A DNA stretch of 61,556 nt, counting the filler, from Hausera hauseri (lineage: Eukaryota), in assembly GCA_046269625.1 (NCBI GenBank). It is 11 parts of 11 records of this genome, joined end to end, with 100 filler letters (N's around TTAATTAATTAA, not from the genome) between each part and the next. Parts side by side here need not be neighbours in the genome. Positions count along the whole stretch, not along the records: positions 41,337 to 45,881 come from JBJURY010533454.1; 10 more parts are not named here. One strand, given 5' to 3'. The notes below the pieces were generated by a model. The model did not search any database. It was not told the DNA's origin and was given only the letters and a program-made list of their open reading frames with translations. The position numbers and the translations under genes were made by a program. Shown here one piece after another: positions 1 to 61,556 of the stretch. The number at the start of each line of letters is the position of its first letter. Positions within the stretch are counted from its first letter, which is position 1.

Positions 1-9
1 GTTATACGC

Positions 10-760
10 CCTGTTATGTTAAGTCACGTGGATAGTCCTCATCGTTTTCAGGACATTTCCATAGGTGTTCGGATCCTCTCCTTAAAATATCCATCTCTGT
101 AGAGCCACTAATTGTCCGGTTCTGTAATGTCTAATGATTTGTTCCGAGTGCCTGGTATCCCGCTAGCTACTCCAACCGTTTCTCCCATTCTACGAATTCT
201 AGACTAAGATACTGATTCACACCTGATCCACTCTTCTTAAAATTTTCAACCCCGGCAGAGGGCGCTGATGAAATCATCCCGATCCATTGCTTGGTATTTT
301 GATAAAGTAGAAAGACATTACCTTCTGTCTGCTGTCTCATTTACCTTACCACCCTCTTGATCAGACTGCAAACTGAACCTGCTTTGGCCTTCACGATTAT
401 ACTTAATGAGTCATGCCGAACAATGGATCCATCCGTGTAGACCGCATCCTCTGTCTGGCTGGAATTCTTGATGATGACTGCTTCTACCTAAGCATCATTG
501 TCTATAGGACTGTGTTCTCTGCTAAACCTGTCCAGCGTTACAATGGTGGAAAACAAATCTCTGAATGAAAGAGGTATAGATGCCTATTCATTATCAGAAT
601 AGGATGGATCAGCTCCGCACACCTGTTTCATGACGTCCCTACACTGTCGACCGATGGTTAGCCTCTCTTTATTATGCTACCAATTTTCTCCGAGACGGTC
701 GTTATGTTACGGGTGCTCCGTATGTACACGTATCCAGAGATACTCACGTGCCATCAATAA
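10..760 (-). mobile_element. Degenerate non-LTR retrotransposon 3' part with RNase H domain (Ingi/I-like LINE)
   Basis: Minus-strand translation gives VTLDRFSREHSPIDNDA*VEAVIIKNSSQTEDAVYTDGS (RNase H first Asp motif) and a C-terminal RTGTISGSTEMDILRRGSEHLWKCPE typical of RNase H-bearing LINEs. Stops and frameshifts are present. Confidence 0.65.
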
Positions 761-1230
761 GGTGATTATGTGTTTTTGTGTTTTAACTTTATAAAACAAC
801 AATTAAACTTAAAACCTGCAGAACAAATTCTGAATAACCTCTAAAAAACTGATCTGATGGGCTAAGAACGAGTGGACCACGTTAAATTAGATGTTTTTTT
901 TTGCATAAGGGATATGGGGAGATTATGGGGATATATAAACCGATACCTATAAAATTAAGGTCGAGTTTAAGAGAAAATAGATATGTATGGAAAAAGAACG
1001 TACATACATGTCATGTTTTAGTGAAAAAGAAGGGGTTTCTCGGGGAAGACAAACAAAACTCTATAATTGAAGTTTGTCGTCTGGATTGGGATCTATTGAT
1101 GGGAAATAATAATATAGATTTAAATGGGCCCAGCAAACAATCACTCTGCACCGTTGAAATTGTTCATAAATCCATTTTATATCTTCCAGCGTCATTTACG
1201 ATCTGTTCGCGGGAACGACTAGTCAAATCA

Positions 1231-1587
1231 TCAATTGCCTTTTTTGGGAGGCAGAGATTTTCGATGACCATGTATCGATGGTGAATATTCATTACCAATC
1301 GGTGGAGACTTTGTACCAGGGTTTTCGCGATGCGGACTATTACCTCTACTAGATGAGATGCTGGATGGGGAAGAAGTTAATTGGGGTATGCGATTCGTTT
1401 CGTATGCAAAATCTTGTACCTTTTTTAATAACTTTTCAAACGACTGAGTTTTGATTTGTTCCCTTTCCGCGTCCGAAAGTAATTTTGGGCCACTGGTTTT
1501 CAAAACCGGTATATCACGAGGTGTCAAAAAAACATGATCTAGTTTCCGGAGGTCGTCGGCCAAAAATCTACGACAACACTTTTCGCT
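1231..1587 (-). pseudogene. In-frame C-terminal continuation of the ASH1-like gene beyond a TAA
   Basis: Same frame as 1588..4452 (RAY*SEKCCRRFLADDLRK). SDAEREQIKTQSFEKLLKKV resembles the ASH1L C-terminal helix. Confidence 0.55.
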
Positions 1588-4491
1588 TTAATATGCTCTA
1601 TCGGTTGGGTTCAATTCTGAGAATTTTTCAAAACCATATGCTTTGGTGTTGATTTTAAGATAAGCCGGATCCAATTCACTCCATTCGCCCGTCTGACTGA
1701 TCATCCAATCACACACAAACACGTCATTACTGACGCAAGTCTGAGAAATTGGACGACCTTGTTTAAACGTGTGAACATTCAGAACGTGACAATGTCCAAC
1801 CACAACGTCAACCGGTAGAACTTTCGTTATGTCCGTATAAATGAGCTCTGATTGGTACCATTTATATGTATTGAGATCAATGATTGATGATGACTTTCTT
1901 TTACCGGGAATCTTTCCGGATTTACTGTCGACAAGTCGTTTAAGTTGTTCATCATACGGTCGTACGAAAAGACCCCCTTCCATCCATCGTTGACCAGCAG
2001 AGTCTTTCCAAAGACTATATATTCGAAGTACTGTTAATTTCGACAAGTTAACCGACGATCTCGATGAACCAGATGGTGACAATCTGGACTTACCTTTTGT
2101 GTTAATTGGCTTCATTTCAGTTTTAAATATGTATACAAAGTCGTCAATTTTCACGATGCTGTTCGAATTTAAAAGCGTCCAAAATAAAGTGTTCCCCAAA
2201 TCCACCGTTTCGTCCGTAATCACAAAATGCCGTGGAATTTCTCGTACCAAAGATTCGAGAGACAAATTCAGACAAATGTGACAATAATACGGTTCCATTC
2301 GGGTAACGTCAGCCAATTCGGCAGACCGTGCCACGTTCATACAATACGCATGTTGCCAGACAAAACACCGATCGCACTGCACCATAACATGACCGGCTTC
2401 AACGAGAAACCCACAGATGCACTTGATGATTTCTGCACCTCTTTCCAAACGTCCCCGGGTATTCGTTGCTACGCCCGCACAGTTTTGTTTACGCTTTTTA
2501 CTTTTCGGTGTTGCACCGGTATCCGATGATTCCAAATCCGAAGCGGAGGATTTCGTTGCGGCGATAGCGTTCGAGATTTGTGTCAGGTTATTTGACAGGA
2601 GTTTCTGTTTGTCTCTTTCGTCCATACTTTCATCGGTCAATGCTTCAAACAACGCAATGGAATTCATTTTCAATTCTTTGTAAATCGGCTTAATTCTCTC
2701 GGCACATTTACCGATGTTACTTTGTTTGCCGGCATAGGATTCAATGTTAAACAACATCTGAAGAATATCCTGATCGAATGCCATCATCGTTGAATACTTT
2801 CCGTCTAACAGACGACTGTAAACTTCATCCAGACTCACAACCGTGTCAAAACCGACCATACGATAGAATTCGACGTATTTCTTTCGAACTAAACTCTTGA
2901 TAAATGGTGCTACCAATTGCTGGGAAACATTGATGGGATCTTTCTGTTCCAGCAGAGTATTGTACAAGTCTCGTAAAATCTGACCGATTTGAGCCGTCTT
3001 CGTAATAAACTCATTATCCTGAGCATTTTGAAGCTGACGAGTTCTAATCGACCTTATGGAGTTCAATGCAGACATCTGCGTTAAGAATTGGTTTTTCTTC
3101 GTCTTCCGCCGTTTAATTTCGCTAATCGTCGAAGGCAATCGGTTGCCATGGGACAGATGGGTGCGACGAATTCCCAATCTACGACATCTTCCCGATTCTC
3201 GATTTCGTAGTAAGAATATACAATTCCGAATGATGAAGAGTCGTTCCCTGGCCGATAACAACCGTCCGAATATGTACAGCAATTTCTTCCGGTCTTTCTG
3301 GCTTTCCGACTGCTCGACCCGAGGCCGACTGCCAATGACACCTCGACAGTTGGACGATCCACAATGGCAAATCTGCGTGTTCTTCGTGTTATATGAACAG
3401 AAATTATAATCATATTGCAGTTCGGTATCTGGTGGGATATCTTGAGTCGCAAAAACACACATTCTGTAAACACCGTTCACCATCCATTTCTGCATTTCAC
3501 AATTCGGTTGACAGCTGTGATTGATAAACCGTGCAATGGATCCACAACGATACGCATCGATCAGCAAGTCCCCGTCCAAATGCAAACAATAATGATGGGC
3601 GTCGTCTTTGTAAATGTTCATCATTCGGTCATGGAACGTGGATTCACTTACCACCTCTCCAACGTACTCAACTATAAATGCTCCTTCTTTTATTGGTTTT
3701 GTAGTCACGACCCCTTGACCTTTACCCGTAAACTCCTTCAATACTAATCCAGTCGACCAATTGAGTTTCCGGATTTTCTGATTATTACAAGAGTCCCCAC
3801 ATGGACAATTTTTCGGTTGACATTCCGTGTACGTCAGTCGATTCAAACAGTTGTCACCACAATCCCAAACGAAATTGAAGTTTCGTTTGAAGGTTTTGGA
3901 CTTTGTATTAGAGTTTTTCGTTTCGGTGATATCACTGGTGTCGTACAAATGGCGAGATTTCGACGGTTTACAGGCACACTTTTCAACTTCCTGAAACCAG
4001 TAAAGAGGTTTTGGATCCACGTAAGTATTTGTTCGGATTCGTCGAAATCGAATATTGTCATAAGTTGTTCCTTCACTGGACACGATTGTATCGCCAGGAG
4101 ACGGTGGATTTTCTTCTAAAATTGGTTTGGATTCTGTCGATTTTTCTTTTGGTAGTTTGCTAATCTTCTGTCTTTTTGGTACCGGTTTCTCCGGTTCTTT
4201 GATTTTATTTTCCGAACTGGTTTCGGACGGGGTTATTTCCGGAGACTTTGAACGTTTCGGTTTGACTTTAATTAAAATCTCTTGACTTGTAGTGGATTTA
4301 CGCAATTTTCGAGAAGCACCACCCGACGGAACAGCTGGAGAATCGGACTTTGATTCCGGTTTACTCGAGGTAGATTTCGTTTCTTTTTGAGTATTTTTAT
4401 TTTCAGAGGTACTTTCTTGAGTTGGATTATTATTCAAAGACATTGCGACCATTGTAGCAAAACCTCTAGCTGCAGCTTCTCGTTTCGATCG
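1588..4491 (-). CDS. ash1: ASH1/ASH1L-like histone H3K36 methyltransferase (AWS-SET-postSET, bromo-like, PHD, BAH); 5'-truncated at contig end
   Basis: AWS CGDNCLNRLTYTEC; SET EYVGEV, ARFINHSCQPNC, ELQYDYN; post-SET CHCGSSNCRG; PHD IIKCICG..MVQCDRCFVWQHAYC; BAH C-terminus. The frame stays open from the ATG at 4452 to the contig edge. No introns. Confidence 0.92.
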   Translation of the reverse strand, partial: RSKREAAARGFATMVAMSLNNNPTQESTSENKNTQKETKSTSSKPESKSDSPAVPSGGASRKLRKSTTSQEILIKVKPKRSKSPEITPSETSSENKIKEPEKPVPKRQKISKLPKEKSTESKPILEENPPSPGDTIVSSEGTTYDNIRFRRIRTNTYVDPKPLYWFQEVEKCACKPSKSRHLYDTSDITETKNSNTKSKTFKRNFNFVWDCGDNCLNRLTYTECQPKNCPCGDSCNNQKIRKLNWSTGLVLKEFTGKGQGVVTTKPIKEGAFIVEYVGEVVSESTFHDRMMNIYKDDAHHYCLHLDGDLLIDAYRCGSIARFINHSCQPNCEMQKWMVNGVYRMCVFATQDIPPDTELQYDYNFCSYNTKNTQICHCGSSNCRGVIGSRPRVEQSESQKDRKKLLYIFGRLLSARERLFIIRNCIFLLRNRESGRCRRLGIRRTHLSHGNRLPSTISEIKRRKTKKNQFLTQMSALNSIRSIRTRQLQNAQDNEFITKTAQIGQILRDLYNTLLEQKDPINVSQQLVAPFIKSLVRKKYVEFYRMVGFDTVVSLDEVYSRLLDGKYSTMMAFDQDILQMLFNIESYAGKQSNIGKCAERIKPIYKELKMNSIALFEALTDESMDERDKQKLLSNNLTQISNAIAATKSSASDLESSDTGATPKSKKRKQNCAGVATNTRGRLERGAEIIKCICGFLVEAGHVMVQCDRCFVWQHAYCMNVARSAELADVTRMEPYYCHICLNLSLESLVREIPRHFVITDETVDLGNTLFWTLLNSNSIVKIDDFVYIFKTEMKPINTKGKSRLSPSGSSRSSVNLSKLTVLRIYSLWKDSAGQRWMEGGLFVRPYDEQLKRLVDSKSGKIPGKRKSSSIIDLNTYKWYQSELIYTDITKVLPVDVVVGHCHVLNVHTFKQGRPISQTCVSNDVFVCDWMISQTGEWSELDPAYLKINTKAYGFEKFSELNPTDRAY

Positions 4492-4591
4492 NNNNNNNNN
4501 NNNNNNNNNNNNNNNNNNNNNNNNNNNNNNNNNNNTTAATTAATTAANNNNNNNNNNNNNNNNNNNNNNNNNNNNNNNNNNNNNNNNNNNN
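4492..4591. other. Artificial contig linker
   Basis: N44-TTAATTAATTAA-N44 (stops in all six frames). Confidence 0.99.
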
Positions 4592-4739
4592 AGTAAACTA
4601 TATATTTATATATAGTAAAATATATTTATTTATATATATAGATATAAAATAATATGTAATATATATTAAAAATAATATATATAATAAATAATATAATTTA
4701 AAGTAACAGCATAATAAATAGCCATATAACATTTGAATA

Positions 4740-5433
4740 ATTGTGTTTTGTCCACCTAACAAACATCTATATAACATTTGACTAATTGTGCTTTATTGAT
4801 GTTTTGTAGACTTAATTCATATGCATCTAATATTTGACTAATTGTGATGCTTTGTTTTCAGGGGTGGGAATAGTGAAACCACGATAAGCACATTATAATG
4901 AGGCATAAAATGCTTTGCTTTCAGGGGTGGGAATAGTGAAACCATAATTACCACAGTATAATGAGGCATAAAATGTTTTGTTTTCAGGGGTGAGAATAGT
5001 GAAACCACGATAAGCACAGTATAATGAGGCATAAAATGCTTTGTTTTCAGAGGTGGGAATAGTGAAACCACGATAAGTACAGTATAATGAGGCATAAAAT
5101 GCTTTGTTCTTAGGGGTGGGAACAGTGAAACCATGATTAGATCAGAAAATACTTTGTTTACTGAAAAAATTGAAACAAATCAACCAATCACATTATGCCA
5201 AAACCAAAATTAAAACAAAAATTTTTTGACTTGAAATTCAAATTTTTATACTTACATAAAATCCATGTAGTACGTGCTTGTGTGTCTCCCTGTCTGACTG
5301 TACCTCCTATCTCTGCACTATTAATCGTGTATGTGCGTATCATTTTTTCTACCCCATGACTAATCCGCGAACCAAATCTTTCCTTCTTTCCCTGGGGAGG
5401 GGGCTTGTGTCAGTGTGCTCACATCTATCTACT
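4740..5433. mobile_element. Polinton/Maverick terminal region, family B (terminus at 5433; inner boundary approximate)
   Basis: The reverse complement begins AGTAGATAGATGTGAGCACACTGACACAAGCCCCCTCCCCAG, homologous to the terminus at 31328. Both share the GGGGTGGGAATAGTGAAACC repeat motif. AGT-type ends are typical of Polintons. Confidence 0.65.
4848..5137 (+). repeat. 63-bp tandem repeat, ~4.6 copies
   Basis: Unit TGCTTTGTTTTCAGGGGTGGGAATAGTGAAACCACGATAAGCACAGTATAATGAGGCATAAAA; it produces the 21-aa period in spurious ORF 4838..5134. Confidence 0.95.
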
Positions 5434-5920
5434 GACACAAATCAAATTACCAAATAAAAAACAATAGACTCAAGTATTGGATTTCAAATCAACTTAAGAT
5501 GCATCAAAAAATTCATGCTCATTTTTGTTGTTGTCCTACACAATCAGTTCAACTATTTATACAAGTCAATAGTTTAATTTTAGGTACAAAAGCGGGTAAG
5601 CGAATTTTTACACTATTAACCCGATAATCTATTTTTAGATACCAATGAATCTACAACATTCCGCTACCCTTAAAACTGAACTTACTAAGCTAGTGAATAA
5701 ACTAAACGAATTAGTAATATTTACATGTGAAAAAAACGAAAAAGAATAACTGATTAAACCGATACAAAAATAAAAGAAATGTACAACATGAAATAAAAGT
5801 GAAATGAAGAATATACAATATACAAAGAGTATACAGATAAGGAATGCAAAAATCAAAATTGTAAATGAACGTTAGTGTCAACTGTTTTATACTGAATAAT
5901 CATCGACTCTGATTGATTGT

Positions 5921-7297
5921 TTATCCGTCAAGATCCACACTTTCTTGGTCAATTCTGCTATTGATAATATCTTCGTCGTCGGGCTTATGTCCTGATCTGA
6001 TACTCCCAATAGGTATTAACACTAGTTGAGTTTGTTTGATTAAAAGTAAGTATTTCAACTGTCCATTGTAAAACGTTCCGGTCACCGAATCAATACTGTT
6101 TGAGGTGGTCAACTTAATTCTTAATTTTGTATTGAAATAAACTCCGTAATTTACGGGTAGTTTCAATACTACTGTCGGTTTTTGATAAGGAACTATGAAA
6201 TACTGACCTTCCGGTCTCTGATATATAGCTCCGATGAACACATTTCGATCAGAATTCCATTTGGAGAACTTTTTGACGGAAATAGTTTTACTCAAATAAT
6301 AATGTCGATCTACTTGATGGATTGGACCTGGCAAGTTAAGATAGTCCTTCTTTATTAGTATTCCAAAATTGAATATCACTCTTTCTATGTTAGATAAACA
6401 ACGATCAATTTGCATGGATAGTTTATCTGAATCCCATAGTGATGTCTGAGTTGCAACGTCTTTATTTTGAGGTGGGTAGATCCATCTTCTAATTTCTATG
6501 TTTTCGTCATTATCAATTTCTGGGGCCAAAATTTGTTGAACATTCATATTATCTAGTATATCTTCTGAGCATTCCAATGATATATTTTCTGGGGTGTTAA
6601 GTTCCATATCTGTCTCAATATGATTATCCATGCCGTTTCTACTACTACTATTAACAACGCAGGCTTCTATTTCATGCACCCATGCAAATTCTTCTAAATA
6701 TTTATCTCGTCTGTAGAACAATTCACCTACATCAATCACATTTTCCAACCCATTTTCTGGCATCCAATTTACTTGTTTCAATTCGCCGATTGTCTGCCTT
6801 ATGTCTATAGTCATGTCTAATTTTCCTTCGCCATGTTGTTCGTAGTTTTGTCCGGACTTAAATTTTGGTAGCTTTAATTCTCTGGCAACAATAGTAATCT
6901 CTATTGAATTGAAAGTAACTCCAGTGACTTCTGGATGTTTCAACACATCAATAACTCCGGCTAGATAGTTTGTATGACCATCGAACAATTGTATCATACG
7001 GTGTGCGTCTATCCCTATCACAATGGTTCCGAACAACCAATGTATTAATTCTTTGGATACTTCGAAGATATCCATTCCATGTAATTGCAATGTTTGGAAG
7101 TCAATTCCATGTCTTCCCGTATTGCAGTTATGAGCTTTTAATCTTTGACGACCAGTGTACGATATAAAGTTTTCCTTTTCATGTCGGATACAATGACGTA
7201 TACTGGTATTGGACTTCTGCCTGCCATATAACCTAACGATACGGTTAATATTCGTATAGTATTTTCTAGCGTGGTTTGTAAATAATTCAACCGAGAG
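5921..7297 (-). CDS. Unknown retroelement accessory protein, possibly with a C-terminal dUTPase-like fold
   Basis: 389-aa ORF whose frame is open upstream to ~7297. The C-terminus LKLPVNYGVYF..FYNGQLKYLLL..LIPIGSI echoes dUTPase beta-strand motifs without the catalytic residues. Confidence 0.5.
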   Translation of the reverse strand, partial: LSVELFTNHARKYYTNINRIVRLYGRQKSNTSIRHCIRHEKENFISYTGRQRLKAHNCNTGRHGIDFQTLQLHGMDIFEVSKELIHWLFGTIVIGIDAHRMIQLFDGHTNYLAGVIDVLKHPEVTGVTFNSIEITIVARELKLPKFKSGQNYEQHGEGKLDMTIDIRQTIGELKQVNWMPENGLENVIDVGELFYRRDKYLEEFAWVHEIEACVVNSSSRNGMDNHIETDMELNTPENISLECSEDILDNMNVQQILAPEIDNDENIEIRRWIYPPQNKDVATQTSLWDSDKLSMQIDRCLSNIERVIFNFGILIKKDYLNLPGPIHQVDRHYYLSKTISVKKFSKWNSDRNVFIGAIYQRPEGQYFIVPYQKPTVVLKLPVNYGVYFNTKLRIKLTTSNSIDSVTGTFYNGQLKYLLLIKQTQLVLIPIGSIRSGHKPDDEDIINSRIDQESVDLDG

Positions 7298-8276
7298 CCT
7301 TTATGATTTCTGGTGGGGTTTGCGCCAATATCACAGGATGAGGCATTGATAGATGTTTTTCTGGTAGCAACCACTCGATCATGAAGATTAATGGAAGCCT
7401 ATTTGGACGAAATTGGCTAAGATTAACACTCATGGGAGTATTTATGGTTAACGTTTCTTCTTCAAATAATATGACAATATTAGACATCACATATTGTAGA
7501 TTTCTTGATGTTTGTAGGACACCAGTGTCTCTTGCCATATGCACTATCAATCCATCTATAGAAGGGCATTCGGTGATAAATTCGTTAAAAGATCTTTGAT
7601 GAGATTCGGTGATAGTGATAATTTTAGCGTGACGGTTGACTGTCGGCCCATATTTCAGTTGATTCGGAATTTTCGTGACATAATAGAAAAATTGTTCTGG
7701 GTAGACTGAAGCTTCACGTCGAATGTTATTGTAAAAAGCTCGCGAAATTGTTCGAGTAAACGATGAATTCTTCGATCCGTATTGCAATGAAAGCTGCTCT
7801 ATTAAGATCGTATCAGCGTGAAACAAACGAAACAGATTTGTAGAAATATTTTGGTTGTGTATCTGCGACATCTTCAAGCAATTAGTTCTGACTGATTTTT
7901 GAATTGGATTTAATTGGCAATTGAATCACAAAGGGAATTGAATAAAAAGTTCATCAAATATATACTTACTTGGTCGCGCGGGCGTATCATACGACAACCA
8001 AATGATTAGTAAAGAGGTGACGATTGGGCTCAATGTGCGTGGTTGGTCACGTGATTTTAAAGTGCTAGGGCTAGGGAGAATTTATCTGAAAATTTTTGAA
8101 GACAGTAAGGTACCTAGAGCTAACACCAAAATTAACAAAATACTTAAGATAATGATTAGTAACGCACACACAGCTATACTTACTTCCGTAATTTCTAGAC
8201 TTTTCTTAAGCGATGAGTCATTCCTAACGTCATTCTCGTTATAACTAAATTTTACTACATTATTTATTTTTGGCAA
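7287..8276 (-). pseudogene. Unknown accessory region with one transmembrane helix
   Basis: ORFs 8082..8276 (VSIAVCALLIIILSILLILVLALGTLL) and 7287..7877 are in the same frame, separated by two stops. Confidence 0.5.
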
Positions 8277-10505
8277 TTTTTTGATATGGGTTTCTAAATA
8301 GTGGGTGCAATTATTATTATTATTATTAGATATTCAGTGTCGGACGTCAATCTGGTGCAATAAGAATATTTCTGTTCTTTTTCTAAGATGATTCTTTGTT
8401 GATAATATTAATCTATACAAGTTATAGTAACCCATTTGTTTTGCGGGTTCAGTTGGGGGTTTCAGGTGAATGCTATCCTATCCTTACTGGGATGACCTAT
8501 TACAAATAGGTTATTGGTAATCTCCAAATCTTTATGTTTGGCCAATTTTTTATATTCATCAAAAGGTATATTACATCTATTTTCCTCAACCATATTTGCA
8601 GTGTCATAAACAGATTCATTAATTTTAAAAGGTATTAGGCATTTAACACTAGACTTGGATGTTAATTGAAGATTCCATTTATTTTCATTATTCATCTTGA
8701 AAATCAATGCTAATATAATGTACGAATAATCTCTAACTACTAGCAAACAGGTATGGTTATTGTCATTATCTAAATCGGCAAACGCTATTATTTCTCCATG
8801 AAATATCACTATTCTTACAATATTCTCAGTGTTAAGATTTGCAAAATCGGTCATAATCCTAGTAAATTCATGTTCATTTATTGGAGTGATGGCTGCAGAA
8901 TTTATTTCAGAAGGATAAATAGTTCGTGATATGGCATCAGCATCGTTGTGAAATTTTCCTGGCACATACTTAAATTTTGGATTGTAATTCAATAATTCTA
9001 GTTTCCATCGTTGTATTCTATTATAAATCCGTTTGTTTTTACAGTCAATATTTTCTAAAGCTTGATGATCGGTATATACTATAACGGGATATCCATAAAT
9101 ATAAAATTTGTAATTTCGTAGGCCTTCTAATACTGCTAAAAATTCCAATTCAGTAGTAGAGTAATTTTTCTCTTCTTTAGTTAATGCTCGTCCACCATAT
9201 GCTACTACATGCTCAACTCTTTCATTAGGATATTGTTGTGCTAAAATGTACTTAAACCATTTAAAATTGCGTTAGTTTTCGAAATAAATGGCAATTTAAA
9301 ATCTGGATATTGTAAAATTAGTGCAGAAACCATTTTCTTTTTCATGATATCAAACGCATTCTGGTGCTTTTCTTCCCAAATATACTTTTTGTCATTTCAT
9401 AATAAATCATATAATACGCTGTTAATTTGGGAGAAGTTTCCTACAAAATTTCTTTAAAAGCCAATAAGTTTTAGCCAACATTGTAATTCTTTTTTATTTG
9501 TAGGGGCTAGAAATTCTAATACTTTAGCAACTATGCGCCGGCTAATTTCGATTCCTTTAGCAGATATTTTAAATCCTTAATACGTTACTCAAGTTTGACA
9601 CCAGTCAAATTTTAAGGGATTCAACTTTAATCTTGCATCTCTTAGTCTCTCAAAGAATTCTCAAAGTTGATGTATATGTTCATTCCAAGTTCTAGAGGCT
9701 ATTAAAATGTCATCTATATATGATAAACGTCTAATACCTTTTAGTACTATTCTTATGAATTTTTGAAAGAATGTTGGGGCAGTTTTTAATCCGAGCGGCA
9801 TTCTTGTAAACTGATATATTTCTGTATGAGTTTTAAAAGTTGTTTTCCATCTATCGGCTGCTGTTATGGGTATGTTTAGAAAACCCCATTATAAATCCAA
9901 TGCAGTAAACAAAGTACATCCTTTTAAATCATTTATTATTTCTTTAATTCTAGGAATAGGATAAATATGATTCCCTAGGTATTTATTTAATTGTACGAAA
10001 TTAACACATAATCTTCTTTTAGTGGTATTTTTCTTTGGTACCATCACTTTTGGTGATGCCCATGAAGCTTGACTAGGTTCTACAATTCCTTTGTCTAACC
10101 AATCTTGTACTTGTTCTTCCACTTCAGCTTGTAATGAATGTGGTGGTAGATACCATTTTGAAATAGGTTGTCGATTTAGATCTATTTATTTTAAAGTTTT
10201 TTCATCAGTAATCAAATTTAAACGGAATTCTACTAGATCTGTGCATCCTATATCAACATCATTAAGTGCGAAGATTTCTGAAAATTCTCTTATTAATTTG
10301 ATCATATCTTTTAACTGCTCATCATTAATTCTTTGCTTAATGTTCACTATCAATTTATGGAAGATTTCGTGTTCGTTTAACTCAGTCTGTGTAGTTGCAG
10401 ACAAGAAATCCGTAATATTATGATCAAACGTATAATAAAATTCTCCTATTCTAGTATTAGGATATAAAACTTTTGTTCGTTCAGTACAGTTTACTACTAC
10501 AATCG

Positions 10506-10605
10506 NNNNNNNNNNNNNNNNNNNNNNNNNNNNNNNNNNNNNNNNNNNNTTAATTAATTAANNNNNNNNNNNNNNNNNNNNNNNNNNNNNNNNNNNNNNN
10601 NNNNN
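10506..10605. other. Artificial contig linker
   Basis: N44-TTAATTAATTAA-N44. Confidence 0.99.
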
Positions 10606-10730
10606 GCTAAGGACTTTTACAATATCCTCTCAGATAGCGATGTCAGTGATATGGACTATTAGTATGCTCAGTACGTCTGGGATGCATTCCAATGCCGAAC
10701 ATTAGAATACAACGATATATACCTCAAGTG
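10606..10730 (+). pseudogene. Short Polinton pPolB fragment
   Basis: KDFYNILSDSDVSDMDY*YAQYVWDAFQCRTLEYNDIYLK matches the region preceding exonuclease motif III of Polinton PolB. Confidence 0.7.
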
Positions 10731-10862
10731 TCATTACTGTTAACAATATGTACATTAAATGTGTGTGTATAAATGTAACATTACTTGTGAAATATTATTG
10801 TCACTGTGTCATTTGTAGTGTAATAGTTTTGTCACTGTATCTATATTTGTTACTTAATTTTT

Positions 10863-10900
10863 ATTGGCTGAATTTTGATTGGCTGAAAATTAGTATAAAG
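10863..10900 (+). promoter_or_regulatory. Pol II promoter of the Polinton polB gene (two CCAAT boxes plus TATA)
   Basis: ATTGGCTG twice, then TATAAA ~45 nt before the ATG at 10944. The same arrangement is conserved at ~49665-49705 on the minus strand. Confidence 0.5.
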
Positions 10901-10943
10901 TGTTGATATTCATTCTAAATGATAATCAAACTTCATTTTCGAA

Positions 10944-13900
10944 ATGGTATGATTAATTTTTTCACATTATTACTTTTTCATGGTTATTGAAATTTCATTT
11001 ATTGTACTAGTCATATACATTCGCCAGAAACATGCGAAAAAACAATGTCCAAATACTACGGTGCAGAGATCGACGGGTGTCAATTTTATATATGCCCAAC
11101 CTGTCAAGTGATTTCCGGACTACAATTCAATGTATTTCGACAACAACAAAAATCATCTCTCATACTTCAGGAAACCGAAAAAACTATCGTTCGAGAACAC
11201 AAGATGATAAACATGGCCAAACAATTTGGTCCAGAACAACAATTGCCAACATTATCCCGACAATTTCCAACAACACATCAACCAGCCAAACGGACAATCA
11301 AACCAGCCAAACGGCCAAACAATCAGACTAAACAGTCCATTCCGATGAGAAAAAATATGAAACTTAATGTACATTCTGTACAATCCTTGTGTTTTGATGT
11401 TGCACCCGACATTTTTATTTCTACTCGACTGACTGAAGAGATTCTGACTACTTTGCATATATACACTCTTCGGTTTCCATGTTGTAAGGTTTAGTACGGT
11501 CTTGAAATTCTTGAGAATTCTGAAGGTGACTTTAAGGAGGCTTATATTTCACACAGAGCTGTACCATATGGGCAATGTTACCCACAATCTGTAGCTGATA
11601 GTTTACAGGAGAAAATTGAGAATTTTGCTGAAATGGGCAGTGGGTGGAAGGTGGTTAAGGTATTGAAATACTGTTTTCATATAATCATAACTAGCCCACT
11701 ACCCTACTTATCTGGCAAATCCTATATTCCAACATCTGACACTGAAAATGCAATTGTCGTTATTAACGTCCAGAATGAGGACACTGTTTCTTATACTCAA
11801 TTCTCTCAGTGACCAAATATTCTCTGTTTGAAACTCATAGGAATAGGAATAGAGTTAGAAATTACACTCCTTATTTAAGCGAGCTGAAATATTCTTTGGA
11901 TGACATTCCGATGAAAATATGCAACATAGGAAAGTTTGAGAGGCAGAATCATCAGTTGTCAGTTAATGTTTTTGTTTCATGAGGGGGATGATATGGATTT
12001 TGATGAGGACATAGTGAAAAATCCATTTGTTGATATTTTGTATTGCAGCAAAAATCCGAATGGTACTGTAGTTAACTTGCTGATTTCGGCGAATGATGAT
12101 CACTTTCACTATGTTGCTGTTCCCAACCTTAATGGTTTATTGAATATTGACAGTAAGGAAATCCGTATTCAATGTAAACATTGGTCTGAGATGTGTCTGC
12201 ATGGTTTTAGGCTTGAAACTGCTTATGCTAAGCATTTGCCAATGTGTATGTCTTCTTCCAAGTACATGACTTTGTACAAAATGCCAGAAAATAAGTTTTG
12301 TGAATTTAAGGACTGGTCAAAATCTATACGTTGTATACGCGACTTTGAATCTATTTGTACTGGTGAAGCGGTTAAACATATTCATTTGCCTGCCTCAGCC
12401 GGTCTCTTGTTAGTTTCACCTACAGGTATTGAATATAGGTAATTTGTAGGTGAAAATTCTATAATCGAATTTCTGTCCTGCTTTGAGGAAATTGTTAAAA
12501 CATTAGTTTTCCCATGGTATGAAAGTGCCAAAAACCCAACAATCCCGTTAACAACCGCTGAGTGGTTTCGATTTAAAAACGCCACAGCATGTTACCTTTG
12601 CCACGAACAGGGCACCACATTTGTTCGTGATCACTGTCATGTTGCAGGTCAATACTTGGGTCCAGCGTGTAATAAGTGTAACTTAGCTAGACAGGTTAGG
12701 TATAATTTACCAGTCATGTTTCACAATTTGCGTGGATATGACCCGCATAATATCTTGAAATGCATTAAGTAAATTCGGAAGTTGGGAGTTAAGTATTATT
12801 CCACAAACAACAGAGAAGTTCCTAACAATGAGTGCAATGATTCACTGTTCGGGTAAAAAGTCAGTTACTGTTAAATTTCTGGACACTGTAGTTTTTGCCG
12901 GATTCACTGAAAATATGAGCCTCCAACTTAGATAGCTACCCATTGACAGAAATGGCTTTTCCTTTGGACATTGTTAAGGGAAAAGGTATATTTCCTTACA
13001 CTGCTGCAAAATCTTTCAGCGACTTGCAGTCCATTTTTGCATTACCATCAAAATGGGATTTTGTTACTGATAAAGATTATGAGGAAGCACAACTGGTTTG
13101 GTTAAGATATAGTTGTAGCTCGCTTTTGGATTATATGTTGATATATATGAAACTTGATGTGTTCGTGTTAGGTGATGTTTTTGAACGCTTTAGAAAGGAT
13201 GTTAAGTTGCGGGATGGTTTAGAGGCGGTTAACTTCGTTTCAATTTCCGGTTTATCTGGGGCGACGGCACTGAAAACCAGTCCATGTCGAACAGAACTTA
13301 TTCAGGACCCAGAAATGTACAATTTCTTTCAATCTGGTATTCGCGGTGGCATGACTTTTGTAAATAAGCATAGGGTTGTAACCGATGAAAGCACAGCCTA
13401 ATTTAACAATTGCCTTATATTGACCGTGTTACGGAAAAACGGGGTTTAGTATTTGAAGTCGACTTAACCATACCGGCTGACAAACATGATAAGTTGGACC
13501 AACTGTTTCTAGCCCCAATTAATAAATGTCCTCCTGGTTCAAAAGTTAAGAAATTGCTTCTGACACATGAGCGTAAGTCCAAATATGTTGTTCACTATCG
13601 CTTATTACAATTGTACATCGAGTTAGGTGTTGTAGTTGAAAAGGTACACCGGGCTGTTGAGTTTGACCAGGGTTTTGTATTCAAGGATTATATCGATTTA
13701 AATACTGCAAAGAGGGCTGCAGCAAATAATCCTTTTGAAAAAGACTTTTTAAGCTTAAAAACAATAGCTTAAATGGTTAAACCGTTGAAAATTTTCTGAA
13801 TAGGTCAAACCTGAGACTGTGCAATAATACTAAAAAGCTTGTTACATATGCTAGTAAGGTCCAGTTTAAAGAGAGCATTATAATAGCCGATGATCTGGTT

Positions 13901-14470
13901 GCCGTTCTCCTCGATAAGGACATAGTCACCTTAGATAGGCCTTCATAAATCGGTAAGGCCGTACTTGATCTATTCCAGTTACGGATGTATGAGCTGAATT
14001 ATATTGAGTTGGAAACGTATAGGCACCAGTTTCAGTGTGAACTTAATATTGTTGCTGGCGACAGATAGTTTTTTCCTTGAATGTCGTGGTATTGACTTAA
14101 AGTCACAACTGTTACCTGCAATGATAGCAAACGAGCAGTACTTGACTCGTTTCGTAGCTGTAATAAGCAAATTTAAAGATGAAAGTAAGCACTGCGTTTA
14201 GTATCAAGGGGCAATTTTCCTACGGCCCAAATCCTATGCCCTCAAAACCCAAACCAAATCAGTTCTCAAATGCAAGAGCAGATTTGCAGTATTACAACTA
14301 CCTACATGCTTATGAAACCGGTTGCAGCACAGCGGTGGATCAGGAACGAATTGGCACCAAAAACCACCAGCTTATGACAATCAGCTCAAAAAAGAAAGCA
14401 TAGGATCCATTCGATGACAAGCGCCAGTGGATTGACAAGAACAAGTGTCGCATATGGATATTATTGTACA
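10944..14470 (+). pseudogene. polB: Polinton/adintovirus-like protein-primed DNA polymerase B with N-terminal zinc fingers and inserted endonuclease VII-like domain
   Basis: N-terminal YYG..FYICPTC; exo I RDFES; endonuclease VII-like CYLCH..VRDHCHVAGQYLGPACNKCN; FHNLRGYD; KGIFPY; YMKLDVFVLGDVFERFR; GIRGG; KNNSLNG*TVEN; TDSFF; C-terminal DPFDDKR; AATAAA at ~14489. Many frameshifts. Confidence 0.9.
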
Positions 14471-14545
14471 AATGTATAATTTTTTACCAATAAATACTTC
14501 ATTCTTTACTGTCTTTGTTTTATTAATAATACTGTTTTGGTATTG

Positions 14546-14645
14546 NNNNNNNNNNNNNNNNNNNNNNNNNNNNNNNNNNNNNNNNNNNNTTAATTAATTA
14601 ANNNNNNNNNNNNNNNNNNNNNNNNNNNNNNNNNNNNNNNNNNNN
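14546..14645. other. Artificial contig linker
   Basis: N44-TTAATTAATTAA-N44. Confidence 0.99.
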
Positions 14646-16790
14646 TCTAACCTTCAATGCCCCGCAATATCCATCGGCGCCATGTTGCTTGCATACAACA
14701 GAAGTGGTCTCTTGCTACGCGCGGAAGCTAACTCACAGATCAACTGCACAATGAACGTCTCACTGGTAGGAGACCTATCTTTTGGGTTGTTCTTTAGTAT
14801 GATGGTCGAAAGTGGGAAAGAATTACTGATATCCACGACATCAAAAACTGTTGATTCATGTCAAGCCACCAATGCGACTGTTTCTACGTGCACGCTAACT
14901 CCCGCTATTGTTGTTGCATATTCCGTGCCCCCAGACTCACAGATTGATGCGTTGTTGAGCATGCTAGTGCCTCAACTTAATAAGATGATACACAAGACCC
15001 TATGTGGTTACGTCAATGACATAGCGAACATTCTACGTAACAATTCGATTTCTCCGGCATCCCCTCTACCACAACTACAAAAAGGTGCCACACCATTGTC
15101 TGGTTGGGCAATATCGCGGTCGATTGTTTCAGTATTGAACAAGGCACCACGTAACTTTGGAGTTGTATTCCTAGCCTCATTGATATCTGCTACCGGGTTA
15201 CATGTCAACGTGACAAATAAGCAGGCGTTAGATATTTCGAGTCAGTACGGAAGGCTGCAGGTCTCTGCCGGGGGTGGTGCCAGTTTGGATCTAGTGGTAC
15301 CGAAGCTCATCTGTGGTGATGAGTATGACTGCACGTTAGTGAAAGGTATTGAGTTGATCAATATCAGGATATTGAATGGGGGTGGGTTGGAGAAACTAAT
15401 ACAGGAGGGTGTTAATTTTGCACTGCCGTTAGTGAATAAGATGTTTTTGAACGACAAGCGCGTCAACATTGTTGTTGCAACAGAGACTTTTAAACCTCCG
15501 CTATGGGTACTTGCAACTTTCATTCCATTGCTGTTTTTTTTTTCAGTTTTCTGTATTGTGTATGGCAGTTACCGGACCCTCCGATTGCACTCAGCGACAA
15601 TGGGTGACGAACCTACCACCGTAAACAAAACGCGCGTAATTTGTGAGAATGTATTTGTGACGGTAGCGTGTACCGGTGTCGCCTGCATGTTCATATGGTC
15701 GAACACAACGACGAATGCTGTCATTTTGATTGCAGACAACATACCTTACCTTTCCTTTTCCTTGATTGAGGCTGTGAAGAGACTATGGGAGGGTGGGCTG
15801 AAACCTCTTGCTGTTCTTATTTGTTTGTTCAGTTGTATCTACCCGTATGTGAAGCTGTTGTGTATAATATTTTTTGTTGTGATTGTCCGCCAGCCGCATC
15901 ATGTTGTCTTGACTATTATTGACATGTTTGGTGTCTTCTCGTTTCTCGATTTCTTTGTGATGGTTATGCTGGAGAATGCTTTTGCTGTTGAAGGACTTGT
16001 CGCAGTTCATCTGAAGCCATCATTCTATGTGTTTTTGTTCGCTACATTCATGTCTGTATTAATTGGCAATATTGTGACACATGGGATTTTTGATGGTGTA
16101 AATGGTTTGTTTAAGGCGGATGCTCCAACGGTGATAAAGAAGCGTGGCAAACCTACTCATGATGATGATGATGATGACTTTGAAAGCAATTATTATAACG
16201 CTATTGAGGACGGTGATACTGCTTTTGTTGATTGGTCAGTGCCGCGTGAAGCATCGGCACAGCGTGGTTATTTGATGAGAATATTCCTGAAGTGGGACTG
16301 GTGTTGTGCTCTCCCATCACTCGCAATCATTGTTGTGTCATCCGTTCTCATCATGATCTTTCCGATTGTGCGCTTTAACTTCACAGATATTGTTAGCTCA
16401 ATATATGGGAAAGAGCAGTATCGGTCATTCTGGACTCTTTTTAGCTCGTCAAATGCATATCTTCAGGCTCTTGCCGTATTGATTGTTGTTGCGGCACCAA
16501 TAGGATACGTTCTCTTTACACCACATATGGAATTACTTGGTGCTTGGTGTGCTATCACTGTGTTCCTGCTTTCCTGCATTGCCGGAATGTTGCAGCTTGG
16601 ACAGACCATTACTTTTGATTTCATGGGTCGGTGGGTATCACTCTATGCTGTTACATGCACGCTCTTGTGGCCTCTGATACTTATGGTGTTCGCAATGCTT
16701 GTAATGTGGATACACTCACTGAGACAAATAACCGGTGTCAACTTACTCTCCGTTCTCAAGGCGAAGATCATTAGATTGAATGACTCGTGA
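14646..16790 (+). CDS. Kinetoplastid-type PqiA/LetA-like multipass membrane protein with N-terminal BPI/TULIP-like ectodomain (5'-truncated)
   Basis: PqiA motifs FSLIEAVKRLWEGG..LFSCIYPYVKL..IDMFGVFSFLDFFV plus a second PqiA-like half. The frame is open to the contig edge (SNLQCPAISIGAM aligns with the paralog). Confidence 0.8.
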   Translation, partial: SNLQCPAISIGAMLLAYNRSGLLLRAEANSQINCTMNVSLVGDLSFGLFFSMMVESGKELLISTTSKTVDSCQATNATVSTCTLTPAIVVAYSVPPDSQIDALLSMLVPQLNKMIHKTLCGYVNDIANILRNNSISPASPLPQLQKGATPLSGWAISRSIVSVLNKAPRNFGVVFLASLISATGLHVNVTNKQALDISSQYGRLQVSAGGGASLDLVVPKLICGDEYDCTLVKGIELINIRILNGGGLEKLIQEGVNFALPLVNKMFLNDKRVNIVVATETFKPPLWVLATFIPLLFFFSVFCIVYGSYRTLRLHSATMGDEPTTVNKTRVICENVFVTVACTGVACMFIWSNTTTNAVILIADNIPYLSFSLIEAVKRLWEGGLKPLAVLICLFSCIYPYVKLLCIIFFVVIVRQPHHVVLTIIDMFGVFSFLDFFVMVMLENAFAVEGLVAVHLKPSFYVFLFATFMSVLIGNIVTHGIFDGVNGLFKADAPTVIKKRGKPTHDDDDDDFESNYYNAIEDGDTAFVDWSVPREASAQRGYLMRIFLKWDWCCALPSLAIIVVSSVLIMIFPIVRFNFTDIVSSIYGKEQYRSFWTLFSSSNAYLQALAVLIVVAAPIGYVLFTPHMELLGAWCAITVFLLSCIAGMLQLGQTITFDFMGRWVSLYAVTCTLLWPLILMVFAMLVMWIHSLRQITGVNLLSVLKAKIIRLNDS

Positions 16791-17107
16791 TGCTAATTTC
16801 CTGACGTAACGATGTTATTTGTATACACTGTTATGGAATTCATAGAAGGTTACACTTGCTCGACAACCTCTTTTTCTTTTTTTTTTTTTTTCAAAGCACT
16901 ATCAGAAGGAGCCGATGGTGTGATATTGCCAAGCAAACGACGGTTGATCTTTGTCTCCACGCGTTACCCATTCTGTCGATTGTAAGAGCTTAAGTGAACG
17001 GTTTTTTTTTTTTTCTCTTTCTTAGCCGTCATCGAATTTCCCATCAATAATTTATTGCTTAACATGACATTCGTTTTATTTTTGTTACATTGGATCTCGT
17101 ATAAGTT

Positions 17108-17184
17108 TAGAGGATATATCATACACAATATTTGTGTAACTTGACAGCATAAATGGTAGAATTATTGCTGTGGTATGTTTAAAA
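17108..17184 (+). repeat. 77-bp intergenic repeat identical to 19927-20003 (tandem gene array)
   Basis: TAGAGGATATATCATACAC...GGTATGTTTAAAA occurs twice, downstream of each gene. Confidence 0.95.
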
Positions 17185-17389
17185 CTTCTTTCATTTATTT
17201 TGTTTGTTGCCTTCCATTTTTTTCATTTGCATGCTTCATGTGATTGCTTGTTTACCGGCACACCACGATGTACCTATTCCTTCCCCATCCATAATTTAGT
17301 CACGTGTGTTTGATTGTGCATCATACTCTCAACACAGTTAGTAGCCTACATTCTATAAACATAAATAGGAAACGAACATCGTTTTGAAC

Positions 17390-17435
17390 TTGTTTTTGTT
17401 TTTTTGTTTTTCTTTTTCCATATCTTTTCTCTGAG
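17390..17435 (+). promoter_or_regulatory. Polypyrimidine tract plus AG, likely trans-splice acceptor
   Basis: TTGTTTTTGTTTTTTTGTTTTTCTTTTTCCATATCTTTTCTCTGAG ~65 nt upstream of the ATG at 17499, in a co-oriented intronless tandem array. Confidence 0.5.
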
Positions 17436-17498
17436 CTGTCATCCGGCTGCGCATACGAACACTATTACGGTCAACATAAACGCCACTACCCCTGAAAG

Positions 17499-19610
17499 AT
17501 GAGCTTGATGTGCCTGTCAGTTTCCCTACTGCTTACACTGGCGAATGTGTTCACGCACTTGTCTCTCCCTAGCCTTAATGTTTCTATCCCTGTTGCTGCC
17601 CTGGGTGGAAATATTGGATTGTCTAACCTTAAATGCCCCGCAATATCCATTGGCGCCATATCGCTTGCATACAACAGAAGTGGTCTCTTGCTACGCGCGG
17701 AAACGAACTCACAGATTAACTGCACAATGAACGTCGCGCTGCCAGGAAATCCACCAGCGCCAGTTTTTTTCAGTGTTGTCATGAAGGCTGGGCAGGACTT
17801 GGTTATATCCACGACATCAAAAACTGTTGATTCTTGTCAAGCTGTGACTGCCACTGTCTCTAGGTGCACGCTGGCGCCTACCTTTGTATATATGAACTAT
17901 GCGAACAACTCAGAAATGAATGCCCTCATCACTCAAATTTTACCGATGATAAACTCGCAAATACGCGAAAAACTGTGTAGTTATGCGCAGAACATCAGTT
18001 CGATCCTTACAAACAATAGCACTCCTCCGACAACCCCTCAGCCGCCACTCGAGAAAGGTGCAACACCTTTGTCTGGCTGGGCAATAGCCCGGGCGATAGT
18101 GACAATAATGAACAATGTGCCAGAAGTGTACGGTGTAAGGTTGCATGGGTCGCTGGTTTCCCTTACAGGGTTACATGTCGAGGCAAATAATAATAATGCC
18201 GTAAATATTTCGAGTCAGTACGGAAGGCTGCAGGTCTCTGCTGGGGGTGGTGCGAGTTTGGATCTAGTGGTACCGAAGCTCATCTGTGGTGATGAGTACG
18301 ACTGCACGTTAGTGAAAGGCCTCGCTGTGATGAATATCAGGATATTGAATGGAGGCGGGTTGGCAAAAGTAGTGCAGGAGGGTGTTAATTTTGCACTGCC
18401 ATTGGTGAATAAGATGTTTTTGAACGACAGGCGGGTCAATATTACTGTTGCAAGAGAATCGTCTAACCATCCGCTATGGGTGATTGCTACTTTCATTCCA
18501 TTTCTGTGTGTTTTTGCAGTGTTCTGTATTGTGTATGGCAGTTACCGGACTTTCCGATTGCAATCCTCTACCGAGAATAATGAATTTATCTCTGAGAGCA
18601 AGGTACGCGTGATTTGTGAGAATGTGTTTGTGACGGTAGCGTGTACCGCTGTCGCCTACATGTTCCTATGGTCGAATACAACGACGAACGCAACTATTGT
18701 AATCGGGAGGAATATTCCTTATTTTTCCTTTTCGCTCGTGAATTCCGTACAAGACTTATGGAACGCTGGGCTAGTGGCCCTCTCAGTTTTGGTCTGCATT
18801 TTCAGCGGTATCTATCCGTACGTGAAACTGTTGTGCTTAGTTTATTTCTTTGTAATTCTTCGGAAACCAACTCATGTGTTGCTGAAGACCATTGACATGT
18901 TCGGTGTCTTCTCGTTTCTAGATTTCTTTGTAATGATCATTCTCAAGAACGGACTCGAGGTTCCTGGCGTTGCCGAGGTAGTCATTGGGCCGCCATTCTA
19001 TCTATTTGTGATTGCGACAGTTTTGTCTGTCTTGCTTGGCAATATTGTGACATATGGCTTTTCGCTCAATTGTGGCCGGCCAACCGTTAAGCAACTGAAG
19101 GAGGCATTTTCAACGTGGGATTGGTTGTTTGCGCTGCCATTAACCTCCGTTATTGTGGTGTCATCTGTGCTCATTATGGTGTTTCCTATTGTCCGTTTCA
19201 ACATTTCCGGTATATCCGCCGCAATCTTTGGGGATTCAATTAACAGGACATTCTGGACGCTTCTGAATTTGTCTGACGGCTTCCTCATCTTTGTTGGGTT
19301 ATGGACCGTTCTCGCTGCCCCGGTGTTGTATGTTCTCATTACACCTCACCTGCAGTTCATCGGGTCATGGGCTGCTACCACAGTGTTCTTGTTGGCCTGT
19401 CTGGCTGGACTATTGCAGTTGGAACAATATGTAAGCTTTATAATAGGTGGGTCACTGCGTTCTTTGTTCAATGTTACTTGCCATCTGCTCTGGCCTCTTA
19501 TTCCAATGACGATTTCGATGCTTGTGACATGGGTTCGGTTTTTACGGCAGATTCTTGGTGAGGAACGGATAGCTGCCTTAAAGGCGAGACTCACACATCG
19601 AAACGCGTAG
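17499..19610 (+). CDS. PqiA/LetA-like multipass membrane protein with signal peptide and BPI/TULIP-like ectodomain (paralog 2)
   Basis: Signal peptide MSLMCLSVSLLLTLA; many N-x-S/T sequons; VSRCTL...INSQIREKLC Cys pair; FSLVNSVQDLWNAG, FSGIYPYVKL, FSFLDFFV; second half IGSWAATTVFLLA. Confidence 0.85.
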   Translation: MSLMCLSVSLLLTLANVFTHLSLPSLNVSIPVAALGGNIGLSNLKCPAISIGAISLAYNRSGLLLRAETNSQINCTMNVALPGNPPAPVFFSVVMKAGQDLVISTTSKTVDSCQAVTATVSRCTLAPTFVYMNYANNSEMNALITQILPMINSQIREKLCSYAQNISSILTNNSTPPTTPQPPLEKGATPLSGWAIARAIVTIMNNVPEVYGVRLHGSLVSLTGLHVEANNNNAVNISSQYGRLQVSAGGGASLDLVVPKLICGDEYDCTLVKGLAVMNIRILNGGGLAKVVQEGVNFALPLVNKMFLNDRRVNITVARESSNHPLWVIATFIPFLCVFAVFCIVYGSYRTFRLQSSTENNEFISESKVRVICENVFVTVACTAVAYMFLWSNTTTNATIVIGRNIPYFSFSLVNSVQDLWNAGLVALSVLVCIFSGIYPYVKLLCLVYFFVILRKPTHVLLKTIDMFGVFSFLDFFVMIILKNGLEVPGVAEVVIGPPFYLFVIATVLSVLLGNIVTYGFSLNCGRPTVKQLKEAFSTWDWLFALPLTSVIVVSSVLIMVFPIVRFNISGISAAIFGDSINRTFWTLLNLSDGFLIFVGLWTVLAAPVLYVLITPHLQFIGSWAATTVFLLACLAGLLQLEQYVSFIIGGSLRSLFNVTCHLLWPLIPMTISMLVTWVRFLRQILGEERIAALKARLTHRNA

Positions 19611-20003
19611 CATCGTTCATTTATTTTTTTTTTTTTGCACTTGCTACTCAGGCATATCCGATCGGTGCTACTAGAAAGGATCAATCTTCTAATTTGATTT
19701 TGCACATTATTTAACAAATAGATGTAGATAGCATATGATGCAATGATGGTGATAGCAATATTGCTTACCCTTGTCTCAAGATACATATTACAGTGGCTAC
19801 TTGCCAATCTGATGGTGGAAACGTTTGTTTCCTTGTGTGTATGCCATCGCACGTTTAAGAAACTGTTTCTTGCTTAGTATTATTTTTTCCTGCTTTATTT
19901 TCTTTACACTTCATGTTGTGTAAATCTAGAGGATATATCATACACAATATTTGTGTAACTTGACAGCATAAATGGTAGAATTATTGCTGTGGTATGTTTA
20001 AAA

Positions 20004-20103
20004 NNNNNNNNNNNNNNNNNNNNNNNNNNNNNNNNNNNNNNNNNNNNTTAATTAATTAANNNNNNNNNNNNNNNNNNNNNNNNNNNNNNNNNNNNNNNNN
20101 NNN
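20004..20103. other. Artificial contig linker
   Basis: N44-TTAATTAATTAA-N44. Confidence 0.99.
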
Positions 20104-21775
20104 GCTCCTGAGTCTATAAGGAAGTCGATATGTGAAGTATCTCTGCATAACAGTACAGCTTTCAACAGAAAGACTGCAGAGGCGGTGTTGAAACGTCCAG
20201 AAGATTGAGCGATATTGCCTGCGCCAGAATGTGCCGTAAAATTTGGCGGCATTATTAGTCTTTGAAGTTTTTGGAGAAAAGGAAGAAGAGGAAGAAATGC
20301 GAGGAGATTATCGTTGTAATGTTTACAACCAGGCACGCATGATCTAATCTGTGACTGAAACTTATTGTGGTAGACACAAATAGGGTTGTCCACAGCGTAC
20401 CGTTTGCTGTAGAACTGACAACCCAAAAAGCATTTCCTAGCATCCCTTCGAAATCGCGTGTGTCAGAAACAAGTCATGCGTCCGCTAGGTGAAATGGATC
20501 GAGCAGAATGTCTGGAAATGGTTCTCTCCCTTGAAGATGTAATTTCACTTCGTCGAGGCCCATTACGATTATTTAGTTGGGTAGTAATGGCCGAAATCGA
20601 CTGCTGTAACTTGTCAAACTGTTGCTGCATCATTTTCAGTTGTTTAGTAAAAATATTGTGTCTGTAATTGGAGCACAAGTGGTTGCAGCCGCAATAGGGA
20701 GAGAACTGTTGGTATGAAGAATCTCAAAGGATTTGTCAGCCATTATTGCCTATTTTTCGATAGCAGAAGACTCGTCAACAACGGTGCGTAAGGCTCTGAT
20801 TGAGCTGGGCAAAGACGATAAGAAATAACGGCGAATTAAATCCGCATTATTCGTAGGTGTCACTCCTAGCGTGCTGAGCTTCAGAATGGCCATTTGGAGA
20901 AAGTCGGATGGCTTTTGGCTTCCTATCGCGTGGTCATTAAAGTACTCTTGAATTATATTGTCAATCGAAGGATCCGTGACATGCAGTACAGCTTCACAGA
21001 GAGTCTCGTAAGGTGTCGAGGATTTTAGCAGCTTGTAGATATTATTAATCTGCTGCTTGACGTTGGCAGGCAGAAGAATTAAAAGGCTATTGGCTCGCAC
21101 AAAAGAATCAGTAATTTTGCTCGATTTTAGCCACTGTTGGCGGAATTGGAGCCGTGGTTTGCTGGAGTTGTTTTTGTCGAGGAAAAATTCCACACAAGGT
21201 AAATTTAATGACCCTCGTGACTGTTGGGAAGGTGATAAACGATAGACGTTGCCTGTACTTGTAAATTTGTCATCCGAGAAGGATGGGTTTGGGTCCGATC
21301 CACCTCAAAAGCGAAAATGGAGCACCAGGTGGATGATGGGACGTTCATGGTATGTGAAAAGGAAAAGAGAGTCAGAAGGATGTATTATAAGCCCTTGATA
21401 TGTGAAATAGAAATCAGAAGTGTTATATGATGAGGACAAAGCGTTATATAAGAACTGTGCTGTCTCGTTGAGTGGAGCTTTTAAGGTTGTAATATGTTGA
21501 TTGTAGCTAAAGACCAGGAAGGATAATTGTAATGAGTTCGTCCCAGGGGAACGATGAAATGCACGAGGGGCTTGGGTGGTTACCTTTTGGGTTAAGAAGC
21601 GGTTCGAGCGTACAGCAGGGATAGCGGTGACAAGTATTGAATGAGATGAAAGAAGATCTAAGGTTTTTGAGCTCAAAAGGTTTTCAAAATTGAGATTGGT
21701 GTTGGTTATCAAAGATTTATGAGAGCGCAAAAAATGGCCGCACTGGTGGGCGCAAACAAATGAAAAAAACTTCAC
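20104..21775 (-). mobile_element. CsRN1-like Ty3/gypsy 5' part: UBL-GG-Gag (two CHCC motifs)-protease; degenerate
   Basis: UBL ..FYFTYQGLII..IIHLVLHFRF*GG is in frame with Gag (TPYETLCEAVL, IGSQKPSDFL, FLSSLPSSIR). CF*HTRF..ARKCFLGC and CVYHNKF..RSCVPGC follow, then protease FLIDSGA at the contig edge. Confidence 0.85.
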
Positions 21776-21994
21776 CCACCTGTGTCTAGATGCCTCTGAT
21801 GATGGAGTGTCTGCCGATCAATCGGTGAGGTTGCTGTCAACTCGCGGTATGTCCGTAGAATCAATACAGTGGTCTGGTCCAGAAAGGCCGAAGTCCAATA
21901 CATGACAGCAAGCGGCGACTGGATAGACATACACATGTGTTTCCGGTGAATTGCACATTGGGAAATCGCTGGGACTGTGATTCTTTTTTTATTA

Positions 21995-24900
21995 TTAAGG
22001 CCACTTTGGTCTTGCCACGAACAAGCTGCTGCTAACAGACAGGCTCGCCGCCACAAGTGAACATCCTTTTTTTCGATTGGCAGCTGGATAAAAAACAATG
22101 TTATTCACGGCTTGAATTGGTTCAAATTGGACAACACATTTATCCAGCAATGATGCAAATGTGTGAATTCGATTATCATTTTGCTTACGCCCATCTTCTG
22201 AATCAGATTTGTCTCTTGAAGTATTTGACTTCCATGTTAACAATTGATGAGGAGTAGACAACTCGAAAACATTTGTTATCAAAACACATGCTTTTCTCCA
22301 AATATCCGAACTGAACTTAACATTCGATATAATTACTGTTTCCAGACAACTTGTGTAGAACCTAGCTAACTGCTCGTGATCTTGTAAACAACACCACTTC
22401 AGTTTATTGAGCAAGTCATCCAGAAGAGCTGTGTGTAAAACCTAGAAATACTGCAAAAATACATTAACAACAGCATGAAGCGTATGATTGCAAGTGGTAT
22501 TTAACCATTCACTTCTGTCGTTCAAAGAAAAATCTTTGGCTGAAACATGCGTTGGTCAGGTAATACTACTCGCTGCCGGTACATGTTGAAGTATCCGAAA
22601 GACTAAATTAAAATTATCCTGCCACCAACGAGACCTGAATCCACTTCCGTAACCTTTTATTATTCCAAAGAATACTGTCAAGCCTCTCGTACGAACGTCA
22701 AGTTTGCAGTTGCTAATCACTCTAAAAAGTTCGCATAGAATTGGCATCCAGCCTTTTATCCTAATAGTATCGTCATCATCAATTTTATCATATGACAAAA
22801 CCGTGCCGAACTGCTCTATAGGACTGAGGAAACTTTCTTATGACGAAATTTCTTTGAACAAATGACCTTGCTCTTCAATTAATCTGACACACTGTCGAAT
22901 TAATCGTATAGCTTCCATGTTAATGTCCGGAAAATTTGTGTTACAAGCAAATCTTGAAAGGCTTTTCGCTGAATTTAGAAACGAATCCTGTACTAAATGA
23001 AATGAAGTCTTAAAGACGTCTTTCACAACAAAAGATAGAGTCTCGAACGCCATTGCAACGATTAGTTCCTGCTCAAATAATGTACCACTAGCAGCCCGTA
23101 AGAACACCATGAGAAAATTAGTCCATTCAGAACGAATGTTGCTCCAGTGAGATTGTACAAATTGTGCGACACAACGAACAACCACGTCATCCACATTTTC
23201 TACAAATTTTCTTTGCCTTCCATAACACTGACAAATGGCCTAAGGAAGTCTTTTTGAAAATGAAAATAGGGGAATTCACACTTTTCAATATATTTCCCTG
23301 CTAATTGCCGTAACGAATCCATAGCGAATATTGCAACGTCTTCATTAGACGACCTACTAGCATCTGTAAAATGTTCACCGATTATTTGCCACACGCAAGA
23401 CCATTGAAGACGTATTCTTCCCATATTGTAATAAGCTATTTTTACAAGTGTTTGTAAACTGAATATTCGAGGCTGAGGTAGAAAAAGTTCATCTTTGTTC
23501 ACCTGGCATAGAGCTTTGACAAAGTCAACAATCGCGTCTCCATCCAGTCTGACAGAACCAGTAAAAACTTTATCAACTGCTACGATAACACTTTGAGAAC
23601 CAGTTTCACCCATGACTTCTTTAAGTAAGGCGATATTCTTTTGTCGATCAGCTAATAAAATTGTTAAATTAACTGTAGAAATCCCGTCCACATCCGAGAA
23701 GCTTGATTTAGAAGTTTTTGATACCTGGTTGCCAATATTTTGTATATCATCGGATTTCGTACTAGTTTTTCGGATATCAGCATCAAAAATCTTCTTTGAA
23801 AATATTTGAGTTGCAAGACTCTCTTGAAGCACTTTTGGTGGTCCGGTACTACCGATCAATTGGGCTGATTCAAGTTGGGACATACACCGGAGTATTTCTA
23901 ACCAGGAAGTTCCAAGATAATTTCCATCCGTATGTGCAACAGATAATAACGTTTCAATTGTATCGATATTTTTTGGCTTGATACCTTCGCTTGAACTTCC
24001 TCTTTCCAGATCCATGTTAAAAATACATGCTATTCTGATAGCACATCGAATGCCTTCCAAACAGAAGCGTGAAATATCCATATCATCACATTCCCGCAGG
24101 GTAACACTGAATGATGCTAAAAATGATCTCCATACGACTTTAAACATATGTTTTGCATGTTCTTAATGCGTAGCACTAGTTAAATCGGACTCGACGTGGG
24201 AAATTGATTCCATCACTTCTTTTGCAGCTTTCGATAATTCCTCCATTTCTATATTGAAGAGAATATTTCGATACTTTTCCGAAGATGATTGTTACTATCA
24301 ATGAAACTTACATGTTTTCGGTCAACGGTAGATTCCTTAACTTTTATTTCATTCTCCGCAATTTCATCATAAATCTTTCCGAGATATTCAACGTCCAGAT
24401 CACGGCTTTCACTAATACCACGATTCATTTTTATGTACGCATATTTGCGCATGCGATTTTTGTTTTTTATTTGCGAACTATGAAGATCAGTGGTTAGCAT
24501 GATAATAGAATACGCTAGAACGTATGCCGTATCAGCAGATTTAAATGCGGATTCATTGGGTTACACTCGCAAAACCGAGACGCAAATTTTCCCATCAATC
24601 GATCATTTTTCTGAGCTTCGCATGGTAGACGAAATCCGGACAGAAATTCCCGAAGAGGCGACACAAAATCCTTTCCGGAAAAGTCTAACTGATCCACGTA
24701 TGCATACATGACCTCGATATTGTACTTGTTATTTTCACCAAGAAAATCTCCGATGGCCGTTTTGTCAAGTCGCTCGTCTTTGTGCAAAAATTCCGCAATG
24801 TCATCCACCGTTGTTCCAAGTAAATCCTGTCGTTGTAAATAGTTCAGACCCTTCAGCGGGTACTTGTTGAATATCCCAATGCCGTGTTCGAACATTTCTT

Positions 24901-26285
24901 TCTGTTGTTTTCTGCTCGCGAAATGTTCGGGATTATCCGGTGTATTTTGCGTGACGTTTCCTACTGGATGATTCGTGTAGTTTACCAAAGACGACTGTGA
25001 GGAACTTCGGGAATTGATACTGCTGGTACTTTCGATTTTTGTTAAATTGCTTTGATTCTTTTTACCGGGTTTCGGTGCAACTCCACTGCCGATGACGCCC
25101 TCGTGTCGTTCCTGCTCGACGCCGAAATACGACTGAGATTCGGGACTGATGTAGAGTTCGTTAGACCATTCCACCATGCATTGGACGATATGACAAAGAC
25201 AGTCAAGCGCCTTAAGTCGCAATGTCTGTTGGTTTGTGTTGACATTACCTGGCGATTTCAATTGGGCTATTTTCTCCAGACTCTTCACCAACAAAACAAA
25301 AATATTCGCCAGACTAAATTCACAATCGTAATTGAGATAAATGTCCACGACGCATTGTGCATTCATACAAATACGTTTCAAAGCTTCCAGAACAAGATCC
25401 TTATGAACGAACGAACTCCGAGGTGATTCAAGAATGAACAGGAAAATTTCCTTGAAAAACACTTCGTTCTGCCGTTTTAAATGCTGTTTAAAATTGGATA
25501 ATAATGAGAGAAAAATGGATAGAGATAATTCGAATACTTCAGGAATCGATGAAACGCCGTTTTTTGATAAAGCAACACAGAGATACTGCCGAATGGCATT
25601 GATGAATATTTCGCTTTGTTTAAAAACCGGACCGGCATTTTGTAGAATATTGAGTAATAATTCCAGAGAGAGGATTTTCGAACGTAAATCATGGGATTTT
25701 GGATCGGGAATTCCATCGGGGAGGGCTTTCATTGAGAGACGACACAGACTACAAAAAATAAGAAAGGCATCATTATGAGACGCATGAGCAAAATTTTTAC
25801 GCTTAACAGATTGCGAATTGATTGTCTAAAGGCTCCTGACTTTCACCATCACAAAGACTCTCTCTACTTTCAGTCTTAGCTTTGTCAACATTAGACAAAG
25901 CGTTGTCAATTATTTTATCCACAATTTCACTAACCACCTGCCATGAGTTTTCTTCCGATTCCGTTGTTCCATTATTTTCATCTATCAACGTGTCTTCTTT
26001 GTCAATTCTTTCTGACACATCAGCAATACTTTCGTCTATTTTCATCACTTCCTACATGGTTTCTTTTTCCATTTTATTAAAGATGGAATTGATCATCTGA
26101 GTCAGAGATGCTTTAGCAGTTGTTTGGTTAACCTAATCTTTGCTAGCTAGATAAATGCCAAAGCACGTGCGGACCATGTTAATCAGATTATTTTCATGAA
26201 CTTCTAAAGTTGGATTGATCACAACTGTAAGAATACCTTTAATGATTTGCAATTGTACAGTATCACCTGATTGACCGTTTTGACG
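21995..26285 (-). pseudogene. ARFGEF1: Brefeldin A-inhibited Arf-GEF (BIG1/BIG2, Sec7 family), intronless and disrupted
   Basis: [18 protein letters not shown] (HUS box), Sec7 [14 protein letters not shown] and [44 protein letters not shown]. Multiple stops and frameshifts. Confidence 0.92.
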
Positions 26286-26385
26286 NNNNNNNNNNNNNNN
26301 NNNNNNNNNNNNNNNNNNNNNNNNNNNNNTTAATTAATTAANNNNNNNNNNNNNNNNNNNNNNNNNNNNNNNNNNNNNNNNNNNN
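26286..26385. other. Artificial contig linker
   Basis: N44-TTAATTAATTAA-N44. Confidence 0.99.
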
Positions 26386-26462
26386 CCTACGCAATGTTCA
26401 TTTCTCACTTTCCTTACAGCCTTGTCTTTTGTCTGTTCGTCGGTAATTATAGCCACTATTCG
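26386..26462. repeat. 77-bp direct repeat identical to 26926-27002
   Basis: Encodes RIVAIITDEQTKDKAVRKVRNEHCV twice, 540 nt apart and in frame, at the contig end. Confidence 0.9.
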
Positions 26463-29400
26463 GATCACCAAGTGTAATATTACTTTCCTTAATTCTTCCT
26501 TAGTATTCTCTACCATAATTTCCTCGATGAAAACTTCACCAGGTAAGTTGCTTTTGTTTATTTTGAACCGAAATGTTCTCATTATCATTGCTGCGTCGTA
26601 TAATACCTTTTCTTTTTCATTCAACATCTCGTATCTTGGTCCCGAATAGTTCACTATTTTTATAATGTTTCTCAGCAACTTGTTTAATTCTTCGCTATCG
26701 AAGTTAATCGCGGGCATGGAAAATTGCCTTGGTTCTTGTATCAAGGCTGCATTTTGGTCAATATCATCTCTTATTTTCCTCGGCCTTCCAACGGGTCGTT
26801 TCTGTTTCGGCGCAGTTGGTATTGCTTCGCTAATTGGTACTAGATTCTTATCGTATTGTTCCTTATCTTCCTCACTTTGGAGGTAGTCAAAATACATTAC
26901 AGGGTCTCGGATTCCCATAATACGTCCTACGCAATGTTCATTTCTCACTTTCCTTACAGCCTTGTCTTTTGTCTGTTCGTCGGTAATTATAGCCACTATT
27001 CGATTTGATTCCTCTGGAAAAATTCCAACGTCTATTAGTAGCTCGGGTTCGTCCAGTATCCTACCTCGGAAATATAATCGATAATTTACTTCATCTTTTC
27101 CACCGTTTTGTACTATCCACTGGTTTACTTCTCTAACCGATGTTATCGTTGTACATTAAATTTCTCTCTCTTCCATCCATTCAGCTGATAATTTTACTTT
27201 AATCGTCGTTTCGGGTTTAGCTTTCAAGAAATCAGCGTATTTCTTTATCAATAGTCTGGGTACTGAGATATAAACGGCATTTCCGCCTGAGAGTTTGGTT
27301 AATGTAGGGATCAATTGTCTCAGTTTGCTCGCCATCATGTTGACGTTGATCTGCTCAGTTAATTCTTTCTCGGCCCGTTCGGGATCCAAGAGCATATCCA
27401 TATCAAATCGTCGGTCTGTTGGAAGAATATCCTTTTTTGAAGTTGGATGGCTGTTTTTGGGTTTTGGTTCTACACATCTTCCAAATAAGCATCTCATCCT
27501 TTGTCATCTGTGACGTCTGAAAGCCCATAATCCAACAATACCGTGGACGCCCTTCGTACATTTTCGCGTATCTCGTTTAATCTCAACTGTACTTCTCTCA
27601 TTAAGTTGGTTCGAAACTCTGCTCCGTTTCCACACGCAAGTTGTATCGTTTTTAATCTTGGTCCTAGTTCATCTGTAGGGAACAATACTTTTCTTTCGTA
27701 ATCTGTTAATTCGGTCGTTACATCCGTTAACCATCTTTGTAAGAATTCTCTTTTATTCGTTAACTCTGATTGTGTGATCTTATATTTATTCTTATAAGTC
27801 TCTGATTCTTTGCCTAATTCATCTAGCTTTGTAGCTCTTTGCTTTGTGCGAATTCGCAATTCGTTTATATCTTTAACTTGAGTTGTCAATTGTCGCGTCT
27901 TGTTGTCATCTATCTCTGTCATTGTTGATATAAGCAATATTAAGCCGTGCATTTCTTTTAGAGTTTTCGAATCGGGATCTATTTCTTCAATTAGTCTCTT
28001 TACGAATTTAGCCTTGTCTGATGTGAGGTGACAATCTTTGGTTATTTCTATTAATTCAGCGCGGCAATTTTGGTCGGTATCCAATGCCCACTCAAAAGGA
28101 CAATGTAGATATTTTAGTACTTCTTCTAACGCGATTTGATGATTTGGGCAAATATCCAATGTCGATAGATCACATATGGATATTTCATCTATGGACCATG
28201 TTGCCAAATGTCGTAAACCTTCTAGGCGGACACATTTTAGTCTCATCGATAAGGAGGAGATCTTTTCCTGTTTCGCCGATAATTCCATTTCTTCGATCGT
28301 GGTATACAATTCTTCTGTGAGTTTTATTTCCTAATCTTTACTCATAAATCTTAGTCTCAATAACGCATTAAATTCAACTCGAAAGTTTGCCTATGTTTTG
28401 TAAACATCTAGGTTACGGAGTATTTCTTTTAGCTATTGTTTTAATATCGGTTTACATTCTGAATATTTCCTTAGACGATATTTCGTTAAACTCACTAATA
28501 TGTCTAACAGTTCAATCCATTCTTTGAATTGGTTCTCTATCATTGGTTTCGCGTTTATTACATTCTCTAACTGTTCATAGGCATCATTCAATTTATCGTC
28601 CGGACCTTTAATATAGTCCATTACTCCTTTAACGTAGTTAACTTCTTTCTTGTATTCGTCCAATTCTAAAATATATGTTTTCGTTATGTTTTGCACTTCT
28701 TGGTCCTCTGCATACGTTATTTTATTCCTATATCTGTAGATTTCGGAGCGCCTTTTTTCTTGCGAGGATATGAGAATTCCTATGTCCGCATATTCTTTAG
28801 GTGCACTGTACGCATCTTACACATTTCCATTTTGAGAGGAATGTCTACCGGTTCTATGCCTAGTATTAAAAATTCGTTTTCATCTAATTCGTATATTGGT
28901 TTATTTTTGAGGTGATAGATTACTGCAGTCTCTATTTCTACCATTAACATCTCTAAGTTCCGTTTAGTTCGCTTCTGTTTTGGATCCGTTTCTAGAGTCT
29001 TTAGTAATCCTTGGGCAGTCGCCACTTTACTCTTAATTTCTATTTCTTGATTATACCATGTGACGGTGAAGTCGATTCAGATTTTTATCCATGAATATAG
29101 TTTAGTCTTCCATTTTTCAATTGACTTCTCCATAATTTCATCCATTTTCTCTGGTTCCTTCTTCCTGCTAACGTCTTCTTCAAGGTACCATTTAAATTCT
29201 TTATACATTCTTTCGGCGAACTGCTGTTCTTTTCCAGACACATGTACTTGAGTTTTTATATGGTTTAATTCTTCCAGATTCCGACGCATCGTCCCTGTAT
29301 CTCTTGGCGCATCCTAATTTCATTTAATTTATCTGCATTTTACCAGGATTTTCTGATAATCCACACCTTTTCGTCTAGCCTTTTAATTCGCTCCGTGTCA

Positions 29401-30494
29401 TCAGTCTCGCCTTCGCCATCGGGTAATAGACATATCTCGTTTATCTCGCTGTTCGTGTCTCCTACTGTTACGCGTGTATTTGGAATATCTGGAACTTTAG
29501 TAAACTCCACATCGGGAGTGTCTAAGTTTGATATGTCCTCTTCTCGGACTTTAGTTTTCTCTGCATTGTCTCTTTTTAATGGCGATCTTGATCGACCCTT
29601 TGGCTTCTTTTTAAGCGATGGATTACGACCTCTATTTTTGTTATTTTAAGGACTAATGGATCTATATATTCACTCTCGATTTCGTCAGCCACATCTTGAC
29701 GTCCTTCTGTCAGGGTTTCACATTCAGCGTCCAAGTCTACACAGGGTGATACTGCTGCTATTTCGCTTTTGTTCACCTCTTTTGTCTGAGCGGGCTTTCC
29801 AGGCACATTCTTCTTGCGAACCATATTACTATTGTCTGGCGCTATTAAGTACTCATTTTTTTAAAGGTTCAACTAATCCGTGATATACTTCTAATATTCG
29901 AACGTTATCTTTATATTCCTTTCGAGCCTTCAGGATTTGCGGATTATTTGTTTCTCGTTGGCTTTTCAAATATCCACGTGAATCATGAATATCCAAAATT
30001 GCGTCTATGTCGCCTCTGGGACCATATTTCGCCTCTAGATCTTCCTGCGTCTTAATCATACTTGTCTTAGTCGGTTCGGTAAACGAAACGCTTGCGGATT
30101 TGTTCTAGCTATGTGACCTTCCTTACCACATGTATAACATATTAAGTCCTCATTTGTGGGTGATTTTGAGCGGTTGTCGCTCCTAGAATAGCCCTGATTT
30201 AAAGGTTTTATCCGACTACTTCCGCCGTATTTGTTTTCGTTGTTCCTAAAGTCATTATATCTGTTTCCGTCCTTATATTTAAAACTTTTGTTATTGCTCT
30301 TATAACCATCTTGGTTCGAGTTGTAGTTCGGCTTTGCCGCGTTCATACTATTTAAATTCCGATTATTGTCGAAGCTTTTGTTCCCATAACACGGATTTTT
30401 ATCCATCCTATTATCGAAATTTCGATTTCGATTATGTTCATGGAATAGTCAACTGCTTCTGTTTCTATCGCTGCGCTCGTTTAGTTCGGCATTC
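26386..30494 (-). mobile_element. Degenerate retroelement-like long ORF: Gag zinc knuckle followed by >1000 aa of coiled-coil/unknown sequence containing a UBL domain
   Basis: An N/R/S-rich linker then CYTCGKEGHIAR (30103-30140). All downstream ORFs are co-oriented and joinable by stops or frameshifts. UBL at ~26985-27210. Confidence 0.6.
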
Positions 30495-30594
30495 NNNNNN
30501 NNNNNNNNNNNNNNNNNNNNNNNNNNNNNNNNNNNNNNTTAATTAATTAANNNNNNNNNNNNNNNNNNNNNNNNNNNNNNNNNNNNNNNNNNNN
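30495..30594. other. Artificial contig linker
   Basis: N44-TTAATTAATTAA-N44. Confidence 0.99.
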
Positions 30595-30595
30595 A

Positions 30596-30763
30596 ACAAC
30601 AGACAGCAGTCCGCTTTGTTATATAAAACCTGAAAGTGAACTCAACATTCCAAGTGGTTTTCCAAAATTTTATCCGTTACGAAACTTAGATTTAACAAAT
30701 GATACATTATGGATCGAATTTGAATGGATTCCAGAGGAAACACCAATGGAGAAAAGAATTTAA
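30596..30763 (+). CDS. C-terminus of a TRAF-type MATH domain protein (partial)
   Basis: PLCYIKPESELNIPSGFPKFYPLRNLDLTNDTLWIEF matches the TRAF-C pattern F.RP.SEMNIASG.P.F.PL....DDTIFI. AATAAA follows at ~30845 and ~30859. Confidence 0.7.
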   Translation, partial: TTDSSPLCYIKPESELNIPSGFPKFYPLRNLDLTNDTLWIEFEWIPEETPMEKRI

Positions 30764-30889
30764 TATCTAACGTATTTGTCATATGAATTGTCTTCCATTG
30801 TGACAAAACTGAATCAGGTTATTTCATCGATCACTATTTGGTTAAATAAAGATTTGTAAATAAAAATTTCATGTTATCGCTTGTGACTT

Positions 30890-31328
30890 TATAAATAAGG
30901 GGTAGGAATAGTGAAACCCAGTTGGCCCCACTGCTCCCTGATTCGTCCTCTACTCCCATTGGCCAATTTTTCCTTTACATGATGACGTGATCGCTACACT
31001 AAAATTAAAACAAATAAGGGGTGGGAATAATGAAACCCATTTGGCACCACTGCTCCCTGATTGGCCAATTTTTTTTCCTTCACATGATGACGTGTTCGCC
31101 TCAACAGCCCCAGAAATGCTTTGTTCAAAAGGGGTGGGAATAGTGAAACCCAGTTGACACCAGCTTTCTTCAACCAGTGCTCCCTGATTGGTTAGTTTTC
31201 CTCACCCAGCCATCATCTGCTCTACTCCCATTAATCAATTTTCCTTCCCTCGATGACGTGTTTTCTTCCAATTGGCTTTCTTCCTTCTCTGGGGGGGGTT
31301 TGGTGCCAAGTCCTCACTTCTAACTACT
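30890..31328. mobile_element. Polinton terminal region, family B (terminus at 31328), with three ~118-bp internal repeats
   Basis: The reverse complement starts AGTAGTTAGAAGTGAGGACTTGGCACCAAACCCCCCCCAG and interrupts a gag frame exactly at EECW|. The repeats carry GGGGTGGGAATAGTGAAACC, ATTGG and TGACGTG. Confidence 0.7.
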
Positions 31329-32390
31329 ACCAGCACTCTTCGTTTCGCAGTTGCTGTTGCCGTTGTAGACCAATGAAATTAATTTCAGCCAAAGTAGCCG
31401 GCATTTGAGATCTTCTGGACCGAGTTTGAAGATTATTTGGTCGACGACGTTTCTGAAATTGTTGAATCTGGTATGGAGAAATGCTAGCTGGGGCAGCCGC
31501 ATGTGAACCATCGGAAATAGGCCACGTTGAAGGTGGCATTGGTGGTAAATAAGCTAGGTGATCCCCAACACCAAGAATGGAATCAGAAAATTGCTCAATT
31601 GGAGATTGTAAAGAATCTGTCTCAATAATATACTGACCATGTGAAAGGGATGATTTATGGCTCAAAGACATTTGTTGAACGTTTGTAGGAATATTCTGAT
31701 TGGTTGTTATTTGAACATTAGTAAATAGTTTCCTTGATATATTCGTGGATGGCAAATGTGCCATTTGAACTTGATTTTGTTGCGCTAATAAATCTGACAT
31801 GATTGACTGGCCATTGGCAGTTTGAACTACAGAAATGATCTGTTCGGTGAAGTGTTGAATACCACTACCGTCACGAGAATCAATTAAACTATTAGCGGAC
31901 GACGCAAGGTTAAGTGAGGAAAAGTCGATTGGCTGTACATGGTTGTCAGTAAGGATTTCGACGAACTTATCAGCATTAATACACTCTGTAAAGTCGTTAG
32001 CTTCTTCAAGATCATTAGATAATACGTATTTATCGACAATTTTAAGCGTTGGGTCTGCTGTTTGCAGAAGGCAATTTTGTGCTCTCTTGTACGAATTTTT
32101 GGATGAAATATTTCTGCAATTCCATTAAACTCCTGCAGAAGGTGCACTTGTAGGAGGGAGAAGAACAGTAGAGTTCGTCTGTAGGATTACGATAATGACT
32201 GTCGGACCATGTAGGGTGTATAAAGATCCACAGTATTGCACTACCGTTGTTGAGAAAGAAAGGCGTGCATGGAAAATGATGGTGCATTCCTGGAACTGCG
32301 GTTTTTGAAATCCCACTTCTGACGCCAATGTAAATTTTTGTCATTGCGTTGTTTGGTTTCGGTTAATTCGGTAATAAACTTTATATACAT
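31329..32390 (-). mobile_element. 5' part of an LTR retrotransposon (LTR end, tRNA-Leu PBS, gag fragments)
   Basis: ..TTTACA-T-TGGCGTCAGAAGTGGGATT PBS at 32309-32327. CTPFFLNNGSAILWI is homologous to the copy at ~52980. The gag-like ORF 31327..31800 is cut by the Polinton end. Confidence 0.7.
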
Positions 32391-32419
32391 GTCTCTTTGA
32401 GGACAGAATTTGACTGGAA

Positions 32420-35350
32420 GTATTCAAGTCTTTAAAAATATTTCCTAAGTCTGTCAGACTTTTTACTGCCATTGGACAAGCTTTGCGCATTTATGGTACT
32501 GCAGAACTTTTTTTACCTTGGCACATTTCTTTGAAGTCTTCCACCGGAAATTCATAGTCGCTGATATCAAACCTCCTATCTTAGCTCCTGTTTTTCTATC
32601 ACACCACAATTTACTTGTCGACTGCAGATAGCATCTTGTGACCAAAAATACAGTCAATAATACAAATTCACGGAATAGTACACCACTTGTCGCACAGCTG
32701 ACTGCGGTGCCAAAATTGATATTAAAGAAACTTGTTATGAAACTAAATAAATTGAGTTTTGGCAATTCCGATTATGACGATTCTGGTCATACAATCACTA
32801 AAAGAAATAACTACTAATACAAACATAATCTCTCAGCCTGCATCTCCATTCTCACAACTAGATTCAGCTCTTTGAGATTACATAACAACTTCTTGTGCCA
32901 GAACATTAAAGAAAGATGCCAATTTTAAACCTGCTTTTGAAACATACTATCACATCGTCACTGAACACCAAAGGCAAATTGAGCAGAAGGGTCGGCCACT
33001 TTCTCCTCGCAGACGGAAAGCGGTAGACTTGGAATTTAACGAACTAAATAAAACAAGAACCATAAGAAGTCAAAATCTCATTGGGCCTCTACTCTACATA
33101 TTGTGCCCAAGAAAGATGGCACTTTTTGGCCCTGCGGCGATTATTGCCAATTGAACACTATTACGGTAATAGATGCATATCCATTACCGCTCATTTACGA
33201 CATTCTACATCGACTCCATGGAAACACCATCTTTTCATCCATAGATTTGCACAAAGTCTGCCATCAGATTCCCGTGCACTTGCAGACATACCTAAAACGG
33301 CTGTAACAACACCTTTCAGCCCTTTCGAGTATGTTTGTATGCCATTCGGACTTCATAGTGCTTCACAAACATTTCAAAGGCACATAGACACAGCATTCGC
33401 CGGTCTAAACTTTGCGTTCCCATATATAGACAACATCCTCATTGCTTCGTCGTCTCCAAAACAGCATTCTGAGAATTTACGCATAGTCCGTTAGCGCCTT
33501 CACCAAATAACCTCGAAGTCAACTTCGCTAAATGTTGCTTTTTTCAACAAAGGATCAGCTTTCTTGGTCATATTATCAGCAAATCTGACCACTCTCTTCA
33601 AGAAGATCGCATAACTAAGCTTAACAACATTCATTTGCCACGTACAATAACTGAAACACGTTCTTTTATTGGCACACTCCACTTTTTTCACAAATATATA
33701 CCACATTGCTCTGAATTAACCGCTTGCATTTCTGGAAAAAAAGAAACAATTAATTCACTGGACTCCTGAAATTGTCAACCAATTTGACCATTTACGTGAA
33801 GGTTTAAAAACTGTCGAAATACTAGCTTATTCTAAACCAGGTGCTGAACTAATACTAACCATAAATGCTTCTACCACAGCAGTTGGAGCTATACTGCATC
33901 AAATATTCAATACTGCCAATGAACCTCTGGAAATTTTTCTCGTAAATTAACACCTCCCAAAAGCCGTTATTCAACTTTTGACAGAGAACTCCTAGTTATA
34001 GTACTAGCGCCAAAACACTTCTCGCATCTGTTATTTGCTAGGTCTTTTACCATTCAAACAGACCATAAACCTTTGCTTCGTATAATGGACATGAAAAATC
34101 CGTCATCTCAAGACGAACGTCACATATAGTACTTGTCGACATTGGATTTTAAAATTGTACATGTTTCCGGTACTGATAATTTAGATGCCGATTTTTTGTC
34201 AAGGTCAGTTAATATCGTAGGAGTTACTCCTATTTTTTCACAAGCAGTGATTTGACAAAACGTGCCAACACAGGATATTCTCAAATTCTTCAAATCACAA
34301 AAAATCATCGACGGAATTGCTTACGACACCCCCTCACCCGGTAATCACAAACCAATATTGTCTTCATTGTTGCAGAAAACTGCATTTCACAGCGTTCATG
34401 CTCTTCATCATCCAGGTGCCAAAGCAACATTTCTACTTCTTCAGCGCAACGTTATATGGCCGTCGATGAGATCAGGTGTACAGGCATGGGTTAAGGAGTG
34501 TGTGACATGTCAAAAGTTTAAAGTTAACAACCATCTGAAACCACCATTATATCACTTCCCCTGTGCTTCGCTTTTCGAGTCCGTGCATATTGACCTAGTC
34601 GGCCCTCTTCGTCGAAACAACGGCCATCAATTCACATTGACCACGATGGACCGTGCTTCTCGATGACCAGAAGCCATTTCAATACTCTCCACCAACTCGG
34701 ACATTATCGCTGAAGTTTTCATTAAAACTTGGATTAGCAGATTTGGCTCACCTCGTTTCATTATCACGGACCAACGTTCACAATTTGAGTCAAATCTTTT
34801 TAAATCTTTATTCAATCGCTTGGGGATCAAACACGTACATTCTTCTCCATATTATCCTAAAGCGAATGATTTACATGAGCGATTCCACCGTGCAATGAAG
34901 ACCTCGCTCAAAATCCTTGCTGAATCACATAGCAACTGGGCATCTCTCCTTCCACTGGTCCTGCTTGGTTGGCGTAACACACCCTCTACAACTACGGGTT
35001 GTGCACCAGCTGAAGAATTGTTTGGCACACCTATACGTGCGCTTTATGAATTAACTGATACAGATGATACGCCAACAGATGAGCTAATTTGAAATGCACA
35101 AAATCACTTTGTGGCATTAAGCACTCATTTTGTAAAATTGTAAACAACAACAAGTCAAATATACCAAATGATCTTTATACCACTAGGTTTTTTTGGCTTT
35201 ATAATCCGTCACCTTGTGGTTTTCCATCACAGTACGTTCGGCCCTTCAAACTACTTGCATTGTCGTCTCACGCTACCACGATTCTTAAAAGCGGCAAAGA
35301 ACAAGCTGTTCACATTACAAACCTAAAACCAGCTTTCTTCGTTCACGATA
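32420..35350 (+). mobile_element. CsRN1-like Ty3/gypsy pol (PR-RT-RH-IN), degenerate
   Basis: PKKDGTFWPCGDYCQLN, MPFGLHSASQTFQR, YIDNILIAS, YSTFDRELL, TDHKPL; integrase HALHHPG..CVTCQ, VHIDLVGP, ITDQ, ERFHRAMK. Confidence 0.92.
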
Positions 35351-35944
35351 CTCTTGAAGACACCAAAACCAACAAAAACTCTACTGGCACTTTTCTTGGC
35401 TTTGGTACACTGGCCTTTGCCGCTAATTCACCTTCAACCAATTTAACTATTCACATACCACCTCCATTTGAAGACAAAGCTTCTCTCGCTGCTTCTTCTC
35501 AACCTCTTCCAAATTCTCAATCGCCTTCACATCCTCAACTTTCTTCAAATACACACTTTTCTGAATCCGCTGCACTTAGTATCTCTCCTCAACACTCCTC
35601 AAATGCTCAATCTTCCTCCAATCTTCAATTCTTCAAATCTTCTCCACCTTTATTATCTTCCTCACCTTCAGTTAACTTTCCTTTGCAACTTTCACTTTCC
35701 ACATTTAATACAACTTCCACGGAAAATTTCGACAATCTTTCACCCCAATGTACATCTCTGCAAGCGAACTCAAGACACACAAACAAAACACAGAGTTATT
35801 TTCAGCAGGTACAGTAGGGAGCAAAATATTGACGAAGTACAACGCCTTTTACATGCGAAAACCGAGTAGAACACAAACTTTTTTTCATTTTGCGTTTATT
35901 TTCTTCTCTGTTACCTTTCTGCTTTATAGCTTTCATTTTGCCAC

Positions 35945-36105
35945 GGGGTGATGTGGTACCCACGTGCTTTGCCGCTCCGAGGCCCACTTTGGCCGGACAC
36001 AGCCGGGTGCATTGTTTCGCGCTGGTGGCGCCGTTGGCAGGACCTTTGATTCCTCCTTCGGGGGTTTTCGCAGCGGTCGTTATGACCCAACCGTTCAAAT
36101 TCAAT
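35945..36105 (+). repeat. Probable PPT and start of the 3' LTR
   Basis: GGGGTGA followed by TGTGGTACCC and an abrupt GC-rich segment downstream of pol. Confidence 0.45.
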
Positions 36106-37730
36106 TAAGCAGTCCAGTATTCGAAAGTTGCAACATCAACGAAATATATGTAGAGAGCGTCGATAAACTCAGCGTTGTTTATGAAACATTCAAATTTATT
36201 CCCATTTATTCCCAAGCGAAGAAAGTAAAAATAACTTTATTTAAGTCGAACAAAAAGCGGTTAAACAAATGGAACGAGTTCTTCAATCAATGAAGAAAGC
36301 ATGACTTCGAAAACACAAATTTTTTATTAATAGCCGAAAACAAAACACTAATGAAAGAAATTCGAAATTTGAAACATATGTTAGCTGACAAGTAAGCTAT
36401 AGAAAATGAACTTAAAAATCGTCTCAATGAAACATCCAAGCAATCTGCACATGAATAGAAAATGAAGATTTAAAAGTTGCGGGAACTTATTCGATTGATG
36501 TTGATTCATTGTCCAGAATTACTGAACATATCAGTTATCCCAATGTACAGCATAACTATTTCGATTGCTCTTGTCAAAATGTTAAATGGTCGTGTTTGTG
36601 ATCTTTTAAATTGGTATTGAAATGTCAATAATCCTTATGCATAGATGTTTCTCTGTTTGTGTATCATTGTAACATATTCGTTTATTCCTTCCACTTAATT
36701 TATAAAGTACAAGTGCCAAACAAAAATCGTCATTTGATCAATCCACCCGACCTATTTTATGCTTGTTATAAAAAGTTGTTTATATAAATGTTATTTATTT
36801 ACCAATATATATTTTTAATTTTTTGTGTGCGTTGACATATTGTATTATGGTGGCCAATAAAGATTCTCTACCGAGTTTATTATCTTGTTCGTATCTGGAA
36901 TGTAAGATGAAAACTATTTTTGAGGTGCCTGTTTCTTTGACCACGTTTGATCAAAAGCGGCACCCAAAGACGTATGTATTTCTTATGAACTATTCTCGGG
37001 ATTTCAATGTTACAGGAATGTTTCGTTCTCAATCCTTAAATCGAGCCTACCACCGGAATCTCGGTGGCGTCAGAAAACAGAAATACACAAAACGGTTTCG
37101 GCCATACCAAACATCATGGACTATTACAATTGTTGAACTATAAAACGGTGGGTGGATTTTCCATTTGACGATTGTTGGCACATTTTTAATTTTAAAAATA
37201 ACATTATTTTTGTCGGCGATTTGTCCTGTAATTTCGGATAATGTTTGCAAAGCTGTAAATGGATTCACAGCGTGCAGAGTAATAATCTGGAGAGAGGAGT
37301 CATTGATTTCATGATTAAGAAATAAGCCAGTACTAATGAAATGCTAATTTGTATTTTGGCTAACAGTAATAAATCCGTTGAAGTTTGGCCATTAATACAA
37401 GTTCAATATACGGTTACAAATAAAATGCTTTATGAAATTGATTTTGACAATTTTCTGCTGATTTTGACAATTTCCCACTGAAATACAATTCTTGGAAGAA
37501 GATAGATATACTTGCAAGAATTTGTCAATTGCTCTTGTGAATTGTGACACATTTAAAGTGTCACACAAACTATTCTTCCGCATGTATTGCTCTTGAATCG
37601 ATATTTCGCTCTCTTCTTCAGATCATAATGCTAATCGAGAAGTTTTCAATGAAAGTATAGAAGAACTTGATCATGCTCGGATAATTCAAAATCCAAAGAC
37701 AGACGATGGTCACGTTTTTATGCAAATGTT

Positions 37731-39212
37731 AGTAATGTGAAAATGTATGTTTTGTCCCACCCCGGGGTGAGGGAGGGTAATTGAAAAATAAATTTTGCAT
37801 ATGTGCCAATCGATAGTGCACACTGTGCACTATCGATCGGTAGTGTGCTAGGCGACGGTGCCGCTAGGCACCGTTGCTATGCACATTTTTGCACATTTCA
37901 CAAATCGGTAGCTGCACAGTGCAGTATTGATCGAATCGATCGGGACAAAGTGCTAATCGATAGTTCACGTCAGTGCACATAGATTAGTACACTGTGCAGG
38001 TGTGTTGCACATGTGCAAGTGTAAAAAATCAGTAATATCGGATTTCCGATAATCCCAATATTGATGATTAGGACATGTGACCGAGTGCAATCGATTGGAA
38101 ATACGATGCACTATGTGAATGTGCAATTAGAATTTAAATTTATCGAGTTGATTTAGAATAATATCGATCCAAAATGCAACTGAGACAGACTTCCCATAGG
38201 CTTTTTAGGTCCTAAGGAGTCAAAATTCGATATTATAATTAGCGGAGATAGATAGGAAATCGACTATGGCGATCTCGAATATCGAATCAAATAATCGAAA
38301 TTCGAAATTTTTTGGCCACAATATCGAATATCGAACTATTCAAACAATCTAATAGCGGCATTCGATTCCTCATATATGAAAAACCCCTTATACATAAAAA
38401 TTATTCCATGAAAATGTACTATAAAGATATAAAATCAATATTTCCAATTAAGCAAAATGTGCATTTAAAGCCCAGTAAAGCGGAAATCAATAAATCCAAT
38501 AGCAGGACTTTATAGGAAGTCATGTATGTTGTATATGAATTCGAGCTTCCATGTCGAATATTTCGCTATTCGAACTCGAAAACTCGGTCAACTGTACGTT
38601 ATTCGAAGAATCTGATGGCTTAGTCGATTATACATGCGCGAAATCTTATATTGCAATCAATATCGGCGCGGTACAGCGCACCGCGGTGTATTAAAACAAG
38701 GCTTAAAGACAAGTAAAAAGGTACGTAAAAAATACTAAGTAATTAAACGGTGCTTATTTCAATTGCACAATTGACGGTGAAATTGGAGGTGAAGCACACT
38801 GAAATCAATAAATCTAATAGTATACGTAGATAGGAAACAATGTATGGTGAGTCTGAATCTGGTGTTACATATTCGATTACATTATTCGAAATCGAATAAT
38901 TATCTATCCGAACTCAAAAAATCGATAGTGTACGTTATTCCAAGAACCTAACGAGCTCAATAGATTTCCCATATATGAAAATCTTGATGAAATTTTAAAT
39001 TTGGCGCGGAGAAATTTATGTATTTGATGCATTAAAACAAATTTTGGTACATCTATGCATGATATTGACAAGTCAAGTGCACCATACAAACAAGTTCATG
39101 TAAAATGATGCATTAAAACAAAGTGTTCTAGAATGTTTGAAAAAATCTATAAACGAGACAGTATGCGTTCACATGCCTACATATTTCATTATTTCCAAAT
39201 TCACTTCCAAGA
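37731..39212 (+). mobile_element. Polinton family A left end (terminal repeat and promoter region), palindrome-rich
   Basis: Starts AGTAATGTGAAAATG..TTTGTCCCACCCCGGGG. Homologous to 45982-47513 (-), 45747-45881 and 61142-61556. Directly precedes a pPolB gene. Confidence 0.8.
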
Positions 39213-41236
39213 ATGGTGAGTTTGTTATTTGTGTTCCTCAAATAATTGATTTGTTTAGATTTGCAACTTCTAAAAAGTTTGTATGGCGCAGAAACACGAG
39301 GAGCAGAATTGCCACAGTGTGATGCGGAATTATTTTGGATACCAGCACAATAGGACTCAATACTATATATGTCCTGTATGTGAGGTAGTGTGTCGGATCG
39401 TTTACGAGGAATTTTACAACCAGCATAAACAGCATATGGATTCATTCACAAAATCGAAGAAAGAAATATTCAACAATAATATGCCAATGAAACCAAGTGT
39501 CCTAAAAGCAAATCAGATGTGCGGTTCCTATGCTTACTGCACATCCAAAGCACATAATCGCAACAGTGTCATGAAACGATGCAGCCGTATTATGGATACA
39601 AATCCAAAAATATCCAATACTATATATGTCCGGGATGCGAGACTGTATGCGGCACAGATTATATACAGTTCTATTATGATCACAAACATCTTTTGAGTCA
39701 CTTCGCGTCAAAGTCCAAGAAGGCCATCTATAGTGAGCAACATAATATTGATGCATCTGCTTCGCAGTATGATACTTCGCAGTATTCTGCCTCGCATTAT
39801 GCTGCAGGATCTGGTGCAGCAGCTGCGAAACATCTTAGAGAATTGAAACGCGCAGCTGCATCATGCGCATCAGGTCCATCAGGCACATCAGGCCCATCAG
39901 GCGTAGCGGCTTCAACAAAAATTCAAAGACGGCGGCCAGTTGATGCTGCAGCATTAAAGAGGAAATGCCGCAGATATGTTATTGATGCAACTGACCAAAC
40001 AACCATTAAGGAGTCCCTGGAATATACGAAGGAAGAAACAGAGGGAATTCTCCAGGAAAACATAGCTGAGCTCAAGGCGCTTAAGGTTAACATAAAACTA
40101 TAGCGCACGTACGTCAATGTTGATGGCGAAGAATCCAATAGGGCCTTCAAGACCAGAAATAAACCCATATTGGAAAACACAAATATAGCTGAATGGCTGC
40201 ATGAAGAGCATACGAAGCTGATTCGTAAAACTGATGAGAGCCAGAATAAGAAGAGTGGATGGGCTCTGGTAACCATCAAGAGACTGCTTATATATGTACA
40301 CAGATACTCCCTCATGCGAAGCAGTTCATATATACAGCTTCCGGAATGGATCGCTAATAAAATAATCATGTGTCAATGTCCACAATAATGACAACAAGTG
40401 CTTCATGTATGCCATTTTATGTAAACTCGTACGGGATCAACGTAGTGCTTCAGGAATTTGGTTGTATAAGAATGTGCAACACAAATATGACTTTCAGTGT
40501 ATCACATTCCCTCCGTCCATAGATGAAATCAAGAAATTTAGCCGCATCAACAACATGTCCATCAATATCTTTGGATTGGATGAGATGGACAAATTCTACC
40601 CCTTACAAATATGTTATTCTGAATTGGAAGATCATAGGGATCTGCTCCGACTAGACGATGGCGATAAGAAACATTATGTTTGGATCAAGAACTTTGAGCG
40701 TCTAGTCAGATCCCAAATTATGAAACATAAGGAAAGAATAGAAATATTCAAAAGATGTTTATCCCATTTCAGCGGTAAGTTAGCTGTGGAAAAGCTGAAG
40801 GAGCACAAGATGTACTGCAACAACAATTATTGTGTAAGGCCAGAATTTTCCAAAGAGGAATATATCGAATTTAAGGAATTCGAGAAGAAGATCAAGGTCC
40901 CAATTGTCGTCTATTGCGACTTTCAGGCCATTCTCAGGCCAGTTTACACATGCAGTTCCAGTCCTCAATATAGCAGTAGAACGGCATACCAATATCATAA
41001 ATTATCATCGTATTGTATGTATGCCAAAGGACTGGACGGTGAACCATATCTATTCAGGGTTCCAGGTGCAGCAGCACATTTCATGAAGAGACTTGAAGAC
41101 ATGGCTCACAGGCTTGGGGATATGCTGCAACAACATAAGAACGACATGAGCATGTCTTGGGTGTAAGAACAAGAATGGCAAAATGAAGCATTATGCTACT
41201 TGTGTGACAAGTCCTTCACCAAGGAAAATTGGAAAG
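39213..41236 (+). pseudogene. polB: Polinton pPolB N-terminal half with a duplicated zinc-finger module and an ATG-proximal intron
   Basis: ATG|GTGAGT..TTTAG intron at 39216-39258; YFG..YYICPVC and YYG..YYICPGC; KSGWAL, SSYIQLPEWI, NNDNKCFMYAIL, HYVWIKNFERL, VVYCDFQ (exo I), CYLCDK. Confidence 0.88.
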
Positions 41237-41336
41237 NNNNNNNNNNNNNNNNNNNNNNNNNNNNNNNNNNNNNNNNNNNNTTAATTAATTAANNNNNNNN
41301 NNNNNNNNNNNNNNNNNNNNNNNNNNNNNNNNNNNN
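41237..41336. other. Artificial contig linker
   Basis: N44-TTAATTAATTAA-N44. Confidence 0.99.
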
Positions 41337-44300
41337 TTTTACTGTTTCCATCTTCTTGATAATGTAAGTTCCTCGGTATTTTAATTATACTTAATCTTTC
41401 CATCTCTTTTGCCATTTTTTAATTTTCTCGTTCAACTCTATCGGAACCTTCTCGTCCCAGTCTACTCCCATTATTCATAACTGCTGTAAATACATTTTAC
41501 CTAACAGCGTATGACAGCTGAGAAATCCCAGTGGATCGAAGACCTTTGCCAGAATATTTAACAATGTCCTTTTTGTTATTTCCAATCCTTGCTTGACTCT
41601 GTTTTCAAATTCGAATTCGTCGTTTTCAACTCTCCACTTCATTCCCAACGTTTTTGCAACTACGTTCGTCTTTTCCACTATATTAAATTCTTTTGCTCGA
41701 CTGGAGATAGGTATTAAATTTATCAACTCGTCAGAATTCGATACCCATTTGTGAGGTTCCATTCCAGCTGTTTTCCAAATCTCGTTTAGTTTGTTATACA
41801 GTGATATCGCTTTCTTTTCAGTACAGACTGAATCGATGCAATCATCCATGTACGTAGAACACTCAATTGTTCCTACAGCTCTAGGATATTTATCCTTAAA
41901 CTTTTCGGCATTATACCTTGAAATTAATTGCGCCAAAAGCGGGCAGGCATTCAACCCGAATACCAGACGATTGAATTTATACGTCTTGAGTCTTCCATCC
42001 TTATACCATAGGAATCTCAAGTATTTCCTATCTTCTGGTTTCACCTTAATTCGCAAAAACATTTCTTGAATGTCACATATTACTACCCATTTACGTGTTC
42101 TTATTCTCAATAGTATATCTACAATGTCCAGTTGCAATTTTGGACCGGGTTCTAGAAAGTCATTTAGACATTTTCCCCGATATTTCGAAGCGGCGTCGAA
42201 AACTATTCGACATTTTGTGGTTTCCCTGTCAATTTTCATGACAGGGAAATGTGGCAAGAGCCAAGCTGATTCCCGTTCCTCATGCTCTTCCATCACTCTA
42301 TTATATTTTTCTCCAGTATGGGCTGTTATTACCTTACCATAGGCCACCTTAGCCTTTTCATCCTTATCCAACTTATGCCTTAGAATATTTAGTCATTTTT
42401 GCGCCAACCATTCATTTCTTTCGATTTCAGGTCGTCTTCCCCCTTTCTAGGGTAATGGTAACCAGTACCTACCTTCTTCGTAGGTCGTGTCTTTCAATAC
42501 CCGTCCTATGATCTCCTCTTCTTGTAAGCTTCTCTCAGACACCTTTGAGTCAAAGTTGAACTCAATCTCCCACAAACGGGTCAAGTCGTTTTGGATCTCT
42601 TCGGTTCTAGTCCAGAATGTCTTCACAAAATTACTATTTATTTTTCTTTTTCCTTCCTTTATTAATCCCACACGGGTCCAGCCCAAGGGAGTCAACCGTG
42701 ATACTGGTTCACCTTTTTTGAAATAGACCTCCTCAATTGACTGGTGTAGCTGTATATAATTGGCCCCTATGATACCATCTACTTGTAATCTGTGGGACAT
42801 CGTGGCAAATTTCAGACTCCTCAGATGAGGCCATTTTTGTTTCTCTATGAATAAGTTCACGGCTCCCATTTTTCCAGTTGGATTTCTCATGCCAACGCCA
42901 CGAATTTAATATCTATTGATTGGTCTGTACTCGCCAGTCCCAATTTTACTCTGTCGATAGACATCTTTGTTTTTTCCCTACGACAACCGTCACCGTTAAT
43001 CTCTCCGTTTTTCTGCCAACGTCTAATTCATCGCATACCTTTAAATCGATGAAGCTTTCCGTGCTGGCATCGTCTAAAAACATTGTTGCTTTTTGCCGTT
43101 TCGTTCCGTTTTTCAGCCATACTTCCACTGTTCTCAGAGCTACGACCTCTTCTTTTTCATTTATCTTCTGAAAGCCTTGGGTTACATAGGTTCTAACGTC
43201 CTTTTGCTGATTTTCAACCCCTCCTCTGTTTTTCTCCTTTAATGTGCCAAGCAACGATACCTCTGGGTCTACATTCGTCATTCTTTCATAAGGCTTTCTG
43301 GCTTCATGCTCCAGTCTATTTTTTTACCATTGTTGTTATCATTATCTTTTTTGCCACCCTTTTCTGTAGGAACTTTCATTCCTCCCCATACCTACATTTT
43401 TTTTCAAAGTACTTACATATCCTTTCCTGATCGTCTTTACTAGATTCGTGACAATATTTACAGTTATCCCCGAACTTGCATTGTTTATTTTTATCATAGT
43501 TCCAACATCTTTGGAACCGAGCTCCTAGCTCTGTATTGGGTTGACTGATCTGTATCCACATTTTATCTTTTCTATCATTTTTTTTGAAATTGGAACTTTT
43601 GAACTTTCTCTTTGCTGTATGCGCTTTCTTTGGGAAGTATGATCGCCCATCTCCTACTGAGGCATATCGGCCACCTTGATCATATTAAATGTTTCTATTC
43701 CTCTTACTCTTTCAATGACATTTCTCCTGATCATCGCTTCCTTCTCCACCTAATTTTTCAATTCTTCAACGGTTCTGTCTAACTTTTTTCTATGATATTT
43801 CTTTCCCATAGTAATACAATTGACTCTGGGAGTTTCTCCATAAGGTTATGATACAACAAACCTCCACCAAGTTTTATTGTTCTTCCTAGATTCTTCAATC
43901 TTAATATTATACCGTCTAACAATGCTACGAACTCATCCAGCCCGATGATGTCTCCTTCTTCTATCGTCTGGAACTTTATAACTTCGTTTATAAACGCCGC
44001 ATAGGAGCGCTGTTCTCCACCATAGTAAGAGTCCAATTTTTCCATGGATGCTCTATATCCTTCTTTTGATAGATCGAAATTTTCGACCAGTTTTTTCGGC
44101 TCTCCATACAAACATTGATTTAACTGTAGTTGTTTATATATGCCCGACATTGGAGTTTTGTGGATACACGTGTCAAATGTCTTTCTCCATTTATCGTATT
44201 CTTTAACTATCCCCCCCCGAACTTCGGCAACTCTAATTTTTGTAACTTTGTAAGATTACCCTTTCCCTTTTCTCCTCTTTCGATCTTCCGTTGACGGCCA

Positions 44301-45735
44301 TTAGTTTATTTTCTCTCGAAGTTCTTTCATAGATTATGGCGTTGATTTTTTCATTCTGATCATCTAGCTTCTACATATCGTTTTCCAGTAACGTGATGTT
44401 CTCCTTCAACTTTCTTGCCGCGGTAGCCAGTACACACAGCTCCCCTTGAAGTTCGGTGTAAGCTTTGTCGTATTTTTGATGATAGACTTCGTATTCTTGA
44501 TCACTCAAGCTCGCATCCATCAACTTCCTCCGAATCGCTGATAGATGATTTATAAATTTACGTCATTCCGACAGTCTATCTTATAATTCTTCTGTAGTCA
44601 ACTCGTTTCCACCTTTTAACCGCAAATGTAGATGAATGGTCGAACCCTTCTGGATATAGTATTCGCTAAGTTTTCGACAATCCTCAAGTTGTTTTCCGTT
44701 ATAAGTTAACCGTTGTTGTTTTGTCGGGATCCCTTCCCTTTCCTCAACTGCCGACTTCAGCTCTTCTACTTTGTCTGACGTTTTTACTAAGACCATAATT
44801 ATTTTCCCGAAATTGTCTCGAGAAATATCGTCGTTTTCCCCTCCTCTAATCTTGTTTTTTCCTCTTGCTCAAATTCCTTGAGGACGAGTTCCCCGCTTTC
44901 ATCCTTCTTATGTGACACCTGCAGTAATTGCGATTTGTCCCCTTCTGGTATGCATTCCGCCAATGTCTTTTTCCGCTTTTCACCTTGAATTTGTGGTTCT
45001 TGGCCAATCCTTCTAATTCGAAGTTCAACAATCTTGAACTTCGAATCTTTGTTGAATTCATGGGGTCCATTTAAATTTCCGTGGTAACTCGTCTCGAACG
45101 AGAACCCTTTTACAAATTTGCATCCCCAGTCAGTCGCCACTGATTCCGTCAATTGCTGTCTATTCTCCATTTGTTTAGAGACATAGACATACTTTTTCTT
45201 CCCTTTTAAATATTTATCGCCTTCGGTCCAAGATACCACAACTTTCAATATTAGCGTTGCCCTTGTAGAATAGTCACGATGTTTCATTTTATTCATTTCA
45301 CCGTTGGTCCTCCTCGTGCATATTGAACAAAAGGTTCGCGCTTTTATTCCAACATTCATACGGAATGAATAATCTCTGGAGACAAGGAGACCTCGAAAGA
45401 CCAAAACATCACGTAGATCGTACCTGCGGATCACGGTGCGGAGCACAAACTACGCTCTGCTACCATAAAATGGAAGTTTTATATAGACGCTACGTAACAT
45501 GTCACCATAAATTAGAGATTTTATATGAAATAAATATAGTGAATTATACATATAAACTTCCAGATAAATGACTGATTAGTCTCCGATACCATCTCCCGAT
45601 ATAATTCTTACCATCTCTTCTCTGGGCCCATACAAGCTTTTTCTCAAGGTATATCCTTACTTACTTCTACTTGAAGAATATTGTGCCACATAACTGTTCA
45701 AATATGCACTCATTACAAGGTTACATACATTACCA
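41337..45735 (-). mobile_element. BEL/Pao LTR retrotransposon 5' part: LTR, PBS, ubiquitin-Gag (CCCH fingers), protease, RT
   Basis: LTR TGG..CCA at ~45471-45735; PBS TGGTAGCAGAGC (initiator tRNA-Met-like) at 45454-45465; Gag KLELPKFGG, YKQLQLNQCLYGEP; protease ALRTV..FLDDASTESFI; RT LPHFPV..CRIVFDAAS, LVFGLNACP, YMDD, KVFDPLG. Confidence 0.93.
44608..44834 (-). pseudogene. Ubiquitin domain embedded in the BEL/Pao Gag ORF
   Basis: Restoring one A in GGAAAATAATTATG gives 76 aa, [76 protein letters not shown]. By hand count 41/76 residues are identical to ubiquitin. Confidence 0.93.
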
Positions 45736-45746
45736 GTAGAAAGAAA

Positions 45747-45881
45747 GTGTGCCGCTAGGCACCGTTGCTAATGCACTTTTGCACATTCCACTTATCGATC
45801 ACTGCACAGTGCACTATTGATCGAAGCTATCGGGACAAAGTGCTAATCGATAGAACATATCAAGTGCATCAAGTAGTGCAC
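45747..45881 (+). repeat. Fragment of the Polinton family A terminal region flanking the BEL LTR
   Basis: GTGCCGCTAGGCACCGTTGC..CGGGACAAAGTGCTAATCGATAG matches 37858-37990. Confidence 0.85.
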
Positions 45882-45981
45882 NNNNNNNNNNNNNNNNNNN
45901 NNNNNNNNNNNNNNNNNNNNNNNNNTTAATTAATTAANNNNNNNNNNNNNNNNNNNNNNNNNNNNNNNNNNNNNNNNNNNN
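45882..45981. other. Artificial contig linker
   Basis: N44-TTAATTAATTAA-N44. Confidence 0.99.
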
Positions 45982-47513
45982 AAAGTTTGCACATCTAAAA
46001 TCCACCAATTATTTGAGGAGCACAATTAAAAAACTCACCATTCGTTGAAATGGTTTTGGAAATAATGAAATATATTGCCATACCATCATGTACTGCCTCG
46101 CTTATTGATTGGTTCTAATGCACTTTTGTTTTAATGCATCAATTAAATTAAATACATAATGGAGCCAAATTTAAGGTTTTCGACCAAGGGGATTTAAATG
46201 ACGTCATTAGATTCTTCGAATAATGCATGCATGACCGAATATTCTAGTGAGGATTAACTAATTATTCGAATCGGAAGCTCGAATTCGAATACCTGATGCC
46301 ATACTCCTGTTAGGAATACATGACATCCTATCCCACCCCGCTTATAGATTTATTAATTTCCGCTTCACTGCGCTTTAAATTCAGATTTTGCTTAATTCAA
46401 AATATTGATTTTGTACCAATATAGTACATTTTCATGGAATAATTTTTACTTATAATGGGGTTTTCATATATTAGGAATCGATTGCCGTTGTTAGATTTTT
46501 CATGTAGTTCCATATTCGATATTCGATCTCGAAAATATTCGAATTTCGAATATCTGACTTGAAATTCGAGATCGCCATGGTAGATTTCCTATCTGTTCCC
46601 GCTAATTATAATATAGAATTTTGCTTCCTTAGGGCCGAAAACCTATGGGGAGTCTGTGTCAGATGATTTTGGATCGTATTATTCAAAAACTAATCGACAA
46701 ATTTAAATTCTAACAACACATTCATATACTGCACCTAGTTTCTAATCGATCCCACCCGGTCAGATGTTCTAATCATCAATATTGGAAATATCGCAAATCC
46801 GATATTATTGATTTTTGCACTTGCAGATATGTTTTTGCACTGCACAGTATACATCAAAGTGCATCTCGATGTGCTCTATCTACCTGCACTTGACCCCGAT
46901 CGATTCCATCAATCCTACGCTGCCCAGTGAACAATATTTGAAAAGTGAAAAAGTGCCTTGGTAACCGTATCAAAGAGCGCACCTCACTCGATTATTGCAC
47001 TGATCTAAAGGACATCAAGTACTTCACCCGCCAGTATATATGCCATATTGATATTATTGATTTTCAATTTATACCGGAAAGGCAACTGTTCGAAAACCAA
47101 TCAATATATTTAAATTCAAACTGCACATTGGTACATTGTATCATGTGTGCTTTCGATTGAATCCGGTGCCGCGTGACAGTCATCAATACTGGGATTATGG
47201 GAAATCCGATATTATTGATTTTTGCACACTTGCACATGTGTAGGAAAACTGTACTGTGCACTAATCGACGTGCACTGTCGTGTACTATCGATTAGCACTT
47301 TGTCTCGATCGATTCGATCAATTGTGCAATGTGTAGCGATCGATTTGTGAAAGTACAAAAATATGCTTAGCAACGGTGCCTAGCGGCACGGACGCCTAGC
47401 ACGCTACCGGTCGATAGTTCACAGTGTGCACTATCGATTACCACATGTGCACTATCGATTTATCAATGCGCACAGCCCGGGGGGGTTGGTCAGAATCCCC
47501 ATTTTACCCTACT
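45982..47513 (-). mobile_element. Polinton family A left end, inserted in another Polinton's polB
   Basis: The minus strand starts AGTAGGGTAAAATGGGGATTCTGACCAACCCCCCCGGG and is collinear with 37731-39270, including the ATG (46041) and intron 46038-45995. Confidence 0.82.
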
Positions 47514-49617
47514 CCAAGTTAAAGCCAAAATTGAAACAAAATTAAGTGCCTCTAAACCATCATGCAACTTAACTTATTTCTTAAACCGCTCAAGGACATC
47601 TCCTAACAAGTATACAAACATGTAATCTAAAAGGCAGGTACAACTGTATTTTGACCAAGCCAGTTGTGCTTCCGCATAATCGGTATCGCTAACTCCTTAA
47701 TAGACTTTAAGTCAGTGAAACATTTGGCTGCAATATATATGAAAAAATACCTTTTCCATTAATAGTTTCAGAATTAAAAGCCGATTCTGTGAATAGTCAA
47801 GTTTCTAAGTTGGAAGCCAAAATCTTTAATGAAGCCGGTAGAAACTGCAGAAATTTAATATTAACCGACTCTTTACCTAAACATCATATCATTGCAAACA
47901 TAGTCGAAATTTTTTCAGTCGTTTGTGGAATAACATTTAATTCCCAACTGCTGAATTTACTTAATGCATGTTTTAAGATATGATGGAGGTAATAACCACG
48001 CAAGTTATGAAACATAACAGATAAATTGTATCTAATTTGACGTGCCGAGTCACATTTGTTGCAAGTGGGGCCTAAGAATTTACCCGTAATGTGGCAGTGA
48101 TCTCGAACAGAGTCAGGACCGGTTTCATCACAGAGGTAACAAGTTGTTGCATTTTTAGACCTATACCATTCAGCAGAAGTTATTGGGATCATCGGTTTTT
48201 AGCATTCTCATTTTGTTCAAAGTTATGCACTCGGAAGAAGACATACACATTGGTAAATGTTTACTGCAACCCGTATCATACCTAAAGCCATGCAAACATT
48301 TTTTATACCAGTGTTTACATTTAATTCGGATTTTCTTACTATTCATATTCAATAACCGCTTAAGATTACTGACTCCAACTTAATGATACTTATTGTCATT
48401 TTCTAAAATCAACAAGTAGACAACGGTACCATTCGGATTTTTTGTACGATACAATACATCAAGGAATGGAATTTTCACTATATCCTCATCAAAATTCTCA
48501 TCATCCTCCTTGTGAAACAAAGACATTAATTGAAAATTGGGTTTTGTCTTTCAAATTTACCTATGATGCATATTTTCATAGGCATATATTCCAAGGAATA
48601 TTTAAACTCACTTAGGTGACGAGTATAGTTGCAAACTCTAAATCTATTATGGTCAATAGTCGAATACTTTGTCACTGCCAGAATTGAATATAAGAAACAC
48701 AAATTGTCCTTATTTTGTACATTAACAATGGCCATTGCATTTCATAAAACATCAGGTGTTGGCAGATACGATCTTCCGGCCAAATAAGGTAGTGGGCTTG
48801 TTTTCGCAATGTGAAAGCAGTATTTCAGAATTTTAACTATTTTCCATATGCTAACCATTTTGGCAAAATTCTCAATTTTCTCCAGTAAATTATAAGCTAC
48901 AGATTGCGGGTAAGATTGCTCATATGGTACAGGTCTGTGTGAAATATAAGCCTCCTTAAAGTTACCTTCAGAATTCTCAAAAAGATATTTCAAGACCGTA
49001 CTGAACCTTACAAGATGGAAACAGAGAAGTATACATATGCAAAGTAGTCAGAATCTATTCAGGAGGTCTAGTTGAAATTGGAAGGTCAGATGCAACATCA
49101 AAACAAAGATTAACATAATTATTGTCAACAACAGAATGTACATTGAGTATTATCTTTTGTACATGTGCAGTATTTTTAATTAAAGAATGATCATTAAGTT
49201 TTTGTTTCTTTGCAGTCTTCTTATTTTCCTTCATTGGCCGCTTAACTGGTTGTTGATGGGATGTTGGAGTTTGTTGGTCTGTTGTTAGAATTTTTTTGTC
49301 TGATGTTGGTAATTATTAGTCTGATACAAATTGTTTGGCCATATTTATCATCTCATGTTTTCGAACGATGGTTTTTTTCGGTTTCATAAAGTATGAGAGA
49401 TGATGTCGATGTTGTCATCGAAACGCTAGGAATGTTAGGCCGGAAATTACCTCACAGGTTGGACATATATAAAATTGACATCCATCGATTTTCGTACCAT
49501 AATACTTTGACATGGTTTCTTCACATGATTCTGTTGAATGTATATCACCAGTACAATAATCGAAATTACAGTTCTAGATAATAATAAATAAGAAGTAATG
49601 AAAATTAATCATACCAT
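47514..49617 (-). pseudogene. polB: Polinton pPolB (same family as 10944-14470), truncated by nested insertion
   Basis: Spliced start MNCNFDYCTGDIHSTESCEETMSKYYG; NVQNKDNLCFLYSIL; CYLCD..VRDHCHITGKFLGPTCNKC; FHNLRGY; ends DGLEALNFVSILALTW|AGT. Confidence 0.88.
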
Positions 49618-49878
49618 TTTGAAATTGAAGTTTGATTATCATTTAGAATAAATATCAACATTTTATTTATACTAATTTTCAACAAATATAATTACAGCCA
49701 ATCAAATTAGACGTATAAAAGTATAAATACCAAATTTAATTGTCATTATAATGTTTTAAAGAACAAAAGTATGTCAGACATTATAATACATTTATTACAT
49801 ACAAAAACTTTTTCATAACATTGTCTCCATGCATCAGGATCCTTTTGGTGTTCTTCTCTCCATGTTTCATAATCTTGA

Positions 49879-50349
49879 ATGTCATTTAATTTCAACTGTT
49901 GTAGTAATATGTTCGTTGGGTCTATTATGTCTATGAAATCTTCATTCAAAGTCATAATTCAGTGTATGAAAAGAAATGGTAACTTATACAAAATTTCAAC
50001 CAATGAAATAAAAGCATGTGTGTATTTTAATTGTATAAGTATACTGAAAAATTTATTTGTACTAACAAATTTATTTCCAGCACTAATGCAGCAATACATC
50101 GAAAATGAAATACAAAATTTAACAGATAACATAATGAATGGAATGAAAGTATACGTTATTCAGTATTGGTGCGAAGTCACAGAAACAAGAATTATGAGCA
50201 GGCGAGAATATATAGAACTTATTGTAAGATCTTTGTTTGTGAAACGCATAAAAGAAATCAAACGAAAACAGAAGATAAAGTTGGTTATCGGACTTGCAAA
50301 AAGTGTATCATTGTTATTTGTCATGAAAAAACTTGTTGATTATATTTAA
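49879..50349 (+). CDS. Hypothetical small protein, probable Polinton accessory gene (true start likely downstream or spliced)
   Basis: ORF divergent from polB. A TACTAAC..TTCCAG acceptor precedes ATGCAGCAA at ~50086, and AATAAA follows the stop. Confidence 0.35.
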   Translation: MSFNFNCCSNMFVGSIMSMKSSFKVIIQCMKRNGNLYKISTNEIKACVYFNCISILKNLFVLTNLFPALMQQYIENEIQNLTDNIMNGMKVYVIQYWCEVTETRIMSRREYIELIVRSLFVKRIKEIKRKQKIKLVIGLAKSVSLLFVMKKLVDYI

Positions 50350-50438
50350 TCAAATGTCCCTGTAAATTTGTACTTGTAATAAATATTTCATTGTTTGGTT
50401 ACATATATTATAAAGTAATGTTGCACAAAAAACTATAT

Positions 50439-50538
50439 NNNNNNNNNNNNNNNNNNNNNNNNNNNNNNNNNNNNNNNNNNNNTTAATTAATTAANNNNNN
50501 NNNNNNNNNNNNNNNNNNNNNNNNNNNNNNNNNNNNNN
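50439..50538. other. Artificial contig linker
   Basis: N44-TTAATTAATTAA-N44. Confidence 0.99.
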
Positions 50539-52584
50539 CTGATGATAGCTATATTCCCAACAATATCACTGAGGAATTTATCATACCGGATTTTACTTAT
50601 CTGGCTGTGGAAGGGACTCCATTTACATTTACTCCAGTAACCCCACTGTGGTGCCCATTGCGGCCGGTGCTTTTTGGTCCATTTGGTTAGGCACGGCCGG
50701 GCGTCCGTTGCCGTCGCATCGCATCCATAGTTGGGCCCGATTCTCCGCCTTGAAAATTTTGCAAGATGAACGTGTTGCATGTCTTAAGAAGTTATGTAAA
50801 CGACCCGACTAGACGAGCTTTTGAATAATACTAATCACAAAATTATGGAATAATTCTTAACAAAATCTATTCATTGAAAAGAAACCATCTGAATTGTTAA
50901 ATCCAAACCGAGACGTCTGCGATTATTCGTTAAAAGAAAATCAATTGATCTACAATCGTGCTCAACGCCAACTGACGAGACAATGCTCAATGGTAACAAA
51001 GATAAAAGGCATAATAGTCATTTCGACGATAATTCAGTGATCAAACCAACCATCAGTCCTCAATAGATTATCTTTCAAACTCTATTCTAAGTTGCCATTC
51101 CAAACGCAGTTAATTTTGAGACAATTTAAATATCACTGAAAAGGAACTATTTTATTAAAAGTAATTCCGGTATTCCTAGTTATACAACAAAACGTTTGGT
51201 ATTGATGGTGATATCAGCAAATTAATTTACAAAATTCTCCAATCTCCCCTCGTATATCGAAATTGTCCAGCTTTCGGTACGAGAAAAGTCGACAGAAACT
51301 TACTCTTGCTACTAGAAAAGTGTTTCTAGCAATGTTACACCAATTGGCAGTGCAGTTATACCAAAGACGTTATCGAAACCCCAACAAAACTAATTACTGA
51401 CATTAATGTTACACTTTCACAATGATTTTACGTTCGATCTTATTCATCTGTGTTTTCATTCTTTATTGGGCCAACAGTTTCGACAATACACAGCATTTAC
51501 ATCTGGAAGTCAAAATTCCGTCATTCAAAAACCGATCGTGTATCTATCAAGGCTGTTTAAAAGAGTTCCAAGATGTTTCTGTATCACTGATAAATGTCGC
51601 AAGTTATTCTGAAAATTGTTTCACTGTATCAAAATGAATCTGACATTTATACAGTTTTAAATCCCAAAAGTGGAAGCAAAATTGCGATTCGAAAAGCGTC
51701 ACAGTTATTGATCATAGCAATGGGAAATAGTTTCCAACTTTGCATACTTACCAAAAGTCGAAAGAAGACCAATTGACAATTTATTTCACGATATGCCGAA
51801 TTTGCCCGGTGTTACTGCTGAACATTTTAGAATGGAGGAATGTTGTTTTAAAGAAATACATTTTTTGAAATTGTTAATTTTTCACGCCATATTTTAGAAG
51901 AATTTGTCTTTTGGAAAGTTCGATTCAAATTTTTTTAGACATTGTAATTTGAAATTTTGAATTTTACTGTTTTTTGAAGAAATTTTTTCCTGAAAATTTC
52001 GCCAGGCAGATTTAGTACAACAAAGGAATATGTCAATAGAGATGATAAACATTCATGGATGCGGTGGTATTCGGATTTCGTCCGCAATTGGCCAAAACCT
52101 ATCTGAATTCGTTATAAAACAAATCGACGGTTCAACGAGGTTGATAGAATTAAAAATTGATCAGATACAAAAACTGATTATTTTGCTCGGTAAATGTAAA
52201 ACATATTTATGTATCAATAATAACTAGGCACTAGCTGAAATGGGGAGGTTACATACTCCTTTTTTATGACGACGAGTTGACGAAATTTTTCCAGAATTAT
52301 TGGTTGCGATCGTCTCTACAGGACATACTAATTGAGAATATTTATACCAATACCCACGAATAAAATATGTTTTAACATCTCAAAAATTACCCTTATTAAT
52401 GATTGGTCATATCATCGAGGGGAATGAGGTTGTCTGTTGGCAAGACGGCTCTCTCAACTATTGCAGGTAATAAAGCAGTATTATGCCGGTTTATTGTGGT
52501 CCAGGAGAAATCCAACCAAATAAGCCACCAATTGCAGCCAGTTTTAATCAAAAAAATTCTGACATTTGTCTGTCGAATGATTAT

Positions 52585-53110
52585 TGTTAGCCACGGGAGG
52601 GTCCACGCCACCCATCTCGTCGCCCAGCTTGGGTTGGGTTGAAAAATCCCCGCCCCTTACTATATCCGCTAACGCGAAATTTGACCGTTTATAATTATTA
52701 ATTGAAAAGTTAACACCAGTTGTTGAAAATTTTATTATTATTATCTTAAAATACTCATTTTGAAACAAATTTACTGAAATTTCCAATTTAAATTAAACTT
52801 TTAATATTAAATTTTTAAATTAAATTTGTGATTGGTTTCTTTTTAAATTTTAAATTTGCCTTTAATTTAAATTCAGAATTTCAGTTCTCGATTATATCCT
52901 TACAATTATAATAACAAAATTCATATTGGTGTCAGAAGTGGGATACCAGAAAACGTTTTTCCGGAGGCCCACAGTATTTACAGTGCACACCTTTCTTCCT
53001 TAACCACGACAGTGCATTGCCGTGGATAATGGTACACGCGAGGCGGTCAATCGGATTATTCCTGAGTTCTATGTACAGGACTATTGATCTGGGTATTCGC
53101 CATGAACATA
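52585..53110 (+). mobile_element. LTR plus tRNA-Leu PBS and truncated leader/gag start
   Basis: TG..CA segment ~52585-52923, then TGGTGTCAGAAGTGGGAT (52927-52944). CTPFFLNHDSALPWI is homologous to the element at 31329-32390. Confidence 0.7.
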
Positions 53111-53259
53111 TTTAACGCAGATGACTGTGGCGAAGAATTCTGATCGAAATTTCCCAATTCTTCATCAGCCATTTTGTACGTTTTGTCTATGAAAACTTTG
53201 GAATAATAAATTTTATAATTTTTTCGAAAACACTCCTGTTGTGCCTAACAAGTAACATA

Positions 53260-53289
53260 CTATATATATATATATATATGTATATATAT
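53260..53289. repeat. (TA)n microsatellite
   Basis: TATATATATATATATATATGTATATATA. Confidence 0.85.
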
Positions 53290-53724
53290 TTTATTTTCTT
53301 TTTATTCTTTTACTGATGTTTTTGATTACTGTTTTTGTCGAGGAATGAGGCGGTTTGGTTGTTTTGCTTCGTCGTTCAGTGTTTCTCGCCATTTGAATTT
53401 CCGGATTCCCATTCAAGATAAATTCACAATAAAGTTCAAAGACAAACTAATCAAGACCCAAAGTAATGCGTCGCTCAGAAATTTTCTCAATGTTCTGCCA
53501 AAATGAAAATACTCACCAAATATAATATTTCGAACTTTAACTGTCGAAATAAATTGAAGTTCTACCGAAAGGAAAATATATATATCGAATTTTACAACAA
53601 AATTTCAAACCGTATATCAGTATATTTGTGTATATAATATAATGATTTTTATTTTGTATGATCATAAACTGTATAGAAAAAATTTTGTATATAATGATTT
53701 TTTTATAATCAATCAATTGTTAGT

Positions 53725-55320
53725 TTGAATAAAAATATATACTTAGTTATCGCTTTAGAGGACTTTTATTATGGAATTATCCTCAAATCTACAATGTCTA
53801 ATGATGTAATGATGATAAATGACATCAGCCGAATGAAGGAGACAATAATCAATACTGTATTCGCTACATTAGTCACTGGTAAGGCAGATGGTGACCAATT
53901 TATTGATGCTATATGGCCATTGTCATGTCATGATGGGGAATTTGTGTGGAAGATGGCGTTATTCTGAAGAAAAGAATTTGATTTGCGTACTGTTGGTAAC
54001 TTATTGTTAGCAGTTGCTTGTTGCTTAAGAAAATGTCAACAATTTGTAGGTAAATATTTTAGTGCTATTATCATGTTGCCGACTGACGAGATTGATGTTA
54101 TGCAACAATATTCAGTTGCTAGTGGATCAGCTTCTTTACCTTCTGTTTTAAGGAAGACTACTAAGGACAAATTTATGGATTTTACTACTTATCAAATTGG
54201 CAAATACCAAAACTACAAAGTTGAAATCGATTTCAAGTCAAAAACTCAATCTGAAACATCTCACACGAACACTCCATGTTTCTCAACCGCCATTTCACGC
54301 CATGGCCATACTCGGTAAACAATATCCACAAACGAGAGATGAATTCAAATTGGCCAAATTACCTGGCGAATGGGATGAAACTCTGAAAGGGAAACGAATG
54401 AAAATTCCGTCACCGGAAACGTGGGAAATTGAAATTAGTTAACATGGCAATAAATCGGTAGTTTGGAAAAAATTAATTGACAACAACAGTTTAACATACA
54501 TGGTTATGATCAGAAATTTACGGAATATGTTACAGGCAGGTATACAGGACAAATATCATAATAAAATTAGCCAACTTATATGAAATCCGGATAGTGTTAT
54601 TAAAGGGAAAATGTTACCATTTCAGTATTTCACAGCATTTCAAATACTTGATAAGTACAACAAGGATATCATGAAAGCCAATCAACCGCCGATGAGTTTG
54701 TGTCAACAAACAAACTGATGGTTACTAAATCGAAAAAGAAACTGCAGAGAAAGAGTGGAAAGTCTAAAGCTGTCAAACTTATTCCAGCACCGAAAAACAG
54801 AAAGTAGACAAAATCAAATCGATTAATGGACAGAAGGAAATTGGGCGAAATCATCATCAAAATACACACACAAGGTCGAAGTAAAGCAACAGAAACATCA
54901 TCTTGTCATAATATTCCTTGAATTCAAGGTCGAATACTTCTTATGTCGAATATCGACAATAGTAGTTTATATCCGAATTTCAATTATCAATCGAATAAAT
55001 CAGTGAAGGATAACATTGCCCTTATCACATCCCTGTGCATATGTGCTGTTGAATATTCTAACGTGTACTCATTGACGAATAACCAAATGGCACATTTTCA
55101 ACAAGATCCAAAATACCCATTGATTATGGTAATGACTAATATTTTGATGAAAACTCACACGTCAACATCATTGAAACAGAATCAATTGTTTGAAGAAATC
55201 ATAATGAAACATTAGCGTTATGATGCGATAATTTTATTCTACGTGGAAATGCGTAGCGAATTTCTCAATAAATATGTCAATTCAATTACTGGACAAGCGC
55301 GAATTTATTGCAATACATTT
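53725..55320 (+). pseudogene. TEP1: TEP1-like TROVE domain (telomerase/vault protein component 1), disrupted
   Basis: DGEFVWKMALF*RKEFDLRTVGNLLLA, FTTYQIGKY, KLPGEWD..GKRMKIPSPETWEIEIS*HGNK..WKKLIDNN, MIRNLRNML, LPFQYFTA, HNIP*IQGRIL. Confidence 0.85.
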
Positions 55321-55329
55321 TCTACATTA

Positions 55330-55610
55330 CATCAAACAAATGATGACGAGATAAGAAGTGTAAAAATATAACCCAATTATTAGGAGTTAGCGAACATTCG
55401 TTACGTCTAATACCTGGACATAGTTGTGGCAAATCGTTAGAAAAGATAAATCTAATAGATGTGTGAGACTGAAACATTACAGTAACCAAGATAGTAATTG
55501 AATACTGGAGTGTAAGCAGGACAACAGCCTTGAATTTCATACAATACATTTCTAATGGTTCTGATTTTCCTTTCCCATACACCACCTGCATGATTGGAAG
55601 AGGGATGGTC
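55330..55610 (-). mobile_element. BEL/Pao integrase fragment
   Basis: PSSNHAGGVWERKIRTIRNVL and SLTPNN motifs. Confidence 0.7.
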
Positions 55611-55614
55611 CTTT

Positions 55615-55880
55615 GAGAGGGGGGAGTGCAGGGGGAAGCGATTGACATCCCCTTCGAGAAATTCGTTCTCGACAACGGTCTTACGCTGATCGTCCACGAG
55701 GACGACAAGGCGCCGATCGCAGCCGTGTTGATCCTGCTGCGGACCTTGTCGCGATTTGGACTCACGCCGGGTGGCGAGACGTTTGCGATCATCGGCACCG
55801 GGGAAGAAAGCAACTGGGACGGGATGGTGCGCTACGCCAAGACGAGCACTCACCCCGCGCACGTCATCTCGGTCGACGCG
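55615..55880 (+). other. High-GC bacterial chimeric tip: M16 peptidase N-terminus joined to an M20-like peptidase fragment
   Basis: Abrupt GC jump; IDIPFEKFVLDNGLTLIVHEDDKAPIAAV (M16) then IIGTGEESNWDGM..VISVDA (M20-like). Confidence 0.7.
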
Positions 55881-55980
55881 NNNNNNNNNNNNNNNNNNNN
55901 NNNNNNNNNNNNNNNNNNNNNNNNTTAATTAATTAANNNNNNNNNNNNNNNNNNNNNNNNNNNNNNNNNNNNNNNNNNNN
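55881..55980. other. Artificial contig linker
   Basis: N44-TTAATTAATTAA-N44. Confidence 0.99.
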
Positions 55981-57339
55981 ATTTGTTCGTTTAGAAGTAA
56001 AGATCAATCCGAGCAATTGACTTTCCACGGTTAAGTTGTAAATAATCGCAATTCCACACAAATTGCGTAAAAGTTCGAGCAATATTCGTTTTGCACAGTG
56101 GTTCGTATTATTTGATTTAGTTCCTTTTCCCTCTTGTAGTAACTGATTACATAAAACGAAAGTCATTCGATTGAGCACATTGTGTTTGAGTAAAATTTCT
56201 AGTGAGGTATTCAAAAAATTTCTGATTTGAAACGACGAATCAAGAATTGTCTTGTTTTGAACGGTACCTTGTCGTACAAATTGTAAAAGGATTCTCGTAT
56301 AGTTCTTAACCCACTGAGCGTCATCACGCACCATGTCACGATGGAATGTTCCCAATTTATCAATGGTAATTGGATGACACTTGCCATATCCGTTGATAAG
56401 AAGGTCGATTCGATGTAGATTGTCACAGTGAAAACCGTTTTTGACATATTTGATATTGTCTTGAGCACAAATACTACCATAAATATATTTAAAACACATT
56501 TCCCAAAGGTCTAAAGCAATGGCCCAATTACAATTATTCGTGATATGATAATCTAAAGACAATGCAGTCGTCAGTTTTGTTTCGTAAATTGGATGAAGAA
56601 TCCAAATAGCTTGGGCTTGATTTAATTTGATATTAAAGAAAGAAACATTGGCATTAATACAATTATCAATGAGGCAGACGGATAAAGAATCCGTTGGATT
56701 GCAGTGGTCAATATGAATTTCGCTAAAGAAATTTGAAAAACGCTGAAAAATGAATTTTGATTCCGATGGGTCCTTTTGACTTTCATTGGCAATTGAGGAC
56801 CAAAGGCAATTCGTTATTCCAGACTGATGTGAGGCGTATGTGGTTAATATTTTTTTAAGTAAGAGATTCTCGTGCATTTTCATTGTCAGCATTATAACAG
56901 TAGATATTCCGTGTCCTGCCGAACCGACAACAGAAATAGTCCTCGAATGACCAAGACGACTCGAAATTTGTAAAACGAGGTTCTCCAACTGCTTCGCTAT
57001 GTACATATTGCGTTCGTCAAGCAGTTCGTCAAATATTAATGAATATTGTGTATTGCAACATTTGGTTTTCAACGGCTGTATAACGTGAGGTATCATGACC
57101 ACAATTCCCGATACAGAATCAATAACACGACGCCGTCGTCCATCAATACTGGTAGATGATGGGACAAATTCTACAACAACACCGAAATTCAAATTACGAT
57201 AACGTACCAAATGTGGACCTAATTTATACAATTCTGTGTGGCATTTGGTCTCAACAAATCCAAAATTTTCCTTCAATATAACAACGGTGAAACGAATTGT
57301 TTTTTTTTGATATTGGACAATTATCAATCTGCTCATCAT
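55981..57339 (-). CDS. Chimeric ORF: CSDE1/UNR cold-shock remnant plus degenerate dynein heavy chain AAA-like region (runs off contig)
   Basis: VVILKENFGFVET..NLNFGVVVEF (CSDE1 VATLKDNFGFIET..LELGDMVEY); LVLQISSRLGHSRTISVVGSAGHGIS (decayed P-loop resembling dynein AAA2). Confidence 0.5.
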
Positions 57340-59227
57340 TTCCTTGGTGCACCGACAACAATTTATCTGCCATTGTCAATGGTATTTTATTATCTGGTAA
57401 TGTGCGTGTACGAATTTTCTTCTTTTTATCTGATATTTTCCTGCCATTATGATTATTAACTGTCGTCCGTTGTTTATCCATAATTGTAGTACTAACAGAT
57501 TTCAGTCCAATGACAAATGCCGCAGGTGGCAAATACTGACGGACAATTCTATCCGGACATCCAAAACTCACCTCATCTCCTTGTTTCACGATCTCTCCAG
57601 GAAATTGACATACAATAATGCCGAGATCATACGGCATTCGAATGGCAGTTTGAATAGTGCCATGCAATGAACCAAACGGATACAATTTCAAGTGGTTCAT
57701 TTTCTCGTTGGATTTGACTGGCATGATTCGTATGGCCGTCGTTGTCACATTCGTCTGATTGCCAACAACCTTTGACACCTGGCGTGGAGTGTACTGATCG
57801 ATGGTGAATTTGAATGAAACGACATTATCGGGAGCCAAGCTGTACATACTTTTTTGCATAAGTTCTCCGGATATTTTGTTAACGGCTCGTTGGGTATATA
57901 GTTTACACAAAACACGATATTCAAAAATGCAAGAATGGCATGTCAAATGATCGGATAAAACTGATACATTCAAGGAAAACGTATCAATTATTTTTTTGGT
58001 TACATTTGACCAATACGATTTTATCCTCATTAAACTTATCAGTACATGGCGCACGATTATCGTCGACTGAAAATCGTCTTTATCCCTGGCATTACTGAAC
58101 ACAAAACGCATTATTTTTTTTGTAACTTTGCACTTTTCATTAACGATGGGAAAATTGTAAAATGAAACTGCAAATTGGTATCGACGGTTGTCGCGATCAA
58201 GACTGTTATACCAGGCTGCTGCAGCTGTCATCGGTCGCATAGTCGACGAAGTTCGACTGCCCATTTCCGTGAGTTGTGTCCGCTTTACAGTGATATTATC
58301 AATGATACATAACTGAGACAGTTTATCACTCAACGTCGACAAATTGTACTGTTCCTCGTTCACAACTGGAAAATCATTATTCCGAATCATCAATTCACAA
58401 ACACTGGACTCCGTAAGCATCAAAATGAGTTTGTTAAGATCGGTCAAATGATTTCGTGACAGATCTAGAACTTCCACATTGGGAAACGTCAGTAAAAGGT
58501 CTTTGATGTGTTCATCAGTCAACCCGTTGTTCGATAGATTCAAAAAATTTTTAAGCGAGCCAATGTTGTAGAAATTCGTTACGTCATTGAAACTAAGATC
58601 AATGGTCGTTAGGGAATTGTGATCTTTGATGCCACTGATGGTGTTGATTCGGTTATTGCTTAGGTTGATTTCAGTCAGCTTTTTGTTGATTGTTAGATCC
58701 GGTATGACTTCGATTTGATTATTGGAACAATGTAGTTCTTCCAGATTCGGCAAACAACTTATGAAAGTTATTGACGTGACTTTATTGAAACTGATATCCA
58801 AATACGTAATAGACGAGCAACATGATAAATGCCGATGAGTTAATTGCGTAATCTGATTGTTATCGAGTCGTAGAGTTTTTAATTTCCGACAGGCAATCAA
58901 ACTGTTCTCTTCAAAATTCGAAATTCTGTTGAACTGTGCCTGAAGACTGACAAGATCTCTAAGATTGTTCAATCCAGACAACGTTCGTAGACAATTGTCG
59001 AATACTTTAAGTTCTTTAAGTTCGGTAAAATACTGAAGATTTTCCAAAGACCGAATGTAATTCGATGATAAATCCAAAACTTTTAAATGTTTAAAATCTT
59101 TTAAATTGGGAATTTCAGCAAATTTCTGACAACGTAATTCAATCGTATAAATTCTCTTCGGATCGGTTTCACCGGATTGTTCAATAATTTCTTTGATTAA
59201 TTCATCTGTAGACTTTTCTGACACCAT
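57251..59227 (-). CDS. SDS22-type LRR protein N-terminus fused to CSDE1/UNR-like cold-shock remnants
   Basis: About 10 LxxLxLSxNxI repeats in aa ~25-290; RPMTA; then AIRIMPV, GIIVC, GDEVSF. Confidence 0.7.
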   Translation of the reverse strand: MVSEKSTDELIKEIIEQSGETDPKRIYTIELRCQKFAEIPNLKDFKHLKVLDLSSNYIRSLENLQYFTELKELKVFDNCLRTLSGLNNLRDLVSLQAQFNRISNFEENSLIACRKLKTLRLDNNQITQLTHRHLSCCSSITYLDISFNKVTSITFISCLPNLEELHCSNNQIEVIPDLTINKKLTEINLSNNRINTISGIKDHNSLTTIDLSFNDVTNFYNIGSLKNFLNLSNNGLTDEHIKDLLLTFPNVEVLDLSRNHLTDLNKLILMLTESSVCELMIRNNDFPVVNEEQYNLSTLSDKLSQLCIIDNITVKRTQLTEMGSRTSSTMRPMTAAAAWYNSLDRDNRRYQFAVSFYNFPIVNEKCKVTKKIMRFVFSNARDKDDFQSTIIVRHVLISLMRIKSYWSNVTKKIIDTFSLNVSVLSDHLTCHSCIFEYRVLCKLYTQRAVNKISGELMQKSMYSLAPDNVVSFKFTIDQYTPRQVSKVVGNQTNVTTTAIRIMPVKSNEKMNHLKLYPFGSLHGTIQTAIRMPYDLGIIVCQFPGEIVKQGDEVSFGCPDRIVRQYLPPAAFVIGLKSVSTTIMDKQRTTVNNHNGRKISDKKKKIRTRTLPDNKIPLTMADKLLSVHQGNDEQIDNCPISKKNNSFHRCYIEGKFWIC

Positions 59228-59253
59228 TGTTATTTTGTTATTTTGGTTTTGTG

Positions 59254-59295
59254 AATAAGAACTGTTTAATAAGAACTGAATAATAAGAACTGTTT
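59254..59295. repeat. 14-bp tandem repeat x3 just upstream of the LRR gene
   Basis: AATAAGAACTGTTT/AATAAGAACTGAAT/AATAAGAACTGTTT. Confidence 0.85.
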
Positions 59296-60489
59296 ATTGA
59301 TTAAAATTTTAAATTAACGATTATTTTTTGTACTCTGCAACGATTAACATGAAACTTTAAAACAATAAACTCTTGTATAAAAAATATCACCATATTGATT
59401 GTTTAGTCTTTATGTCAACAGCCTCTTGTTTATCTTTAGACATTAGACTTCCATTGGAAATTTCGTCAATTTTTTTCGTAGAAATAGCCTCTGGATGAAT
59501 ATTTACTCTACCGGCTGAGCTTATACACGTGTTTGATGATTCATTATATAATTTTCTGCAATCCAATATTGTTAACCTATCCATATCTACTATAGAGCAA
59601 AATATATCTTTACATGAATCAGATACATCGATTGTAATAATCTCAGAGCAATAAAATCACATTCTCTAAACGTGTCCAATTATTATCATGAGTAAATTGA
59701 GAAAATCCGCTGTTCCTTTTATTTTTTTGAAATACGTAATATGACGCGATAATAGCAGTAAAACTGAAACGGCTGACAAGTTCAAGTATCCGCATATTCA
59801 GTAGAATGTCAACAAAATCAACATACATTTCATTTAATCCTTTGAAATGTAGAAAATAACAACGCTTCACATGAAGATAAACAAAAAGGGGTATCGAAAC
59901 AGATTCAACATTGTTTATTATGACAGTATAGAAGACCAATTTACTGTGGGACCGTATAAAAAATCTGATGATAGACTGAAAATCATTCGTTCGAGGTTAA
60001 CGCTATTGATAATAGTCATAACACCGAAACAAACAAGTAACGTAAAAAATGTTTGATAATGCGAATGTTGCTAAAATTACTGAACGTCTGAATGGTAAAT
60101 TTGATCGTAGCGTTGTAGAAATTTCAAAGTAATGATTTTGGTCTGTGGAATTGCGTTCCATTGTTTGATCAAATGATTTGGAATTGTTGTCGACTTTCGG
60201 TGAATGAATCAACTGCTGTTTCAGACCGGTTTATTGGTAAATCGATTTGTCGGCTGTAGCTTTCGAACATTTCAGTTAAGTTAAAACTCGTTTGGTTTAT
60301 CTTTCGGTCTGGATAAATTTAATCGATGTTTGCTTAAAACACTGTTGCTTTTTTCAATTCCCGACTGAAGTAGATTTTCTAAGGAATATTCGATTACAGA
60401 AATACCAATTGTTATACTGGTTTAAGCTAAACTGTACTAAACTGCTGGTTGCAGCTCCCGAGTCCGTGGCACCACACTGATGATTATAT

Positions 60490-60945
60490 TAAACGTTGTC
60501 TTCGCAAGGGACTTTGGCTGTCGTTTGTGCAATCGAAATTTCTCTGCAACGTTCCGGAAAGGTCCATATTCTAGGAACAATACGAAACATACAAACGTAA
60601 CATTTACGAATATCAGACATTGGAAGGTGTCGATGCCGAGATCGAACCGTTGACGACCGAAATATTTGTTAATTATCTGCTAGCACAACACTATAATCAT
60701 ATGGGCTGAGTTTCGGATGCCTTAGAGCTCGTTAAAAACCAGCTGTATTACACACCGACTCTGATTGACTTCTATGCACTGAAAGGTCGTATTTAGTACG
60801 ATGCTGGGAATTGCTATTTGGCCAGTAAGCGTTTGGACGATCCTAAATCAATGGACACAGCGGACCGATACATTAATTGTCTCTGCACCAAATACATGAG
60901 TGAGTCCGGTCGATTTAAAGACGCTGAAGACATGACCGCATATTT
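60490..60945 (+). pseudogene. NAA15: NAA15/NAA16 (NatA auxiliary subunit) fragment
   Basis: EPLTTEIFVNYLLAQHYNHMG*..TPTLIDFYALKGRI*YDAGN..SMDTADRYINCLCTKYM. Confidence 0.85.
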
Positions 60946-61136
60946 GAGGGGAGATTTGGTCACCCTGCAATTTGGGGCCCCCTCCGCCGGGGAGGAGGTC
61001 CCGACCGTCAACCCTGCGCCGGTCGGTCGGACGGCGCCGCTCACGTCGGCCCCACACCATGCCCCCAGGCGCAATACTTCTTCCCCCTCTATTTTCCTTT
61101 TCCTAAATAATAAACATACACACTCAGTACATCACA
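60946..61136 (+). mobile_element. PPT plus short GC-rich LTR truncating the NAA15 fragment
   Basis: GAGGGGAGA, then (T)TGGTCACCC..AATAAA..ACATCACA. Confidence 0.55.
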
Positions 61137-61141
61137 TTTAC

Positions 61142-61556
61142 AGTAGTGAGAAAATGGCGGTTTTGCCCCACCCCGGGAGGGATAATCGATAAATCGATTT
61201 TGTACATGTGCCGATCGATTGTGTACCCGGAGCACTATCGACCTAAAAAGTGTCTAGCAACGGTGCCGCTAGGCACCGTTGTTAAGGGCACTTTTACACT
61301 TTTCACAAATCGCGAACTGCACAGTGCATTATTGATCGAATCGGTCGGGACAAAGCGCCAATCGATAGAGCACATCGAGGTGCATCGATTGGTGCACAGT
61401 GCAAGTGGGCAAAAATCAATAATATTGGATTTTTGAAAAATCAAAAATCGATAATTATGGATCGAGACCGGGTGCAATCGCTAGTGCACTTGATGTTGTA
61501 TGTGAATGTGCAGTTAGAATTTAAATCGATTGATTGGTTTTCGAATAATTCGCAAG
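61142..61556 (+). mobile_element. Polinton family A terminus
   Basis: AGTAGTGAGAAAATGGCGGTTTTGCCCCACCCCGGG and the conserved hairpin GCAACGGTGCC-GCTA-GGCACCGTTG. Confidence 0.8.

Follow-up and report, generated by a model that had tools for sequence, protein, structure and literature searches.

Ubiquitin-like domains ahead of Gag in BEL/Pao and gypsy retrotransposons: a candidate host-cleaved leader

Gag maturation in LTR elements is commonly taken to depend on a start codon that follows the primer site, together with the element's own protease. A different route to a defined N-terminus is known from pestiviruses, in which ubiquitin acts as a processing signal that is cut by cellular hydrolases (PMC8310069, partial text). 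Domains that resemble ubiquitin only distantly can be cut as well: USP5 cuts the ubiquitin-like domain (UBL) of SDE2 at less than 20% identity to ubiquitin, with the GG, L70 and R73 being required (PMC13572447, partial text), and FUBI is reported to be cut by USP36 (PMC8354635). Among retrotransposons, Burro elements carry a Ubi2/SUMO-like domain inside a giant gag ORF (PMC6431247, partial text), while LTR elements capture partial, multi-gene pieces of host mRNA (PMC5131818, partial text).

Here one group of BEL/Pao elements and one gypsy lineage are described in which Gag stands behind a variable leader and a UBL ending in Gly-Gly (UBL-GG). It is likely that a host deubiquitinase cuts after the GG, releasing Gag with a fixed and stable N-terminus. 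The window, i.e. the whole stretch of DNA analysed (61,556 nucleotides), consists of 11 unrelated contigs of 4–11 kb each, joined by N-linkers, which need not share one organism. Three candidate fusions all lie on the minus strand, on contigs 41337-45881 (case 1), 20104-26285 (case 2) and 26386-30494 (case 3). All three window copies are decayed, and the tests described below therefore rest on relatives. A sequence-only reading of this DNA had ascribed the fusions to retrotransposons ‘in this host’; that attribution is dropped here, since many metagenome records contain the fusion and the contigs of the window need not share a host. A fourth candidate in the window, a gypsy pol at 32800-35100, was rejected, having neither gag nor a UBL upstream.

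In case 1, a ubiquitin-derived domain ending LRLKGG (44608..44834, minus strand, with a frameshift at about 44802) matches PF00240 with an E-value of 8e-20. The domain shares its frame with the helical N-terminus of a BEL/Pao Gag, and DUF1759, reverse transcriptase (RT) and Peptidase_A17 follow downstream in the order characteristic of BEL/Pao. The sequence-only reading had described this Gag as carrying a near-canonical ubiquitin; the domain and its frame stand, but ‘near-canonical’ is generous, as 35 of 62 aligned residues are identical to ubiquitin (counted on the alignment). A 216-codon open frame leads into the domain, which is thus not at the start of the ORF. The leader (44835..45449, minus strand) is free of stops into the ubiquitin N-terminus and belongs to no known family, with no match in Pfam or in the Atlas. 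Next to it lies a 12-mer resembling a primer-binding site (45454..45465, minus strand), which matches a primer-site motif exactly and is presumably of an initiator-Met-like tRNA type. The three residues encoded by reading through this 12-mer also occur in the leader of an intact relative, P0195. The Gag itself (43797..44607, minus strand), comprising the helical N-terminal part and DUF1759, contains stops and a frameshift, and 3 in-frame stops separate the ubiquitin domain from DUF1759. CCCH-type zinc fingers (43382..43510, minus strand; PF00642, E 4e-4) occupy the place where relatives have Cys-His knuckles. An array of such knuckles is typical of BEL/Pao Gag; the closest relatives carry them, whereas the window copy has the CCCH fingers instead. 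RT and the start of Peptidase_A17 lie at 41478..42392 (minus strand), and an integrase is seen only in the relatives P0195 and P0127.

The window RT is 49–50% identical to that of ubiquitin-bearing relatives. PF00240 is precomputed in none of 120 RT relatives (the best 120 of 216 matches). When their N-termini were read, the top two matches, P0007 and P0008, were found to begin partway through a ubiquitin tail, in the same register; using one of them as query returned 6 matches, 3 with PF00240 and DUF1759. PF00240 followed by DUF1759 within one ORF is found in 4 BEL/Pao proteins (P0193, P0194, P0195 and P0127). The last of these, a cluster member, is a polyprotein of 2000 residues in which a 160-residue leader, ubiquitin, Gag and Pol form a single frame; P0195 has the same build. 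On an RT tree of 48 rows the ubiquitin-bearing elements are separated (SH-aLRT 94) from 17 full-length relatives whose frame opens with Gag itself, this being a quick tree of unsure root, compatible with a clade or a grade. Placement of contigs from three runs at 80% likeness revealed a many-copy BEL family, with 4624 pieces in the run X1. Diverged copies cover the ubiquitin domain in two runs, X1 and X2, and one X2 record covers leader and ubiquitin with 65 differences; among the records listed, none spans the junction of GG and Gag with 31 letters on each side. A family of many copies with cover over the ubiquitin domain is therefore no single-copy insertion.

In case 2, a gypsy Gag assigned by its relatives to the DUF7041 family (20290..21298, minus strand), interrupted by stops and a frameshift, contains two tandem CHCC fingers (20471-20325, minus strand). 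It is preceded by a divergent UBL ending in GG (21299..21529, minus strand), with one in-frame stop just ahead of the GG. The leader (21530..22065, minus strand) has neither stop nor ATG in its last 95 codons, and no primer-binding site was found on the window contig. The UBL matches no Pfam family and no PDB sequence, and a profile made solely from the domains of relatives matches it with an E-value of 1e-10. An AlphaFold model, built with relatives that include the near-ubiquitin P0150, returns a beta-grasp (pLDDT 70–92 over most of residues 11–80), then a loose linker and then a helical capsid. Compared with SUMO1 by VIA-align, the modelled domain gives a Z of 10.7 and an rmsd of 1.8 Å over 72 residues; its top structural matches are ISG15 (first in Foldseek), SUMO, FAT10 and ubiquitin. 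The domain is thus predicted by the model to belong to the beta-grasp ubiquitin-like fold. An in-frame, highly divergent UBL on this Gag had been proposed from sequence, with structure prediction as a check, and profile and model both bear the proposal out.

A search of 1.84 billion representatives gave 63 matches, mostly DUF7041 Gags, 10 of them with PF00240 at E 0.01 (best 4e-23). Where at least 60 upstream residues are present, a GG-ending domain lies 14–48 residues ahead of the Gag core in 31 of 34 matches, and 3 shorter ones also show a ubiquitin-type tail. Scanning with 7 close relatives yielded 19 gypsy loci, and in 17 of these the UBL-GG is in frame with Gag. Together with the 4 BEL proteins, these relatives show the single open frame of UBL, GG and Gag that the sequence-only reading had suggested looking for. 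Single-copy insertion and a UBL out of frame with Gag, which it had named as grounds for giving up the idea, were not what was found: the BEL family has many copies, and the fusions in intact relatives are in frame. On a quick Gag tree the UBL-bearing gypsy rows form one group (support 97). Four rows within it start at Met with no domain called and are either truncated gene calls or real losses, while P0172 has the UBL and is placed outside the group, on a long branch. The gag frame ends on the same slippery A-run in all 8 loci checked. The CX2HX9CX3C motif of CsRn1-clade Gag is present in the window (20471-20325), and in 34 UBL-bearing matches it occurs as two copies in 26, as one copy in 2 and not at all in 6. 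In place of the tRNA-Trp primer-binding site of that clade, 11 loci carry a different site, which we assume to be of tRNA-Leu type. The lineage is filed here as related to CsRn1 and not as a member of the clade.

Case 3 had been counted as an instance of the same strategy. The third UBL candidate (26985..27210, minus strand) lies within a long decayed ORF with a zinc knuckle (30104..30139, minus strand; PF00098, E 4e-5); it is internal and has no GG. The segment has no Pfam match at E 0.1 and is matched by neither UBL profile; its match to ISG15 is weak (E 0.4). No relatives of the neighbouring ORF were found, with no usable match in the Atlas. The segment lies about 960 codons downstream of the knuckle, and the contig ends before any RT, so that the segment is not a Gag leader and the element type is unproven. 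Case 3 should be excluded from the leader strategy.

The domains of cases 1 and 2 have diverged widely, with a median identity of 18% among 30 gypsy domains. Despite this, the tail pattern hydrophobic-R/K-L-x-G-G is retained, and a conserved L-x-G-G at the end of the domain, as expected of a precursor cleaved by a protease, is found in both cases. P4 is Leu or Ile in 37 of 39 gypsy and BEL rows and P5 is Arg or Lys in 27 of 34 gypsy rows; G-G occurs in 39 of 39 rows, which were however chosen by their GG, the unbiased count being the 31 of 34 given above. P3, the x of the tail, is often L, C, Y or N, and many tails deviate from LRGG. In 32 of 39 rows, which are related to one another, the position after the GG holds a small, stabilising residue (M, S, A, T, G or V), compared with 33% in the linker. 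Pro is found there in none of the 39 and a primary destabilising residue in one, going by the general N-end stability classes of residues. R72 and R42 vary widely, and R72 is lost in 4 of 5 BEL domains. Ile44, at the centre of the test for the hydrophobic patch of a ubiquitin-receptor ligand, is kept in 1 of 30 gypsy representatives (which mostly have T, S or C) and in 0 of 5 BEL domains, and the patch is accordingly absent as a shared feature.

Selection was estimated on 12 pairs of gypsy loci. The dN/dS ratio of the UBL is 0.15–0.54 in the 10 pairs with an estimate, the interval lying below 1 in 8; a ratio below 1 was among the checks suggested by the sequence-only reading. Gag gives 0.04–0.21 in the 12 pairs and the leader 0.24–0.90, with an interval that reaches 1 in 8 of 8 pairs; the pairs share loci and the leader alignments are poor. 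Judged from sequence, the pattern of conservation is that of a putative cleavage signal, not of a receptor ligand. Among the points against cleavage, purifying selection extends to the body of the UBL, as would suit a further role, and the Ile44 face, which is gone here, is also used by most deubiquitinases. As to origin, the sequence-only reading had deduced independent captures. The membership of different superfamilies supports this, but the mutual dissimilarity of the domains is no proof, because even inside the single gypsy lineage their likeness is only 18%.

Three observations go beyond the claims of the sequence-only reading: a leader that is open from the LTR, host-gene cargo within leaders, and re-capture of fresh ubiquitin. 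The leader frame is open for at least 90 codons in 10 of the 11 gypsy loci with 270 nt upstream, at 69–80% AT. In the 9 loci that were shuffled the other frames hold 2–17 stops, and at most 0.3% of the shuffles are free of stops. The first in-frame ATG lies 94–324 nt ahead of the primer-binding site in 9 of 11 loci, and the frame runs through the site in any of the three phases (0, 1 or 2), varying by element. In 4 circular loci the ATG falls between the pol stop and the primer site, i.e. in the LTR. The exceptions are L006, which is broken, and L014, in which no more than 91 codons are open and the first ATG follows the primer site. That a frame should be open and yet unconserved makes sense if its product is cut off. 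The idea that the leader is a membrane anchor was rejected, its hydrophobicity being no higher than that of shuffles in 9 of 9 loci.

Domains of host genes stand ahead of the UBL in 7 of the 63 gypsy matches, all predicted proteins, of which 5 were called by Pfam and 2 (P0159 and P0173) by eye. The Pfam calls comprise Rrp44 with CNOT1 (P0130), H2A, SCC3, 5'-nucleotidase, and SelO with dynein. In two cases the cargo recurs on separate contigs (P0130/P0197 and P0156/P0201), and in P0201 the peptide encoded by the primer site is followed by the nucleotidase piece and then by UBL-GG-Gag. The window offers a further candidate. Immediately upstream of the gypsy leader, in sense, lies a BIG1/Sec7 sequence (22066..26285, minus strand) with DCB, HUS, Sec7 and HDS domains, decayed, uninterrupted and 3'-truncated; its last ~390 codons are in the frame of the UBL-Gag ORF. 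It is homologous to residues 1443-1540 (weakly to 1670) of a 1937-residue Sec7. Leader cargo is the likelier account of this sequence; less likely explanations of it and of the other leader pieces are that the element inserted into a pseudogene of the host, that the host has few introns, or that gene calls were wrongly joined.

Some domains are much closer to ubiquitin than others. Near-ubiquitin is found in L007, L012, L013, L014 and P0150, inside one tight Gag group whose neighbours carry old domains; in L012, 57 of 76 residues are identical to ubiquitin (counted on the alignment). On the Gag tree these rows are nested and do not form one clade (AU p 0.043). On the domain tree the 12 old domains group with one another (100/99), and a clade of L014, L008 and L010, which are sisters by Gag, is rejected (AU p 0.001); these trees rest on 76 residues and are weak. 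The simplest account of the trees would be at least one replacement by fresh ubiquitin, together with module exchange. Slower evolution in one branch is a less likely alternative.

In the proposed mechanism, translation would start at an AUG in the LTR and pass through the primer-binding site. A promiscuous host enzyme of the USP or UCH type would then cleave the precursor after the GG, a cut that is likely on the strength of the tail and the junction. The cut would free Gag from the leader and set its N-terminus. Gag would be made indifferent to the sequence upstream, and the leader could therefore drift and take up pieces of host mRNA by template switching. A domain that had drifted far might be replaced with newly captured host ubiquitin. 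The suggestion that retrotransposons evolved deubiquitinase-cleavable Gag leaders thus holds up in that UBL-GG occurs in two superfamilies across many elements and bears the marks of a cleavage signal, from which we infer the cleavage itself. A broader reading is more tentative, being possible but somewhat doubtful as a whole: gypsy and BEL/Pao would have converged on a host-cleaved ubiquitin adaptor, making of the LTR and packaging leader a translated cargo bay, in which captured host mRNA pieces are expressed as leader-UBL and cut from Gag at no cost to the capsid, with the adaptor being renewed from host ubiquitin.

Other readings of the domain are all unlikely. The foremost is that the element's own aspartic protease makes the cut, or that there is none, and the domain is a helper of folding or expression, as in fusions of ubiquitin to ribosomal proteins. 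A protease is encoded downstream and N-terminal ubiquitin helps expression, but retroviral-type proteases favour hydrophobic residues at the scissile bond and not Gly-Gly, and an uncut helper would have no need of an invariant tail. Slightly less probable is that Gag keeps the domain and uses it to engage receptors of ubiquitin, in ESCRT budding or proteasome shuttling. Purifying selection on the body of the domain and the Ile44 kept in five near-ubiquitin gypsy members would suit such a role; against it stand the near-universal loss of Ile44, the cleavage tail as the invariant part, and the lack of env on complete circular loci (by eye). Because Ile44 is so rarely kept, this arm of the sequence-only reading, which had offered ESCRT or proteasome engagement beside cleavage, is unsupported and considered unlikely. 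There is an equally small chance that what matters is the released leader-UBL, with the free C-terminal GG that a cut would expose, either as a conjugate on proteins of the host or the element or as a decoy for E1 or deubiquitinases, with trimming of Gag being secondary. The re-capture of fresh ubiquitin and the host domains in some leaders lend it some colour, whereas the residues used in E1 recognition, R72 and R42, vary widely, the leader is unconserved, and the constrained residue after the GG points to the Gag side. Chance insertion or gene-calling artefact is highly improbable and was rejected for cases 1 and 2. In its favour, the copies in the window are broken and the upstream parts of predicted proteins may hold mis-joined exons, but the same junction is shared by dozens of clusters at below 50% identity and by raw DNA loci, the domain is under selection, and diverged copies lie over the BEL ubiquitin in two runs.

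If host cleavage after the GG is accepted, two superfamilies appear to give the first cut of Gag to the host ubiquitin system, translating through the LTR and primer site. This would be a new host dependency of retrotransposons and also a point of host control, and it would let autonomous elements carry pieces of host genes and express them. The elements would also amount to a natural library: dozens of UBLs, at about 18% identity, would retain no more than a deubiquitinase requires, so that the looseness of its recognition becomes open to direct test. Scans of viral contigs gave no match. The sequence-only reading knew of no such leader as a described feature of BEL/Pao or CsRN1 Gag, and targeted literature searches, outside Repbase, Dfam, GyDB, subscription papers and supplements, which may hold annotated examples, gave no description of a UBL-GG leader on retrotransposon Gag. 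The principle is known; its fixed use as a Gag leader in two LTR superfamilies appears to be new.

Among described systems, the layout of case 3 resembles that of the giant gypsy elements Burro and GYPSM1 (PMC6431247), whose giant ORF starts with CCHC knuckles and also has coiled coils and an internal Ubi2/SUMO-like domain. The likeness is one of layout, and of the knuckles one is seen at case 3. In Burro the domain lies inside the ORF and is no GG leader of the kind found in cases 1 and 2. The leader cargo recalls LTR-mediated retroposition (PMC5131818), in which partial, intronless and sometimes two-gene pieces of host mRNA lie in sense inside LTR elements. There the cargo usually replaces genes of the element, whereas here it stands in frame before UBL-GG and Gag is intact; the word ‘ubiquitin’ is absent from the available main text of that paper.

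The case 1 relatives have DUF1759 Gag, RT, Peptidase_A17 and integrase in one ORF, as in BEL/Pao (Belpaoviridae). They differ from other BEL/Pao elements in the leader and ubiquitin ahead of Gag, which the 17 full-length relatives in the RT tree lack, and the window copy differs in its CCCH fingers. The gypsy lineage shares with the CsRn1 clade (PMC2582038) the CX2HX9CX3C fingers, the DUF7041 Gag, separate frames for gag and pol and a slippery run at the gag stop. Unlike in CsRn1, the fingers come as a tandem pair, the primer-binding site is a different one and a UBL leader is present, and the main text of the CsRn1 paper, in its available part, does not contain ‘ubiquitin’.

SDE2 (PMC13572447) and FUBI-eS30 (PMC8354635) are alike in having a very divergent N-terminal UBL, after whose GG a cross-reactive USP cuts, with the new N-terminus setting stability. 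They are host genes, however, whereas the UBL here is internal, behind a leader, and where SDE2 exposes a destabilising Lys the Gags mostly present stabilising residues. Cytopathic pestiviruses (PMC8310069, PMC13517609) likewise have captured host ubiquitin in frame before a viral protein, an authentic N-terminus made by cellular hydrolases, and repeated independent captures. In contrast to their recent, near-identical insert, found in variant strains, the domain described here is an old and fixed trait of Gag, at about 18% identity, and stands behind a leader initiated in the LTR.

Ahead of the ubiquitin-like domain (UBL), two of the BEL/Pao relatives that join a ubiquitin domain to a DUF1759 Gag in one ORF carry tandem repeats of the LTR or leader, through which the frame stays open (residues 1–135 of P0194 and 1–90 of P0195). 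The leaders of the gypsy loci L007, L008 and L013 likewise include in-frame read-through of tandem repeats in the LTR or leader, followed by the UBL. On the contig of the third UBL candidate, about 80 bases at the contig end (26386–26468) recur internally at 26925–27001, either as an assembly artefact or as a duplication.

A decayed gypsy pol lies at 32800–35100 (+), with reverse transcriptase motifs resembling those of the UBL-bearing loci; no gag was found upstream of it. At 5921–9271 (−), an RNase H piece is followed by ORFs of 212 and 459 codons that match no family; they may belong to another LTR element as accessory or envelope-like genes. Two decayed stretches, 10991–13772 and 39274–41166 (both +), look by eye like Polinton/Maverick-type DNA polymerase B genes.

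An intronless ASH1L-like ORF of 967 codons, with AWS, SET, bromo, PHD and BAH domains, occupies 1588–4491 (−). Two intronless genes of ~700 amino acids, the second with a PqiA domain, stand in tandem at 14646–19610 (+), where GC is higher. The pair looks protist-like, a hint that the contigs derive from more than one organism.

The end of the BEL/Pao contig (45745–45881) is a repeat of very high depth in all three sequencing runs. In the Gag of this copy, CCCH-type zinc fingers (43382–43510, −) occupy the position that Cys-His knuckles take in its closest relatives, possibly a nucleocapsid swap.

Follow-up and report, generated by a model that had tools for sequence, protein, structure and literature searches.

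Why would a retrotransposon Gag carry, ahead of its capsid, a ubiquitin-like leader that ends in Gly-Gly and is interrupted by a TGA just before the two glycines? The question arises in the window, by which we mean the whole stretch of DNA analysed (61,556 nucleotides from Hausera hauseri, assembly GCA_046269625.1), which consists of 11 small contigs joined with TTAATTAATTAA spacer; the element studied lies on the minus strand of the contig at 20104-26285. Our reading is that this contig holds a decayed copy of a CsRN1-type Ty3/gypsy element, and that the ubiquitin-derived Gly-Gly domain carried by its family is likely cut by host deubiquitinases, which would free the capsid; we place the probability of this reading, drawn from sequence comparison, at about 0.7.

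The minus-strand frame from 21817 to 20750 reads ...LSFLVFSYNQHITTLKAPLNETAQFLYNALSSSYNTSDFYFTYQGLIIHPSDSL...PIIHLVLHFRF, then TGA (21305-21307), then GGT GGA, and it passes unshifted beyond the TGA into a capsid-like region about 35 codons on (Table 1). After the capsid come a coiled-coil-like stretch, two CX2HX9CX3C (CHCC) knuckles, an FSKN-like gag end, and the DSG motif of the protease (FLIDSG, 20106-20114) at the contig end. The capsid region matches DUF7041 at E 0.028 in the window copy, and DUF7041 is found at E ≤0.1 in 43 of the 56 aligned proteins; a 46-codon stretch at 21821-21958 had no match among solved structures.

Table 1. Features of the Ty3/gypsy copy and its upstream neighbour, in window coordinates, listed in the direction of the minus strand.
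Feature	Coordinates	Strand	Basis or remark
Degraded, apparently intronless BIG1/Sec7-type ARF-GEF sequence, adjoining the element upstream and sharing its strand	21995..26285	-	Sec7-like_HUS E 1e-49; Sec7 E 1e-35
Open leader of 91 codons that shares the frame of the ubiquitin-like domain and has no in-frame ATG	21545..21817	-	2.1% of 5,000 same-DNA shuffles stay open
Degenerate ubiquitin-derived domain, beta-grasp predicted	21308..21532	-	Held-out profile, AlphaFold2, Foldseek/VIA-align
TGA stop, equivalent to ubiquitin residue 74; first break of the copy	21305..21307	-	Related proteins open here
Gly-Gly, predicted deubiquitinase cut site	21299..21304	-	Present here in 39 of the 48 long-N-terminus relatives (among the matches listed)
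Linker, variable, low-confidence	21200..21298	-	Mean pairwise identity 9%; pLDDT <50 at residues 94-112
All-helical Gag capsid region, DUF7041-type	20648..21199	-	TAG break at 20750-20752, frameshift near 20650; helices predicted
CX2HX9CX3C (CHCC) knuckle 1, interrupted by a TGA (20463-20465)	20418..20471	-	
Second CHCC knuckle, intact	20325..20378	-	
Gag end (FSKN-like, stops at 20252-20257) and pol start	20104..20290	-	Contig ends here, in the protease

We conclude that the 79 codons before the TGA almost certainly encode a real ubiquitin-derived domain. On the 79 residues of the window copy itself, Pfam reported no ubiquitin family at E ≤1 and a single-sequence fold gave no confident structure (pLDDT 43); ubiquitin clusters are among its language-model look-alikes at 0.91, and for the intact domain of the relative P0002 the ESM look-alike score was no higher than 0.82, at best a hint. 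The evidence has therefore to come from the relatives. A 76-position profile built from 32 relatives, with the window copy, P0002, P0003, P0006 and the near-canonical ubiquitin rows P0031 and P0077 all held out, found the leader domain at E 9.9e-10 in a six-frame scan of the window; above threshold it otherwise found only a true ubiquitin in a BEL/Pao element, as a pair of overlapping fragments (E 7.4e-14 and 2.4e-10); the next-best match stood at E 0.27. Profile scores were 38.8 bits for the real leader, 1.2 for the reversed leader, and 10.8 for the best of 1,000 shuffles in which the last three residues were kept fixed. Given an alignment of 56 rows, AlphaFold2 predicted a beta-beta-alpha-beta-beta-alpha-beta fold (strands at residues 6-13, 17-24, 45-49, 52-54 and 70-77; helices at 29-40 and 60-64) with pLDDT 83-94 over residues 21-80; as that alignment includes two near-canonical ubiquitins, the model is not independent of them. 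Its neighbours among solved structures are ISG15, FAT10, SUMO and ubiquitin (Foldseek E from 4e-5, for ISG15; Z 10-12, rmsd 1.3-3.3), VIA-align giving Z 12.1 to SUMO1 at an rmsd of 1.3 across 72 residues. In the fold searches the capsid part had no match among the matches listed, which ubiquitin-domain matches fill. Pfam ubiquitin was found at E ≤0.1 in 14 of the 56 aligned proteins, at best 3.7e-23 in P0031 across all 72 positions; P0077 differs from a ubiquitin chain at 18 of 75 positions (counted by eye); and the family profile of 56 sequences has ubiquitins as its best solved-structure matches, at about 44 bits per unit. Judged by sequence, the domain is a descendant of ubiquitin. The first-pass annotation had proposed a ubiquitin-like Gly-Gly leader before a CsRN1-like Gag and had called for a structure prediction: the held-out profile and the intact relatives fused in frame bear out the former, and AlphaFold2, run with the relatives, returned a beta-grasp fold at a pLDDT of about 90.

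The relatives, which are automatic gene calls, also define how widely the arrangement occurs. P0002-P0005 came from word-index searches and P0006 from a cluster look-up; P0002, P0003 and P0006 are 50-54% identical to the window copy over about 265 residues spanning domain and capsid, and in all three HFRLRGG or HFRLCGG leads straight into Gag. A three-row profile searched against 1.84 billion representatives gave 332 matches at E ≤0.001, of which the best 150 were used; of 152 proteins in all, 104 are uninformative as they begin within 70 residues of the capsid. Among the matches listed, 39 of the 48 relatives with a long N-terminus carry the domain with Gly-Gly and 8 have another N-terminus, a proportion biased upward because it includes P0002, P0003 and P0006 and because the query itself contained the domain. 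The 39 remain from 40 Gly-Gly rows picked, P0051 having proved spurious; P0080 was kept, its correct Gly-Gly lying elsewhere than the one picked. Related-locus scans of metagenome, viral and prokaryote genomes found no loci, and a word-index search started from a 15-row profile recovered nothing beyond two of those rows.

Domain identity tracks capsid similarity, the window domain being 43% identical to that of P0002, 32% to P0003 and 24% to P0007. In a quick capsid tree (139 rows among the matches listed, after removal of six near-duplicate or chimeric rows and of short matches; SH-aLRT support only, midpoint root), a 56-row side with support 95 comprises 38 domain-bearing rows, 18 short rows and no long row lacking the domain, and holds all 37 two-knuckle rows; the other 83 rows include 3 that bear the domain and 8 long ones that do not. 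It is possible that the domain had one origin with later losses, or that it was gained several times. P0031 and P0026 are 73% identical in the capsid and 21% in the domain, as against 65% and 39% for P0026 and P0018; that P0031 has a near-canonical ubiquitin while its sisters are degenerate suggests that a new capture replaced the older domain, the alternative being slower evolution in its line.

What the family has kept, and what it has lost, bears on function. On average, two rows share 16% of residues in the domain body, 9% across the linker and 32% over the capsid. We examined 35 degenerate domains, a set that excludes P0031 and P0077 and that was selected for having Gly-Gly, so that the presence of Gly-Gly in 35 of 35 is by selection: core positions 3, 5, 15, 26, 30, 43, 50, 67 and 69 are hydrophobic in 83-100% of them; in the tail, Arg72 is present in 25 (with Lys in 5) and Leu73 in 27; Ile44 is found in none and Arg42 in one, and position 70 is mostly Asn or His. 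The degenerate family does not preserve the Leu8-Ile44-Val70 patch and Arg42 of signalling ubiquitin; P0031 and P0077 are near-canonical. In 40 rows the residue after Gly-Gly is Ser in 14, Met in 6, Thr, Asn and Ala in 4 each, and Gly in 3; Pro never follows Gly-Gly directly in any row. From this retention of fold and tail with loss of the receptor surface, we infer the pattern expected of a cleavable leader. The first-pass annotation had argued that the di-Gly, kept despite extreme divergence, points to selection for cleavage; the pattern does hold for the family, but the argument does not extend to the window copy, because its Gag has three stops and at least one frameshift. Among copies, 6 of 14 changes over 21310-21374 are synonymous, against 23% expected (p 0.08).

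The domain has usually lost its start as well. A Met near ubiquitin position 1 is found in 3 of 33 relatives and is missing in the other 30, and in the window the 170 codons before the TGA contain no in-frame ATG; P0050 begins at Met where its near-twin P0037 has Gly-Gly-Ser. We rejected a membrane anchor as the role of the leader: a hydropathy of 1.8 was reached by 4 of 24 leaders, and 2 of 24 exceeded their own shuffles at p <0.05. By analogy with known ubiquitin fusions, cleavage by a host deubiquitinase is quite probably the function of the domain. The primary product would comprise leader, ubiquitin-like domain, Gly-Gly, linker, capsid and two knuckles; a host enzyme of USP/UCH type would cut after Gly-Gly during or soon after translation; and, whatever the start of translation, the capsid would thereby begin at a fixed residue, mostly Ser, Met, Thr, Asn or Ala. 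Because such a cut would free the capsid from any start, the domain may lose its own Met and its binding surface as long as it keeps fold and tail. In human SDE2, Ala at the equivalents of Leu69 or Arg72 prevents cleavage, Ala in Gly-Gly impairs it and Ala at Leu73 halves it (PMC13572447); in BVDV CP Rit, an internal ubiquitin without its first three residues is a working processing signal (PMC8310069).

The domain could instead remain attached and serve Gag as an N-terminal module for structure or binding (similar to a matrix, or as a tag that aids folding or solubility), with Gly-Gly as a flexible hinge. Many ubiquitin-like domains are indeed never cut (PMC13572447), and both the well-conserved fold core and the novelties that the degenerate domains share among themselves (aromatics at 41-42, Thr or Ser at 44) would suit such a role; a hinge, however, needs neither Arg72 nor Leu73, nor exactly two Gly at ubiquitin spacing across domains that are 16% identical, and at that identity no common binding surface is evident. 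We regard permanent attachment as unlikely. Still less probable, in our view, is that the domain is cut off and that the released piece is its main use, as a ubiquitin decoy or modifier directed against host defence. Ile44 and Arg42 serve ubiquitin receptors and the activating enzyme, and their counts of 0 and 1 in 35 speak against this role even though the freed domain would have a free Gly-Gly end with Arg72 in 25 of 35, viruses encode ubiquitin-like proteins (present among the structural matches), and two members have near-canonical ubiquitin; the rapid divergence suits a disposable piece.

As to the stop itself, the TGA very probably reflects decay of one copy. Measured against P0002, the window Gag is broken by three stops (21305-21307, 20750-20752 and 20463-20465) and by a frameshift near 20650; the gag end is read in still another frame, which hints at a further frameshift. 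Several statements of the first-pass annotation bear on this point. Its placement of the TGA at the Arg position of LRGG is correct, the stop being ubiquitin residue 74, where P0002, P0003 and P0006 read HFRLRGG or HFRLCGG (the tail of the window copy has Phe at 73 and the stop at 74), and our reading of the minus strand agrees with its claim that the frame continues without shift through some 35 codons into Gag. The leader was described as hidden by one TGA; that TGA exists, but the damage is greater, with three stops and at least one frameshift. The Gag span of 20750..21193 has to be given up, since the TAG at 20750 is the second break and Gag homology extends to about 20310 through a frameshift and the third stop. 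In run X1, 3,278 contigs align to the contig of the element, most of them at less than 95% identity, and the summed depth, which is not a copy number, drops from about 5,500-5,800 over the capsid to 1,411 over the domain and to 10-65 above 21967; the pattern is that of a diverged repeat family with an edge near 21800-21970. At the codon before the stop the window differs from 92% of the aligned depth, so the motif of the window copy carries changes of its own; no contig of run X2 aligns at the stop.

A programmed read-through or regulatory stop, yielding a free domain together with a Gag fusion at a lower rate, is very unlikely: 39 of 39 relatives among the matches listed are open here, the window copy has two more stops and a frameshift, and no stable structure lies 3' of the stop (shuffled sequences fold as well as the 84 bases that follow the TGA, -12.9 ± 2.8 against -12.0 kcal/mol). 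Read-through of UGA is reported between gag and pol of Tca2 (PMC2194720), and the stop immediately precedes Gly-Gly; a stop at this position would, however, leave the domain tailless and gate all of Gag. The TGA is most likely a plain nonsense mutation in a copy that is dead. That the likeness to ubiquitin arose by chance, or that gene callers joined ubiquitin pieces to Gag, is hardly credible, for although several relatives carry unrelated host-gene pieces further upstream that look like joins, the raw window DNA has the fusion in one frame with no joining, domain similarity parallels capsid similarity, and the shuffle and held-out tests are far from chance.

Host-gene pieces are present upstream of the ubiquitin domain in several predicted proteins: CARM1-like in P0002, DIS3L- and CNOT1-like in P0003, and H2A in P0020; across P0020, P0029, P0041 and P0092 the upstream pieces include H2A, 5'-nucleotidase, cohesin SCC3, SelO and dynein. 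These pieces may be gene-caller joins or real cargo. In the window, the BIG1 stretch upstream of the leader is interrupted by numerous stops and shifts of frame, its final open stretch shares the frame of ubiquitin-Gag (a coincidence expected 1 time in 3 by chance), and several diverged contigs of run X1 align on it; we consider it a neighbour, possibly cargo, which would fit LTR-mediated capture (PMC5131818).

The other contigs of the window hold a second, independent ubiquitin-Gag arrangement. On the minus strand of the contig at 41337-45881, a BEL/Pao element carries at 44608-44834 a clear ubiquitin (Pfam E 4.4e-21) that ends in LRLKGG, is in frame with the Gag start and has no Met as residue 1; the first strand of this ubiquitin shares the frame of an upstream ORF of 216 codons (44799-45449), with a frameshift near 44802. 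A weak ubiquitin match (E 0.1) lies on the minus strand at 26901-27155, at the start of an uncharacterised ORF with an AT-hook, in a contig that resembles another mobile element. On the plus strand at 32300-36200 is a second decayed Ty3/gypsy pol with RT, RNase H and integrase motifs and a likely 3' LTR from near 35950; its DNA is not similar to that of the element studied, and comparison of the 5' region of our element with the 3' end of the other element gave no likeness (score 25, where shuffles average 23 and reach 35). At 10991-13401 and 39558-41166 there are fragments that by eye resemble DNA polymerase B; together with shared repeats at 37775-38162, 46316-47352 and 61180-61550, they suggest Polinton-like or other DNA elements. 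One open frame of about 970 codons on the minus strand at 1588-4491, intronless and with AWS, SET, bromo, PHD and BAH domains (ASH1L-like), is either an intron-poor gene or a young retrocopy; this ASH1L-like frame and the BEL/Pao sequences point to an animal as their source. Two tandem genes on the plus strand at 14646-20003, one with a PqiA domain, are unlike the adjacent animal-type contigs, and the contigs of the window may come from mixed organisms.

A broader scenario can be imagined, which we consider doubtful: LTR retrotransposons would have captured the ubiquitin joint several times (in the doubled-knuckle CsRN1 clade, in some single-knuckle CsRN1 lines and in BEL/Pao) and would renew it from host ubiquitin mRNA; translation of Gag could begin anywhere upstream, even within host coding sequence that the element had captured (BIG1, for instance); and host deubiquitinases would free the capsid. 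Gag processing in LTR retrotransposons is usually ascribed to the element's own protease. If our preferred reading of cleavage by host deubiquitinases is true, the clade would have handed its first Gag cut to these enzymes, tying particle assembly to the ubiquitin system and giving the host a point of control; Gag genes would be mis-annotated from a later Met, as P0050 compared with P0037 may exemplify. The family forms a series from near-canonical ubiquitin down to about 16% identity with a fixed tail, and it would let the minimal needs of deubiquitinase recognition be tested.

How does the element compare with known systems? The CsRN1 clade is marked by the CHCC knuckle and by DT/SG in the protease (PMC2582038). 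Like CsRn1, PwRn1 and AgCR of that clade, our element has a helical Gag, a CX2HX9CX3C knuckle, DSG after gag, and gag and pol in adjoining frames; it differs in having two knuckles rather than one, and in the ubiquitin-derived N-terminal domain, which the available part of the source does not mention for the clade (PMC2582038). One of the two CHCC knuckles is intact and one is stop-broken in the window copy, and both are intact in P0002, P0004 and P0006; the family profile also matches many Gags of DUF7041 type with a single CHCC, all of them unnamed. The contig ends in the protease and holds neither RT nor LTRs. A tRNA-Trp primer site with ≤3 mismatches was not found on the minus strand from 21300 to 22030 in this decayed copy; one match with 3 mismatches, at 22039-22050, is at chance level (51 found, 63 expected).

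A full-text literature search of mostly open-access papers brought up, among the results listed, no description of a retrotransposon Gag with a fused ubiquitin; the word ubiquitin is absent from the main text of PMC8321522 and PMC13524379, and PMC2836005 mentions it only as ubiquitin proteases on DNA transposons. A parallel in principle is provided by the ubiquitin inserts of pestiviruses (BVDV Osloss, CP1 and CP Rit), in which host ubiquitin was likewise captured within a polyprotein, a cut by a host protease sets the downstream N-terminus, and the insert was gained several times independently (PMC8310069, PMC13517609); those inserts are recent, sporadic and near-canonical and lie before NS3 in an RNA virus, whereas the Gag domain is old, clade-wide and at about 16% identity. 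The SDE2 leader, which USP5 cuts after Gly-Gly, shares the divergent ubiquitin fold and the conserved tail (PMC13572447), but SDE2 is encoded by the host and continues with Lys beyond its Gly-Gly, a residue found there in one domain-bearing row of the Gag family (P0061). SDE2 was the best solved-structure match of a three-sequence profile, over the second half of the domain (E 0.067); we rejected an origin from SDE2, as ubiquitin is far better with 56 sequences and no Sde2 family is among the best 25 of 52 families matched, and from the sequences the likeness looks convergent. In the eS31, eL40 and FUBI-eS30 fusions (PMC8354635), too, a ubiquitin or ubiquitin-like domain stands ahead of a particle-assembling protein and is removed by host proteases; these are host genes that start at ubiquitin's Met, whereas the Gag domain is usually internal and belongs to a mobile element. 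Ubiquitin mRNA, and perhaps BIG1 upstream as well, could have come into the element through the LTR-mediated capture of host transcripts described in PMC5131818; the cases in that paper are passive retrocopies, whereas the ubiquitin in Gag would be a captured gene kept as a part. In conclusion, the principle of a cleavable ubiquitin is known from pestiviruses, SDE2 and the ribosomal fusions, and, to judge from the literature covered, its proposed variant in a retrotransposon Gag is new.

Follow-up and report, generated by a model that had tools for sequence, protein, structure and literature searches.

What is a ubiquitin-derived domain doing directly upstream of a retrotransposon Gag: is it a site at which host proteases cut, a decoy that host receptors cannot read, or a captured fragment in decay? 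The question is raised by a locus in a 61,556-nucleotide stretch of the Hausera hauseri assembly GCA_046269625.1, hereafter the window. The window consists of 11 short contigs chained by ten N-TTAATTAATTAA-N linkers, so contigs flanking a linker are not to be taken as genomic neighbours. The ubiquitin-Gag element sits on the minus strand of the piece 41337-45881, where Pfam domains follow in the order ubiquitin, DUF1759, CCCH fingers, RT and Peptidase_A17.

Structure of the ubiquitin-Gag element

Read along the minus strand, the element opens with a putative 5' LTR of ~260 bases with TG...CA edges (45471..45729), whose outer edge is uncertain by a few bases. Contig depth in a public run (X1) rises from ~160 to ~74,000 in the bin 45408-45468, as expected of an LTR. 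No second LTR copy was found within the piece 41337-45881, and a 3' LTR is lacking because the piece stops at 41337. Just inside the LTR lies a TGG motif resembling a primer-binding site (45455..45465, minus), a putative match to initiator tRNA-Met; there are no tRNA genes in the window. An open frame of ~155 aa follows (44835..45296), a leader belonging to no known family and unrelated to the leaders of three relatives. It leads into the ubiquitin-derived domain (44608..44834), which ends in an L-K-G-G tail (44608..44619), the last glycine of which is followed by a predicted cut site for deubiquitinases.

Downstream, also on the minus strand, are a helical N-terminal region of Gag in the frame of ubiquitin residues 12-76 (44275..44607) and the Gag capsid core (DUF1759, 43785..44216; PF03564, E 4.8e-15), which in the model of a relative matches the PNMA2 capsid. 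CCCH-type zinc fingers detected with Pfam (43370..43513) occupy the usual site of the BEL Cys-His knuckles. Next come an aspartic protease region with a DDAST motif, split by a frame change (42489..43230), a reverse transcriptase with YMDD (41757..42128; PF00078, E 1.3e-11) and the start of the Pao Peptidase_A17/RNase H region (41412..41610; PF05380, E 5.2e-12), the rest of which is cut off by the end of the piece.

A DUF1759-type Gag core is thus present, as is RT followed by Pao Peptidase_A17, both as in BEL/Pao elements. The order protease, RT, RNase H and integrase in one Gag-Pol ORF is seen in the relative P0157, the window piece stopping before the integrase. BEL/Pao Gag typically has three Cys-His knuckles, a trait absent from the window copy, which has CCCH fingers instead. 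From its domain sequences we identify the element as a decayed copy from a BEL/Pao-type LTR retrotransposon lineage, truncated by the contig end before the integrase, and class that lineage as a variant rather than a typical member.

Frame breaks and copy variation

A first reading made from the sequence alone (the sequence-only reading) described the ubiquitin as continuing in frame into Gag. This does not hold for the window copy, where the frame shifts within ubiquitin just after K11 (~44802-44805), three stops lie in the Gag N-terminal region downstream of the GG (44583, 44565 and 44373), and 8 stops and 7 frame changes interrupt the Gag-Pol path as a whole. The ubiquitin-Gag fusion is in frame in relatives only. 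The family is multi-copy in two public runs, with 912 (X1) and 98 (X2) contigs aligned. At the ubiquitin frame break, an indel relative to the window is seen in 3 X1 contigs and 2 X2 contigs, so that the break looks private to this copy. A programmed frameshift at this point, where there is a slippery-type heptamer, was considered and rejected in favour of decay, since the relatives are in frame there and the same contigs carry the indel difference. Among the 40 of 583 difference rows listed, none falls inside ubiquitin.

One high-depth X1 contig joins across 579 bases including the ubiquitin domain (44503-45083), with a side of only 36 letters. Summed contig depth is lower over the leader and ubiquitin than over Gag, depth not being equivalent to copy number. 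Some copies may lack the leader-ubiquitin part or carry a replacement of it.

The ubiquitin-derived domain and the leader

The Pfam match to ubiquitin in the window copy is strong (PF00240 at 44608-44834, minus; E 8.2e-21, 74 bits against a cut-off of 25.4). Each of the best 60 of 367 PDB matches is a ubiquitin or a ubiquitin-containing chain, and ribosomal ubiquitin fusions are present among the PDB matches. The changes L8>I, I44>T and V70>H, proposed beforehand, are all read in the sequence, as are the residues said to be kept (K11, K27, K48, K63, R72 and G75-G76). In addition, K6, K29 and K33 are lost, which leaves four of the seven lysines, R74 is replaced by K, and R42 and H68 are present. 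Identity over positions 12-76 is 34/65; all 15 listed core positions in this interval are hydrophobic, and so are positions 3 and 5. The fold and the C-terminal GG of canonical ubiquitin are therefore found in this domain, without its L8-I44-V70 patch and without its seven lysines and near-invariant sequence. The stretch described as a NEDD8-like helix is present, but it does not turn the domain into a NEDD8, since position 72 holds the arginine of ubiquitin where NEDD8/Rub1 has A72; the 60 best PDB matches are likewise to ubiquitin.

The substitutions do not all have the same history. H70 is at least two base changes away from Val and fits the pattern of the family described below. T44 is a single base change from an Ile codon and could be private to this copy, whose Gag branch is longer than those of its sisters (0.41 against 0.07 and 0.21 in the 36-row tree). 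Given its decay, other substitutions of the window copy may be private as well.

The leader had been suspected of holding a second, divergent beta-grasp. The stretches quoted for it are present in the ~155 aa, but the fold finds no backing: there is no Pfam match, the best Atlas value is 0.82, the hhalign score is reached by 6 of 40 shuffles, and a single-sequence AF2 model of this N-terminal region has a pLDDT of 51 and lends the beta-grasp no support. Two fold searches gave no ubiquitin-like fold among the matches listed, the best being VIA (Z 4.7) and ferredoxin-like rows. The strand and helix order predicted in the low-confidence model is compatible with a beta-grasp. Leaders are 77-160 aa long in four members, partly low-complexity and without family match, and the four longer ones are mutually unrelated, with no significant similarity.

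Relatives and phylogeny

Relatives were sought using Gag alone as the query, leaving ubiquitin out. The protein searches, through which the lineage was sampled, returned 2 matches, the best 150 of 3312, 8 and 13, plus cluster members. Among 128 sequences with a Gag-core match, nine elements have a ubiquitin-type tail directly 5' of Gag (the window, P0002, P0003, P0007, P0054, P0151, P0157, P0160 and P0164). In this small sample, P0003, P0151 and P0164 are cut at the 5' side but have the tail visible, the P0007 sequence begins within the domain, and that of P0160, which has E75, appears garbled. Of the relatives with a name, the closest belong to Mercenaria, Magallana and Montipora; together with the type of element, they suggest that the host is probably an animal. 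Scanning loci for further family members gave no confirmed relative, and the 159 ubiquitin loci scanned showed no Gag or Pol matches and then served as a control only.

The domain differs widely among these elements. In P0054 it is identical to ubiquitin at 61 of 76 positions, with L8 and I44 kept and T70. The Pfam ubiquitin cut-off is passed by P0007 and P0160, and there is no Pfam ubiquitin match in P0002 or P0157. The P0002 domain aligns colinearly with ubiquitin, and that of P0157 does likewise, by eye. P0157 is an unbroken Gag-Pol of 1926 aa with integrase and DUF5641, so the divergent form of ubiquitin exists in an intact ORF.

Tests on sequence alone are weak for these two domains. Their local scores are matched by 151 (P0002) and 20 (P0157) of 1000 shuffles; hhalign gives a probability of 7-8%, with none of 40 shuffles as good. 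AF2 predicts a beta-grasp for the P0002 stretch (pLDDT 61-76) with a flexible GG linker, and this model superposes on ubiquitin, ISG15 and SUMO chains at ~2.4-3.5 A over 71-80 columns, a likeness that leans towards ubiquitin because the input alignment held ubiquitin-like rows. With Foldseek, no row reached E 1e-3 for the P0002 model.

In a careful tree of Gag cores (36 rows, rooted on five distant BEL proteins), the nine elements and four proteins without a 5' part form one clade (99/98); 18 of the 99 other rows had been hand-picked for it. A quick tree of 117 rows splits the same group from the 99 others at 99 and draws five insect-type outgroup rows into the clade, where they sit on a very long branch. 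Within the clade, a subclade (100/99) contains the window, P0002, P0003, P0005, P0041, P0155 and P0157. Tandem CCCH fingers occupy the site of the BEL Cys-His knuckles in the window, P0003, P0047, P0155 and P0157. Members of the subclade that reach the zinc-finger region have them, with the exception of P0002, which lacks one, and knuckles are retained in P0007 and P0164 of the same larger clade. The papers listed in our literature search include none on CCCH fingers in BEL Gag.

The Gag cores of the junction elements are only 29-65% identical. The window domain shares 52% with that of P0054 (Gag 29%) and 19% with that of P0002 (Gag 65%), and because domain and Gag similarities run in opposite directions, repeated recapture of ubiquitin was considered. 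G64 and K74, shared by the window with its nearest kin, favour inheritance at uneven rates; a recapture in P0054 is conceivable. Taking trees and alignments together, we regard the ubiquitin fusion as a trait of the lineage.

Conservation of the domain

With columns anchored on the last G of each domain, the tail proves to be the best-kept part over the nine elements: L/I73 and K/R74 are found in 9/9, G75 in 8/9, G76 in 9/9 and the full [LI]-[KR]-G-G motif in 8/9. This agrees with the earlier suggestion of a processing tag. The I44/V70 surface is free. V70 is kept in 0/9, the residues there being H, I, A, T, L, L, K, L and T. I44 is found in one of the six members reaching it (P0054), position 44 being T in the window, V in P0007, S in P0157 by eye and S or L in P0002 depending on the register, with P0160 unreliable. 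Other functional positions are also variable, with R72 kept in 5/9 and lost in 4/9, K63 in 5/8, H68 in 3/8, and K48 replaced in P0007, P0002 and P0157. In 90 distinct natural ubiquitin units from 158 of the 159 control loci, I44 is present in 90/90 and V70 in 89/90, a contrast that is indicative only, since the search anchor selected near-canonical units.

Loss of the I44 patch had been claimed together with retention of lysines. The first part stands, and because the surface is free across the lineage the loss is not only decay of the window copy; the kept lysines are no family trait.

The position of the tail is also informative. In eight relatives 114-128 aa separate the GG from the Gag core downstream, and in ten hand-picked relatives without ubiquitin Gag starts 111-155 aa before the core. 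At that position [LI][KR]GG occurs in 0/58 other proteins with enough upstream sequence. The GG thus sits where ubiquitin-less relatives begin Gag, and a cut there would fall at the point from which Gag naturally starts. The residue after it is N, S, S, S, G, M, A, N or Q across the nine, never Pro (0/9). The conservation columns, the hydrophobic core and the position of the GG indicate a lineage in which fold and cut-site tail are retained, with the receptor-binding face and the lysines left to drift.

A probable processing site and alternative explanations

We consider it probable, with some reserve, that the ubiquitin-derived domain is a processing site for host deubiquitinases. These enzymes likely cut at the GG, because the two-glycine tail is nearly always kept while the receptor surface drifts. 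In the lineage the single ORF has the order leader, ubiquitin-derived domain, GG and Gag-Pol, which would go back to an old capture of ubiquitin that probably happened once. Selection would hold the fold and the P4-P1 tail read by deubiquitinases, and the patch bound by ubiquitin receptors would drift freely or be selected against. Cutting after the GG would give Gag a near-native N-terminus before particle assembly. The protease of LTR elements generally works only in the assembled particle; with the host cut, the element would not have to wait for that protease and could carry a variable leader protein. Counting against this reading, R72 is lost in 4/9, and the very divergent domains of P0002 and P0157 may be poor substrates for common deubiquitinases.

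A role in folding or expression is the alternative that survives best, and we hold it to be unlikely. Here the ubiquitin fold would raise the yield or solubility of nascent Gag, as has been proposed for ubiquitin in the ribosomal fusions, the cut would merely remove it and the leader would have no role. The kept fold and hydrophobic core agree with this, and so do leaders that are unrelated, partly low-complexity and without family match. However, ribosomal fusions begin with ubiquitin, whereas in four members the domain is internal, behind a leader of 77-160 aa, and relatives without ubiquitin manage. The cleavage step itself is common to this explanation and to the processing site.

Much less probable is the decoy or conjugatable ubiquitin of the sequence-only reading, in which E1 would charge the released domain and the host chains incorporating it would be unreadable to receptors. 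The window copy by itself would suit such a role, keeping R42, R72, GG, K48 and K63 without I44 and V70, and P0054 is still identical to ubiquitin at 61/76 positions. Nevertheless, this closest member retains I44, and the residues for charging and chain building are not what the lineage conserves (R72 5/9, K63 5/8, K48 replaced in P0007, P0002 and P0157). Since these residues vary, and since the domain of most members lies internally, preceded by an unrelated leader, the family offers the decoy little footing.

It is also quite improbable that ubiquitin is a passenger, a chance capture of its mRNA that is now eroding, with the I44 patch lost through post-insertion damage. The window copy is indeed dead (8 stops, 7 frame changes and the longer Gag branch), its T44 is one base from an Ile codon, and P0054 retains I44. 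But the junction has been kept over Gag cores that are 29-65% identical and in an unbroken Gag-Pol, H70 is at least two changes from Val, V70 is absent in 9/9 and the core is hydrophobic, so that as an explanation for the lineage passenger decay is, on the sequences compared, largely refuted.

We give very little credence to a degradation timer, in which the cut would expose a chosen first residue setting the half-life of Gag. Processing of the SDE2 type exists, and N and Q, which are indirect degradation signals, follow the GG in 3/9; yet this residue varies and is mostly of the stabilising class, with no primary destabilising residues. An uncut ubiquitin mimic recruiting ESCRT or other ubiquitin receptors to assembling particles is just as implausible, for although ubiquitin on Gag matters in retroviral budding according to PMC3751857, such a mimic predicts that the I44 patch is kept and the GG lost, the opposite of what is seen.

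Other features of the window

A gypsy-type element on the minus strand (20750-21560) contains a ubiquitin-like-looking stretch that ends in a stop codon followed by GG-S and is in frame with a DUF7041-like Gag (Pfam E 0.028). Its similarity to ubiquitin is weak (hhalign score reached by 1/40 shuffles, local score by 79/1000), and it may be a convergent case. This element seems to be inserted in the 3' part of a BIG1/Sec7-like gene (~22060-25825, minus; Pfam matches) that appears to lack introns and is interrupted by stops and frame changes. A further ubiquitin-like stretch, without GG (26900-27155, minus; hhalign 0/40 shuffles, local score 12/1000), ends a decayed element with coiled-coil and zinc-knuckle in the piece 26386-30494. 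Long uninterrupted ORFs are found at 1588-4539 (minus), 14598-16790 (plus), 17496-19610 (plus) and 57251-59293 (minus), and comprise an ASH1-like AWS-SET-bromo-PHD-BAH gene, two paralogous PqiA-domain membrane proteins and an LRR protein. The pieces of the window may be of different organismal origin.

Comparison with known systems and implications

The element shares with BEL/Pao (Belpaoviridae) a single ORF with DUF1759 Gag, aspartic protease, RT and Peptidase_A17, and differs in having a leader and a ubiquitin-derived domain 5' of Gag and, in one subclade, CCCH fingers. The fusion presents features of a processing signal, with a ubiquitin fold ending in [LI]-[KR]-G-G, no Pro after it and a predicted cut site at the natural start of Gag. 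Comparable signals are known elsewhere. In the pestivirus BVDV, where ubiquitin and ubiquitin-like inserts occur before NS3, host hydrolases cut after a captured ubiquitin and produce the authentic N-terminus of NS3, as described in PMC8310069 and PMC13517609. There too a captured ubiquitin lies inside a polyprotein and its cutting gives the N-terminus of the next protein; those captures, however, are recent, recurrent and limited to single strains, whereas here the fusion is fixed over a deep lineage, down to ~20% identity with the tail kept.

The ubiquitin-like domain of SDE2 is removed by Ubp5/Ubp15 (PMC8450105). Together with the ribosomal fusions eL40 and eS31, it offers the same arrangement, in which deubiquitinases cut behind a ubiquitin fold and release the working C-terminal protein, a cut that here is predicted. 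Those are host genes with the domain at the extreme N-terminus, whereas the domain described here lies internally in a mobile element, behind a variable leader. The 2A-like StopGo peptides that split ORFs in non-LTR retrotransposons (PMC3708506) are likewise separators within a retroelement ORF that depend on host machinery, but they act by ribosomal recoding in LINE-type elements, as against the proteolysis predicted here in an LTR element.

The papers listed in our literature search include none on ubiquitin fused to a BEL/Pao Gag; Repbase entries, subscription papers and supplements may contain such a description. The word ubiquitin has 0 occurrences in the main text of a BEL/Pao survey (PMC3118150), and the available text of two papers on LTR elements with extra domains (PMC9289625, PMC6431247) mentions no such fusion. 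The BEL/Pao element and the ubiquitin processing signal are each known; their lineage-wide combination appears to be undescribed.

More tentatively, ubiquitin might serve in LTR retrotransposons as a host-cut, 2A-like cassette boundary, in front of which swappable N-terminal accessory proteins could be carried while native Gag is released, with a surface remodelled so as to stay visible to deubiquitinases and not to receptors. Such a boundary may even have arisen separately in the gypsy-type element of the window. We regard this wider reading as possible but doubtful.

If host deubiquitinases do cut these polyproteins, a host-protease step would be added to the biology of LTR retrotransposons, whose Gag-Pol processing is normally credited to their own protease, and LTR elements would have a general route for attaching accessory proteins. 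The family also provides naturally occurring ubiquitin variants that range from 80% identity to hardly recognisable forms, all with one feature kept, and how little ubiquitin a deubiquitinase needs thereby becomes directly testable. The I44 patch may have been shed to hide Gag from proteasome or autophagy receptors, a question that this family likewise makes testable.
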